Assembly (NCBI RefSeq): GCF_002113885.1
Contig: NW_018403833.1
Coordinates: 62,001-126,000 of the forward strand
Source of the DNA: Mizuhopecten yessoensis
Lineage: Eukaryota
DNA length: 64,000 nt
Reading direction: 5' to 3'
The notes beneath the pieces were generated by a model that did not search any database, was not told the DNA's origin, and was given only the letters and a program-made list of their open reading frames with translations. Positions 1 through 64,000 of the stretch are shown one piece after another; positions within the stretch are counted from its first letter, which is position 1; each line of letters opens with the position of its first letter. The position numbers and the translations under genes were made by a program.

Positions 1-569
1 AATAATGTAAAGATCTGTAATCTCCTCTATGTATAATCTTAGGTCCATAGAGCTGGAGGTTATTGCTTAGAGATGACAGCTTATCGTGATAACGAGGGTG
101 TTCATTGGTCATTTCGTCTTTTTAAGGACTTTTCACAGAACTACAAATGATTTTATAACACGTTTCAAAGATTTTTTCAGAGAAATAAGATAATATCAAG
201 ACAGAAAGAATGGATTTTTAAGATGTTGCTATAAAACTGACTAAAATACAGGCACTGTAAACAAAAACCATTTTTCATACCGCCAAGCTCTTTACCATTT
301 GTTTTCATTCCAAGTCGCTTAAAAGTCTCACACTTATAAAAATATATCGCGATTCAGTTCAGAAATTTAAAGTGTTACTTTTTGTAATTTGCATTGCTCA
401 TTTAGCGACTTCAACAGTAAATAAAGAAGCAGTTTGGAACGTAATCACAAAAATAAACATCAGTCATGTTTAAGCAACATTTTTTTCATAAATTTAATCT
501 AAGTTGGCTGAAGATTAACCATGTTATATTTATTACTATTACTTTTAATATTTATGGGCGGATTGGTCT

Positions 570-846
570 TAGGCGGCCGGGGCTCAATCCCAGAGGTCGT
601 CGTGCGCATGGATATTCAGAGAAAGTGTTTTTTCTCCTGCCCGCCCAAACAACTCCAACAACCCAGGTGGGGTATAAAGTGGTCTGGGGTAGATGTTGCG
701 GTAACTGTGCTGTAGCATTCAAGTGAGGGGCACTATAAATGATGCCGTTGGAAGCACGGTCCCAAAGTATCGTCTGCTGGACAACCGAACTACTCGGCAA
801 TGAAGCGAACGTAAAACCTATCTATCAATCAATCAATCAATCAATC
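570..846 (+). mobile_element. Degenerate tRNA-derived SINE (Meta-core-like) ending in a (TCAA)n tail
   Basis: B-box-like GGGCTCAATCCC at the start; CAAGTGAGGGGCACTATAAA resembles the core of the SINE at 14795-15160; GAACGTAAAA is followed by a TCAA microsatellite. Confidence 0.5.
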
Positions 847-984
847 TGCACGGTCCCACTACAAACAGAACACATTACATCTCCAGCACACACACAGGCA
901 TACACATATAGTGAGATATCAGCCAGGTGGCATATGACTAGTAGTTAGCGCAAGACAAGGCAGCTTCTACGAATTCCTCAATCA

Positions 985-1115
985 TTGTAATGCTTAATGT
1001 ATATGCTAATTGTATTAATTGTATATCTTTGTACTGTAAAGCGCTTTAGAGTGGCTTATGTTAGCTAGATAGGGCGCTATATCAAATGTTGTATATCATT
1101 ATTTTTATTATTTAT
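985..1115 (+). mobile_element. 3' tail of an L2/CR1-type retroposon
   Basis: TGTAAAGCGCTTTAGAG...GGCGCTATATCAAAT followed by a TTA-rich tail, a typical L2-class 3' end. Confidence 0.4.
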
Positions 1116-2384
1116 GAAATACTCCGTATTTTGTGAATCACCGATTGGAATCCCGAGATGTATAGCTTAAAAGGTTACACAAGGTCTTTTCGAGTTAATA
1201 TGATTGTAACGGCTTCTTCCAACCATCTACCTATTTCAGAAATAAACGCACTTCACGATAGTTAGATGATTTAATTTCAAACTGAAAGCGGTCATTGAAT
1301 CGTAATCTGTGTAATTGTTAGTTCTCCGTCTGTTTTATGCTATGAAGTATATTTTCGATACCTATACAATAATTTGCTCCAACATGCACTCTTGGTTGCG
1401 TAATTGTTGATTTATGATATTACATAGTGAATATAGAATATGTAATTCATAAATATGCAATGATATACTTCAATATATACAATATTATCAGAGCATGCTT
1501 TCAAATTGTGTTTTGAAATATGCCGCGATGTTTATTGTTGCATTTTTGTTAAACAAACACTATTTCTACATTTATTTAATGCAAACGGAGTTACCTCCCT
1601 TATATCTTCCAACACCTCTATCTTTCGATTTAAGTTGAAAAAATGTTTTTATATGACGGTTCAAGATGTGGCGCAGAAAATCTTACCTTTGAAAGACACT
1701 TGCGATATTAAAAAAAAAATCAGTGTTTTTTACTGTCGATTTCGATCTGTGATCTTGACGTACTGTCTTAGGAAAACGTTTATCCTTCCGGAACACCTGT
1801 TCTTGTTTTCCTTGGACATTTAAAACACCACTATGTCAGTCTCTCCCCTGGAAGATACTTTCCGTCGATTCATTTTTAATTTTCAATTAAGACTTTTCTT
1901 TACTCTTCGGTATTGCCTAATGCTTCATGGTATTACGAATTTTCTATATGTGTATTGTGTTTTACATAAATATATCAATTATATTAGTTTAACAATAATA
2001 TAGTAATCTACAATTATAGCTGTAGATAATGAAGATCATCTCTGGAGGTTTTGGTATGTTTTGTTATATACCATATACTTATATACTAAATAGTATTAAA
2101 CTCCACATATAACGGTGCTAGTTTTAATTTTTTGAATTGACTGTAGAAATACACTTACAAAGTAGTTAGTTTCACTTCCAATCCTATCTTCAAATTGTTT
2201 AAAAAAATGCCAGTTTCAACAATGATGGATCAATATGTAAAAAGTATATTAGTGCAGTCATAATAAAATATAGCTTTACGCAAACTACGAACGAGCACGC
2301 CTGTAACGCTTCAAAGCACACAAAATCAGCGTATATATATATAAACTTTATTTATTTAACAACAATTATGTTATTTCAACTTAT

Positions 2385-2571
2385 ATCAATCACTCTTGTT
2401 AGCTCGCATGTTAGCGGGGGGGTATCTTAGTGTAGGAGGAAACCGGAGTACCCGGAGAAAACCCACGTAATCGGGCAGGCGACCCGAACTTTTCATGTCC
2501 GATCGGGGAATCGAACCCCGGCCGCCTTGGTGAAAGGCAAGTACGCTATCCACTGCACCACCGATCACCCT
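2385..2571 (-). mobile_element. tRNA-derived V-domain SINE
   Basis: Minus strand has the A-box GGTGGTGCAGTGG, the B-box GGTTCGATTCCCC and the V-SINE core GTGGGTTTTCTCCGGGTACTCCGGTTTCCTCCTAC. Confidence 0.75.
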
Positions 2572-4195
2572 TAAAATCAGCGTTATACCAGAACGTCAAG
2601 AAAACATCGATTAAAAAAAGGCGAAATATGATAAAATTAAAGATTTACAAGGAGACCTATGAAAAATAACAATAATAGAATAAGACCAGGTGTTCCGGAA
2701 GGGTAAGTATGTTGTGCTCCATCGATGACCCCTGCCATGTAGATATAGGTAAAAACTCAAGTTTACAGGTTACTTTACAGGTTTACTTTTAAAAGTGAAA
2801 TTGTAGGACTTGAAAATGTTTTTGTTTCCAGCACTGACAAGCACTTTATCAAATACAGTCGCGTATGAAATACAGCACATGTTGGTCAGAAGAGGGGGGT
2901 AGTTCACTTTGTTCCTATATGAATGTCTACGGCCTGGTGGAAAATGTCAACAAAGACTCGAATGCTAGGTATATATACAGATCGCAATAGGCAATACAAG
3001 TTAAGAGAGTGTCGTACCGCTGCAAAAAAAATAACTGTGAACCGGAATGTTTTGTTCACGGTATGTTTTGTTAACGGTATGTTTTGTTTTAAACATTTAT
3101 CAACAGAATCATAGCTTGCAGAACTTAAATGACAAAATAATGAAAATGAATTAAACAAAACAAGATATCAACTGAGTGTTCCGAGTGTAAAAATGCGGAA
3201 TCCTGGACGTCTGATTACAACACGGTCACTCTAACCCACTGAGTTATCTGATCAGTGATGGGTGCCTGGTCCTGCTCGACCTAAACTAAAACTATAGTGG
3301 ACCTATGTAGTGTTTTGCCTGCAGTACGCAATAGATCCTTTATACAGTTTTATACAAATTGTTACAAGTGAATCTATTTTATTAATTTTCCTATGGATTG
3401 CAATAGACCTCTGCAGCATCCCCTCATGGTAACCTCAAGATTATTCCTGAGATATCACTGAACTGGAACATGAGAGATAACGCTGGCCTTCCAGGCAGGT
3501 CATCACATACATTCCAGTTTGTAACTAGGTTACAAATGTGTAAGCAGGTTCTAGGTTCCCATGCTATCTCGTGTGTACGGCACATGGAAAGTAGTACTTT
3601 CTCTTATTCGGTACGATCGCACTCGCTAGGGTCATTTAGAAGTACGATCACGCTACCATTTAACATGGATAAGAACAGAGTACTAACTTTGGTCTAGTAT
3701 TTGGTTTCAAAACATGATCGGAAAATCTATGGTTATTTTAAAGAACAAGCAAGCTAAAATGGCCCAATTTGGATATCAAAATAGTAGTGCTCGCCCTGTA
3801 ATATTTTTAAAATGATGGTGTATCACCCACTCCACACACTTACACAGTTAATTTAAGAATAAGTTACGTTTTGTGTCCAAAAGATTTTAGCGTTATATAG
3901 GGTTTTAAGGTACTGCTCCCTTTCGTTAAATTTGCTTCCTGTGTTACGGAACAGTTAGGACTTTGATTATTTTCACCTCTGGTACCATTGAGTCCTATAG
4001 AGAACGAAATGACCAGCTGGTGCAGTAAAAGCGTTACTTTGGATTTCTGCATCGGAAAATAAGTTTAAAATAGGGGCGTCCATATTTCATATTTCTTAGA
4101 TGACATTGAAGGATAAGTCCACTCCGACATGTTGGGATAAATGTCGCATCGTGCTATCATTATGTGGGTTACAGCAGGCATAGCGTTTTCCAATG

Positions 4196-4713
4196 TAACT
4201 TAAGTAACAGGTTAAACACATGTAGAATTAGCTTAAAGTAACAGGTTTAATAACATTATCTTAAAGTAACAGGTTTAATAACTTTATCTTAAAGTAACAT
4301 ATTTAATAACGGTATCTTAAAGTAACAGGTTAATTACATGTAGCATTATCTTAAAGTAACAGGTTAATTACATGTAGCATTATCTTAAAGTAACAGGTTA
4401 AATAGCATTATCTTAAAGTAACAGGTTTAATAACATTATCTTAAAGTAACATATTTAATAACAGTCTCTTAAAGTAACAGGTTAAATACATGTAGCATTA
4501 TCTTAAAGTAACAGGTTAAAACACATTATCTTAAAGTAACAGGTTTAATAACATTATCTTAAAGTAACATATATAATAACAATATCTTAAAGTAACAGGT
4601 TAAATAGCATTATCTTAAAGTAACAGGTTAAATAACATTATCTTAAAGTAACAAATTTAATATCATTATCTCAAAGAAACAGGTTAAATATCATTATCTT
4701 AAAGTAACAGGTT
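4196..4713. repeat. Minisatellite, ~28-bp unit CATTATCTTAAAGTAACAGGTTAAATAA (some longer variants)
   Basis: AAAGTAAC recurs at 4561, 4589 and 4617, and so on. Confidence 0.9.
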
Positions 4714-5961
4714 ATAAATAAGATGTACAATGGCGATTGGTCATAGTTTTTAAATATTTATAAATTAAACAGTTGATTATAATATGTAGTGAGATATTAA
4801 TAACATATATGTTGTGAATATCTCCCAAATGTTGATCCCTATATTTAAAAAATAGCAATTGTCAATGATAAACAAGTCGTGCTGATATATGATATACAAG
4901 AACGAAATATCCCTGTGAGATTTTGTTTTGCTGACAGAGTTCCGGTTATGCTAGGCAACCATACACGATACGGTTTTTTTATTTATATATCCAACATTCG
5001 TGTGCTAGCCTCGTCACGTAGACCGCACGGAGAACATTACCACAGCCGTGCTGAAGGAAGGGCAAGGTTAACTCAGCCCTCGTTTCACTGACTACTCTGA
5101 TACTAAATCTGGATCTTGAATAGGTACATTGAATGGTGTTTACTTCATTTTGTAGACGGATACGTGAAATCGTTATTCGTTATCAATATCAGCTGGGAAA
5201 AAATCATTCATTTGCTTTTTTAAACAAATTAGTTTGCATGTTCGGTTTGCAAGCAGCATAATCTAAAACATGGACTGCCATTTTCCTTGACGTAGGAATC
5301 TAAGTTTGTTTAAAGTTGTCTGGTCTCACAATTCAGTCTCCTGTAAATGTTTCATATGCTATTTTGGTCCTCATGTTTTCATGATTTTCTTATCTTTTCT
5401 AAGTGATTTACACGCTGTAGTGACCAGTCTTATTGCTCTGTTTTCTTGGTATCTGGTCTATCTATTCCACATGGCCATCTTTCAATGTTTAGTCTCGCCA
5501 TTTTAGTCTCCTCTAAAAGGTTCGTCTCGCTATTTTGGTGTTCTTGAATTTTTCAGTCTCGCTATTTTGATGTTGTTTTAACTGTATGGTCTAGCTTTTC
5601 CGGTTTTTGTTTTCCAACCCGTTTCATAATCTACGTTATCGTTGCTTAAATATCCAAATAAAGCTGGTGTATGTATGATGGCTTTTGGTTGGGCGAAAAG
5701 TGCAATGTAAATTAACGGCACGATTTCCGACTTGTGGTATTAGGATGTAATTAATGCACACAGCCTTACAAACAGCAAAAACGTTGACAAGTTCTTCAAA
5801 TAAATGCTTGAAAATATAACATAAGGAAACACCTGTCCAAAGACATAGAATATTGATGCAGACGGCTAAACAAAGTATATCATTTTGTCGCACAAAAGGA
5901 TATAGCACTACAAATGATTATATTAATTATTCTAGTTAACTCTATAATACTCTAAAAGAAT

Positions 5962-6307
5962 CATCCTCGATATCCAGGGGTAACACTCACTTTTGCTCTC
6001 TGCACCCCTGGAATAGCAAACTTGAAGGCTCAGTGTGCGCCACCTGGTTGCTGAGACAAGAAGACTAGTTCAATCCTTTGATGTACATTAAAAGAATCTC
6101 GCGGTCAGGTAACGGTAAAAAATGACAGGCTTTGAAGTCGGGCGTCTCTCCTTTGTAATCTTCAAAGGACATGTATCAGCCTAGCGATTGGTCAGTTTTT
6201 TCACCCAAGACCAATCAAACTGCTATCTTTTTGCCTTCGATTTTGCTATGACATATTCCAGGGATGTAGAGAGCAAACGTAAGCGTAAGCCCTGGATATC
6301 GAGGATG
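5962..6307. mobile_element. MITE-like element with ~50-bp imperfect terminal inverted repeats
   Basis: CATCCTCGATATCCAGGG...CCCTGGAAT at the left end; ATTCCAGGG...CCCTGGATATCGAGGATG at the right end; non-coding interior. Confidence 0.7.
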
Positions 6308-7354
6308 GGTAAGAATATAACTATATATATACTTATATAGAGAGTTTATACGAAATAAGGTTATATGCAGTATATTTTTCATTCCATTTCCTCACGAAGG
6401 ATTTTAGTCAACAGAAAAACAATTCGTTTCCTCAAAAATAAAAATAATCAAATTTCCTCCAAACATGTGGATTATTTCACAACAATTCACAACCCCCTTA
6501 GGAAAACCGTTCCTATATCATAATACGCTGTCTGTGTTTACTCGATTCCTGTATTTTAACACGAAGTTAATTTAGGAGTTACCACTGAGCGTTGGTTATA
6601 TTTTACCTTTTTAAAATTTGTCAAGCGTCACAGTTCCTTTTTCCAATATCAATCACCAGGAAACGATAATTCTAGAATTACGTACTAGAATAATGAAAGA
6701 TAGTTTAGACATAGCTTAACAATGATAGGTAGAAACAGTGTACATTAAGACCAATCACGTTCACTTTCGATGTTTTGATAATGTTCGTTCGATTAACTGA
6801 AACAAGTTAAACTTATTATTGAAACAAGTATTGTTCGAAATTGATACAAATATATAACCAGGCACATGTTGGTTAGCGCATGTGATTTATTTTGAATATT
6901 GTTTAAATAAGTGCATAGGCGAATTTCAGACTCTATCATTTACTATTCGATACGTCACTACAGGAGATTTACGTAATTATTTGCTTCTGAATGCAAAATT
7001 AATGAAGCATTCTTGTATTAAATCGCACATTTTCGTCAAATGATGTCCATACTTTGAACCTTACACACCCGTTTCAGTAACAATTTCAGATTAGTTTGGT
7101 TCAAAAGTCAAAACGAAAACAATAGTTTAACCCTGGAAGTGGAGTTGGCCTTGATACAAATGTAGTACACATTCATTTTCTACGTTTGATTTTCCCTCAA
7201 TATCTGCCATATCATAGAGACCCGAATAGAGTCAATTTCTTATCGACCATATTTTAGTGTTTGCCATTCATAGAAACATACATATGTGCGCAAGTGCGGT
7301 CTAGGATTACACAGCAGAGTGAATGGTTACAGTTTTCAGTACTACGTTATAGTC

Positions 7355-8441
7355 ATGACTCTTGCCCTAACATTACGCTTGGTGTCTTTGAGATTAATCG
7401 TCACACATTTACGAGCTGCACATGTACAGCAGTCAAGCCGTACATATGTCGATACTCTCGCGCAGAGGGGGAACCCGGGACTACGGGCCCCCAAAAAGCT
7501 GTGGTGGGCCAAGGAGCTGACGCCCGATTTTCACGTCGCTGGCAGGTTGTCCGAACGACAGATCAAATACGCAGCGGACGGAGGATTTAAAAGTATTGTC
7601 TCGTTGTATCATTACGATGAACCATCCAAAATCGGAGAGGAATATCTCCCCACGAGTGAGGAGGCTGCCGCGATAGCGAAACAATCCGGACTACAGCATC
7701 GGGTCGTATTGGAATCCGGAAACTCTGATTGGGCTTCAGTCCAAGCTGTGGATAAGTTGTCTGCCATTATGCCGACCCTAGAAAAGCCGGTTTTACTCCA
7801 TTGTCATCGTGCGTATACCATATCATTTGTAACCATGATGCACATGGCCAATGCTTCAAAACACAACCCTAATTACAAACCTCAAGTCGACATTCAAAAG
7901 TTCTACAAGATGGCCGCCGCCATGGGGATAGATTTCACCATGGACTTTACGCAAAAAACTGCCGCAGAAATCACCGGCGAAGAAATTCCGGAGAATTTGC
8001 CGACACCAAACGTGGTTCCCAAGGTTTGGTACGACTACTGGATGGCCCACCCCGTGTACAAAAACTGGTACACGGCTGGCCAGATCCGTGAAAGTCACTT
8101 AGAAAAGTTACAAATGGACGGCTTCATCCACGTTATCAACATGAGAATGGGAGTTGATGACGAAAACGGAAATCCTTCTCAAGAGCAGGTAACTCTCATC
8201 AATGTCAAAGACGGTACACCGACGTACGGAAACAAAGAGACTGGACCGCGACAAATACCGAACACCTTGAAGAATCTTGTCGTTGACTCTGAAAAGGACA
8301 ATTCTTATGTGGCCAAGGATTCGAACGCCAACTTCGAATCGAGAAACCCAGGAGAGTTCGGAGACGAGATCGGGTATAACGAAGATCGGGAAAGACAAGT
8401 TCTGGAAAAGGCAGGTTTCCAGTATCATCACATGCCAGTCT
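7355..8441 (+). CDS. Tandem DUF442/Blh-like (PTP-fold sulfurtransferase/phosphatase-like) protein, large coding exon 1A. Encodes a putative signal peptide, domain 1 and most of domain 2; probably splices to 19676.
   Basis: ATG at 7355 (MTLALTLRLVSLRLIVTHLRA), open frame, motifs AGRLSERQIKYAADGGFKSIVSL, PVLLHCHRA, TAGQI...GFIHVINMR and EKAGFQYHHMPV. Phase-1 donor GTAAGT at 8442. Colinear with exon 1B at a constant offset of 9750. Confidence 0.8.
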
Positions 8442-10689
8442 GTAAGTATTACTACCAAATATTTGTTTTATGTATTTATGAAAGTTTGATATCATTGCAT
8501 TTTGTGTGTCACCAAACACTTCTCTTTTATTATATTATGTAACTGTTGCTGAAGCGTTTCAGTTAATGTAGTGTATATTGTTTACTCAAAAGCAGCACGA
8601 GAAACAGATTTTTGATGTTGAAACACTTGGATACCTGGTCGGCTTACTGAAGAAGAATTCACATCACGAAAATATATGTGTACTTGTTATAGATATCGAC
8701 CTCGTTTGTGCTGCAACATCTTCACTCAATCAAATGTGATGTTCAGGTCATTGGATAACATCAGATCCGTTATGCAAAGAGCATGCAGACTTGTGATATA
8801 CAATTCTAAACATATTTACTCTGTTTTGTTTGTTACATTCGTAGAGATGATTTCCTAACAAAGGTCTTTAATATTACGCATAATCATTAGGTAAACATTA
8901 CAATTGATATGATGATGGGTACTGCAGTGAAAAGGTATTCTATATTGTGACAAATAGTGTACTGGTGCCAATATTGTATTGCGTCATTTAGACAGCAAAC
9001 TAACATGGCATCATTTTGTGTAAAATCCTGAAATTTTAACTGACTCCGGTGTTAGATTTAGAATGTTTACCACAAATCGATAAGAACCAAAAATCACCCC
9101 ATCTTTAGTATCGGTGTCACAGTTATGGCATTTCGGTACTTTTTGAAAGAGTTTAACGAACTTAAAATCTTTTCAACAAAGTCTTTGTCCAAAAACAATG
9201 AAATATCCAAGGAGGTCCATAGCAACTATTTTACCTAGATAAAAAAAATATATATATATTTTTTTTTTACCTGTGATGAATTTAGATCCGATTTTATAAC
9301 ACAATCGATTTTATATCTGGCAAAGGTCTTTCTTCTACAACGAGTCTAGTAAAATTTTAAACAATTTTAAAACAAGAAAAGTTAACACACCTGTAATCTA
9401 TTTACACTATGTTACCTGCACAAACTGTTTTTGTGGTACAATCGTGCATAATCATCAAGCCGGATCTTCAAGGCAATGTTACATACCTGGGTTACCTGTA
9501 TATTTCAATGTTATCCCATACTGATATATCTTTTCTGCTTCAGTTCCTTTGTAATGTTTTATAAAATTCTTGCAAAGTTTATTTTTAAACGTTTCGTAAA
9601 AAGGCTAAGTCATGTGATCTCATTTGTAGCAAAAATAAATGTCAGTACGGATATGATGTTTCTTTTATCTTAAAGTTTCATTCATAATTGTGAAATCACC
9701 AGTTATATTCATTCCCATAAATTTTTGGCCAAGTCATGGCAGTTAAATAATGGAATGCTATAATACAAATAAGACAAATAAATGCAATATGTGTTCAACA
9801 ATTCGACAACATGTCAACAAATGTCAAGAGATAATCAATTATTTTGTTGTCGTTTTTTTCTTTTTTTTTCTTATGCTACTATTTTCCTTTTTTACAATTG
9901 TAAGCTACGTTTATTGCGAGCAGTCAAACATGTCAGTAATTAGGACAATAGTATAGCTGACTAAGTACACATCTGTATTTTATTTTAAGATTTTAATCAA
10001 CACCACATTGTTGTTGTGGTTTCTTTATTGGGAATAATTACTATTACCCCTTACTTTAAGTTATTATATCTCTACCTAAATTAGCGAGTGTGTGTGTGCT
10101 GATTTAATGATATGTTATTGTAAATAATATTAACTATTGAATGGGGTGGTGAAGATTTAAATGATTTCGTGAAAATTCTTAGCTGCTCTGAGATATATCA
10201 TAAACGTCGAAATATGTTAGCAATATTAGATGAAGACCTGTTTATTACTGAAGGTTTTTATTATGAATACAACAATGTAATTAAAACTAAAGTCGTGTAT
10301 TAGAACAAATTCAAATACGTATTTTCCAATAATTTTGACAAATGTAATAATGTACATTTCACCTTTCATACTCAGTTTTGCATGTCTGCGTGTGGTCATG
10401 GTATCTTAGCAACTGGAACGAAAGGACAGATAATACCCTTAACAATTATCATTTGTTATCGTAAAATGTATTTTTGGAGAGAGAAAAGTGTTTTAGATGA
10501 AAATGGTTTACAAGGTCGATATAATTTGAATTAAATACTTATATGAGTTTTGGATGCACATCAATTAAATTGACTCACGGTATGTTTTCAAAAATAATTT
10601 CAATGAATGGAGATGATGACTTAAAATGAATGATTCAGCAACATTACTATCACATATATTAAGAATAATGTTGCTCCGATAATTTGACA

Positions 10690-10812
10690 CAGAATAATCA
10701 ACATCATATAATCAACACCTAATAATCAACATTTAATAATCACCATTTGATTATCAACATCATATAATCAACATGTAATCATCAACATGTAATAATCAAC
10801 ATTTGATAACCA
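10690..10812. repeat. Short degenerate tandem repeat (~14-bp ATAATCAACAT unit)
   Basis: ATAATCAACA recurs about 8 times. Confidence 0.6.
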
Positions 10813-13800
10813 AAATTAAATGTAATAAAGGAGCTGGAATAAAGTAAACCAGCCTAATTTCTAACTGAATATCATTCATCGGATACTCTTTACCATCTCT
10901 ATTCAAATCGAGATGCTTTCCTATATACGCAATGGTGTATGCATCGTTATTAACTGTCTTCACACAAATAATGATACTGCATTTTCGGACATAATCTATC
11001 TGTACGAGATTTGATATAAACTACGGGTTGCTTTCCTATACGCGCAATTTTTAAATTGTTTGCACATACATTTGAAATAAAATAAATATTCACACAATAA
11101 GTGATGCCTTATCTCTGTCAACGTCAGGACAAAAACAATATTTTTATAAAAACGAGATTTGGTCACATGCATGTGCATAAAGGCAACAAACATATGGTAA
11201 TTTTTTGGCATAAAAAGGTAACTTAATGTCAAATGGCTAATTCGAAGTGCACGTGATTTTTATTTAGTGCTGATGAAAAGCTCTGCACTTAACATTTATC
11301 ATTAAGGAACTTCATCGCACTAAATCAGTTTAAGTGTACATGTATGCAGTGTTGTAAAATTTGACTGTTTGAACAGTTAAAAGCTCAAGGTCAGGTGTAA
11401 CGAATGGCATATTGTGAGCTCGCTTTTAGCGTCCTATAATGTACACCCGAAACGTGCATGTGTAAATATCCGGTGTCATGTACGAAGCAGGGTGCACGAC
11501 CCATAATCTATTATGCATGTGATATCAGGTTTGCTTTGCAGATGTAATTCCCCTGCTACCAAGAATTTTACATGTTACCTGATACCATTTTCCCCTGTGA
11601 TAGAACACAGGACCGTTCTTTATTTGACCTTGTGTTAATATTAAATTTCTGCAAACTTCGAAGAGACAGTTTGTATTCAGAGTTTGGTAATGATAATTAT
11701 TTGAGGTTCTTATGTTTCATATGTTTTTGATTGGTGGTGTTATCCATTATCGGTAGTGTGACCGGGTCGAGTGTCACTCTACCGTGTTCATGCTATGGCA
11801 TTTATGGCAAACAAGTATCTACCACCAAAACAATAATGTTTCAGGGAATGTGCAATAGTAGATTTTACAATATATAATATGCTAAATCCTATTGGGATGA
11901 GCTTTTGGATTTAAGAGAAGCATTTTTAATAACGACTGATTTTTACAATACTTCCTATCGAAGTGGTATTCAGTGCTTGTAAGTTGGGGTTTTGTTTGTT
12001 TTTTTCAAATTCAGAAAACCATACAAACTGTCACCGTCAAATGTCCTCCACATTAGTCGCCTCTCTTACGTACAGGTAATGCAGTGATATACTGCAGTTC
12101 TATTGATTCCCCGCATAAACACATGTAGTTACATATTGATAAAAAAATTGGTTGGCAAATGTTAACTAAAAATCTGAAGACGATTTAATTGCGTTGAGTA
12201 CTCACCTAAAAACGGCGCAGTTTTCTTGTCAAGCGTGAAGTTACTAAAATATTTAAGTATGGCGTCAATAATTACTTTCTTCAGTAGGAACTTTCTTAAT
12301 ACAGTAACGTTTCGAAAATATGTAATTGACACAGATAAAAAAAAAATCGTTGTATACCCGAAAATATCGGTTTTCTGTAATACTCATGAAAAATGTGTGG
12401 AACATGAATTTATTCGAATACACTAAAACATATCACCAGTACTCTGGGTAAAATAACAGCCAGGATTACGTGAGGTCATTGCTTGTTTAAATGCTAAGAC
12501 GTGTCGTGTAATCCAGGGGTGTATTTTATATAGAGGCTGTATGTAGACTCATACCAGCGTCGTTGGTAATGAAAGTGTGCAGCCAAATATAATGGGTCTG
12601 GGTAAAACGCTTATCACACTTAACATACACTAACCCTAGAGGAGATGATACTACGTGCTTTCTGATACAAAATTCACCAAATAATTACCTTACTACCAAC
12701 CAATATTGTGTTACATTTTTGTGTGGTTCATGATTGCCACAAGATTGCATGATATATTTGTTTATTGTGAATATGTGTGTGTAAGTTTCACAATAAATGC
12801 GGTTTTATTTTATTGTTTCACAATACATTGCAAATTTACAAATATTTGTATTAACATAGACAAAAAATACTTACCAGCACCCGTCGGTGTTCTTTATATA
12901 TACATTCTGTTACTTTACCAGGGTTCTCTATCGGAGTTGTCTCGAACTACGCTTAAGAATAACTACGGTAATGATAGTTATTTTACCAACTATATACATA
13001 ATTATCTGTGATAATTTAAGATACGTTCTTCGTGTTTAACACGTGTCCACGGTGTCTTGCATCACTGGTGAATGACATATATATAACAGCAGGTTTAAAG
13101 ACGAGTTCAATCGCGATATAAGAAATGCTTCACCGAAGGTTTTCTTCTTCTGGAATGTCATGGTTTTGTGTTTTGTACTAATACATTCTCAGCTCTTCGG
13201 CTGTCTAAGCACTTGCATTTCGACTTAAATAGTCTTTCGTTCAATAATATATAAATGCACCGGGTATATACTTCAATGAAAAAACCCATTGTATTCTGCC
13301 CGTAAATTGCTGTTTGGGAGGAGTCATGCTTTGCTTATAATCGATAAGTACACATCAACAGATGCAAAAACAATCTTGATAGTCTTGATTTTTTGCGGTA
13401 CTTGTATAATATTTCATACTTGGTTAATTTTTTTAATAATCACATGATGATTTTGATATGGTTTGAAGTACATAGTTATCAAAAAATATTTCAAAATGAT
13501 CATTATTTGGCTCCTATATACCGAGGTAAAATATTGATCGACGAGAGGATATGTTTACATTCCTCTGTTAGGTCAAAGAAACCACGAGTTAGATTAAACA
13601 GTTACTGTTGCCTCTCGTACAGCTCTCGAGTCCATACTCCCAAGGCTGAATTCACAATTTGTATAATAAGCAAACTGTAAGATAAAGTTTGAATTACTAT
13701 GATGATTGAAATATAGCTACGCTGCATATTTATTCTGAATTCATAGAAAACACCATTTTAATAGAGACGCATTATTATTTATGCATTTTTTTTCTCTTAT

Positions 13801-14794
13801 TCAATGTTTGCACTCTTAACTATTATGGCTATTCTTGTTTAGCACTATATAGGCACACATGTATTGACACTGTATTATGTCTTAAACCCGCTTATCTCTA
13901 ACCCGCGTGTAGGTACAGTAGGTGCAAGGGACATACATATGGCCCATCTAAACGCTGGTCTGGTCTGGTTCCTCGGTCTGGTCCGGTGGAATTTTATGAC
14001 TTTGATTATCCTGTCTGCTGTGGTTTGACTGTCATGAGTCTTGGCCTAATCCAGGTCACAAGTTCATGTTGAAGCAAAGTTAGCGAATAAACTAAGCAAC
14101 ATTTTGTTTATAGAAAAAATATAAAGGGAAACGGTTAAGTTGAAAAAATATTTATACAATGACTTTCAATTGACATAATGACATTTATTGGACATCGAAA
14201 CTCTTTTTTGTCTAATCTTGTTTTATCAGTCTAGTTTCAAACTATACATTTGCTAAGCAAGTGGGTCGATTTTTCATCAAAAGCAACCCCGAGCTAACAA
14301 CAATTTTAACAAAACTGCATATCACCATGCCTGGGCTCAAATGGTTACCTTGCAAAACTCTCTAAATGTATTTTTTTCATTATTATATACAATGTAATTT
14401 GGATATCAAAATCACAGTTCAACGATAAGAATTTATTTATAGTACATAATATTTTACACAAATTATATTTTAATATATTGTATTTTAAAATCAAATAATT
14501 CTTATCTCGCAAGCATTGTAAACATTTAACACAAATGTAAAATTTATCTATAAGTGAATAAAACAAACAATATCTCTAGATGAAGGTAAGATTCATTCCA
14601 AATAATCTTTGTTAATGGTCAAAGATTCACGTCAACGCTCTTCGTTCACCTGATACATAAGCTTATGAAATATAAGGCATAAATTCATGGTATTCGACAA
14701 GTAGATTTTCAGTATGCATACACGAGCTTGACCCATACTTAATGCCTCATTGGTTGAAAGTGTAAACGTCTTCAAACTACCACATTAAAAGAAT

Positions 14795-15160
14795 GGTTTG
14801 GTTTAGTATTATTTAACGTCACATCAACAGCTATGGTCATTTAATCACAACCTTCCCTGTATGCAAGATGCATGCGTGTAGTGTACGCGTGTGTTTTCGG
14901 AGGCTGCTTCGTGTTTGTCTCCTTGTGATAGCGCGGAACTGATGCAGATTTTATAGTGATACCTCACTGAAACACACTGCCGAAGACACCCAGCGGGACA
15001 CCCCACCCGGTCACATTATACTGACAACAGGCGAACTAGTCGTCCTACTCCTACATTGCTGAGCGTTAGACAGGAGTAGAAACTACCTTTTTTACAGACT
15101 TTGGTATGTCTCCACCAGGGGACAGAACCCAAAGCCTTCCTCACAGGAGCGAACGCTCAA
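14795..15160 (-). mobile_element. tRNA-derived Meta-core SINE
   Basis: Minus strand: tRNA-like head (TTGAGCGTTCG...GGGTTCTGTCCCC), core CGCTCAGCA...GTCAGTATAATGTGACCGGGTGGGG...CAGTGAGGTATCACTATAAA, and tail GACGTTAAATAATACTAAACCAAACC. Confidence 0.7.
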
Positions 15161-16184
15161 CTAAAGGCCAAAAGTGAGGCATTGTCAAGGGAGACATTAG
15201 GAAAAAGAAAGTTGTTTAGAAAGTAGAGAAAAGATAAGATCCCAAATGTAGTCGCCTCTTACGATCATGCAATGGGGGCAGCAGGTACAATTCTTACGCC
15301 CTGCCTCCCACATTCTGCAGGGGGTTTCCATTTAAGATGCGTTTTACAACAAGCAGCAGGTTATTGCAGGTTTTCTCAAGCACCGACCTGCAGGGGTGTT
15401 AGGATATCGTACTTAAACATTACACACACACCTAATATACATCGCCTCGCTCTGCTCGACCATAATCGTAATATGAGCCTCCCATATTTATTATGGTGTT
15501 TTTTTGGTTTTTTAGCGAATCAATTGCTTGCTTATTTTTATATGCGTGATTACAAAAACATTGTTCACACGATAAAATAACAAAAGGTTACAAAGGACTG
15601 AATATAAACCATTCGTAATAACAAAAATGATAATAAATAGTAAGAACAAGGGATTTTAAGAATAAGCAGATTTAAACCATTAGTTTCAGCACTATTTCAT
15701 GGTTTTATGATATAGCCATCGTTTTCTCAAATTAGTGCAAGCATCACATTTCCTTATCTGTTGTTCAGAAATTCATCACAATTGATTAAGTCCACACAGC
15801 TCAGAGTAAAGTGCAAATCGGAGTCTGAAGCAGGACAGGCGTCAGCCACTGTAGCATTGCCACTCATAGTAACATCACTCCAGTGCTTGCTTGTGAGCAA
15901 CTTAAGTGGGTCAAGTGAAGGATATAGACCAAAACGTGTGTAGTGTTAAAAATAGAGATGTGTAAAATGTCACCGAGTAAAATAGAGACGGGGGTTTGGA
16001 GGTTGGGGCCCTCACACGACAGAAACAATATATAGACAAGGCTTAAAGTGTTGTGCTCCTGGTTTATTAACTTTCTGTAAAGCAAAAATGCGATAATTTG
16101 AAAATAAACAAGAGACCGGATGGAAATTGCAAAAACTGAAAATCAACTGAAATCAATCATCAGACACGTATTGGACTTATAACA

Positions 16185-16690
16185 ACAGACCAAGGATAAC
16201 AGACCAAGGACACTACTCTAGAACAATAATACCAGAGTTTAGACCAATCACACAATCTTAAGAGTCTGGACGAATACTAAAAGAGTCTAGAACTATAACA
16301 CCATAGTTAGGACCACTAACACCAGAGTCTAGACCAATAGCACAAGAGGTAAGACCAATAACACCAGAGCTTTGACCAATAACATCAGAATTGAGACCAA
16401 TAACACCTGAGTCTAAACCAATAACACCTGAGTCTAAACAAATAACACCAAATTTAAGACCTATAACAACAGTCTAAACCAATAACAAAGGTTAGACGAA
16501 TAACACCAGAGTTTAGCCCAATAATAAAAGCGTCTAGACAAATAACACCAAAGTTTAAACCTACAACACCAGAGTTTAGACCAATAACACCAGATTTTTT
16601 ACCAATCACATCCGTCTTTACCAATAACACCAGAATTTATACCAATAACACCAGAGTCTTTACCAATAACACAGGACCAAGATAACAGAC
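16185..16690. repeat. Degenerate minisatellite, ~21-bp unit AGACCAATAACACCAGAGTCT
   Basis: CCAATAACACC recurs with ~21-bp spacing. Confidence 0.85.
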
Positions 16691-17101
16691 CAAAAGAGTA
16701 GACAAATAATATAAGACCAAAGACACGAGAGATAAGAGATGGTGATTTGTCAGTCTATGAGTTAGTACGTGCCACCACAATCCCGCCGCACACGTACGCC
16801 GTGTGCTTTCGTGACATGGTAACACGCACAGCTGTGTGCAGTGGACACGGCAAAGGACAAGCTAATGTAGCAACGACGTAACCTAGTAAATGGCGTTGAT
16901 TCCATTTAAGGCGAAATATTACACGTCTGTATCAGGATGATATAATAGTCCATCGATTTTATGGGGTTTTTGTGTGTGTGTGAATGTTCAGTATTAGAGA
17001 ATACACGATCGCAGGAAACCAGCTATAATTAGCCACGTCATCATTCGGGACCTCTCGGATTTATAGGAATCAAGTAAGGTACATAGTGATTGTTCGGAGG
17101 C

Positions 17102-18191
17102 ATGAATCTTGTTCTATCATTACATTTGCTGATATTGCGATTGGTTATAACGTCTTTGCGAGCAGAATATTTACAACACACGAACCGTACTACCTATGTC
17201 GATACGTTCCTACAGAGGCGGGCCCCGGGACTCCGGGCCCCAAAGAAACTTTGGTGGGCCAAGGAGCTGACGCCCGACTTTCACGTCGCTGGCAGGTTGT
17301 CCGAACGACAGATCAAATACGCAGCTGACGGAGGATTTAAAAGCATTGTGTCCTTGTTTCATGATGATGAACCATCCCAAATCGGCGATGAGTATCTGCC
17401 CACTAGTGCCGAAGCTGCAGAGATCGCACAACTAGCCGGTCTAGATTATCGAGTTGTACTGGAGTCTGATAATTGCGATTGGGCATCAGTAGTAGCCGTC
17501 GAGAAAATATCTGCCATTATTCCAACATTAAAAAAGCCTATTCTCCTCCATTGTAATCGAGCTTACACGATAGCATTCACGACCATGATGTACTTAGCCA
17601 ACGCTTCAAAACACGACCAAAATTTCACACCTCAAGTCAACACAGAAAACATATTCAAGATGGCCGCCGTCATGGGCTTAGATTTTACTATGGACTTCAC
17701 GCTAGAGACTGTAGCGAAAATCAACAGCGAAACGATTCCGGAGAATTTACCTCAACCAAATGTGGTGCCAGAGGAATGGTATGACTACTGGATGGCCCAC
17801 CCCGTGTATCAGAACTGGTTCACTGCGGGACAGATCCGCCAAAGTCACCTGGAAAATATACAAATGGCCGGCTTCATCCACGTTATCAACATGAGAATGG
17901 GAGTTGATGACGAAAACGGAAATCCTTCCCAAGAGCAGGTAACTCTCATCAACGTTAAAGATGGCACACCGACGTACGGAAACAAAGAGACTGGACCGCG
18001 ACAAAAACCGGACACTTTGAAGAATATTGTCATTGACTCCACAAAGAACAATTCTTTTGTGACCAAGAATTCTGACGTCAATTTCGAATCGCGTAATTCA
18101 GGAGAGTTTGGAGACGAGATTGGCTATAACGAAGACCGGGAGAGACAAGTTCTAGAAAAGGCGGGTTTCCGATACTATCATATGCCAGTCC
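17102..18191 (+). CDS. Tandem DUF442/Blh-like protein, coding exon 1B (gene model 17102-18191, 19676-19789, 21519-21694; 459 aa, ends in KDEL)
   Basis: ATG at 17102 (hydrophobic leader MNLVLSLHLLILRLVITSLRA), PILLHCNRA, TAGQI...GFIHVINMR. Phase-1 donor GTAAGT at 18192. Confidence 0.88.
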
Positions 18192-19675
18192 GTAAGTGCT
18201 ATATCATACTGGTATTCTGTTCCTTTTGTATTTTATCACAGACATACACACTATACATCTCTGCTCTTACAGTATGTGGAAAAAATACACAAATTCGTTT
18301 ATTGCAATAAAGAAATTAGGACAATTTAATAGATTGTTTTTACAATATTTCAAACTTGACATAAAGTTATAAAAAGTTTTGGAAAAATATTATTTACATT
18401 TCCATCCCTTTTGTCATACCAGTTAAGAAATAAGGTCCAGTGCTGACTCAAAATGTTGCTCTTTGTTGAAGATTTTTTGCCATGTTGAAGTTAATTACGC
18501 CATATTTGGTCGTAAGTAACAATCCTGCTTGGGGATTTTTTTCTGTAATTAATGTGTTAAAGTATGATTTACAAACATGTTTTGACTATGATTGTACACC
18601 AAAACTTGTTGGATTTTTTTTATATAAGTCTAACCAATAGCACGAGTTTAGTTGATAGATGGAATATGTCGCATTTTCTTTTCACTGTCCTACATATCCG
18701 ACACACGATGACACATTTCACCGGCACTTGTGATTTTGAGACTGTTTTACGTGTGAGACCACTTAGATGGTTCGTTAGATTTACTTTTTGAGATTATTCA
18801 AATGTTCGTGATTAGTTGAGCTTAACTGTCTTTTAGATGTTTACTTTTGTACACCTTGTATCCCCTTGTCATTGATTACGCTTGAGTTTAAAAATATATA
18901 TATGCCATTAATGAACCTGTGGTCGTGACAAGCTTGCACGCTTTATTTAATTAAAAACAAAATTGAACATTTGTCGATTTGATTTTTAAAAATCTTAAGT
19001 AAAACATTTTCATGAAGCCGCGTAATAACCTTTAAAAGGCCTTAAAGGTACCGTAATTCTCCTATAGAAACCAAAATATAAAGCTAAGGATAAGATACTG
19101 CACTGTTTTAAGTGGTAAATGCCTTCCTTGCTAGGTGACAAAAGGAGTAGGAGGAACATTTATAAACAGTTGGTCATGTTTATTTCGTCTTTGTACAATT
19201 GAAACGCATGTGAGCTGCATGGTAATATTTCAGAAGATAAATATTTCTGGAAATTCAGGACTGTCCTACTGATCACGACCTTTGTATTACTAAACTCTCA
19301 TGTAATGCCTTACATTGCTGACACGCACGAAGAGAAGTAACTTTCACCCAAAATGATATTTCAGATATTTCAGTCTTAATAATTCTGAAATATTTATAGT
19401 AAATTCTTTTTCGTCATATATCCTCGGGTGTTGTACTTGCGTTTCATTGGCTACAGACTCTACTTGCACTCGTGTCTGTAATCCGAAAATAAAATCTACC
19501 CAAGAAAACAATGACGTTATCCATGGCCCCATCTCATTTTCTTAGCCTAGTGATCCGGACTTGATTCGTTACAAATATTGGAATGTGCCATGTCCCCGGC
19601 TGGGCATCAAAATGTACAGGCTTATCCCATCATCATTCATTTGATCTAATTATACCACGTTTTGTGTATTTGCAG

Positions 19676-19789
19676 TGTCTGGTGGAAAGTTTAGCCCAGA
19701 GTTATTCGGGAAATACAAGGACAAGCTATTGGAGATCGGGAGAACGGGAGAGCCTGTCCTCGTCCATTGTGCTAGCGCCCACAGAGTCG
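19676..19789 (+). CDS. Tandem DUF442/Blh-like protein, exon 2 (domain-2 Cys loop PVLVHCASAHRV)
   Basis: TTTGCAG acceptor and GTAAGT donor; 114 bp, phase 1/1. Translates LSGGKFSPELFGKYKDKLLEIGRTGEPVLVHCASAHRV. Same length as, and homologous to, 33172-33059. Confidence 0.88.
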
Positions 19790-20214
19790 GTAAGTAGACT
19801 ACTACATACCTGTCCACAGCGGTCAGTTGTCTATAGAGGTGGGCTATACGGTTTTAGATACGTTTCCGATAATACGTAATCTATCGATGGTTGACGTCAT
19901 TTTGTTTGGGAATACGAAATTTACCAAACAAGAAACCTTTTAATGACATACCTGGTTTTGTGTTCGTGCTAGGTAGTTAATGCAATATATTTACGATTGC
20001 CACTTCCCACCCTTTTCGTCAATCCAGAGAATATTTGATGATTTATATGTATCACGCTTAAGCACTGTCGTATTCTCTCTTAATTTGGTTTATTTAGGTT
20101 TGATTTGTATTTTTCGAAGAAGAAACTATATCTGAATTTGAACTTCTTTTCACCCCCTCCATGTTATTCGATTAGTATTGTGATCTGGACCCAATGAACA
20201 AGTTATTTATAGAA

Positions 20215-20735
20215 GTCGCCTTTCTGTAGAAGTCACCTGTCTGTAGTGGTACTCATTCTGTTAAGTTCTCCTGTTACATGGAGTAGAGGTGACCTGATTG
20301 TAAAGGTCACCTGTCTGTAAAGGTCACATGACAGTAGAGGTCACCTGTTTGTAAAGTTCACCTGTTTGTAGCTTTCACCTGTCTGTAAAGGTCACCTGTC
20401 TGTAGGGGTCACCTGTCTGTAAAGGTCACCTGTCTGTAGGGGTCACCTGTGTGTATAGGTCACCTGTCTGTAAAGGTACAACCTGTCTGTAGAGTTCACC
20501 TGTCAGCAGGGGTCCGCTGCATGTAGTGGACCCCTGTTGGAAGAGGACACCGTTCATTTTGTAGAGGTTGCTATCTTTAAAGGTCACCTGTTTGTACAGG
20601 TGACCTGTCAGCAGGGGATTCACCTGTCTGTAGAGGACACCATTCATTTTGTAGAGGTTGCTATCTGTAAAGATCGCCTGTTGGTAGAGGTTATCTGTTA
20701 CTAGAGGTCGTAATATATAGAGGTCACTTGTTTGT
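20215..20735. repeat. Intronic minisatellite, 17-bp unit GTCACCTGTCTGTAGAG
   Basis: GTCACC occurs at 20391, 20408 and 20425, and so on. Confidence 0.85.
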
Positions 20736-21518
20736 ACATTTTACATCAGTGAAAGATGAAAGTTAAATGAATGAAAAGGAAGACCATATATACAGGTGTT
20801 TGAAGGACAAGGAATACTACATCCAGAGCATACGTCACTCTGGTCTTAAGACATTTAACCTATTTGCATCTACAGCCTTAATCGTAACGACAGGTTAACA
20901 ATTTTATAGATGTCACCCTAAGGTAACATGTCTGTGGAAGTCAGCTTAAGGACAGATAAACCAATGTGTGAATGTTACCTCAAGATAGATATGTATACGT
21001 CACAGCCTGCCAGGATAGGTAATCCAAATAACCAATAAACCAGGATATAGAGGTCCTTTCCGGATAACTTGTTTTGCAGGTTCACTCTAAGCACGTTAAA
21101 ACCTGTATAAAGCGGTCAATTTATATACTGGCCTCTTTGTTAATGCGATAAACGTACCACAACCTATTTGTACGTTATAATTTGTCTTGTTGTATTACTG
21201 GACAGATTGTCGTCTTTCCTTTGGTTTCAGCGTCGTTTCAGTTCCTTTTGTCGTCTTTCTTTTGATTTTGGTGACTTGTCAGTTCCTGTTGTTGTCTTTC
21301 CTTTTGTTTTGGTGTCTCCTAGATTCCTGTTGTTGTATTTCCTTTTGTTTTCGGTTTCTCTTCAATTTCTGTATTATTATTAGTATGCCGACATTGTGTT
21401 CCGATTTTATAATTGTGGGTTGATGTTTTGGTATTTTATTTCTCTATTTTACATAAAATATCATTTCTGTGATACATAACTCCACTTCAACACTGTTTCG
21501 CCTGTTTATTTTCCACAG

Positions 21519-21694
21519 CTTACATGACTGTGCTGGCCGCCGCACTACAGTACAACAAAGACCTAGACTGGGCTCTACAGAGGACGCGCGAGCTCGGATT
21601 CGTCGTGAGCCCCACCGAGCACAAGGACGTTTACCTTATGTACGCTGCCTGGTTAGACTCCAACAAGTTCAACTCTACTAAAGACGAACTTTGA
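21519..21694 (+). CDS. Tandem DUF442/Blh-like protein, terminal exon 3 ending in the ER-retention signal KDEL
   Basis: TTCCACAG acceptor. Translates AYMTVLAAALQYNKDLDWALQRTRELGFVVSPTEHKDVYLMYAAWLDSNKFNSTKDEL-TGA. AATAAA at 21901. Confidence 0.88.
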
Positions 21695-23980
21695 TCATCG
21701 TCGTAAAAAATCCTGATCGATTTGTAGTTAATATGAATTGAATGTGTGGTCTATCTTGATACTTTTGTAAATATATGAACTTTATTTTGATACAAAAAAC
21801 GTAAAAATAATCCCAGCTACAAAACAAAATGGTAATTTTTTAATTTCATTGAATTTACTTTGACCTAATGAAAATTAAGATTAAGAATGTGTAATTTCTA
21901 AATAAAAACAAAAGAAAATATAGTTTAATTTTAATAAAAATACAATTTTCAATTGTTTTTATTTGAAAGATTTCAATTATTTTCATAATATTATAAATTA
22001 TGGTTATCTGAACGTGAACTTGTTGACCCCTACATTTGTTAGTATTAATCTGTATATCAATAAATATCTGTAAAGATTTCATTCCACGCTAGCGTCAAAC
22101 AGTAAACAACTACCCATTTTAACTTAAGTTATTCGTTTTCCAGCCGTTTCAAATTCCATATCGTTATAACATCGGAACAGAAAACAATATTTGACAGAGT
22201 TTTTATACAGAAACTGTATTTTTGATTTTATATAACTACATAATGTTATTGTTTTAATTACTGTTCAATGAATCCCCATTTATTGTTAAACAGTGTGAAT
22301 ATGTCTCACTACCCTAGATCTAATGCAGAATGTCTCTTGGTGTTGAAAGTTTAGTGAACTGGATGTGTGGACTGGAAGAGAGAAGTATATGACCCGAAAG
22401 TATAACCTTTACGTTTGAAATGCGTTGTTTCTTTCATTAAGTTAGAATGTGTGTTGAATATAAAACTTATAAATTATACGCCATTTTTCCGGGTGCTGTT
22501 GTAATCTTGTTTTATCAGTATATTTAACTAAAAATTCAAAATGTCTTAAAACCTATATGCAATATACATTAACTTGATGGTTTCTGTGTGCTTCAAAATA
22601 CAAAAGAAAATGTCTCATATACAGTCAATGGTATAAGGGTATAACGTCACATTCTTCACGTATATGCATAGTTTAGACAGAAAAAACAAAGGTCACAAAT
22701 CAACTACATTAATTTTCATGTTATTTTTTTTCATTTTGTTTTATTTTTCACTTCTTTTGAGCTGTTAATTATCATGTTTCTGTCCTTTTAGCGAGAAATG
22801 CGAAATATATACAGTACAATGTAAATGTACGAGTTATCCCCCTTCTTTCGTGATTCTTTCCAAGTCATGTATGAAAGTTGATTTGTTTGTTAAAATGTTA
22901 TCGTAATAAAAATAAAAATTATATCTAATGTTAAAGAAAAATAATAAAGCTGGATATGTATTAAATACAATTTCAAATAGATTTTAACTGTCTTTGCATT
23001 TGAATTTTCCTAGTAACTGTCGCTGTATATACATACGCACGACATACATAAATTATACATATATAAAACGTGTATCGCTCATATAAAGGTGAAAAAAATG
23101 AGACTCGTCGTAGCAATTATTGATACTGACATCATAACGCACTCAAACACAAACACTTGTTCGTGGTTTTAAATACCGTGATTTTTTTTTTAATACAATA
23201 TGCCGAAATTGCATTGATATGGCATGTAGGACAATCAAACAAGACTTGTACACAAACAGAAAAACACGTCAAATCAAAGAGGATTCACATAAATCACTCA
23301 CTATGTTCCTCAACGCTTAAACGGTCATACTCTTGTGACCTTCTCCCCTACCCAATCAGCATGACATCAATAATATTATCTGTATTTGACACAATATTGA
23401 TCCGAGTATTAAATGAAAGGTGATTGACTAAAATCACAACTTATTTTACAACATTGTGTATATATTTCCAATTCACTGTTCATTTTAAAATTTTCCGACG
23501 TTATAAGCCCTTTCCAACTTAACTAATAGAGAAGAACATCTTCATTAGAGAATGTCCCCTCCTGTATATAATCACTACACTTCCGGCGTACTGAACTCTC
23601 CAGTATACATTCACCGTAGAGTATAGTAGCAGAACAATGAAGTCGTATGACTTATTTATACAGGTATCCAGATATCACAGGTTTCAGATTTGACAGGTTA
23701 CAGCTTTTGCTCGTAAGTCGTTGCCTTGTGCGAACTGTTCAGCACTTGATCGATTTATGAGGGTAGAAGAACGACGCCTTGTCTGTCACAAAATAGGTTG
23801 GTGGCTTGGATGTATACTCTTGAGGAAACGTGTTATGGTCAACAGTGTAGAGCGCATCAGAACCCATCTGAGAAGTCAAACATCTTAGTCCGGACACTGC
23901 CGTTGCCGAAAATGTATCGAACAAGGATTTGTTTTGATAAACTGTTAATGAATTAGTAAGGAACTACATTCTAAATTTCA

Positions 23981-24240
23981 TAATCCAGCCACCACTTCCG
24001 GTTGTCTCAATACTAGAATCAAGCCTTGTTAATCCAGCCACCACTTCCGGTTGTCTCACTACTAGAATCAAGCCTTGTTAGTCCAGCCACCACTTCCGGT
24101 TATGTTACTACTAGAATCAAGCCTTGTTAATCCAGCCAACAATTCCGGTTGTCTCACTATTATAATCTAGCCTTGTTAATCCAGCCAACACTTCCGGTTG
24201 TCTCACTACTAGAATCAAGCCTTGTTAATTCAGCTACCAC
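23981..24240. repeat. Minisatellite, 49-bp unit TAATCCAGCCACCACTTCCGGTTGTCTCACTACTAGAATCAAGCCTTGT, ~5 copies
   Basis: Period 49 (23981, 24030...). Confidence 0.9.
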
Positions 24241-24859
24241 TAGTCTGATTTCCCAATTATCCAGTCTCATTAATCCAACCACCACTTGTTAAGCTGTCCA
24301 AATATCCAGTTTCGTTATTCAAGCCGCCGCTAATCCGGTTGCGGTCGTTTTAATATCCAGCCGATGTTTTTTTTATAATTAGGGGACAGGTTGACCAAAG
24401 GAAAATACAAAATCTTTCATTTTAATCTCATTCGGTACAACACCCGCCAACAACAATCTTCTACGAAATATAGCAGACACCTGAAGAAATCACACACTTG
24501 TAACGTTGTAAACATCTCACCATTTATAGAACATGTTAATTCGGTGAATGTGTTATGTTCGTTTTCAAAATCACACTTACATTCCCCGAGCTATCTCTGC
24601 AAATAATTTGATCCGGTATCCTTGTTTAATTCGCCTTGGTGAGAGTTATCAATCACAATGATCAACCTTTATGTTTTTTTCTGATTTCCGGCTGACTTCA
24701 CTTTTCACAAATTCGTTCTTTAATTCCTCGATGGAATAGAAATACACATCCATGCAACATCACATTGGCACACTGATCCCAGAGAGTGGACCCAGGCGTA
24801 CTGATCCCAGAGGGTGATACCCAAGAGAGTGTTCATTGTCAATGACACCTACTTAGGAT

Positions 24860-25104
24860 TCAGTATGGAGGAGGAGGTTCGTTGTCCTCAGAGGAGGGCT
24901 CCAAATCCTCATCCTCATCATAATCCTGAATGAGGATTTCGTAACGAGGGGGCGGGTCGTATTTGTCCGCGTCATATTGATTAGCCGCTCGTCGGAGCTG
25001 AACAGGGTCCATTGCGCATGCCTCAATGTTGACAATTGTCTGAAGTATGATGTCATTGGATGTCGAAACACTGTCACGATGTCTGTGTTGAGTGTCATAC
25101 TCAT
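24860..25104 (-). CDS. SPEC3/stum-family paralog 3, exon 3 (acidic tail with PPRY and terminal PPPPY)
   Basis: TTGTAG acceptor, phase 1. Translates DEYDTQHRHRDSV...KYDPPPRYEILIQDYDEDEDLEPSSEDNEPPPPY-TGA. The true frame differs from the ORF-track frame. Confidence 0.75.
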
Positions 25105-25509
25105 CTACAACACGAGAATGAGGAATGAGATGAATATATCTTTATCTATCTAAAATCTTACAAAATCCTATCAGAACTATAAGTAACAACTAAGGCCGAA
25201 ATATAATCAATGTTGTTTGATATTTCTTGTCAAAACATATATGAAAATCAAAGAGATATTGATAAATTTACACGATTTAACTATAGTTCAAGCAAGTTGT
25301 GGTTATGGTCTGAATACTGAATGAAATGCAGTAAAGATGAAATAAAATATAATAATCAAAAATAATAATTCCGGAATATTCTCCGGCATCCGGGTCCCTT
25401 TGTGTATACTTTAACGTGTACAGTATATTGGCAAACCTAAACGGTAATAAAGAAAGAAGATGCATGTACATGTAGCCTAAAATGTGTATTTGTGCTTGTC
25501 GAGATACCG

Positions 25510-25850
25510 AACTGGTTTTGTTGTAGGATTAAACGTTCTAGTAACTGTGAAGTCATTTAAGGACATGGTTCCATGTTTGTAATGTATGTGTGCCGAAGGA
25601 AGGATGTGTTGGTGTAATCATCTCCTAGCGACTGCGCGGATCTGATATCGACTTCAGAGCGCTATCCCTATGAATTACCATCATGAAGGCAGCCAGCAGA
25701 ATATCCCTCCCGGTCACATCATACTGACAACGGGTGAACCAGTTGTTGCCGTTACCTTTAATGCTGAACGTTAGACAGGGAATAACAACTACCATTTTAA
25801 GGAATTTGGAATGTCCCGGCCTTGGGACAGATCCCATTGTGTTCTTAACT
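25510..25850 (-). mobile_element. Degenerate Meta-core SINE copy inside an intron
   Basis: Homologous to 14795-15160 (CCGGTCACATCATACTGACAACGGG...GCTGAACGTTAGACAGG). Confidence 0.6.
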
Positions 25851-27054
25851 TGGACGAACGGACAAAAATAAGATTTGCCAAGGAAGGCGCTTTGAAGCAA
25901 AAAATGTGATCTGAAGTAGAGAGAACCTGTGATTGGCCCAAATATTGCAATGGGCGCAATACATTTATATTGGTCGCATTTGTGTCTCCAAGCAGAGGGT
26001 ACAAAAACAAAACCCAATTATACAGGGGGTCCCACATGCAATGTGTAAATATGTTTCCGGGGCTCAAAACAACTACCTATTTTAACTAAAGACATCACAA
26101 TTGTCTTTATAGAACATGGTTTAATATTGAACGGTGTCGTTGACTAAATGTTTACATACACCTTACAATGGAAAGGTAACGCTGAAAGGCAGATTTTAAT
26201 TTGGCATAACTCACATTATAGAATTAATCACTGACATGGTGAATTATACACACTGTAAGTATGTCTGAGTTGCATAGCTGATTGTTGAACACTTTGTGTA
26301 AATAACACGTGTTGTTCAGCGCACTAAGAGCATTGTCATAACTCATTTGGGCGCTATGTAATTAATATATAGGATTTTCATCTCTGTGTTACGGTGAACC
26401 TCCAATGGCATGACCACCATTCGAGCAGGGTCATTTTAAAGCTTCTCATACCGGTTCTAATAACGTGAGTCAGCCAAACATGTTAGTGACGTTAGGCTGT
26501 TCCAGGAATCTCGTTTGCACTGACAACACATACTCTTCCAATATCGAAAATATAAGGAAATACATAGAATAAATATATTTAGATCAACAATAACTATACA
26601 ATTTAGGATGTAATGTATTTAATTCATTTTTTAATGTTCATACCGGAACGAACATTGAAACAAAAAGCTTTTCAATCCTTATCCTAATGGTACACGTTGT
26701 TTTATCCAGGATTTGTTCCCATCATGATCACAGGGACCTGATAATTTGTTACAGCTATTCTTGGAACTAAAGAAATGTGTTCAGAATAATTTTACACTTT
26801 TTTAGGGGTTAAGATTAATTTTCGGTAAAAGCGTCCTATATGCACTTAAAATGAGTTCTCCTTCCGCGGACATGATCTCCGTTTCCTCCAAAAACACGCC
26901 ATTTCCGACTTTTTCGCGATCATAGAGCCACTTTTGGCATATTCATAAGGTTGACGTCAGCCACGTGCCAAAACCCTTGGTTCCTGTGATCACGAGATGC
27001 CATAATTGACCGGAAGGTGCTATCTATTAAGCACCAAACTTTTCGGTACGTTAC

Positions 27055-27240
27055 CTGCGGTGCGAAGGAAGAGGATACCCCACATACAGCTCCATAACCA
27101 ACCCAGAAGGAATACAGGGGTGAGAAGAATTTGTAGAAATCCGATCACAATGTTCGCCGTACAGCTAGCACACGCCTCCGAGCAGTTCCTAACGCCGTGA
27201 CGATCACAGCAACACAGTGCAAATCCGGTCAAAATGGTTC
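27055..27240 (-). CDS. SPEC3/stum-family paralog 3, exon 2 (Cys-rich membrane segment)
   Basis: 186 bp, phase 1/1, AG/GT boundaries. GTILTGFALCCC...IGFLQILLTPVFLLGWLWSCMWG matches the stum/SPEC3 motif LQ..L...GW.WS..WG. Confidence 0.85.
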
Positions 27241-29017
27241 CTGTATAAACATATAAGATATACATATTTACTTCCGGTTGTGTAAGTAACTTCCGGTTTA
27301 AGCGACATATGCCTCTTCTTGATAAGAAGACAGTATTACGAAATATTTGGATGACGTAATGTTAAATACATTTAGGAACAAACACATATTTTGTAATAAT
27401 TCAGAAAAGACTTATCTGAAAACCAAGGAAAAGATTTCTTTGCACACTGAACTATTGCACGGATCTGATATTCAACAATTTCTATATGTAGTACCTTCTT
27501 CCCCATATTTTGGGCATTTTGTTATACTGAAATAACTAATCACGAAAGTTTTTGTTTCGTCATATTAACTGACGACACTTTAATGTTGGCATTTTATCTC
27601 ATTTGGTTCCCAATTCACTATCTGGAATATCAACATTTCAAATTTTGAATGAGCTATATCACTTTTTCAAACTAGTGATATTATTTTAAATGAGATATAT
27701 CAACAAAGGTATCAAAGAAATAAAACAACGCTTCATGCTGTACATAACTACATATATGTATACATATAATTATATTAGTTTTATTATGATTGTATTTGAT
27801 TTTCATCTTTTGCATTTTATTTTTTAATTACTGGCCTTATACTATCTGCATGGATTTCATATTTAAATCGTTTATATTTTTAATATCAGTTACTGGCCTT
27901 GTTTTATTTCTATCTTGTAAAGAGTATGTTTGACTGTGGTCAACGTTGTATACAGATTTAACCTAACTGTGTTCAATAACATGTCACAAAAATGACGTCA
28001 ACATTTGTCGTAATATTATTAATACAATTTAAACATCCCAATCGTGTTTTCCCCAAAACTAGTAAATCATTAATTTACATATTTACTAATGTACTAGTAA
28101 TTTACTGATAATGATTTTATGTACAAATTTTTACTAATACCGTTCTGTCAACAAGCTTGGGCTGATTTCGCACTACCATGTAATACATAGTGCATACAGT
28201 TTAAACAGACTGCATTTGATAAAAGTTCAGCTTATATTTAATTCTTGTTTCATCTAATCTGTTTTGTAAAAATAACTTTAAAATGTATGTTTTGGTAGCT
28301 TTAAACGATAATAACATTTTTACAAGAAAATTTGGCAGCAATTAGCATACTTGTTGGTGTAATGTCGGTCAGATTTAACTTCCGTAATATTTTTTTACGC
28401 AAATTAAAGGAATTCCTTTTTATCAGACTTTACTTTTGCTCGGCGGGTTAAAATTTATTACATAAGATTGTTACGTTATACATAAAAAAAAACTGCCCAG
28501 TATTTTGTAAAAACACGTTAAGATGTCTTTTATAACAAAAATGTAATAAGGTCACATCAGTTAAAACGTCACCAAAGCTTGCATACCTTTTTTTTAAGTT
28601 TCACGATGGTATATGTACGTATCTGTATGTTCATATACATACTATCGTTTGTTTGTTTGTTTATTTTTTAACTACAAGTAAACCTTGTCCTAAACGAGTC
28701 TGTCCTACCTCGATATGAAACCCTTAATCATTTCTCTTGTACTATACACCTTGTTTTCATTATGTACTTATTATATACATGTATATAAATGACCTTGACA
28801 TAAAGGTAGCAACCTTGACCTTGGTCAACGCGTAGTTACCTTCCCCTGTAATTGCTTGTACGAGGGGCCACTTCCTCGAGCCTAACAATTCAAGAGATAA
28901 TACAACAGAGATTATCGGCTGCATTGAGTTCATCGATTTCAGTCAGGTGATAAACACCGACGCAAGTGTATACAGCTGTACGCATGCGTTAACGGAAGTA
29001 AGGTATAGTTTTCTTAC

Positions 29018-29201
29018 CGAGTCCGGGAAAGGCGAAGTTCGACACACAGCAGACGATGGCCACAGGTTTGGGGAGGGCAGCCACGGCCATCGTATGTGTT
29101 GGAGTTGTGTCGCCGATGATGGAGCCATGTCTGTGCGTCCTATCAGTATGAACACTTCCGGTCCTTGTGGGTCCTTCCGGTATCACACTTCCGGTTTGCA
29201 T
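29018..29201 (-). CDS. SPEC3/stum-family paralog 3, exon 1 (model 29201-29018, 27240-27055, 25104-24860; ~204 aa)
   Basis: VAALPKPVAIVCCVSNFAFPGLG followed by a GTAAG donor, phase 1. The start ATG at 29201 is the most upstream in-frame ATG and is uncertain. Confidence 0.8.
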
Positions 29202-29332
29202 AATCACAGTTTTGTTAAGAATCAAACTGATTATACGACCAGGTTATACAGAATATACGTATGGTAACGATACACGTTTCGTTTTTCAGAAATTATCATA
29301 TCCGCAAGCTTTAGCACTGTGCAACAAATCGC

Positions 29333-29339
29333 TTTTATA
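29333..29339 (-). promoter_or_regulatory. Candidate TATA box of stum-like paralog 3
   Basis: TATAAAA on the minus strand ~135 bp upstream of ATG 29201. Supported by position only. Confidence 0.3.
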
Positions 29340-31413
29340 ACTAATCCGCCATACACACAATTCCACATACTGATGCACCATTGTCACCGTTTAGGAATTT
29401 GTTTACACCTTGTCAAAATAAAGTACGTTCGTTGACGTAGAAAATACATACTCGAAAGAGTGTTGACAAATAGGGTTTCCATTGAAACTTAATCTGTTTC
29501 CAGACTCTAGTTACAGGTAACGAAATGGTTGTGCAGTTCACCGAATTCCGCTGATGTGTTTCATTCAGAAAGAGGGTCCCGGTGTTGTTTCCCGACTGTC
29601 CTGTACATGTAGATACACAATTTTACTAATAAGCTAATTTGCTGTGTGGATGATAAGCTCTCGATGACAAAGTTTCCATACTATTTCTAACCTTTAGTAC
29701 AATGCAATAAACAAGGGTCGAAGTTTTAACATGTACGAACTAATAACCGCCCTACATGTGTACTGTATAACACTGAGTTGTAATTCCAAGTTCTTAATTT
29801 AAAGTACGTACAAAACAGTGTGTATACACATGTGTTCTGTTTACCGTAAGTCCGCGTATGTGTGAAATACGTTTGACCATTTAAATTTCTAAATAAATAA
29901 CCGTCATAATATTTTCCAACAAGCTTTATTACCTTTCACTGAATACGATGTAGTACAAATTAATAAATATCATACCCATGCCACGTTTAAACATGTATTT
30001 ACTATACACATTAATTATATATATAAAGCATTACAATATGGGTCAAAGAAGTAATATAGACGGTAAAAGCCCATATAACACTGGATCCTAATGGAGGTAT
30101 GTCAGCATTGCAATATGTATATATGTACATAAAATTTTGGACGATTCAATGACCGATATCGCCAGCAGTGCGAAGGTTTATAACAAAAAACGGGTTACTT
30201 CCCCTGACAACGAGTAAACAATTCAAAACAAACATTTAAACTCCATTGTATATGTTAACAGTCGGGCCGGCTTAAATAGCTGACATAAATACTCCTGCAG
30301 GTTATATAGGTAAACTTAGGCTTTACCTCAAGGATTGTGGGCCGGCTACATTTCATTAATTTAGCTATTTTATAACTATCTATTTTTAGGATTAATAGTT
30401 ATAAATGTAAGTTACTGGCAGTCAAGAGCAATGGTATTGATTTAAACATATTTATTGCCCCAAATTTGAGCAGAGGATTAGGCGCAAGTTGTATCAACTT
30501 ATCAACGCCTTTTCCTCTAATACAGTACATATTGATATGTACATGATAGCATCTAACAAGGCATACAAACTATATTTTACAATTATTATATTTTACTTAA
30601 AATCTGTTGCTGGATTTGATGAAAAGTTGCACGTGTCTGAATATAATCTGTATTGGTATCTACGGACAGATTTTCATTCCCAAATAGAAATAAAAATAAA
30701 TTTACTGGATATATATTCAACGAGTTTATGTTTCGAAACAGCGTAATTCGTGCTGTATTAAAAAGTTTCCATTCTAAGAATGACCCTCACAAACATCCTC
30801 ACAACAATGTAACACCCGATATTTCATTAAACACCAGCTTAGCTTGTTTTAGTGGATAACGCAATGCATAATATTTTATATTCTATTGTATTGCACATAG
30901 ATTGACTTTCGTTTGTCTTTCTTTAGCATTACTTTCAGGTTCCTCGAAATATTAGCTGAATGAAATATGGAAATTTGGAATTCGGGCTGTGTCCTGCAAC
31001 TGTATACAGGGTCCAAGGTGTTCGTTCTATGTGTGGATACGGGAAGAACCAAAGAGAGAAGTATGGTGGTTTGAGGACACGGAGGTCTCGCAATTGAAGT
31101 TGAAAATAAACAGTTTTAGAATGCTAGGACCCCGGTATTGCTCCAATTAATTGAAACATTTTAATTTCGAAAATACTATGCAGCTTTCCTTTCAGATGTT
31201 AAAATGTTTCCGACATAAACAGGACAGAAACCGAATTGACTCGATTAATGCTGTAATTTTGTTTATCGTGAACATATGATTAATTTAGAATACTAAATAA
31301 TATGCGAAAGGGCTAACGCTATTTCAATACCGACATCATCATAAATGAAAGATTTTTTGTCTAAACATTTTCTTCGGGTTTGGTATAAGTATGGATTATG
31401 AGAAGACCTTTTT

Positions 31414-31557
31414 CACAACCAATAACAATTTCTATGTGACGTTTCGATGACTAGTACGATCTGTACACTGTCACCTTCATCAGACAAATGATTCAGGTGA
31501 CAGTGTACATATCGTACTAGTCATCAAAACGTCACATAGAACATTTGATTGGTTGTG
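31414..31557 (-). mobile_element. Inverted-repeat remnant of a Penelope-like element carrying a minimal hammerhead ribozyme motif
   Basis: Minus strand reads TGT-CTGATGA-A-GGTGAC...GTCATC-GAAACGTC-ACA; an inverted, decayed second arm lies at 31496-31557. Confidence 0.55.
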
Positions 31558-32059
31558 TCAAAATGAAAGTATTTAAGTGATTTCTGCAGCAATTTAGTTT
31601 CTGGGTAACGAAACACGAAGCCGAAACACACTGTTTAGATAATACACATGTATGAATTGCTCAGTTCCTACAATACCGGGCCCGCGACCGTAATGATGAT
31701 AAAGAGATCTAATCTGAATATATATAGTAACAGAATAAACGTGACCGTATTACATTCAAGGTCACGGCCGTAATATTCTGTACCTGATACAGGTATGTGA
31801 AACAAATTCCAACTGCAGCGAAATAGCGACCATGTTTTGTAATCAAAGTTGCGATTGTATTTCCACTTATTAACATACCTGTAGATATAGAGTATAGCGC
31901 CCGGAGTTCCTATACTTACAAACAGCTAAGCGTTATGAAGCAAACCCCCTTGATAAGAATTCTTCAGTCCTCGGAGAAAACAAGCGGATCATTACCTTGT
32001 AAATTATGTGTTATGTTATGTTGATTTTAATATATTAAGAGAACATGACATGACATACT

Positions 32060-32310
32060 CAAACATTACTTTACTCAAAGAATAATTGATATCTGGAACA
32101 GTCTCCCACAAGATGTTATTTCATCTTGTAAAGTATTTGACTTTGAGAAAAACTTCTGGAAAGATCTTAAGTTGAAGTATGATCATACAGCGTCTTATTA
32201 TAGACTTATTTTATGTTTACCACAATGTACATATTTCAAACTATATTGATGTGGATATAGAGGCAGCAATGCGTGTGACCACTAATATTCTATTAAATCC
32301 TATTAAAATT
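32060..32310 (+). mobile_element. CR1-type LINE 3' fragment
   Basis: Translates KHYFTQRIIDIWNSLPQDVISSCKVFDFEK, a typical CR1 RT C-terminus, followed by a tail-like repeat. Confidence 0.65.
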
Positions 32311-32553
32311 TACACTTTACAAATGTCTAAATGATGTTTTAAGCATTTCCTTATACAGACGACCACGTGGTCGAACAGTGATTAATCTGACCCGTTTCAA
32401 AATTTTCAGATTTTCATAACAAAAACACTTTGAAGTTTGTTAGTTTCATTTAAATCATAGGCAAACTACAGTAGTATGCATGCTGAATACACATCGTGTT
32501 TACATTAAATATTGTGATGGACTTCAGCCCCGACTTATAAGCATGGTGAATCT

Positions 32554-32726
32554 TCATCTGCGGCCAATCTCGTTGCCACTGGAATCGGTCAGCCAGGCGA
32601 CATACATACGATACACGTCCGGCGATGTCATTGGCCCGACTGGGAACCCTATCTCGTCAAGTTTGGACAGAGCCCAATTCAAGTCCTGACCGTCCTGGAG
32701 CGCAGCAGCGAGGACCGTGAGGTAGG
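32554..32726 (-). CDS. Tandem DUF442/Blh-like paralog C, terminal exon 3 (no KDEL)
   Basis: CGTCAG acceptor. AYLTVLAAALQDGQDLNWALSKLDEIGFPVGPMTSPDVYRMYVAWLTDSSGNEIGRR-TGA is homologous to 21519-21694. Confidence 0.87.
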
Positions 32727-33058
32727 CTGACGATCAAAGACAAAGCAACACTAAGTTACAATGAGAGTAAAGCCAATGTAAAGACGCGGAGTGACTATGG
32801 TGTTAGTACTGTTATACTTATTTTAGAGCAGTCAAAGTTTAGCGAACGAACGAGTTTTGACAGATAAGCGCTTTGATAAATTGGCGAAACAACAACATAT
32901 TCAATAGAGAAAAGTATACAGAAAGTTCCACTTCTAAAGTGGAAAAAACGCTTACATAAGACTTCCTCTTAAATATTACTTTTACAGTAATTTACAGTAA
33001 ATGTATGCTATTTTAACCACCTGGACATCTTCTCTGGATTTTTTTTATTATATATCAC

Positions 33059-33172
33059 CTGCACGCCTTGAGTCGGAGCAGTGTACGAGGACTGGTTCTC
33101 CTGTTTCTCCGATCTCCAGAAATTTGTCTTTAAACTCGGAAAACAACTCCCTGCTGTACTGGCGACCATTGT
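33059..33172 (-). CDS. Tandem DUF442/Blh-like paralog C, exon 2 (PVLVHCSDSRRA)
   Basis: 114 bp, phase 1/1, TTTTATAG acceptor and GTGAT donor. Translates DNGRQYSRELFSEFKDKFLEIGETGEPVLVHCSDSRRA. Confidence 0.88.
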
Positions 33173-33844
33173 CTATAAAAGACAGATTAAAGATGATTAA
33201 TGTTTTTAGCAACGATTTAATGTCAATACATTGTTACAATACGGATGGTTGAGTCACAGTTTAAAACATCGGTCATGATTGGATCAACAGAAATGACCAA
33301 AATCATTCGTGGTGATGCGTCTTGCAAATTTGATGGCAGCCTTCTTTTCCTACTCTTGAGGAACCATGAGGACACAATAAGTTTTTTCCATTGCAATACT
33401 TGGGACATTTGTCTTATTCCCTCACTCTCCTTGACGTGGTGTTGTTCTTAATCTCCGCGTCATATGACGTTTTCGTTATTTGTGGAAATGACGTAGATCC
33501 CAAATACGAGATACATCAAGAAATGCTATGCATGTCATATTATATTTATATTCGTCCATAATTATTGGACGACTATTTTCAACGCACACAAAAAGGGAAA
33601 AAGCCGTAACATAATTCAAAATCGACTCAAAAACACACAGGAACTGGGCAGACCTCAAAACAAAAAGGAAGGCAGCAACAGTAACTGTGGAGACACAAAA
33701 ACAAAAGTAAATACAACAACAGGAACGAAGGAGACACCAAAACAAAACGAAAGGCGTCATGATCATAACCTCCTTAGCAATTCTAAAACTTACTAGACAC
33801 CAAGGTTTCCTAGTTGAAATGTGAACAGCAAGGACACAACTTAC

Positions 33845-34910
33845 CTAGAGGGAGATGATGGTATGTCAAACCAGCCTTCTCCACAGCAACTTGCTCCAGT
33901 CCCTCATTGTATCCGACACCGTCTCCAAACTCAAGGGAGTTCCGCTGCTCGTAGTTCACGGAAGACGTAGCCGAAATATAAGTGGTCGCTTTGTCAAGGT
34001 CAATTCGAGTTCTTACTAGCGTATCCGGTGATTGACGTGGCCCGATAGTGGCATTTCCGTACGTGGGCGTTCCGTCTACGATGTTCAGCAGTGTCACAGT
34101 TTCCTGTGAGGGTTGGTTGTGTGTCGAGGTACCTAAACGTAGGTTGATCACGTGTTTGAAACCGGTGCCGACAATAGCAGGTATGTGTGTGGAAAGAATT
34201 TGTCCTCCAACAAACCAACTTTTGTAAACGAAATGAACCAACCAATAGTTTGACCATTCAACCGGATATGCAGTGGTGTTCGGAAACACTTTCGGTAGAG
34301 GACTTCCGGTGATTTTTGACACGACTTCCGAAGTGTTATTTGCTGTAAAGTCTAGTCCCAAAGATGCAGTAACTTCGTAGAAGACATCACTCGTAATACG
34401 AGGCCGGAAGTTAGGATCAACTCTTGTCTGGTTCGCCATATACATTAATGTTGCAAATGTTATTGTATGCGCACGATGACAATGCATTAGAATAGGTTTC
34501 TCCATTTCGGCAATGGCAGATGTCAGTTTCTGTACAGTACTTACTTTATACCAATCATCCTCGGAATCAAGTATAGCTCTAAAACCCATATTTACAGCAT
34601 ATGCCATCGTCTTTGCCCCATCTGTCGTCGTGAACGTTTCCAGCCCCAAATTTCCTGGGGAATTGAACCGGAAGAGCGTAATGATGCTTCTGAAACCTCC
34701 CTCGGACGCATATTTTATTTGCCTTTCCGTAAGTCGTCCGGTCAAGTACAGGTCAGGAGACATCTTCCGGATCCACCAAAGTTTCTGGAGAGAATTCGGA
34801 TTTACACGGTCCGGAAAAACATCACGGAACAGAAACCGTTTCTGATGAGCTGCGTTACAGGCGTAAATAACAGTACAAATAAGAACTATTCGAAACTGTA
34901 CGGTGGCCAT
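33845..34910 (-). CDS. Tandem DUF442/Blh-like paralog C, exon 1 (model 34910-33845, 33172-33059, 32726-32554; 450 aa, predicted secreted)
   Basis: Signal-peptide-like MATVQFRIVLICTVIYACNA; TGRLTERQIKYASEGGF, PILMHCHRA and GFKHVINLR; several N-X-S/T sequons; phase-1 GTAAGT donor at the same position as in exons 1A and 1B. Confidence 0.88.
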
Positions 34911-35250
34911 TTTCGACGAGAATCGGCAGCGACAGTAATTTAGCTAGCTTGACCTTAAGATAGTAGGCTTGTCTTATCGCCGCTGCACAAACTACTGTTA
35001 TGACACGCCATAAGTCGTTTGGCTAAACAAAACCCGTTGGAAAATGATAATACAGGAGTATGTATCAATCAATAGAAATTTGGAGGAAATATTATGAATT
35101 GCATTATAAGACGCTTACTTCTAGCCGTATACACCACCTGCATTGATACTACCTGACGTTTGTATGATTGCGTATGCGTGTGTATGCAATTAGGTGCGTG
35201 TGTATGGGTAGGTGTGCGTGTGTGTGTACTGGATATGTACATATGCAATA

Positions 35251-35368
35251 CCACACACTTGTGTTTTTCTAACGAATCAGAAAGCATTCATTTATTGCGC
35301 GGACGAATATATACGTCCGCGCAATACATGAGTGCTTTCTAATTCGTTAGAAAAACACAACTGTGTGG
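35251..35368. repeat. Palindromic (fold-back) element, ~55-bp arms
   Basis: CCACACACTTGTGTTTTTCTAACGAAT...GCGCGGACG / CGTCCGCGC...ATTCGTTAGAAAAACACAACTGTGTGG. Confidence 0.8.
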
Positions 35369-36394
35369 TCTTGATTTTATCACATACCTTCCCTATTCGG
35401 TAGAGATCGATACAAAGATTTTATGAACCTTGATAATTTTTGCAAATACCGGGAACTTTTCAGTTCGCCATGACAAGGGGATTCCCATAAAAAGTAGTTC
35501 CTGCTAGTAGGTAAATACAACATTCCGTATTACACATGTGCAATACAGAACGCTATATTCATGGTCTGAAAAATGCTTGTATTACTACATTCTTGTATAA
35601 CAGGATTCAACAGGTATGTGATAAAGTTTGTTCTTTCGGTGGTACCGTGCTTCCAACACCATCATTTTCTAATAACTAACGCTTGTAGCTACAGCACAGA
35701 CGCTGCAACACCATTCCCAGACCATTTTTAATACTCCGTCCTGGGTTGTTCAGAGCTGGGTAAGCATGAAAATAAACACTCTTATCGTATTTTTTGAGTA
35801 TCAAAAATAACTATCACCAATAAAACTCATATCAGTGCAATAATGCATAGTTTATTATACCAATGTATAACATGAATGAAGTAGACAGATCATAACAATA
35901 GTATGACTCAGAATAATGCGGGCGAGAAACATCATTAACAAGTTTGCATTTTTATACTTACAGTAATTTGAACACGTGGTTTGTATTTAAATATGAAATA
36001 AAATTAAATATCTCCACAACCGTATTAGTTCGACCATCTTCTCAAAATTCGTTTTGTCTTTTAATACATACATGCATACCTTGCCTTCATACTCCTTTCT
36101 TTTATAATGCATTTCTGCGCTTGTTTACTTTCGTATGATTCACCCTCACTCTTTATTCATTCTTTCATTCATAAACCATGTATCAGAATTTGTAATTGAT
36201 TAATAATACAGATAGGTGTTCTCTAATATTTAGAAAATGCACATGTCACCATGTCGCTTGGCAACATAAGACATTAGCTAACAAATGATCTATTTGCACA
36301 AGGTCTGGTTAGCTTAACAGTATCATAAGATAGTTCTTTTATTTAGTTTGTGTTAAAAAAAAATTATTGACATTCAAAACTAAAATAACACAAA

Positions 36395-36775
36395 CATATT
36401 ACCCCTTGGGTTGAGACTTTTCTGTCTTACCCCCAAGATGGGGTAAAATCGTATCATTCTCACTCATTCGAAAGAGATATCCACACTTCCACTCAGGGAA
36501 ATATATATCTGGCTTATCCTACACTCAACGATAGCTTATCACGGCAGATAACTCTGATACGCTGATAATTATGAAATAAACGTTTGCATTCCGTGAAATT
36601 ACCACTTATTTGGGAGAAAAACAATAATTCCCACATTAGGAGTAAGACAGAAAAAGCTCAACCCACGCGGTAAGATTTTTTAAATAACTAACCCTCGGCA
36701 AAGCTTCGGGCTAGACATTTAAGGATCTTACTCTTCCGGTTGATATTTTTCTGTCTTACCACCATGGTGATGAAA
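36395..36775. mobile_element. MITE-like element with internal inverted and direct subrepeats
   Basis: GGGTTGAGACTTTTCTGTCTTAC (36408) is inverted at GTAAGACAGAAAAAGCTCAACCC (36641) and repeated near 36738. Confidence 0.5.
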
Positions 36776-37243
36776 AATATTAATAAATTCAACATGGGTG
36801 CTTCACATGGAACGCGTCTTTCCACCATAGCGACCGAGATTGGAGAAAAAAACTTTGAACTAAATTAAAGCATTTTCCAATATGTGTGAACACCTCGTTA
36901 AGCTTAAACAGTTTTTAAACAAACTCGGTCCCATTTTCCTATTAAGGATCATGTAACCAAAAATAAAATGGAAATTACGATGCCGACAATTAAAGCGAGG
37001 CTATCGTGTCTTATGTAAAAAAAAATCAAAGACATGCATAACGATTTTCCATACTCGAAAAACAACCCTTTTGCTATCATTGTGCATGTTTATGCCAAGC
37101 AAGTTTTCATTTGCTTGTTGTTAACCTTAACGACTGAATCTGGCAAAAACAAAATCAAAAGAAAAAACAAATGCACAACTCAACCCACATATATCAAGTT
37201 ATTCAACCAAATAATCTTAGTCTTAAACATACCGAGCAGAACT

Positions 37244-37432
37244 ATTCCGTCTTTTCGTATTGCAGGGGTTATCTGCTCTTGTGAGCAGGTATTGAGTGTT
37301 ACGTCATTAGTATGTGTGAGAAAATTACGTCATTTTCTCAAAAATGTATGACGTTACTCTCACAAACAAATGACGTAACAATCAATACCTGCTCACAAGA
37401 GCAGATAACTCTGCAATACGAAAAGACGGAAT
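37244..37432. repeat. Palindromic MITE-like element, ~85-bp arms
   Basis: ATTCCGTCTTTTCGTATTGCAGGGGTTATCTGCTCTTGTGAGCAGGTATTGA...TCAATACCTGCTCACAAGAGCAGATAACTCTGCAATACGAAAAGACGGAAT. Confidence 0.85.
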
Positions 37433-38524
37433 TTTGATACATGCGTTTTTGGTTGAACATATCATTTATAATCAATATACATGTATAAAGATATAAAATG
37501 CACCGATATTCTTTTTATACGAAAACAAGCTGAAAGGCTATACATATAATGTAAGTTAAAATACACTATTGTAGTTTGTAATTTGAACTTATTTTTTTTG
37601 TTGAAACTGTTATGGAATTGAAAACTTTTTTTTCATTTAAGATTAACTTGAGAGAGTTAGTATCAACAATTACAATATGTATATTTCAGGAGTTGGAATA
37701 TTGAAAGACAAATGTAATCATCATCCTTAAATCAGTGTCATCTATGTCGTTTTAACTGAGTGAATACAATGTACTGTGATGTTTTTATAATTATATACCT
37801 AGAATAGTTATATATATTTATAATTTATCCCCTGTAAAACATTAATAATTCCGCACTGCTGTTCAAATCGTTATATTTACATTTCCAGGGCAAGTTCCTC
37901 TATGACCAATACCGTCACACATTGCGTTAATGGGGCTATGAACGAAATCGGATCAGAATCTTTTCAAAGCTTCTCCTTCCCTCTCAAATAATATGAGACA
38001 ACTGCTAGAAGCAAACATTTTGATGACGTTATACTTTTCCAGGAATCCCGTTTGCGCTGACTACATAAACACTTCAATATCGGAAATATAAGGGACTATC
38101 TGTATTCAGGTCGATAATAGGTAACAAATAACAATGTAAATATAAGGATTGAACAGCATTTTTTCAATGTTCATGCCCGTATGAACGCAAATCGATTACA
38201 TACATATTTATCATGAAGCCCACTAGATCCAGTGAACCGGAACAAAAATGTCGGGCAAAACGAGGCGGAGAAGGGAAGTATAGTGTCAGGTAACCAGTAA
38301 AATGGCATTACACGACAGTAAATATTGGGAACTGCTTTTTGAACGTCAAAAAGGTAGGTACCAAAAACTGTCGAATTACAGTTAATAATCACTGACAATG
38401 ATGTTATTTACATATGTTTTATGTGACATAGGTGATTATACGGCTTTATAACTTGTCAGACGTTACTTGCATAGGGAATGTAGACTTTTGAATTTTAAAC
38501 ACAAAGCGATCTCACAATATTGTC

Positions 38525-38949
38525 TCATGTTGGCGAATATGGCGGAGGTGGCTCCATTGGTGCCGATGGCTCAACTCTATGTTCCGAGTAGGGAGGAGCC
38601 TGGGGTGGAGCTTGAGGGGCCATCTTTGGATTGGGCTCTGGAGGAGGAAACCCAACCGGCGGTTGATATGGTTGACCCGGCTGTTGATATGGTTGAGCCG
38701 GTGGTTGGTAGGGTTGAGCCGGCGGCTGGTAGGGTTGAGCCGGTGGCTGGTAGGGTTGAGGCTGGCTGTAGGGTGGTTGTTGACCCTGTTGGTATCCGAC
38801 AGGTGCTGGTTGATATGGGTACGTCTGATTAGGCGGAACGCCCGACTGTCCCGGGGTTCCATATTGGTTACCAGGAATTACCTGTTGCTGCGGATTGACC
38901 GGATATGTCGCCGTATCACCATGTGCTGGGTTGTCATGGTAATACTCAG
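38525..38949 (-). CDS. SPEC3/stum-family paralog 2, exon 3 (P/Q/Y-rich tail with QPYQPPA repeats, PSAP and PPPY)
   Basis: TTTCAG acceptor, phase 1. Translates SEYYHDNP...QPYQPPAQPYQPPA...EPSAPMEPPPPYSPT-stop. Confidence 0.85.
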
Positions 38950-39539
38950 CTGAAATAAGAAGTAAACTCAATTATTTTAATTTTAAGATCTAAGGGCAGT
39001 ATCATAGTGTATCTCGTTTTGATACTTTAAAATTCCATTTTAACACAGCAGGGGTTAAGAAAAGGTATATTTCAAAACTATATAACTACGCTGTGGAAAT
39101 GTTAATCTTGTGTGGTCATAGCATTGGGTTTTTTTCAAATTTTACACTATAATCACTTTCGAGATCGGGGGGGGGGGGGGGGGGGGGTTCTCTCTCGATA
39201 TGCGTGGGTTTTTGACTTTTTGTTTATCGGAGGTTCGAGGTCAGCCATTTGATTTGGTCCAGACAAGAACTGACCAAAGGCAAGACAGTGGTACCTCTAC
39301 TTTGAAGGTTATTCAAGAGCTATTCCGAAATCATAACGTTTAATTTAGCATTCGCGTAGCCCCGCGAAAGAAATCACAGATATGCAGGATTCTGTAAAGT
39401 GGCGCATACAAGGACGTTGATTCTGATACGTAAACAAACATTCCAGGGGCGCAGACTATGCGATATGATAAATGCTAAAATGATATTATTTAATTTCTAA
39501 ACATTGACCTTGACGCCAAGACTCGAGCTTGATACTTAC

Positions 39540-39722
39540 ATGACATGCCAATCATCATGACGCCCCAGACACATGACCAGACCCAGCCAATAATGAGGGC
39601 TGTGAGGATGAGCTGAAGGAGACCAAGCAGGATACTCAGAGTACAACTCCCACACTGCTCCCCGCCTCCCATGTCCTCGTTCCGGGAACAGCAGCACACA
39701 CATATTCCCGCCACGATGGTAC
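39540..39722 (-). CDS. SPEC3/stum-family paralog 2, exon 2
   Basis: 183 bp, phase 1/1. GTIVAGICVCCCSR...LGLLQLILTALIIGWVWSCVWG; GTAAGT donor. Confidence 0.87.
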
Positions 39723-40841
39723 CTACAGTAGTCGTAATATCATCTTGTATCACACGAATTTCGTTTTACACAATGAATACAATCAGTTGATAAAAAAAAA
39801 TCATCGAAACATTACAATGATCAAATATCAAACAAAATGATATATTGACACTCAAATGGCCAGTTTAAGGTATGTGTACTCGTACACTCTGCAAGCTTTC
39901 TTCCCTTAGTTAACGACTTCTATGTGATTTTATATTATTTTGCTTATTACCGTATTTAATTATATAATCACTTCTGACGTTAGCGCTGATATATTTAGCT
40001 TGACGTCTTGGCATTCTGACGTGACTAAAAAGCAATTATAACTATAACGTTTAAATGGCGTCACGGAGTAGAGCATGTGAAGTTTTAAAGATCCCATCCA
40101 ATGTTTTGTCTTTTAATTGGTAATCACCCCTTAATTTCGTTTTGATAGAACTGTAACACATTTTAGGCCAAGACAATTCCGTTGACCACTTAACTCACTC
40201 AGTTAGACCAACAATTCAATGGTCTAAAGTCAAGGATTTGAAACCCAGTCTTGCCCCGCTGAAATTTCACTTTTAGAACACTGTTGTTGATTTCAGTTTG
40301 TTTATGTCTTTTTTTTAATTTTTCATTAGTGTCCCATAAGGTATGGTTTTCTTTCCAGAAATGATTTAGCAGACGTATAGCCATGTCGAAAAAACTCAGT
40401 TTTCAGATTCGGCAGTAGTAACGCGGGGAACCTTATTAGGAAAATCTACACGCACATAAAAATATAAACGAAGAGAGATAACTCTGACAGTCCTATGTGT
40501 GTCACTTGGTAAACAATGTGTAATTACGTCAATACGATATTTCTTCCGTCTCCTTTTCAGGTTTGAATAATTCATGTATTCGTTCATTATGTTGTAAGTA
40601 AGCATACAGTACGTCGGGTAAATCTAAAATACCACGAACAAGCACGTGACACAGCTATAACGTGGCCACCACGCCCCGTCTCTGTTTGTCTGCAATGTTT
40701 ACATGTGTTATTTGTGTTCCTGTCAGTCCGGTATGTAAATGTGCATCACTGCGTATGTAATTTATTACGTAATCAAAACTCCACCCCATATTCCTTGACG
40801 TATAAAATAAGTGTGTGTGTATGGTCAGAATGTATACATAC

Positions 40842-40968
40842 CCAATCCAGGTACAACGAAGTTTAGCACACAGCATAGCGTCGCCAGAGGCATGGGAAGG
40901 GCTGGAATGTAGATCCTTTTCTTCTTACCCCGGGCCCTCAGGTTCCCATCACCACTACCGACACCCAT
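40842..40968 (-). CDS. SPEC3/stum-family paralog 2, exon 1 (model 40968-40842, 39722-39540, 38949-38525; 244 aa)
   Basis: MGVGSGDGNLRARGKKKRIYIPALPMPLATLCCVLNFVVPGLG followed by a GTATGT donor, phase 1. Too short to appear in the ORF track. Confidence 0.83.
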
Positions 40969-42024
40969 CTATCCCGGGGGTTAGGTTAATTCGCTGGGGA
41001 GCTCCACATCCGGTTGATCATCGGTGTGCTAGAATATGTGTGTGTCTGTTTACTGTGAAATCATATGGTAAGTACATGTAAGTCAGCGAGTGAGTGTGTT
41101 GCTGTGTGTGTAGGGTGTCGTATGGCTCAGTGAATTCCACTATCATATGATAAGGAAACTATATATATGCGTACATCGCTATAGGGCATACATATGTTCT
41201 ACGTACGTGTATCAAAACAACCTACATGTGCATCACCTCGACACACCTGTCATAAAAATACATATGTAGCTGATACAGTAATATTGATATATGGCATAAA
41301 AATCAACTAGACTTACACAAGTCCATTTTATTCGTGTTATATTCAGTGGAATCTGAAAAATATAGAAGAATTTTCGTAATTACCACAGTATTCTTCGGCA
41401 GCGACCGCAGACATTATAGTTAATTTTTATGCAAATGAATGGAAACCTTTCCTGTGCTATAATTAAATAGTTGATAGTAAGAGATTAATGTACGAATCAC
41501 GATTTCTTAGGTTACTAGTTACTAATTACCAGAATATGTATAGTACGTGACAAAGATTTTACTGTTTCGGTAAACACTGGGAAAATGCTGAGTCATTATA
41601 TAATTTCAATGCATGAACTGTAGTTACCATAAACTGATGACACTTTTATTACAGTGCATGTTTAAGTGAAGCGTATACGTCGAGGATATTATCATCTCGT
41701 CTAAGAAAGCTGTCATTAAATGTCATTTAACAGTCAAGCCAATGATCAAGACGAAATCTAGTCACTTCCGCAGCCACAGATCTATACAGCTACAATATAT
41801 ATTTAACCTCGTGTAGCAATTAATGGATTTAGTTCGTGATGACTGACGCGCAGATTAACCAAACACGGCCCTAAATATCTCCCCTAAGACAACAACCAGC
41901 TGTAAATATGCTACGTGAGTATCTTTTCAAGTTCAAGTTCTTTATTTGCTGAAGTTTTACAACTTAGGGCAATTACAGATAAGACAAAGACACTCACAAG
42001 GACACACTCACACTGACTCGGAAA

Positions 42025-42193
42025 CATCATCCTCATCATTAAGAACACTCACACTAAGTCGCACACATCATCATCATCATCATCATCATCATCAAGAACT
42101 CTCACACTAAGTCGCACACATCATCATCATCATAATCTTCATCATCCTCATCTTCTTCATCATCATCATCTTCATCATCCTCATCATCTTCAT
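42025..42193. repeat. (TCA/TCT)n microsatellite with a short local duplication, running into the assembly gap
   Basis: CATCATCAT runs; CTCACACTAAGTCGCACACA is present twice. Confidence 0.8.
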
Positions 42194-42331
42194 NNNNNNN
42201 NNNNNNNNNNNNNNNNNNNNNNNNNNNNNNNNNNNNNNNNNNNNNNNNNNNNNNNNNNNNNNNNNNNNNNNNNNNNNNNNNNNNNNNNNNNNNNNNNNNN
42301 NNNNNNNNNNNNNNNNNNNNNNNNNNNNNNN
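42194..42331. other. Assembly gap (138 N)
   Basis: Run of N bases. Confidence 0.99.
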
Positions 42332-42690
42332 CAAATATATACATACTAGGCCTTTTGAAATAATAATGCTTAATGTATTTAGACCGGAGGTCTGAATACC
42401 GATTACATTTAATTATAAAATGAAATTCATCTTCTTTATCATTTTCATTACATAAGATACATGTTCTTTCTTCTCTAGGTATATCTCTGTAACGGCTACG
42501 TTCGATGAACAGGTCATGCCCACATAAACGCATCTTTGAAATATGTTTTAGATCATTTAAATTAATTGCCTTATGAAGATATGGTTGCAATTTAATACTT
42601 TCCACTAAATGCTGATATAATACTCCTTTAGAAGAAGAATGAACTTTCTCTAGACAATCTTCCTGAAAACTATCACATCTCAGACGTTAA
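42332..42690 (-). mobile_element. Non-LTR retrotransposon ORF2 C-terminal fragment (CCHC-like zinc-binding tail)
   Basis: SKMRLCGHDLFIERSRY...ERTCILCN...EDEFHFIIKCNRYSDLR is a typical LINE C-terminal region. Confidence 0.75.
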
Positions 42691-42749
42691 ATACAACGAC
42701 TAATACAGTATATCCTCTAACGCCCGCCTCGAATCCATGGGATTTTAAA

Positions 42750-44708
42750 CTTATTTTGTTATTTGCTTACCTAACTATCCTCTTCGTCCCCGGTGGGACA
42801 TAAAGCCATAACAAACTGCCTCCACTTCTGTCTATCCTTTGCCATAGATTGTGCTTTTCCCCAACTGTAACCCATCTCTTGCAGTTCTGATGTTACTGTT
42901 CTTCGCCAAGTGTTGCGTGGTCTGCCTGGCTTTCTCTTTCCTGGTGGTGTCCAATGCAAAGCTGTCTTTACAGTGCGGTCGTGTGGCATTCGCAATACAT
43001 GGCCTAGCCATCTGAATCGTCTTTGTTTGATCTCTGTTGTTTATTTTCTTTGTTTGATCTCTGTTGTTTATTTTCTTTGTTTGATCTCTGTTGTTATTTT
43101 CTTTGTTTGATCTCTGTTGTTTATTTTCTTTGTTTGGTCTCTGTTGTTTCTTTTCTTTATTTGATCTCTATTGTTTCTTTCCTTTGTTTGATCTCTATTG
43201 TTTCTTTTCTTTGTTTGATCTCTGTTGTTTCTTTTCTTTGTTTGATCTCTGTTGTTTATTTTCTTTGTTTGATCTCTGTTGTTTCTTTTCTTTATTTGAT
43301 CTCTATTGTTTCTTTCCTTTGTTTGATCTCTTTTGTTTATTTTCTTTGTTTGATCTCTATTGTTTCTTTTCTTTGTTTGATCTCTGTTGTTTCTTTTCTT
43401 TGTTTGATCTCTGTTGTTTCTTTTCTTTGTTTGATCTCTGTTGTTTCTTTTCTTTATTTGATCTCTTTTGTTTATTTTCTTTGTTTGACCTCTGTTGTTT
43501 GTTTTCTTTGATTGATCTCTGTTGTTTCTTTTCTTTATTTGATCTCTATTGTTTCTTTTCTTTGTTTGATCTCTGTTGTTTCTTTTCTTTGTTTGATCTC
43601 TGTTGTTTGTTTTCTTTGATTGATCTCTGTTGTTTCTTTTCTTTATTTGATCTCTATTGTTTCTTTCCTTTGTTTGATCTCTGTTGTTTCTTTTCTTTGT
43701 TTGATCTCTGTTGTTTCTTTTCTTTGTTTGATCTCTGTTGTTTGTTTTCTTTGTTTGATCTCTGTTGTTTCTTTTCTTTATTTGATCTCTATTGTTTCTT
43801 TCCTTTGTTTGATCTCTGTTGTTTCTTTTCTTTGTTTGATCTCTATTGTTTCTTTTCTTTGTTTGATCTCTGTTGTTTGTTTTCTTTGTTTGATCTCTGT
43901 TGTTTGTTTTCTTTATTTGATCTCTATTGTTTCTTTTCTTTGTTTGATCTCTATTGTTTCTTTTCTTTGTTTGATCTCTGTTGTTTCTTTTCTTTGTTTG
44001 ATCCTTGTTGTTTGTTTTCTTTGATTGATCTCTGTTGTTTCTTTTCTTTATTTGATCTCTGTTGTTTCTTTTCTTTGTTTGATCCTTGTTGTTGGTTTTC
44101 TTTGATTGATCTCTGTTGTTTCTTTTCTTTATTTGATCTCTATTGTTTCCTTTCTTTGTTTGATCTCTGTTGTTTCTTTTCTTTGTTTGATCCTTGTTGT
44201 TTGTTTTCTTTGATTGATCTCTGTTGTTTCTTTTCTTTCTTTGATCTCTGTTGTTTCTTTTCTTTGTTTGATCCTTGTTGTTTGTTTTCTTTGATTGATC
44301 TCTGTTGTTTCTTTTCTTTGTTTGATCTCTGTTGTTTATTTTCTTTATTTGATCTCTGCATGTTGTTTATTTTCTTTGTTTGATCTCTGTTGTTTCTTTT
44401 CTTTATTTGATCTCTATTGTTTCTTTTCTTTATTTGATCTCTGTTGTTTATTTTCTTTGTTTAATCTCTGCATATTGTTTATTTTCTTTGTTTGATCTCT
44501 GTTGTTTATTTTCTTTGTTTTGGTTATTTTGAGTAGCTCTTCGTTGGTGATCTTTTTTGGCCAAAATATCTTGTGTATTCTTCTCAGACAGCTGTTGTGA
44601 AAAGCTTCAACCTTTTGTAGATCAGTAACTACTATTCTCCAGCGTTCAGAACCGTACAGAAGAACAGATTTAACATTGCTGTTATAGATTCTTAGTTTGG
44701 TTATTTGC
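42750..44708 (-). mobile_element. 5'-truncated RTE-clade LINE, interrupted by an internal 27-bp minisatellite
   Basis: 44708-44520 translates TKLRIYNSNVKSVLLYGSERW...CLRRIHKIFWPKKITNEELL. 43022-42771 continues RRFRWLGHVLRMP...ALHWTPPGKRKPGRPRNTWRRTV...AKDRQKWR. Confidence 0.85.
43021..44520. repeat. Minisatellite, 27-bp unit CTTTGTTTGATCTCTGTTGTTTCTTTT, ~55 copies
   Basis: Direct periodicity; it produces spurious 9-aa-periodic ORFs. Confidence 0.95.
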
Positions 44709-44943
44709 TTAGGCTAGACAAAAACAAAGTTGTGTTTCCTGTATGTAACATGTTGGGAAAAATTTAGGGTATGTAGGTAGGTAGGATACACGTTTTATTT
44801 TTAAAAATAATTTTATGTGGTTTATATATGTTGACTTTAACACTGCTTCTTTTAAAATTGTCTTAAAACGTTGAGGGCTAGTACAAAAAATAATAGGGTA
44901 GGTAGGGTTACCGGAAACACCAAATATGTTTGATTGGGCCTTA
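44709..44943. mobile_element. MITE-like element abutting the truncated end of the RTE LINE
   Basis: Imperfect TIRs TTAGGCTAGACAAAAACAAAGTTGTGTTTCCTGT / ACCGGAAACACCAAATATGTTTGATTGGGCCTTA, with internal GGTA repeats. Confidence 0.55.
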
Positions 44944-46599
44944 TAAACCCAATGTAGGTTTGGGAAATGAAGAGGTGTACAATATCCCACTGTATCTTAT
45001 GAGGTGGCGACAAAGATGGCCCCTTTTGGAGAAGCTTATGTTACAGCTCAATTGCAGTCTGCTTAATCTTTCGTTTCAGCGGTATCTTCCTGGTCATCCG
45101 TCTTAGATAACGTAAGCTTTTACAAGGACGTAAAACATAAACAAAACAAAAACTTAACTATTAAGTTACCATAGAGATACACATTTACACACTGTCGTAC
45201 TAACCCAATATGTTCCATACGTCTTTATATTGCACTAAGGTTACTCAAGTTTTTATGTCTCAGAAATTGACAAGGATATCATGATGCCAAATTTTTACAA
45301 TATCTGTTTTAATGTGCTTTTAGAGAAAGGGAATACATTATTAGAATGATGGTTTAAGATAAAAATATATATATATATATATCATGATACTGATATGATA
45401 ACAATTCCGCAATCGTCAATAATGACGGAGGAAGGTTTCAAGATGAAGATGAAGATAAAGATGTCAGGTGATAATTGTTTCGTTTGTTTTTAATTCTCAT
45501 TTTTTATCAACCTCCCATTACATCGTTTTGATATTTGTAAGCTCTGTATATTATAATGTAATAATAATATATGACAATACTGGACGCAGGCAAACGCCTA
45601 TATATCAATATCATGTGTATGGTCAGCATCTAGACTGACGCCCTGACAGTGAATAAGTTAATTATTGTCAAGTTCATGATTATAAAAACATTCTGTAGAT
45701 ATACCGTTTCCTTTGCTTTTAGGAAGTAGGTCATTATTCCGGTTAGCTGTTCCATGTAGGGTTTTTTTCAATGGGAATTTTGAAACATTTGAAATTCAGA
45801 TCGTATAATTATATTTCAGAATTAATATCTCATTTTTATGTCATTAATAAAACGTGTTTGTAGCTGGGTATCTGTGTGGTCGAATCTGTTAATATAGATT
45901 GATAAGAATCCCTAGTCATATGAAAAAGTTAAGCTTTTGATCGTGGAGTTTCAAACATGATACAATAAGACTGAGAATGACCCTTACCACACACTGCATG
46001 CTGTAGTTATGTATGATTCATAGTAATGCAAGCTTCTTGGTCCCATGTTTCGCGAACCTGCTTTAATTTAAATGTTCCCACTGGAAAGCTTTCTGAGAAA
46101 TAAGGAAGACCTTGAGTTACTGGCCAATTTCAGCAATGTTTTCTGATGGGTAAACGCAAAGTTCAAGATTTTTTTTTAAAATGGAACCATAAAGTAAAAA
46201 TACGGTATAACCGTTGTCATTGTTGTGAAATGTTTGTTACAAATTCTTTCCGACTTAGAGATTACATATAAATGACATCTTGCTATGCATTTTGCAGACT
46301 TTTCAAGTACAGGGGTCGAATAAAGGACCTATGCACCAAACGCTAATCCTACACTATAGCATTATAAACGCACATCATCAAAATGAGAGCTCAACAAATT
46401 TGCTCAACTTACATGGAGAAATGAGTACCTTGATAAGGGGAGTAACTCTAAACCAGAAAACCCCTTTGGTTGCTTCATCCCTCTATATGTGTTCGTTGCA
46501 ATCTTTTTTTCTTACCACTTATTATCTGCATCCTCCTAACCATCTTGTCGAAACAGTGTTTCTCAGTTTTCTGGCCGAGGGTGTGATACTTTAGGATGG

Positions 46600-46770
46600 G
46601 CTTGGTTTGGTTTAATTTTGCTTAACATCTTATTAACAGCTAAGGTCATTTAAGGACGTGCCTCCATGTGTATAGCGTATGCGTGCTTGCTTGCGTGTGT
46701 GTATGCAGGAGACAGGGTATGTTGGTGTTCTTGCCACCGTGTGATAGCGCGGTTCTGATGCCGATATTTT
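46600..46770 (-). mobile_element. 3' fragment of the Meta-core SINE family
   Basis: Matches the 14795-14950 tail (TTGGTTTGGTTT...AACAGCTAAGGTCATTTAA...GTGATAGCGCGG). Confidence 0.6.
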
Positions 46771-49700
46771 TGGAAGTTACTGATTAGATAGAACATGATA
46801 AGTCATAATAACTTCGGATTCTAATGAAATCCATATTTTTGCATTTTACGTAATCCGTCTCCGTAAGTTGGTTTGTCTTTAAATGCTTGGGTAAATTTCC
46901 GGAGGAAAACAAATCGTGCAATAAGGTTTTAACGATTTTATACACAGTTCTTTCATTTAAGTTGATAAAAGTAGAAATAATACTGAAAGTAAACAAAATA
47001 TAAGTATGACAGTCATATCATGTCAATATATTCTGTATCACACCTACATCAAGTAAAATCAAGGAACGCAATGAGGTCAAGTTATATATGAATAATTGAA
47101 GATTTATTTCATTAATAAAAAACATATTTTAGGCGATCGAATCTGCTGACTAATACATGGTATATGGATCACATGACACCGCTATGTATTATTTATTCTG
47201 CAATGATATAGGCAAAATCTTTCCCTTTTCATCGCTTTATAAGATGTCTTCTTCCACTTGCGAAAGATAACAAATTTTATTTTTGAAAAAAAAACAATGA
47301 AAACACACTAGCGTGTAACAACACGCACAGAAAAGCACTATATATTATGGATATTGGCAATGCCTTGGTCGTACTCAATATTTCCAAATATTCATGAAAA
47401 CATTGAAATTCTACCACACTTTTGAAATATAAACGTTCGTCACAGGACTTTTTTTTATATATGTGTCATCTATATTTAGATTATGTATTAACCACCATGA
47501 GATTAAAAACAGAGTAAAAATATCACAATGTCAATGTGATTATAGAAAACTCAACAAAGACATGAAATTCACAGACTTTAAGCGTTATACATGATACAAT
47601 ATATAGAGTAAACTCTTTAGGGTGTCAACATTTGGACACTTGTTTGGCGATTCCGAAAGCAAAAAGCATAACCAGGCTCTGTGTCTCTGTGGCTAACTCC
47701 TAGTTTGTAAGGTGCTTAGTTTATAAGTTATAATCAACTATAGAAGCAAGTTCCATTTTTACCCTGATCAACCTCCATTCCATGTCACCCACATTCTTGA
47801 CGGCGGTTTCAATAGTAGTCAGTGAGAAATGCCAGCGAAAATTCACTTCGCCCGTATAACAAAACCACGAAATACGAAACACACATGCATTTTGTGTCTA
47901 ACTTCAGAGTACATGTATGTTCGTTGCGATGAGGAAGGACATGTATCGGAAAATAACGCATTCGAAAATAACATTTTAAAACGAAAAGCAATATCAGCAC
48001 CATTATAAATTGCTATCACATTAAAAACAACTGTGTGTTAGAGATCGCGTTCGACAGAACGTTTATATGCGAGAACATACTCGCGGAGTTAATAAGCATC
48101 TTTTTGAGCAAGATCAATGCAACTTTCTTATCACAAAGTCGAGGAACGCCGAACATGTAATTACATCGAACTCATTTTTGAATTCGAGAGTATTTTTCCG
48201 GTTTTCTTGTCACTGACTGCCCGTGCAAGTTACTCATCGAGTAGGACTGCCGACTATAATTCTTCTGGAGACACAATATGACATGCACATTTTATATTTT
48301 GGACTTAATTAGGAAAAAGGTGCCCCTCATAAATCAGTCCAAAATATTTGAAAGATATGCGGGAAGTCATTTGTGACTATGGCTATAAATTATCCTCCAT
48401 TTCTGCCTCCATCTCGAGATGTTCATGGTAACACACATCACACACGATGGCGTAATCTCCTCCTTGAAATGGAATCTGTTTTGTGTAACACTGGCGACAC
48501 ACAATGTCGGTACACCGCCGACAAGCAAACTGAAAAGAAGAGATGTTTTGATGTAATAGCTAACGAAAATGATGTTGCAGTTACAAAGGGCGCAGTCATT
48601 GAAACTCTTGTTTACATCCGCTTTTTAATACTTTTCCATCCAAAAAATAACACATGATTTTAGGAGGATCTGAATTCGATTAGTTATTTCAATAAATAAA
48701 CAATTTGTCAGTTACCAGTTTGGATAAAGTGTTTTATGTTTTCTAAACTCACATACTAAACCAAAAAGACGCCAGCAATTTTCGAGCGTGATGGCATAGA
48801 CTTACCCGATGATCTTCTGTGACGAAATCCTTCTGACACACGCCACACCGAAGGGCCGACCTGAGGTTTGGGGCCTCGTTAGCTTCCGGCAAATTTTGTG
48901 TCGGGGGCTAAAAAATACAAGTTCGAGTCCGTTAACACTGGAAGTCACATAAATCATCGGCTTGAGAGACTCGACGGTGAACGAGCACGTAAGACTAACA
49001 CGAGGAATCAGTTTTTTCTTTCTCCTTTGTGGTTCTCAATTTGGATTTCGTATTTCGTCATTTTGCTGATAAGAATATATTCAACACAATTCTTTACAAA
49101 GCGTTCTACATTTATGTACGACAAATGATTTTTTTTAAAGATAACCCATTCTTGAATTACACTCTTCGCTTGACAAAGGACGTTTTCGAAATTTCTTAAA
49201 ATAGGTTTTCAATTCCTGTTTGTAAAAATGTAGAGGTATAATCAGTAAGGTAGCATATAAACTTAAGGGAGATAACTCTTAACACAAAGCACATGTGCAT
49301 ATCTCCTTAAAGGAGATAACTCTAACACGAAGCATAGATGTTAAATGTGTAAGGCAGTATATATCCTTAAGGGAGATCGCCTTTACAGACATCATGGGTA
49401 TAATGCGTACGGTAGTATGTGTCCTTAATGAAGTAATTCTCTAACCCACATGTACCATATAATATACTAAAGGGAGATAATTCTTACCGAACTAGCGTTA
49501 TAGATAATGTATGTATATAGAGTAAGAGGGAATGATTTTCCGATCCTAAAACATGTGATTCTATAGATAGACAATGGAGTATAACGTGTGCTTTTCAATG
49601 TTAAATGTCTATATGGTAATGGTAATAATGTCCTATCCTCGGGGAATAGAAATATAAAGTGTGACAACACACAACTCATAGTAGATTAATGTATAAGTCA

Positions 49701-52254
49701 GACCAATGGGTTCTGGAGAAACAACTGTCGCATGGTAGCCAGGTCAACATTGCCGTATCGTTCATAAATACACCCATCGTTATAAGTCATCCATAAAATT
49801 ACAATGAATTCCATTGGTCTGTCAGAAACAACCCCGTGGACAGTGAATGTATTTTTGCTGTGGTATAACAAACGATATTTGTCCACGATTGTGAAATAGA
49901 GCGGTAAATCCCGTAACAATATAAACGGTCAAGCAGTTTGACTTTGTCTTTATGATAATACTAACATCTTTTATTTATACAGGGTTACATATTTAGGTTT
50001 ACATCTAACCTACAATATGGCCCTGTAATACACAATTTACAATGGACATGGACATGATACTGTACATACAATGACATATACAGTATATGCAGACCCTGAC
50101 AAGTTAAAGTATTAAACTATTCGTCTCATCTTTGACTTTGGGGTGTCGTGGGTTTTCAACAGAAAAATTAGTCGATGTTTTTTGCGTTTTTTATTTCTTT
50201 GATAGTTTTGAGAAAATTCTGTTAATTTGATGATGTATTTTTGCATACAATGACGTCATATTTGGCGGCCGCATGTTTATCTCGTGACGTTGAGTGTTAC
50301 CAAAACCAGTCTACAGCCAAATAATTGTGTCAAAAGAAAAAATAACTGTGCCATATTTCAGTCACAATGAAGAAATAAAATTTCTGTTCGATTATTTATC
50401 ATGACACGCATGTAAATTACTTGATTGATGTCATGTCTTTTACACGATACAAACATGATCAATGTCCTGTTAACGTATTCACGGATATCGAAGTTCTGTA
50501 CGAATATATTACATACATTGTAATAGACACATCCGAAGACTTGACCTCACGTGTACTGTCAACCTAATAATGCTATTAATCAACCGAATACAATCATATA
50601 CATGTATATTTCAAATTAAAAAAAAAAATGGCAGCAGCTGTCAATGGCCATACCAGTTTATTCTTTTAAGCAGAGGTGGCTATTGGGCCCTTCCAAAAAA
50701 GTAGAAGGCATGAGAGAAAGAAATTATTAAAGGTTCCAAATGATAAAATGGGAACGACAGATCACATTTTGTTTTTGTCTTATGTATCCCCTAGATTATA
50801 CAGCTGGGGCCCTACATAGGTAGCCTTATGTAACCACGCGCTTTGGGACACAACAGGTATATTCTTTCCCCGACGGCTGTATGGGTACGTAGCGGTGAGA
50901 GGTTTGGTAATTTTTCGACTGCATTTAAATCCATTATTAAAATATTTATGGGAAAATATACCTGTTATAACCAATGAGAAGGCTCATTCAGACTATAACT
51001 ACTATATATATATATGAAAACTATTAGCTAGTTTACAATTAATTATTTTGAGCATATATCTATATTTACAATGCATGTTTATATTTAAAATGTATATATT
51101 AGGACAACAGATTTAATAAGTCAGTCATTTTAACTTAAATTCATATTGGCTCTATAGAGGATTTGACGTGAAGCGAGCTTTTGATGTCTATTTTGTAAGC
51201 TGCATTCAATGCAGGATAAGCATAATGGAATAATCGACCGCACTGTGGAAATTTAAGTGGCAATTACCACGCTCATTTTCGAAAAAGCATATGGATTTTT
51301 TTCCTTTTCATGTACACATTTTGCTCGTTTTGAAACGAATATTTCATTGGTATGATTATTATTTATTTTTTATTTTGAATTAATGAAACAGTCTAACAGA
51401 ATACGAAATTGTTAACGATGTTTGCCGGGTAGGTTAGACCGCAGTCGGTTCTATGTGTGTAAAATGTGGACTGCTCTCTAGTAATTCATTAATTTCCTTG
51501 GTGTGTTATCAAACGTTCTCATTTCATATACTTCAAAACGGCTGACTTATATAAAACAAGCTCTCGTATGGAAAGGTACATTTTAAAATTTTGTAACAAA
51601 CTCGAAAAACACAATATTAAGGATAATAGCTAGAACATGACCAGGGTAAATACCAAATTTATCTCTAATGTTTAATTGATTTATATATATATATATATAA
51701 GTATAATATATACAAGATGTAATGTTTTAGAACAAAAAGAATTATTGCTAGCTAGCTAATTTTGCCGACTTCCGGCCAAACTTCGATAAAACCGGTGAAC
51801 AAAGGACTTTGGTCTGTATTCATGCATGAAACCGTTATTATGCTAAAGCATGGATTCTGTGCTCAAACCATCCTCGATATTCCAACATTCTCGTAACTTG
51901 CATAAATCATGTGATACAGTCAAAACGTCAAGAGTGAACCCTGAAAACGGTATTCAGTTTAGTTTAAACTTTATTTTATTATCGGTATGATATTCCAGTG
52001 ATGCCACCATGATGTACATATAATCCAAACCATCGATAAAGTGTTATTTGTTATTAATTTATCATCAAAGCAAGTAATCTGTCTTGAGCACATAATCTGA
52101 GTTTGAGCACAAGAACAGTTTCTGGATACAGTCCCATATTTCTGGATATTGCGAGACACGAGATCCGATAAAAGTACGCACTATTTCGCTATCCAATGCT
52201 GTTCCCAGATATTTTGGTAATTTTAGGTGACAGAGTTATGAGACGTGCCGCGGG

Positions 52255-53160
52255 CAAAGTGACACACGGACGAGCTGACAGATGGACTGACGGACAAAGT
52301 GACACACGGACGAGCTGACAGATTGGCTGACAGACAAAGGGACACACGGACGAGCTGACAGATTGACTGACAGACAAAGTGACACACGGACGAGCTGACA
52401 GATTGACTGACAGGCGAAGTGACACTCGGACGAGCTGACAGATTGGCTGACAGACAAAGTGACACACGGACGAGCTGACAGATTGGCTGGCAGACAAAGT
52501 GACACTCGGACGAGCTGGCAGATGGGCTGACAGACAAAGTGAAACACGGACGAACTGGCAGATTGGCTGACAGACAAAGTGACACACGGACGAGCTGACA
52601 GATTGACTGACAGATAAAGTGACACACTGACGAGCTGGCAGATGGGCTGACAGACAAAGTGACACTCGGACGAGCTGACAGATGGGCTGACATACAAAGT
52701 GACACACGGACGAGCTGACAGATTGGCTGACAGACAAAGTGACACTCGGACGAGCTGGCAGATGGGCTGACAGACAAAGTGAAACACGGACGAGCTGGCA
52801 GATGGGCTGACAGACAAAGTGACACACGCACGAGCTGACAGATTGGCTGACCGACAAAGTGACACTCGGACGGGCTGGCAGATGGGCTGGCAGACAAAGT
52901 GACACGCGGACGAGCTGACGGATGGGCTGACAGACAAAGAGAAACACGGACGAGCTGGGAGATGGGCTGACAGACAAAGTGACACTCGGACGAGCTAACA
53001 GATGGACTGACGGACAAAATGTCACATTGACGGGCTGGTAGATTGGGTGACAGACAAAGTGACACTCGGACGAGCTAATAGATGGACTGATAGACAAAAT
53101 GACACAATGACGGACTGGCAGATTGGCTGACGGACAAAGTGACACACGGACGAACTAGCA
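52255..53160. repeat. Minisatellite, 40-bp unit GTGACACACGGACGAGCTGACAGATTGGCTGACAGACAAA, ~22 copies
   Basis: Exact 40-bp period; stop-free in three minus-strand frames. Confidence 0.95.
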
Positions 53161-53618
53161 TGTGGGATGCCGAATTGACCTGTTTCATGTTTAGTACTGC
53201 CCAACATGAACAAAGGATTAGGTACAAGTTATTGCAACTTACCTACACCTTTTCCTCCTTACATACATGTATGCAATTTTATAGACTAACGTCAAGACTG
53301 ATGTAAATATATATTATACGATAAACATGAATGTTTGCTCGTACCAAAATAATTCAGTACTTGTGTCTACGGCAATCTCTCCGAGTCCAAAGAGTAATAC
53401 ATGTAAATTATGAGCATTCATATTCCCAACAGTATTATTATAATTTTCACAAAACATATTCCTTATATCTTTATAATGCAGACCTTCAAAAAATGTTTGT
53501 CTTGTTCAGTTTCCGTAAGGATGTATGCTTTCTTACTCTGTGTCAGGGAAGTCTGTTTTGCATTTCCATACCGTCTTTTTTAACTACATCATACATGTGA
53601 AATATTACTATTTCCTCT

Positions 53619-53932
53619 TCAAAAGAGTTTCACACAGTGTACACGTGATTGGTCAGTACTCACCGTTTCTGCGGAACTGTTTACGCCGTCAGCGGGGGTA
53701 GGCGGGCTGTAGGAAGGAGGGGGCGTGGCAAACATGACGTAGGGCGGTGGGGGACTGTCTCGGTCGATGTCAGATGGCGCTCGCATCGGGTAGATAAAAT
53801 TAGACCGAGGCTGTCTTCTACCGGAACCCAGCGGTCGAGAGAAGCATGCGCAAGTACTGTTTGACTGTGAGTGCGCACTGTTGACGCGATTCCTCCAACT
53901 TGACACTTCGCGTGGCTTTTCGTAGTAGTCCA
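53619..53932 (-). CDS. SPEC3/stum-family paralog 1, exon 3 (tail with PPPY and PPSY)
   Basis: CTAACAG acceptor, phase 1. Translates LDYYEKPREV...DSPPPPYVMFATPPPSYSPP...; stop at 53619. A strong GTGAGT at 53663-53658 could be an alternative donor, so the 3' end is uncertain. Confidence 0.75.
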
Positions 53933-54334
53933 CTGTTAGTAACACAAAAATACCAAATTGTTAAACCAAAAAGGTTGAAAAAGAAGGTCAGGTTTTGTAG
54001 CTTTCCAACAGATTTATTCCCATAAGATTATTATGATAGAATGGTTGATTCGTGTGACTTTTAATGAATGATCTATCAAGAAACGTAGGAACAAATCACG
54101 TATACGGGAGTACATTTGGACCTACTCTGATGAAGAAGGAGTATTAGTGAAAATTATATGGGTTTACATCAAACACTACGACCCTCCCGACTTCCCAACA
54201 TAGCTTTCATGATTAACATACCCATATTACATTTACAGTATGTATTTCACATACACTAATTGATTGTCACATACTATACTTAGGACTACTGTCGTTTATG
54301 CTTATTGTTATACAAAATTATTGTTGTATGTACG

Positions 54335-55035
54335 TTTGTCACATACACTTAATGTCACATACATTCAATGTCACATACACTTAATGTCACATACACTGAA
54401 TGTCACAAACACTCAATGTCACATACACTTAATGTCACATACACTGAATGTCACATACACTTAATGTGACATACACTTAATGTCACATACATTCAATGTC
54501 ACATACATTCAATGTCACATACACTTTAAGTCACAAACACTTAATGTCACATACACTTAATGTCACATACCCTCAATGTCACATACACTTTAAGTCACAA
54601 ACACTTAAAGTCACATACACTTAATGTCACAAACACTTGGTGTCACATATATTCAAAGTCACATACACTTAATGTTACAAACACTTAGTGTCACATACAC
54701 TCAATGTCACATACACTTTAAGTCACAAACACTTAATGTCACATACACTTTATGTCACAAACACTTAATGTCACATACACTCAATGTCACATACACTTTA
54801 AGGCACAAACACTTAATGTCACATACACTATATGTCACAAATACTTGGTGTCACATATATTCAAAGTCACATACAATTAATGTTACAAACACTTAGTGTC
54901 ACATACATTCAATGTTACAAACACTTAGTGTCACATACATTCAATGTCGCAAACACTTAATGTCTCATACATTTAATGTCACATACACTTAATGTCACAA
55001 ACACTTTAGGTCACTTACACTTATTGTCACATAAA
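54335..55035. repeat. Intronic minisatellite, 16-bp unit TGTCACATACACTTAA, ~43 copies
   Basis: TGTC occurs at 54481, 54497 and 54513, and so on. Confidence 0.95.
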
Positions 55036-55171
55036 CTTTGCTTGTTTTCACAATCATGTGTCATCGTCCCACGTCATTTGGCATATTCAGGTCATGTGAT
55101 AATTGATGACCATTACTGATCCAACAAATTGTTTAAACTACAGCTTCTGAACAAATGATTGTCTAACTTAC

Positions 55172-55357
55172 ATGATGTGCCAACGAGGGATAACCCCCAG
55201 ATGGCGCTCCAAACCCAACCGACTAGGAAACAGGCCGTAAGAAGAAGCTGTAGAAACCCCACACCGACTACGGCTGCGCCAGAAGACAACTTCCGGCGCC
55301 GTGACATCTCTTCGGCATCCCCACAGCAGGGCATACACATTCCCGCCACCATGGTCC
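55172..55357 (-). CDS. SPEC3/stum-family paralog 1, exon 2
   Basis: 186 bp, phase 1/1. GTMVAGMCMPCCG...VGFLQLLLTACFLVGWVWSAIWG; GTAAGT donor. Confidence 0.87.
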
Positions 55358-55494
55358 CTAGAAGACACAGATATATCTTGATACCCGAGTATACTGTACA
55401 TATGGCGCGTTACATGGTGCAAAATTTAAGATTATTTTGCATATCATTTTATTTCTGTTTAAAATATATATATATTTAAATGCGAAAGTTTCAT

Positions 55495-56555
55495 TTATAT
55501 ATGTTAAAAGAACATCTGTATTACAATATAAACAATTGATATATACATCAAAAGTACATCTGTATTCCAATATAAACAATTAATATATACATTAAAAGTA
55601 CATCTGTGTTACAATATATACAATTAATATATACATTAAAAGTACATCTGTATTACAATATAAACAATTAATATATACATTAAAAGTACATCTGTATTCC
55701 AATATATACAATTAATATATACATTAAAAGTACATCTGTATTCCAATATATACAATTAATATATACATTAAAAGTACATCTGTATTCCAATATATACAAT
55801 TAATATATACATTAAAAGTACATCTGTATTCCAATATATACAATTAATATATACATTAAAAGTACATCTGTATTCCAATATATACAATTAATATATACAT
55901 TAAAAGTACATCTGTATTCCAATATATACAATTAATATATACATTAAAAGTACATCTGTATTCCAATATATACAATTAATATATACATTAAAAGTACATC
56001 TGTATTCCAATATATACAATTAATATATACATTAAAAGTACATCTGTATTCCAATATATACAATTAATATATACATTAAAAGTACATCTGTATTCCAATA
56101 TATACAATTAATATATACATTAAAAGTACATCTGTATTCCAATATATACAATTAATATATACATTAAAAGTACATCTGTATTCCAATATATACAATTAAT
56201 ATATACATTAAAAGTACATCCGTATTACAATGTATACAATAAATATATACATTAAAAGTACATCTGTATTACAATATATACAATTAATATATACATTAAA
56301 AGTACATCTGTATTCCAATATATACAATTAATATATACATTAAAAGCACATCTGTATTCCAATATATACAATTAATATATACATTAAAAGTACATCTGTA
56401 TTCCAATATATACAATTAATATATACATTAAAAGTACATCCGTATTACAATGTATACAATAAATATATACATTAAAAGTACATCTGTATTACAATATATA
56501 CAATTAATATATACATTAAAAGTACATCTGTATTCCAATATATATAATTAATAAC
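55495..56555. repeat. Intronic AT-rich minisatellite, 44-bp unit TATATACATTAAAAGTACATCTGTATTCCAATATATACAATTAA, ~24 highly homogeneous copies
   Basis: Period 44 (55681, 55725...). Confidence 0.95.
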
Positions 56556-57384
56556 ATTAAAGGGGCTGGTCAGGAAAAGAACATTTAAGCAGAGACCGAA
56601 TTCTGAGCAAGGGTGTACAAAGCATGTTGTCCAAATTTATGAAAATATATTTAGATAAAATGTGTTTGAAATGACTATATATAAAAAATCAAAAAAAAAA
56701 TCTGATGGAAACTGGTATTTGAAACGTTTTTAAATACCAATATTGTATGTGTGTGAGGGAACTGTCTAAGTAGTATCACTCGTTGTCCAATTCTATTTTA
56801 CATTTCTACAATAAGATAGACATTTAAACACAAACTTTAAGATAGAATCTTGCTTGGTTTTAATACCGTCTGGATCGTATATTGTCCTTGTTTTGTATAA
56901 GAAACACAGGAAAATCATTCCTTTATAGAGAATATTGCAGTGAGTGTAAATAGCTCGTGACACGCAATGTGTCTATAATCGATCTGTATTGCCAGTAAGA
57001 TCAGAGAAACACCACGAACGGGTATTTAAGTCAACCGGGGCAAATTCATGCAAAATCTGTAAATTGTACAAATTGTTAGTCGTTTATAGAACCACATTTC
57101 TTGACGATTTACAACGGTATAATTACTTTAGAGATATAATTGTTGTTTTAGTGTTATATTCAGAGCAGGTTTACTTTTCATATGCACACGAAAAAGTATT
57201 CGAGCTCTGTGTCACCAGATAAAAAAAAATAAGCCTGCGTTTAAAAGAATAAAGAAAACAACAGTTCATTTTTGTCTGTCAACACACTGACCATGTAATC
57301 TCTATATTAAGAATGGAACACACGTATTTGAAGATACTGGTAGCTTGCGTCCTATGCGAACAAATGCTACATGTATGTTGTACA

Positions 57385-58082
57385 TACGGGTCCCTGTGCT
57401 CATAACACTACACAGTTATGTTCTAATGATTACTATATATACGGGTCCCTGTGCTCGTAACACTATATACACTTATGTTATATAATGATGACAATATACG
57501 GTTCCCTCTGCTCATAACACTATACAGTTATGTTGTAATTATGGCTATACACGGATCCCTGTGCTCGTAACACTTTACAGCTATGTTGTAATTATGGCTA
57601 TACACGGGTCCCTGTGCTCGTTACTGTTATGTTGTAATGATGACTATATATACGGGTCCCTGTGCTCATAACACTATACAGTTATGTTGTAAAGATGACT
57701 ATATATACGGATCCCTGTGCTCGTAACACTATACAGTTATTTTGTAATTATGGCTATACACGGGTCCTTGTGCTCGTTACTGTTATGTTATATAATGATG
57801 TCTATACACGGGTCCCTGTGCTCGTAACACTATATAGTTATGTTGTAATTATGGCTATAAACGGGTCCTTGTGCTCGTTACTGTTATGTTGTAATGATGA
57901 CTATATACACGGGTCCCTGTGCTCGTAACACTATACAGTTATGTTGTAATTATGGCTATAAACGGGTCCCTGTGCTCGTAACACTATACAGTTATGTTGT
58001 AAAGATGACTATGTACAGGTCCCTGTGCTTGTTACACTAAACAATTATGTTGTAATGATGACTATTTTACGGGTCCCTGTGT
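57385..58082. repeat. Intronic minisatellite, variable ~45-58-bp unit starting ACGGGTCCCTGTGCTCGTAAC
   Basis: About 13 copies of GGGTCCCTGTGCTC. Confidence 0.9.
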
Positions 58083-58287
58083 AAACTCAGTTTTCTGCTG
58101 CAGGCATCTTCTGGCCACCGTGCATTTATCTAAATAAGTATTTATCTGACATTTATAATACCGGTACACTTTGTTGGGAGTATTAACTATTTATAAATAA
58201 ATATCGATACATTTGATCGATACGGCATTTACAGTTTTAATATACATAGGTATAACAGATTAACTTTGTACTTAGTTTGAGACCTAC

Positions 58288-58963
58288 CTAGTCCTGGTAC
58301 TGCGAAGTTCATCAGACAGCACGCGATTGCCATGGGGATGGGAAGTATGGGTACGATGTATTCATCGATGACCACTTCTGGTTGCTGCTCGTCCTCCCCA
58401 GAGGGTGGGGCTGTCAACATAGCCATATCTCTCCGTGTCAGTCGCCGGCATGTATCAGATCCCTGTCGTGTGCTCTGTAGACAAGGAGGCTGTCCATGAT
58501 GACCGTTATTGCAACTATGTAGTGCTTGTAAGGGAACCGGATTTGACGTAGGCGGTTCCGTATGTACAGGAACATGAGGTGGCGCTGGTTGCTCTGCCTG
58601 GCCACATTCCACGGGACTTTCGGACCGCACTAGCTGTTCTAAGTCCACACGTCTCTGATTTCTAGGTACAAGTCGATTTTGTTCACTTCCCGCCAATTCT
58701 TGCTGTTCGTTTTCCGCCAATTGAGGCTGCATTTGGTGTCTCTGCAGCTGTGTCTGGGATAAACGGTTGTCAGGTTCGACCTGTTCATCACAATCGTCTC
58801 TGATCAGGCACGGATCACTTAGTCGTAATCCCCCTACCTGTGAATCTTCCACCTGTCCAAACGGTCCGAGGGATTGTAGGGACTGATACGCTCTCTCCTC
58901 CTCGTGCGCCGGAGATCGCTGCGGATACTGAGCATGATGAGGTTGCCAGGGGTTTCCCGCCAT
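58288..58963 (-). CDS. SPEC3/stum-family paralog 1, exon 1 with a long low-complexity N-terminus (model 58963-58288, 55357-55172, 53932-53619; ~391 aa)
   Basis: 225-codon open frame ending IVPILPIPMAIACCLMNFAVPGLG, followed by a GTAGGT donor, phase 1. Confidence 0.83.
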
Positions 58964-61667
58964 TAATTATGAATAGAATACTGCAAATCCCATAGCAGAC
59001 CTTGCCGAATAGATCTATCTGTACAGCTACATACAAATCAATCGCTACACATACACCGCCATATCGGTTGTCTAAGTACGATATCACTGGTCGGCTCGCG
59101 TGGAACAGCCTGTTAAATACTTAAACAAACAATCTATAGTGGACAAATATCATTTTTTGTCCGTAAAATTAGTTATCCATATCCGGAAATGGAATAACAG
59201 TTGATGTATAAAGTTTACGTAATGTACTATAGAATATCCGAAAGGAGAACAATCCACGAAGAACAACAGATTATAGGATTATATACTATATGTGAGGTGA
59301 AAACAAGGCCATTACATTGTACATACATCGAGCGAGACTGATTACAAACTGTGTACACAGGTATTATAACTCCGACATGTCACGCTCTAGGGAAGAATTG
59401 TTATCAAAATACGTCTAGTGTTCAATCAGGGTCGGATTTTAAATTTGAGTAAAGTTTAAATCCCCATACATACCAGTCAATACACAAGGGGCTAGTGTGC
59501 TTACAGAAACATTTACGTAGTAAAAAAACCTCGAAATGTCAATTTCGTTGTTTATTTGTAAAGTCAGTATCGTTGTTAATTTCAATATATATGTAGATTA
59601 CAGTCAAACTGAAGCCTGCAATTTTTTACTAATTTTTTTTTTTTTAAAAGTAATCGTATATAATTTTATATTGCTTTTCGTAACGTAACTATAATTGGTT
59701 ATAAAGACGTAAGCTAACAGAGGTTCTACGGGTAATTATACCTGTAGTACACAGGTGTTAAATATCGCTGGAATGTTCTAGTTATAGAGTTAAGTTACCG
59801 ACTGAGTGTAATACGACACCATTGTCTTGTCAAGTACAATGACACAAGACTTGTTAGTCCAACTTATATCTATATTTACATCATTTCAATGAATATGTCA
59901 AACTCGTTTCAGTTGGTTTAAACTACAATGTAACGGTCGTTTTAAATTCATTCATTTTTTATAGCCCCTAAATTTTGAAAACAAAAGGTCTCGATTGAGT
60001 TGAACCAGGGGTGTATTACACCCTGACAGCACCGTGGCTTGAAAGGGCTAAATGTCAAAGTTATACGTGTGTACACGCGAATCGTTCTATAAACATATAG
60101 GCACATGCATATATCAGTTTAAAAGAAATTTATATACTTAGGCATTAGTGTACATAATTAAACTAAATAAAACAGAAAAGCCAATAAGAAACAACTAGCA
60201 CAGACCATAAAAGTCTTACAACTGAAATTAAGAACGATTTAAGATTCAGTATTTAGTGAGGAGGCGGGGCGGGGCAGTTGAAAAAGACGAAGAAATGTTC
60301 TATTTCCATTTCCGTCCTTTCTTATCATTCCATTTCCTCTTTTAATAAATTGTTTCGCTTGTGAGAAAGATTTAATGTTTTTTACTTTTCTCTTCTCACA
60401 TGTTCAAAATATTGGAAGATAACTAGGATACTATCTTACATAATAAAAGGAGGAGGAGGAGGAGGAGATGTGTCAAAGACTTTTTGTGCAATTTATCTGG
60501 AATATGTAGCTGACTGTGTTGACAAATCTTTAGTTAGAGACGTTTAAGATATTTGTCATAGAGTCATTTGACTCATACAGTGCACGCTGATTTTTTTAAT
60601 AGTTAACAATACTTTCATCATAATATCATTTCGGTTTTACTATAGAATTGTACCGTATCGGTATTTCTAATATCTAAAAAAAAAAAAAGCGACGGGTGTG
60701 TATGCGCCTCGGATGTTTGAATCTATCGTTTTACATCAAAACTACATGCACAGCCTTATCTTACTCGTGTGCTATCTCACAACTGTTTTTCTTCTTCTTC
60801 TAAATGCCACAAGGATGACAACAATAGAACGCATTCACACGAAATTCAACTCAATAGACGATGATGTGTCTACCGAAACATACGAGTTATTTCCCGTTGA
60901 ACGATCAGCATACGTTTTATCATTTTATTGACGGTGTTGAAAATTAATTAAACCGCCTTTGAAATAGATCATTGTTAACGGTACCTACAAGAATCACATT
61001 TTTATCACCAATCGAATGATAAATGGGAAATTTGTACAGGATAAGGTCTCGCACTGTATCATGTAAAGGTGTGTACGTAACGTTTTGTCTTATTTCTTGG
61101 TCTAAATCTTTCTATTGTCAAATTATAGAGAGGTAACATATTTTTGTATGTTGTAGTCGGAAGTTTGGTATACAGTATAGCTATCAGCGTTACGGGGTTG
61201 TAACTGCGAGATTCTGAGACAAAAGGGGTAGTAGAGATTATTGTGAATTTTGCATTTTCTCCTAGATATTCTTCTCTTACCCAATTTCGGAGTACATAGA
61301 TTCTCTACTCCTATAAAAGGTAACGTTTCCAGTTGGTAGTCATAGTGAAAATGGGTTTTTTGAACGACGCAGTCGCAGATGATGTCTATTTTCTATTCTG
61401 TCCCAAAATCTTGCCACCGAGATATTACAACGCTGCGCATGTAATACATGTAGCAAGAAGCAGGGGGAGTGTTTAAGCTTTTTGTTGATATCGATTGCAC
61501 TGATCATTGATTTAAGGGAAACAACTCTTGTTAGAGACTTGAATGGTACAAGAAATAAACGTTCAATTGTCGCGTCTTACATTTATGACAGGAATGCAGA
61601 TTCCTAGCATTTATGACAGTTGCATCAAATGAGCTTATCAACATAATTATATACAAATGATTACACG

Positions 61668-61951
61668 TTTTAGACCTCATCTCTAGGAAACAGAAACTTT
61701 CCATATCCCTCGTTTTACACATTTATGATTGTTGCGATATAAAATAAAACACTTATGTACGAACTGTTGAAAAAAACTTAATGATTGTTGTTACCACGGA
61801 CTCAAATATAATTCGTGGTAACAACAATCATTAAGTTTTTTTCAACAGTTCGTACACCGTACATAAGTGTTATATTTTATATCGCAACAATCATAAACGT
61901 GTAAGACGAGGGATATGGAAAGTTTCTGTTTCCTAGAGAGGAGGTCTAAAA
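61668..61951. repeat. Long fold-back element (~130-bp arms, short loop)
   Basis: TTTTAGACCTCATCTCTAGGAAACAGAAACTTTCCATATCCCTCG...TACCACG / CGTGGTA...CGAGGGATATGGAAAGTTTCTGTTTCCTAGAGAGGAGGTCTAAAA. Confidence 0.9.
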
Positions 61952-62104
61952 AGCAATATTCCGACCACAATAATACGGATTGATTGACAAAAACCACTGT
62001 ATAAACCTTTTCTCACAATATGAGATTATTCTTACAATACAGACTGCACAGATTTATATACAAATATGTATACATAACGTTCTAAAATGCCAACAAATTG
62101 AAAG

Positions 62105-62130
62105 GAATATCAGAACACCGACTATCTCTA

Positions 62131-62169
<39 letters not shown>

Positions 62170-62295
62170 ATCAGAACATCGATTCTCTCTCTCTCTCTCT
62201 CTCTCTCTCTAGAAATATCAGAACATCGATTATCTCTATCCCCCTCTCTTTCTCTCCCTCTCTCTTCTTCTTCTTCTTCTCTCTCGCCCTTTCTC
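62105..62295. repeat. Compound (CT)n microsatellite with a repeated AATATCAGAACA spacer
   Basis: Three AATATCAGAACA units, each followed by CT runs. Confidence 0.8.
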
Positions 62296-62300
62296 AGTAT

Positions 62301-63141
62301 CTAAAGAGACATGTTTCTCAACGGCGTATCAACTTGGCTAGGTATGGACAGATTTTTCAGACTTTTTAAATCCGTTATTGCTCTGAACCCCACTGTTCTG
62401 TACAATTTCACACAGTTCCTGTCAATCTGTTGTACACGACTGAATTGTATGGTGAACCTCCACAGAGAAGATGCAAGCTTGGCATTAGTCTTCTTAACGC
62501 ACCAGTAACAGTCGTCCCGCACATTTTTGTGTAACGTTATCGATTTTACATGTTGAAGTATTTGTGTCGTAAATTTTAAGTTTAAAAAATTAAACATTAT
62601 TTGAGTCTTCTGTATAGGATCGTTTGAGAAACTCTCATATTGAAGAGTTCTGATGTTTTGGGGGTATTGTTTATGTAACCGGCTGGCTAATATGATATCT
62701 GACAGCATTTGGTTACAATGTAAAGATGCTTTGGATTCTATCGACGACCACCCTTTCTCATCAATCTTAAGTTCGGACAACAATTTCCCTCTCGGATCCC
62801 GGAGTAAGTGTATAACTTTAAGTCCTGGCAGCCATTTTAATAACAACTCCACTGACGTCATCTCTAAGCGAATAGTCTTGATGATTAAAACTTTCCTGGT
62901 TCTGCAAGGTTTTTGAAGAAGTGCCAAACAACCATTTATGGAGGTTGTACGTTGCTTAATTGTTGGAACCTTGGCCCTTTCAATTCCACTACTGACACAT
63001 CTATAGTAGTTTTCGTAAGCATTGGAGTAGGTCAGCATTATGCTCGTAAGATCTTGTACATTGATTTTCTGAAAATCACAGGTGAACCAGCGATAGAGCA
63101 TATCCGCCATTACAAAGTGGACGTCGGTTTTGTCATACAAT
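62301..63141 (-). CDS. Carbohydrate (Gal/GlcNAc-6-O) sulfotransferase, CHST1/CHST3-like, terminal exon
   Basis: IIKTIRL, the 3'-phosphate-binding motif LKVIHLLRDPRGKLLS, LQYESFSNDP and C-terminal WR...IDRNC. TTTACAG acceptor, phase 2. Confidence 0.85.
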
Positions 63142-63288
63142 CTGTAAATTGAAGGAATGTAGTTACAGACTGAAGTTTATCTTTTTTGCACTTCTTTTAA
63201 AATTGTTGTCAATGAAGTTCAAAGAATCGCTTGAAAATAACTAACTGAAAAAAGAGACGGTAACATTGAAAAAGCGATACCCACTAAC

Positions 63289-63460
63289 CTTTTTGTTCCG
63301 TTGAGAAAGGTAACACTGCTTGCGTTCTTGACATCTTCTTCAATATATCTTAGTGGTTCAAATGCGTATGTACTGTTGTCATAGTGTTGTAATATGTCTC
63401 CAATAAGGGTGGATCCACTGCGCATGTACGTTACGACTAGGACATGGGTGGGATCTGTAC
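63289..63460 (-). CDS. Carbohydrate sulfotransferase, internal exon with the PAPS 5'-PSB loop; upstream exons lie beyond the window
   Basis: HVLVVTYMRSGSTLIGDILQ...YAFEPL; TTTTTAG acceptor and GTTAGT donor; joins 63141 in frame (AG+A = Arg). Confidence 0.85.
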
Positions 63461-63479
63461 CTAAAAATATACCACTTTA

Positions 63480-64000
63480 ATACAAAGTATCAAACTACAT
63501 TTGTTACTATAGTAACAGATATACAAAGTATCAATATTCACCTGTTACTATAGCAACACATCATAATATACAAAGTATCAATCTACATCTGTTACTATAG
63601 TAACACATGTAGATTGATACTTTGTATATGTGTTACTATAGTAACAGATATACAAAGTATCAATCTATATCTGTTACTATAGCTATTAATTATAGGTACA
63701 CATGTACAAAGTATCGGTATACAATGTACATAGTAACATACGTACATTGTATTCCGATACTTTGTACATGTGTACCTATAATTAATAGCTATAGTGACAG
63801 ATGTAGATTGATACTATGTATATGTGTTACTATAGTAACAGATATACAAAGTATCAATATTCGCCTGTTCCTATAGCAACACATCATAATATACAAAGTA
63901 TCAAACTACATTTGTTACTATAGTAACAAATATACAAAGTATCAATATTCACCTGTTACTATAGCAACACATCATAATACACAAAGTATCAATCTACATA
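63480..64000. repeat. Intronic ~42-46-bp minisatellite (TACAAAGTATCAAT...TGTTACTATAGTAACA) with internal inversions
   Basis: The unit recurs in both orientations and continues to the window edge. Confidence 0.85.

Follow-up and report, generated by a model that had tools for sequence, protein, structure and literature searches.

The 64,000-nucleotide stretch of Yesso scallop (Mizuhopecten yessoensis) DNA analysed here, referred to as the window, holds two genes, LOC110456117 and LOC110456030, of an old, previously undescribed family of eukaryotic two-domain enzymes similar to the sulfur-transfer proteins of bacteria. Judging from sequence and a structural model, there is about an even chance that these are soluble two-domain sulfane-sulfur transferases of the secretory pathway, like bacterial DUF442/Blh. 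To our knowledge, DUF442 has been studied so far only as a bacterial partner in sulfide oxidation. Literature searches by six gene ids returned nothing on the family genes, and none of the papers found, judged by title or abstract, concerned a eukaryotic member of DUF442/PF04273/TIGR01244; the earlier note on this DNA had likewise known of no characterised animal protein with such an architecture.

That note described three paralogous spliced units with products of roughly 450-460 aa. Three long first-exon reading frames are indeed present (7355-8441 and 17102-18191 on the forward strand, 34910-33845 on the reverse), and their products have the expected size (458, 459 and 450 aa), but the gene count falls to two, since the first two frames share the exons at 19676-19789 and 21519-21694. 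With exons 2 and 3 in common and both joins seen in RNA reads, these frames serve as alternative first exons for a single gene, LOC110456117 (gene 1). Exon A (7355-8441, forward; isoform X2, 458 aa) encodes an Arg-rich leader, domain 1 (Cys codon at 7802-7804) and the initial two thirds of domain 2; exon B (17102-18191, forward; isoform X1, 459 aa) encodes a signal-peptide-like leader, domain 1 (Cys codon at 17552-17554) and the same portion of domain 2. Shared exon 2 (19676-19789, forward) supplies the domain-2 Cys-X4-Arg loop, and shared exon 3 (21519-21694, forward) the C-terminal helices and a KDEL-stop at 21680-21694, which the earlier note had missed. The two first exons, each about 1.1 kb, are 81% identical in DNA and diverge most in the leader (50% identity vs 74-89% in the domains).

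Exons were searched singly, and full-length proteins were taken by database id. Reads carrying the end of exon A, identified by exact match to 8412-8441, joined it to 19676 in 93, 4 and 76 cases in three RNA runs; the join from exon B to the shared exon was seen in 6, 1 and 0 reads of the same runs. Isoform A is thus the major form in the runs read. Both isoforms are present in three further scallops, and each first exon apparently has its own promoter. A separate downstream exon for exon A was considered and rejected, as tblastn, blastn and a motif scan found none between 8441 and 17102. In RNA run X22, 27 reads continue past exon 2 into a loose end (0.79 agreement; 7 mismatches vs exon 3); nothing in the window matches it better than exon 3, and it was not accepted as a new exon. 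The window also contains a run of N at 42194-42331.

LOC110456030 (gene 2) lies on the reverse strand and is a paralog, its 450-aa product being 42-44% identical to isoforms A and B. Exon 1 (33845-34910) encodes a signal peptide, domain 1 and most of domain 2; exon 2 (33059-33172) carries the domain-2 loop CSDSRR; exon 3 (32554-32726) ends the protein in IGRR, without KDEL or another ER-retrieval signal. The domain-2 loops reported earlier, HCASAHRV at 19765-19785 and HCSDSRRA at 33083-33063, are both in place, and a sequon (MANAS, LANAS or MANQT) occupies equivalent positions in all three first-exon frames. The repeated pattern proposed for the two domains corresponds to two genuine PTP-fold repeats but is loose in sequence: GQI and NMR of domain 2 correspond to GRL and SLF in domain 1, whose loop has no Arg at +5.

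The expectation of a tandem DUF442-like PTP fold was borne out by profiles, modelling and fold searches. Against a gathering cut-off of 26.1, PF04273 (BLH_phosphatase/DUF442) scores 26.6 for exon B (E 7.6e-6), 21.5 for exon A and 15.7 for gene 2. The TIGR01244 sulfur transferase and Blh are the sole curated models matched by each domain. An AlphaFold (AF2) model (pLDDT 91, pTM 0.89) consists of two PTP-fold, DUF442-like domains, both matching 3gxh and 2f46 in fold searches. The best solved-domain matches are NMA1982 (PDB 2f46) and Shewanella DUF442 (3gxh/3gxg), with TM by target of 0.68-0.75 and Z of 14-16, and the closest Atlas models are PF04273 clusters (TM up to 0.84), some with a fusion to an SQR-type oxidoreductase. 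A PDB sequence search gave zero matches; rhodanese (PF00581) had no Pfam match and was absent from the top fold matches. Two observations here count against a sulfurtransferase: TIGR01244 matches at E ~1e-7 per domain, but with 18-32 bits (typically about 30) it lies far under the curated cut-off of 85.85, and archaeal PTPs (Tk-PTP, Z 16.5) are level with DUF442 3gxh (Z 15.3-16.3) by structure.

These same matches give substance to another possibility, to which we assign a distinctly minor share of likelihood, namely that the family are Cys-based phosphohydrolases acting on small or extracellular substrates (nucleotides, inositol or sugar phosphates, polyphosphate, phosphoproteins), domain 2 being the active one, domain 1 a regulatory pseudo-domain of the kind known from receptor PTPs, and the insert the source of the general acid. 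The PTP fold itself, top matches that include KAP, PTPMT1 and PTP-like phytases beside the archaeal PTPs, and several Pfam phosphatase models matching distant family members all accord with it, as would GPI-like tails on annelid, hemichordate and unassigned members, which suit an ecto-enzyme. Domain 2 carries a family-specific insert containing E335 and D338, which could serve as general acid; these two residues and G341 persist in almost every group, even the mitochondrial-like ones. The WPD-equivalent loop, however, has no conserved Asp: D/E occupies any one position after H-x-P in at most 20 of the 43 mollusc proteins and in none of the 9 GPI-class ones. A CX4R DUF442-like protein does show Cys- and Arg-dependent phosphatase activity, yet the turnover of this protein, NMA1982, is extremely slow (4.4e-5 per s on a phosphatase substrate; PMC10716126).

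The loops bear on the same choice. C395 and R400 of the domain-2 Cys-X4-Arg loop are present in 57/57 family proteins, and the loop is six residues long in all groups, one residue under the CX5R of class I PTP/DSP enzymes, which is absent. Domain 1 has Cys-X4-Thr in 41/43 ER-type mollusc proteins (C-x-R-A-(Y/H)-T in the Yesso scallop) and lacks the loop-end Arg; its Cys is kept in 25/25 chrysophyte-class proteins. Phosphohydrolysis explains this retention in molluscs and chrysophytes poorly, PTP chemistry requiring the loop Arg. TST, for its part, requires a loop-end Thr (PMC8533005), and Cx4R/T is a loop of sulfurtransferase type (PMC10135228). Distant members carry C-[RTA]-[TSI]-G-Y-R, near the CRTGTR of the assayed DUF442, whose thiosulfate:cyanide kcat is 4.89 per s (PMC8533005).

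Under the favoured sulfane-sulfur reading, the thiolate of Cys395 would be stabilised by the six-residue loop ending in Arg400, would accept sulfur from thiosulfate, polysulfide or the persulfide of glutathione or a protein, and would hand it on to a thiol, sulfite or cyanide in ping-pong fashion. The 78-residue insert, with its invariant acidic residues, may form a cap over the active site that sets specificity. Domain 1 (C-x-x-G-Y-T) would be a second sulfur-holding or redox site, important chiefly in an oxidising lumen and decaying in paralogs retargeted to mitochondria; those paralogs could supply the SQR/ETHE1 sulfide-oxidation chain. Against this stand the oddity of a free catalytic thiol in an oxidising lumen or at the cell surface, and the loss of the domain-1 Cys from a few signal-peptide members.

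The cellular address was read from sequence rules, with signal peptides judged by hydropathy; on this basis the proteins would be destined for the ER or the cell surface, with some mollusc copies probably going to mitochondria. The ER/secretory location proposed earlier gains from the C-terminus, which is EL/EDL in 47/63 full-length homologs; most mollusc members combine a signal peptide, a sequon and an xxEL end. In isoform B, the signal peptide would bring the protein into the ER and KDEL would retain it there, while the gene 2 product would be secreted. All three frames have N-terminal leaders, as claimed, but that of exon A is poor as a signal peptide (longest uncharged run 8). It has 4 Arg and no acidic residue in 4/4 scallops, and scores 0.96-0.97 as a mitochondrial presequence with a small home-made classifier, although its hydrophobic moment is just 0.22-0.28. 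A longer leader was rejected: there is no in-frame upstream start in three scallops, and the upstream frame is unconserved. Despite the Arg-rich leader, isoform A retains the sequon and the domain-1 Cys, and its predicted destination could be the ER, the mitochondrion or both. Mitochondrial-like leaders with loss of the domain-1 Cys were gained independently in mussel and limpet (perhaps oyster) paralogs, a single clade being rejected (p-AU 0.00011); their repeated rise suits a small substrate found in several compartments.

The sequence GCCACGTCA (17032-17040, forward), some 70 nt before the start codon of exon B, matches the UPRE core TGACGTGG in reverse complement. It is conserved in Pecten and Argopecten, no such element was found upstream of exon A, and we infer that it may be a functional UPRE. 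The scallop's two promoters would yield B as an ER form linked to the UPRE, and A as a form of ambiguous address. This element, the KDEL-type ends, the loss of the domain-1 Cys from mitochondrial-like paralogs and the fact that the two loop Cys are the only cysteines of isoform A would also fit a thiol-redox or folding helper, whose loop Cys swap disulfides or persulfides between themselves or with ER clients, with little small-molecule turnover. We consider such a helper unlikely: invariant R265, E278 and R400 make an anion-binding site typical of catalysis, and the GPI-tailed and mitochondrial-like forms speak against ER clients.

The horizontal origin suggested earlier does not survive as a recent event in this animal lineage. 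The long first exon, whose lack of introns had been taken as a hint of transfer, and both phase-1 introns lie at identical positions in a hemichordate; bilaterian members form one clade that follows animal phylogeny; and chrysophyte algae carry the same tandem protein, so the family is neither animal-only nor a recent bacteria-to-animal acquisition. Two pattern scans found no tandem relatives in GTDB genomes, nor were any found among viral contigs; this absence is weak evidence, as the scans need short conserved words. Weak multi-DUF442 matches (P0297, P0299) do occur but lack the insert motif. Neighbouring genes include Spec3, Avl9/DENND11 and SMYD; no fusion or adjacency to sulfur-metabolism genes (SQR, persulfide dioxygenase) occurs at the examined loci, which also counts against a sulfurtransferase. 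The named hosts are all aquatic, as would suit other oxyanion chemistry on the Cys/Arg cradle (arsenate or selenite reduction, sulfate-ester handling). We regard that chemistry as very improbable, even if arsenate reductases belong among the Cys-loop enzymes of related design (PMC10135228). There is no direct sign of it, and the arsenate reductases known from this type carry CX5R.

Comparison with known systems sharpens the picture. The DUF442/Blh N-terminal sulfur transferases (Xylella Blh, Cupriavidus SQR-fused DUF442) share the PTP fold, the six-residue Cys-X4-Arg loop, the H-x-P-V strand and an R-x-D-G-E-type motif ahead of the insert, found letter for letter in the chrysophyte class; unlike these bacterial proteins, the scallop family is tandem and eukaryotic, has a 31-95-residue domain-2 insert, a signal peptide, an N-glycan sequon and a KDEL or GPI-like tail, and lacks an SQR or dioxygenase fusion. 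NMA1982 and Shewanella DUF442, the closest solved domains with a CX4R loop, are single bacterial domains at 16-20% identity. Rhodaneses TST/MPST also have tandem domains, a Cx4(R/T) loop and mitochondrial and dual-targeted isoforms, but their fold is Rhd, not PTP, and no ER-luminal or GPI-anchored rhodanese is described in PMC10135228. CDC14, receptor PTP D1-D2 and Mitsuokella phytase likewise place two PTP-fold domains in one chain, with the canonical loop C-terminal as in CDC14, but have CX5R loops and an arrangement that fails to superpose (TM ~0.26, rmsd 14-26 A). Duplicated large first exons joined to constant 3' exons recall UGT1A and protocadherin, though gene 1 has just two, scallop-specific and differing most in the leader.

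The family thus hints at sulfur chemistry in a secretory compartment, for which the literature searched yielded no sulfurtransferase of such kind in the ER or at the cell surface. A bolder proposal, which we offer tentatively and think rather doubtful as a whole, is that unrecognised eukaryotic PTP-fold sulfurtransferases of the ER lumen and cell surface constitute the secretory pathway's own persulfide handling, and that molluscs repeatedly re-aimed copies to mitochondria, scallops doing so with a duplicated first exon, one copy giving an ER form driven by the UPR and the other a form that is mitochondrial or dual-targeted. A conserved secretory two-domain DUF442 in eukaryotes is a candidate, open to direct testing, for an enzyme of sulfane-sulfur chemistry in the ER or the extracellular space, and may bear on sulfide handling by sediment- and hypoxia-exposed molluscs and worms; if a phosphohydrolase, it would represent a new eukaryotic CX4R phosphatase class. 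Under either function, the ER-type/mitochondrial-type paralog pairs and the scallop two-exon switch provide natural experiments on the role of domain 1.

The family to which these genes belong is real, expressed and conserved, a eukaryotic version of the DUF442-like PTP fold. An AlphaFold model made with 66 homologs (pLDDT 91, pTM 0.89) and fold searches find a minimal PTP fold in both halves (residues ~46-210 and ~228-452), matching DUF442 structures 3gxh and 3gxg and NMA1982 (2f46) at Z 14-15, with archaeal Tk-PTP tied (Z 16.5). For a model from the chrysophyte class, the shorter-insert homologs, 3gxg came first of 48,161 chains (Z 16.3), in a tie with Tk-PTP, KAP and 2f46, all within 1 Z. 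PF04273 (Pfam) and TIGR01244/Blh (NCBIfam) were the only meaningful family matches, to domains 1 and 2 each and mostly under cut-off; with these results the fold proposed in the earlier note stands. The family falls short in both the TIGR01244 score test and the gene-context test, and should therefore not be classed as a Blh. As a whole, the two-domain arrangement has no counterpart among solved or Atlas structures (TM by query <=0.35). The family is apparently undescribed, as we found no paper on it; some members already carry the PF04273 label in databases.

Three coding units had been claimed, but RNA joins reduce these to two genes: LOC110456117 (forward strand) is one gene whose transcripts begin with either of two first exons, A (7355-8441) or B (17102-18191), and LOC110456030 is one minus-strand paralog (exon 1, 34910-33845). 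The exon B translation is 100% identical to XP_021362352.1 (LOC110456117 isoform X1, Mizuhopecten yessoensis), and isoform X2 of the same locus corresponds to exon A. Searches were run with individual exons and with full-length database proteins. RNA joins both A and B to 19676, and the interval between them, searched for a second exon, held none, hence one gene with two first exons. Four RNA runs were aligned to 16800-22600, and three gave junction counts: 6, 1 and 0 reads for exon B (18191->19676), 44, 10 and 117 for the shared exons (19789->21519), and 93, 4 and 76 loose read ends 5' of 19676 that match the final 30 bases of exon A exactly. Isoform A is the major form in the RNA samples read. 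All splice sites of both genes are GT-AG and phase 1, and summed exon lengths give 458 (A), 459 (B) and 450 aa (LOC110456030). Both isoforms also occur in Pecten, Argopecten and Ylistrum, and the first two also keep the arrangement A, B, shared exons, Spec3; scallop A exons group in a single clade (SH-aLRT 99), so the A/B duplication is older than these scallops.

Several smaller observations concern transcripts and exons. In run X22, 27 reads continue beyond 19789, the end of exon 2, with sequence that differs from exon 3 at 7 positions (agreement 0.79) and is probably a divergent allele or read noise. RNA depth persists and climbs past the stop, from 21695 up to 22600, the limit of the region covered; either the 3' UTR is long or it overlaps the convergent Spec3 UTR. 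In Argopecten irradians (L015, 20122-23500) the final 62-68 bases of exon 2, encoding the catalytic loop and splice donor, recur ~40x in tandem within intron 2; the array may be genuine or may stem from misassembly. Aplysia californica (L005, 10001-24581) has two isoforms of 541 and 464 aa with a common C-terminus and unlike first exons starting 10.5 kb apart, possibly an independent case of first-exon duplication.

Members occur across bivalves and gastropods, in annelids (Owenia, Capitella, Lamellibrachia) and in hemichordates (Ptychodera, Saccoglossus, Glandiceps). Ptychodera and Mytilus share the long first exon and both phase-1 introns, after Y-H-x-P-x and directly after the CX4R loop. 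In a quick, midpoint-rooted tree the named bilaterian members form a single clade (98), the molluscs (100) belonging to a group shared with the annelids (94). The gene dates back to the last common ancestor of molluscs and hemichordates, or further. The shorter-insert class contains the chrysophyte Dinobryon and matches the animal class by profile (E 5e-57); one copy is flanked by intron-broken eukaryotic genes. An exhaustive profile search returned 1157 representatives at E < 0.001, 99 of them at E < 1e-30, with no chordate, arthropod, echinoderm, plant or fungal member among the part of its matches that carry names, and pattern scans of GTDB and viral contigs found no tandem relatives. The horizontal origin suggested earlier does not hold, in view of the hemichordate intron positions, the bilaterian clade and the chrysophyte members; the DUF442-like domain itself may go back to a remote bacterial source, or an old transfer may have taken place between eukaryotes.

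Domain 2 retains C395 and R400 in 57/57 sequences, and R265, E278, E335, G337, D338 and G341 in 66/66. The residues from E278 to G341 fall within its 78-residue insert, whose length is 73-95 residues in animals and in the GPI-tailed class but only ~31 in the chrysophyte class. In molluscs the domain-1 loop is C-[DN]-R-[GA]-Y-T; the chrysophyte class has C-H-V-G-[YW]-T. A Cys-X4-Thr loop is not known to carry out standard PTP chemistry. At the PTP general-acid position, no acid is conserved. Cx4R/T is a sulfurtransferase loop, which the domain-1 sequence fits (PMC10135228; PMC8533005). Assayed DUF442 domains are sulfurtransferases (PMC5823870, PMC9163753, PMC8533005), one with a kcat of 4.89 per s and an essential loop Arg (PMC8533005), whereas the phosphatase activity of NMA1982 is very slow (4.4e-5 per s; PMC10716126). 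Loop type and these rates favour sulfur transfer; however, the invariant acidic insert is missing from the assayed DUF442 domains and NMA1982, so the chemistry could differ here. The most likely function is one like that of DUF442 sulfurtransferases, with about an even chance. Domain 1 is Cys-X4-Arg in four animal-type members (P0173, P0187, P0205, P0206; L010, L011), which suggests that both domains were once full sites. Ser replaces the domain-2 Cys in P0169 (L012, 10001-11314), an intronless, full-length animal-clade member with a GPI-like tail, and likewise in Owenia P0168.

An ER location, also proposed earlier, is supported by termini, leaders and sequon. LOC110456117 ends in KDEL, 47/63 full-length homologs end in EL or EDL, 55/63 have a hydrophobic leader, and the N167 sequon is present in 43/43 ER-type mollusc proteins. 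LOC110456030 has a good signal peptide and lacks a retrieval signal. In several annelid, hemichordate and unassigned proteins, small residues are followed by a hydrophobic C-terminal tail, resembling a GPI signal.

Three scallops share a conserved GCCACGTCA upstream of exon B, at -58 to -73 relative to the start codon; it was not found within 600 nt upstream of A exons. Read on the opposite strand it gives the UPRE core TGACGTGG, to which XBP1 and CREB3-type factors bind (PMC4644985, PMC3209646), and it is a candidate UPRE-like element; chance predicts ~0.001 such 8-mers per 100 nt, for an element noticed post hoc in three related species.

In eleven mollusc-type proteins the leader is rich in Arg and weakly hydrophobic (ending, for example, RSMST or RRLSSS), and none with a known C-terminus finishes in EL. 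The domain-1 Cys is present in 0/11 of them vs 37/39 others, a descriptive comparison only, since the group was picked by eye on leader, EL and Cys traits and related species share traits. The sequon is gone in nine; two oyster-clade proteins keep one nearby and have borderline leaders. A single clade was rejected (p-AU 0.00011): mussel copies cluster with mussel ER copies, oyster-type ones with oyster ER copies. From the leader sequences we infer probable mitochondrial targeting of this group. The scallop A leader has Arg at 8, 13, 20 and 29 and no acidic residue before 33 (4/4 species); a small in-house classifier places it with the Arg-leader group (0.96-0.97). Against this, that classifier also scores Yesso B 0.62 and LOC110456030 0.64, and isoform A retains the sequon and domain-1 Cys, both strongly conserved. 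Mitochondrial or dual targeting of isoform A is a tentative reading, its chances somewhat short of even.

Elsewhere in the window, with the coding features all on the minus strand, a 204-aa Spec3-family gene (PF15795; 24860-29201) separates the two genes, with synteny kept in Pecten and Argopecten, and a second occupies 55116-58966 (exons near 58232-58966 and 55116-55409). A Pro/Gln/Tyr-rich ORF (38528-38971), for which a Pfam search gave no match, contains tandem 7-residue repeats that end in PPPPY and resemble the end of the Spec3 exon at 24863. A sulfotransferase-domain ORF (PF13469, E 9e-8; 62304-63176) lies ~27 kb from LOC110456030, with no demonstrated link to it. A LINE reverse-transcriptase C-terminal fragment (DUF6451; 44417-44713) leads into a tandem array made up of 55 units of 27 bp (43020-44520).

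What the first reader, a model, noticed from the sequence alone, without database searches (positions are those of the whole stretch)
7355..21694. Variable first exons spliced to shared constant exons (UGT1A/protocadherin-like architecture)
Seen: exon 1A (7355-8441) is a fully open paralog of exon 1B with its own ATG and leader and a perfect phase-1 GTAAGT donor at the identical codon position. I found no exon 2 or exon 3 homolog between 8442 and 17100. The last exonic base is T in 1A and C in 1B; joined to exon 2 (TG...) these give TTG and CTG, both Leu. The many synonymous differences and absence of frameshifts argue that 1A is under selection. Inference: alternative promoters produce two isoforms (458 and 459 aa) with different domain-1/insert halves but the same domain-2 Cys loop and KDEL tail.
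Basis: partly seen in the sequence, partly recalled or inferred. Interest (0 to 1): 0.75.

Follow-up and report, generated by a model that had tools for sequence, protein, structure and literature searches.

The report
Two first exons, shared scallop exons
A Yesso scallop gene for an uncharacterised phosphatase-like protein has two duplicated first exons that each join the same two last exons; this is real and conserved in four scallops, but both isoforms are already in RefSeq and it is an ordinary alternative-first-exon gene.

Summary
Exon 1A (7355-8441) and exon 1B (17102-18191) are open paralogs, 76-77% identical in protein. Each has its own ATG and a phase-1 GTAAGT donor at the same codon. 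Exon 2 (19676-19789, not 19790) and exon 3 (21519-21694) are single-copy in the 988-Mb genome.

RNA-type contigs from two studies cover 7302/7310-8441 without a mismatch. They then continue with the first 30 bases of exon 2 (29/30 identical).

The two spliced products are identical to RefSeq proteins of Mizuhopecten yessoensis LOC110456117. The 1A form is isoform X2 (XP_021362359.1, also OWF55705.1). The 1B form is isoform X1 (XP_021362352.1).

Pecten maximus, Ylistrum balloti and Argopecten irradians have the same layout, annotated as isoforms X1 and X2. The 1A and 1B exons form sister clades with matching species order. dN/dS among orthologs is 0.04-0.12, so both exons are functional and the duplication is old.

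Only two cassettes exist, so the UGT1A/protocadherin comparison holds in principle but not in scale.

The protein has two tandem PTP-fold (DUF442) domains and ends in KDEL. The shared exon 2 encodes the invariant Cys-X4-Arg loop.

The 1B-to-exon-2 junction and both transcription starts were not tested with reads. I rate it already known and of low interest.

The parts
7225..7354 (+). Region upstream of exon 1A. It holds a weakly conserved TGTGCGC-type block near 7284-7293. The 5' UTR is as seen in RNA contigs, which begin at 7302 and 7310.
   Evidence: records 8 and 16 begin at 7302 and 7310; alignment of four scallops, 53% mean identity with a few invariant columns.
7355..8441 (+). Variable first exon 1A: ATG, leader, all of PTP-like domain 1, and the N-terminal part of domain 2 with its insert. 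It is followed by a phase-1 GTAAGT donor.
   Evidence: RNA contigs; identical to residues 1-362 of P0070.
8442..19675 (+). Intron of the 1A isoform (11.2 kb). It contains exon 1B and has no exon 2 or exon 3 homolog.
   Evidence: tblastn; no long ORFs; no RNA depth from 8442 to 10999.
17024..17049 (+). Conserved block upstream of exon 1B: a TATA-like element followed by GCCACGTCA and CATTCGG. It is nearly invariant in four scallops and is a candidate 1B core promoter.
   Evidence: run of invariant columns 53-77 of the window row; blastn between orthologous upstream regions.
17102..18191 (+). Variable first exon 1B, the paralog of 1A, with its own ATG and a classical hydrophobic leader. It is followed by a phase-1 GTAAGT donor.
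   Evidence: identical to residues 1-363 of P0004.
19676..19789 (+). Shared exon 2 (114 nt). It encodes the invariant His-Cys-X4-Arg loop of domain 2 and is single-copy in the genome.
   Evidence: The loose end of the RNA contigs behind 8441 matches its first 30 nt at 29/30.
21519..21694 (+). Shared exon 3 coding part: the C-terminal helices of domain 2, then STKDEL and the stop. It is single-copy in the genome.
32572..34895 (-). Context: a separate three-exon paralog (about 43% identical) with its own exons 2 and 3. Its first intron lies at the equivalent place, and its C-terminus has no KDEL.

Best explanation
This is Mizuhopecten yessoensis LOC110456117. It is one gene with two tandemly duplicated, mutually exclusive first exons, 1A and 1B. 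Each first exon carries its own start codon, secretion-type leader and 5' splice donor. Whichever first exon is transcribed is spliced to the same exons 2 and 3. Transcripts that start at 1A remove 1B as part of an 11.2-kb intron. The products are two proteins of 458 and 459 aa. They share the catalytic Cys-X4-Arg loop, the last helices and the KDEL tail. They differ in the leader, the whole first PTP-like domain and most of the second domain. The exon duplicated in the scallop lineage, after it split from pearl oysters and mussels and before the four sampled scallops diverged. Both copies have been kept by purifying selection, with occasional gene conversion between them. Shown here: the exon anatomy, the 1A-to-exon-2 junction, conservation and selection. 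Inferred: independent promoters, mutually exclusive use, and functional specialisation through domain 1.
For: Anatomy of both exons. No private exon 2 or 3 for 1A; exons 2 and 3 are unique in the genome. Only 1A, 1B and one distant paralog exist in the genome. RNA: contigs of 1709 nt (X1) and 1618 nt (X2), from two studies, lie on 7302/7310-8441 with no mismatch. They continue with the start of exon 2 at 29/30, the one difference being a synonymous T>C at 19692. There is no depth from 8442 to 10999. The 1A model equals P0070 (XP_021362359.1 and OWF55705.1, isoform X2). The 1B model equals P0004 (XP_021362352.1, isoform X1). P. maximus, Y. balloti and A. irradians have the same order (1A, 5-7 kb, 1B, one exon 2, one exon 3). 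All eight donors read CCAGTC N|GTAAGT. dN/dS is 0.04-0.08 among 1A orthologs and 0.06-0.12 among 1B orthologs. The 1A and 1B clades have 100% SH-aLRT support and the same species topology outside the conversion tracts. The scallop A+B clade has 100% support within molluscs. The upstream blocks of 1A and 1B are conserved and unrelated to each other.
Against: The 1B junction and the ratio of the two isoforms are therefore untested. The two raw RNA runs gave no read on 1A, so expression depends on tissue or condition, or is low. X1 and X2 are only guessed to be RNA; their spliced form and the empty intron argue that they are. Only the first 30 bases of the contig overhang are printed, so the rest of the contig was not checked. 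Contig starts are not transcription start sites.
Confidence: 0.9

Rival explanations
1. Exon 1A is an orphan relic of a partial gene duplication. It is open by chance or only recently dead, and it is not part of any functional mRNA.
For: There are no private exons 2 and 3. Raw RNA runs X22 and X23 show no reads on it.
Against: Spliced contigs in two studies join it to exon 2. dN/dS is 0.04-0.08 against orthologs, with saturated dS above 1. Orthologous 1A exons are open, with conserved donors, in four species.
Confidence: 0.02
2. 1A belongs to a separate gene with its own, non-homologous or unassembled downstream exons. The link to exons 2 and 3 would then be an annotation or assembly artefact.
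For: The 1A-to-exon-2 intron is long (11.2 kb) and contains another coding exon. A short extra contig (C81643) duplicates the 3' end of 1A.
Against: The RNA overhang behind 8441 is the start of exon 2, and exon 2 is unique in the genome. C81643 is only an alternative haplotype of 8134-10175, 99-100% identical with one 230-nt indel. Three other assemblies show the same order.
Confidence: 0.02
3. The 1A/1B pair is an assembly artefact, that is, collapsed or duplicated haplotypes rather than two real exons.
For: This is a draft assembly of 82,659 contigs from a heterozygous bivalve.
Against: The two exons differ by 19% in DNA, and only the exon itself is alignable. The A and B clades each contain all four species.
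Confidence: 0.01
4. The design is real, but one isoform is a minor by-product. For example, 1B may be the working first exon, with 1A used rarely, or the reverse. There would then be no division of labour.
For: Isoform ratios were not measured. The 1A contigs in X1 and X2 run through exon 2 without breaking, which hints that 1B was scarce in those runs.
Against: Both exons are under purifying selection in all four scallops. Each has its own conserved upstream block. Eleven residues are fixed differently between the A and B clades, nine of them in domain 1.
Confidence: 0.1

Closest known systems
RefSeq gene LOC110456117 (Mizuhopecten yessoensis), isoforms X1 and X2, and its orthologs: LOC117330705 (Pecten maximus), LOC132545013 (Ylistrum balloti) and the Argopecten irradians X1/X2 pair
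   Same: It is the same locus. The orthologs have the same two-first-exon layout.
   Different: Nothing differs structurally. The records call the proteins 'uncharacterized', and my two paper searches found no description of the locus.
UGT1A locus and clustered protocadherin loci (variable first exons spliced to constant exons)
   Same: There are tandem paralogous first exons. Each has its own start codon and donor and no demonstrated acceptor. Each encodes most of the protein and is spliced to shared 3' exons that carry a common functional module.
   Different: There are only two cassettes in the whole genome, against 9-13 in UGT1A and 14-22 per protocadherin cluster (figures from my own knowledge). 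There is no evidence of stochastic or combinatorial promoter choice. Here the constant exons carry the catalytic loop, not a cofactor-binding or cytoplasmic domain.
Tandem PTP-fold phosphatases: the tandem PTP-like phytase of Mitsuokella multacida (3f41, 4wu3), Cdc14, and single-domain DUF442 proteins (3gxh, 2f46)
   Same: The predicted structure (pLDDT 87, pTM 0.86) has two PTP-fold domains. The best Foldseek matches are these proteins. Pfam PF04273 scores above its gathering threshold on the full proteins. The C-terminal domain has the invariant Cys and Arg.
   Different: Sequence identity is only 8-19%. The loop is Cys-X4-Arg. Domain 1 has Thr where the Arg should be. The protein has a leader and a KDEL tail, so it is probably in the ER lumen. 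No activity is known.

Membership tests
Variable-first-exon / constant-exon loci (UGT1A, clustered protocadherin type) | Tandem paralogous first exons, each with its own start codon and 5' splice donor | tested here: met
   two open exons, each starting with ATG, with a GTAAGT donor at the same codon, 77% identical.
Variable-first-exon / constant-exon loci (UGT1A, clustered protocadherin type) | Every variable exon is spliced to the same constant exons | tested here: inconclusive
   The 1A-to-exon-2 junction is shown in two RNA-type runs, and exons 2 and 3 are unique in the genome. The 1B-to-exon-2 junction rests on the RefSeq model P0004 and on adjacency only.
Variable-first-exon / constant-exon loci (UGT1A, clustered protocadherin type) | A separate promoter in front of each variable exon | tested here: inconclusive
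   The 1A contigs begin 45-53 nt upstream of the ATG with no upstream exon. A strongly conserved TATA-like block lies upstream of 1B, and a weaker, unrelated block lies upstream of 1A. There are no CAGE or 5' RACE data.
Variable-first-exon / constant-exon loci (UGT1A, clustered protocadherin type) | A large array of cassettes that gives combinatorial or substrate diversity | tested here: not met
   The whole-genome six-frame scan finds only 1A, 1B, one distant complete paralog, a haplotig and a 91-nt scrap.
PF04273 BLH_phosphatase (DUF442), PTP superfamily | Profile match above Pfam's gathering score | tested here: met
   33.7 bits (P0070) and 37.3 bits (P0004) against a cut-off of 26.1, best on domain 1. 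The exon-1 pieces alone fall just below it.
PF04273 BLH_phosphatase (DUF442), PTP superfamily | PTP fold | tested here: met
   a confident model. Foldseek probability is 1.0 to DUF442 structures (TM by target 0.61-0.72), tandem PTP-like phytase and Cdc14.
PF04273 BLH_phosphatase (DUF442), PTP superfamily | Catalytic Cys and Arg in the phosphate-binding loop | tested here: met
   In domain 2, C394 and R399 are invariant in 29 homologs, with spacing X4. In domain 1 the Cys is kept in scallops but Thr stands at the Arg position, so domain 1 is probably not a phosphatase.
PF04273 BLH_phosphatase (DUF442), PTP superfamily | Phosphatase (or other) activity | not testable with these tools
   This needs expression and an assay.
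ER-lumenal resident proteins | A cleavable signal peptide plus a C-terminal KDEL-type signal | tested here: inconclusive
   KDEL is the last four residues. The 1B leaders have uncharged runs of 12-17 residues. The 1A leaders have three conserved Arg and an uncharged run of only 7. No signal-peptide predictor was available.

The most novel reading that the evidence does not exclude
The two first exons may be more than redundant copies and may divide labour for an ER-lumenal tandem PTP-like enzyme of unknown substrate. On this reading, 1B is driven by a conserved TATA plus CCACGTCA block. The reverse complement of that block reads TGACGTGG, which from memory resembles the unfolded-protein-response element. 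1B also encodes a classical signal peptide. 1A has an unrelated promoter block and a conserved, Arg-interrupted, weakly hydrophobic leader, which could change targeting efficiency or compartment. The eleven residues fixed differently between A and B cluster around the Cys loop and the preceding Asp loop of the non-catalytic domain 1. That would change partner or substrate choice while the catalytic loop stays constant.
Probability: 0.15. Interest if true: 0.45.

Novelty: already known. Interest (0 to 1): 0.22.

Why it matters
This locus is a clean, minimal example of how duplicating a single exon, rather than a whole gene, yields two proteins around one catalytic loop. The design has been kept across four scallop genera. 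It adds no new principle, because alternative first exons from tandem exon duplication are common in animals and both isoforms are already in public annotation.

The remaining value is practical. The protein family (tandem DUF442 domains with a KDEL tail, widespread in molluscs) has no characterised member. The A and B isoforms offer a natural domain-swap experiment for whoever studies it.

Tried and rejected
- **Raw RNA runs X22 and X23.** No read fell on 1A at about 19% sampling. This is uninformative about junctions.
- **One 6,000-base lay.** It could not span both 8441 and 19676, so the junction was read from the printed 30-base overhang and not as a joint.
- **phmmer of domain 2 (P0070:225-458) against PDB sequences.** It gave only chance hits to leucocidin and rifin. 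The profile search and the fold search were informative instead.
- **Pfam on exons 2 and 3 alone.** No hit; they are too short.
- **Paper searches.** 'DUF442' with 'KDEL', and alternative first exons / tandem duplication / scallop, gave nothing on this locus.
- **A script holding typed leader peptides.** I redid it from stored files.
- **The first tree with the distant paralog and Pinctada**. It left the B group unresolved because of long branches. The DNA tree without the conversion tracts and the 29-taxon tree resolved it.
- **Joined models.** I joined the exons only inside local scripts, to check the frame, for the local tblastn against the window, and to compare with database proteins. No joined model of my own went to a database search. 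Those searches used single exons by reference or the database proteins P0070 and P0004.
Full report
**What is in the sequence**

Window 7355-8441 is an open exon of 362 codons plus one base. It starts with ATG and is followed by GTAAGT. Window 17102-18191 is its paralog, 363 codons plus one base, with the same donor at the same codon. The two are 76-77% identical in protein.

DNA similarity is 80.7% over 1100 nt. It starts 4 nt before the ATG and stops at the 6-nt donor, so neither promoters nor introns still align.

- Exon 2 is 19676-19789.
- Exon 3 is 21519-21694 and ends STKDEL-stop.
- Joining either first exon to exons 2 and 3 gives open products of 458 and 459 aa, with TTG or CTG (both Leu) at the split codon.

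I made these joins only inside local scripts. They served to check the frame, to run the local tblastn against the window, and to compare with database proteins. Those searches used single exons by reference or database protein ids.

**No private exons for 1A, and no further cassettes**

- tblastn of the exon 2 and exon 3 peptides against the window finds only 19678-19788 and 21521-21691. It also finds the exons of a separate three-exon paralog on the minus strand (34895-33831, 33170-33057, 32727-32572; about 43% identical).
- DNA searches of the whole 988-Mb assembly find exon 2 once and exon 3 once.
- A six-frame scan with exon 1A finds only 1A, 1B, that paralog, a 4-kb contig (C81643) and a 91-nt scrap on C3755.
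- C81643 is an alternative haplotype of window 8134-10175, 99-100% identical with one 230-nt indel.
- No ORF of note lies between 8442 and 17100.

**Identity of the locus**

A word search with exon 1A by reference returned scallop proteins.

- P0004 is 'LOC110456117 isoform X1 [Mizuhopecten yessoensis]', 459 aa. It equals the 1B product exactly.
- P0070 is 'LOC110456117 isoform X2' (XP_021362359.1, also GenBank OWF55705.1), 458 aa. It was found in the cluster of the Pecten maximus ortholog and equals the 1A product exactly.

**RNA evidence**

Exon 1A's words are held at 96-100% by 14 runs guessed to be RNA, whose contig sets total 34-102 Mb, from eight studies (P1-P8). Four further runs of unknown kind (study P9) hold all of them.

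I laid four runs on window:5000-10999.

- X1 (study P1) gave a 1709-nt contig on 7302-8441. X2 (study P2) gave a 1618-nt contig on 7310-8441. Neither has a mismatch.
- Both contigs then leave the genome exactly after 8441. Their overhang matches the first 30 bases of exon 2 at 29 of 30. The one difference is a synonymous T>C at 19692.
- There is no depth from 8442 to 10999, so these are spliced RNA and not DNA.
- Because exon 2 is unique in the genome, the 8441->19676 junction is shown.
- The two raw RNA runs (X22, X23) had no reads on 1A.

**Conservation and selection**

I fetched the orthologous loci of P. maximus (L006), Y. balloti (L007) and A. irradians (L008). Each has 1A, then 4.9-7.0 kb, then 1B, then one exon 2 and one exon 3. 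Each is annotated as isoforms X1 and X2 that end at the same coordinate. All eight donors read CCAGTC N|GTAAGT.

| Comparison (Nei-Gojobori) | dN/dS |
|---|---|
| Among 1A orthologs | 0.04-0.08 |
| Among 1B orthologs | 0.06-0.12 |
| Between A and B | 0.06-0.19 |

dS is saturated, at about 1 or more, in almost all pairs.

In a 29-protein tree the eight scallop exons form one clade (100% support), split into A (98) and B (90). That clade sits apart from Pinctada, Mytilus and other molluscs. The exon therefore duplicated in the scallop lineage, before these four genera diverged.

**Gene conversion**

Within M. yessoensis the A-B dS (0.68) is far below the A-A orthologous dS (1.6).

- Third-position identity between Myes 1A and 1B reaches 0.90-0.95 in codons 61-80, 261-280 and 301-320. 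It is 0.2-0.75 for the A/B pairs of the other species there, and 0.40-0.70 for Myes-Pmax 1A.
- Identical runs of 47 and 60 nt occur.
- A DNA tree of these tracts puts Myes_A next to Myes_B on very short branches, with weak support (68).
- The rest of the exon gives clean A and B clades (100/100) with identical species order.
- P. maximus has one such 60-nt run.

I read this as patchy gene conversion. No formal test was run.

**What the protein is**

Pfam PF04273 (BLH_phosphatase, DUF442) scores 33.7 and 37.3 bits against a cut-off of 26.1 on the two full proteins.

An AlphaFold model of P0070, built on 29 homologs, has pLDDT 87 and pTM 0.86. It shows two PTP-type domains. The best Foldseek matches are the tandem PTP-like phytase of Mitsuokella, DUF442 structures (3gxh, 2f46) and Cdc14. 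A profile search of PDB sequences agrees weakly.

- C394 and R399, in the His-Cys-X4-Arg loop encoded by shared exon 2, are invariant in all 29 homologs.
- Domain 1 keeps the Cys but has Thr at the Arg position. It is probably non-catalytic, like the first domain of Cdc14 (an inference).

The first exon thus supplies the leader, domain 1 and the scaffold of domain 2. The shared exons supply the catalytic loop, the last helices and KDEL.

**How the isoforms differ**

Of 367 aligned columns, 184 are invariant in all eight exons. Eleven are fixed differently between the A and B clades, and nine of those lie in domain 1. They include His/Asn151 next to Cys150, and Gly/Asp122 and Ser/Cys124 next to the conserved Asp-Trp.

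The 1A leaders carry three conserved Arg, no acidic residue and an uncharged run of only 7. The 1B leaders have uncharged runs of 12-17, and most outgroup leaders 15-20 (one has 7).

Upstream of 1B, a TATA-like element followed by GCCACGTCA and CATTCGG (17024-17049) is nearly invariant in four scallops, even though synonymous sites are saturated. Upstream of 1A there is only a weaker, unrelated block. These points suggest separate regulation and some specialisation, but they are inferences.

**Comparison and verdict**

The locus works like UGT1A or the clustered protocadherins in principle: variable first exons and constant exons. It has two cassettes, not an array, so it is better described as an ordinary alternative-first-exon gene born of tandem exon duplication. 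My two paper searches found no description of it, but the isoforms are in RefSeq for four species. I saw that its C-terminus indeed lacks KDEL but did not pursue it.

Novelty is low.

Noticed in passing
L008:20065-23564 (Argopecten irradians ortholog, end of exon 2 into intron 2): A 63-nt unit is repeated about 55 times at 90% matches. The unit is the last ~50 nt of exon 2, which code the Cys-X4-Arg loop, plus the GTAAGT donor and a few intron bases. Because 63 nt is 21 codons, every copy carries a potential in-frame donor. The array is absent from the M. yessoensis window.
   Followed up: partly
window 7355-8441 versus 17102-18191 (codons about 55-80 and 261-320): There are patches of near-identity at synonymous sites between 1A and 1B that are specific to M. 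yessoensis. P. maximus has one 60-nt patch of its own. This looks like gene conversion between the two cassettes.
   Followed up: partly
window 17024-17049: A TATA-like element followed by GCCACGTCA is nearly invariant upstream of exon 1B in four scallops. Its reverse complement, TGACGTGG, resembles (from memory) the unfolded-protein-response element. That would suit a KDEL protein.
   Followed up: partly
window 5960-6310: This is a short repeat with very high depth in all four runs. It shows many variant letters, loose ends and opposite-strand joints. It is probably a highly expressed dispersed repeat (SINE-like) or an inverted-repeat element.
   Followed up: no
window 32572-34895 (minus strand): This is a complete three-exon paralog, about 43% identical, with its own exons 2 and 3. 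Its C-terminus has no KDEL. Synteny with a Spec3-domain gene in between is kept in Y. balloti. P. maximus and A. irradians show the Spec3 gene too, but their loci end before any paralog.
   Followed up: partly
L004 (G000:C81643) and L005:1511-1601 (G000:C3755): C81643 is an unplaced alternative haplotype of window 8134-10175 with a 230-nt indel. C3755 holds a 91-nt scrap that is 92% identical to exon 1A 8145-8235.
   Followed up: partly
window 20210-20504 and 21207-21359: Intron 2 holds a 17-nt minisatellite (about 17 copies) and a 41-nt T-rich repeat.
   Followed up: no
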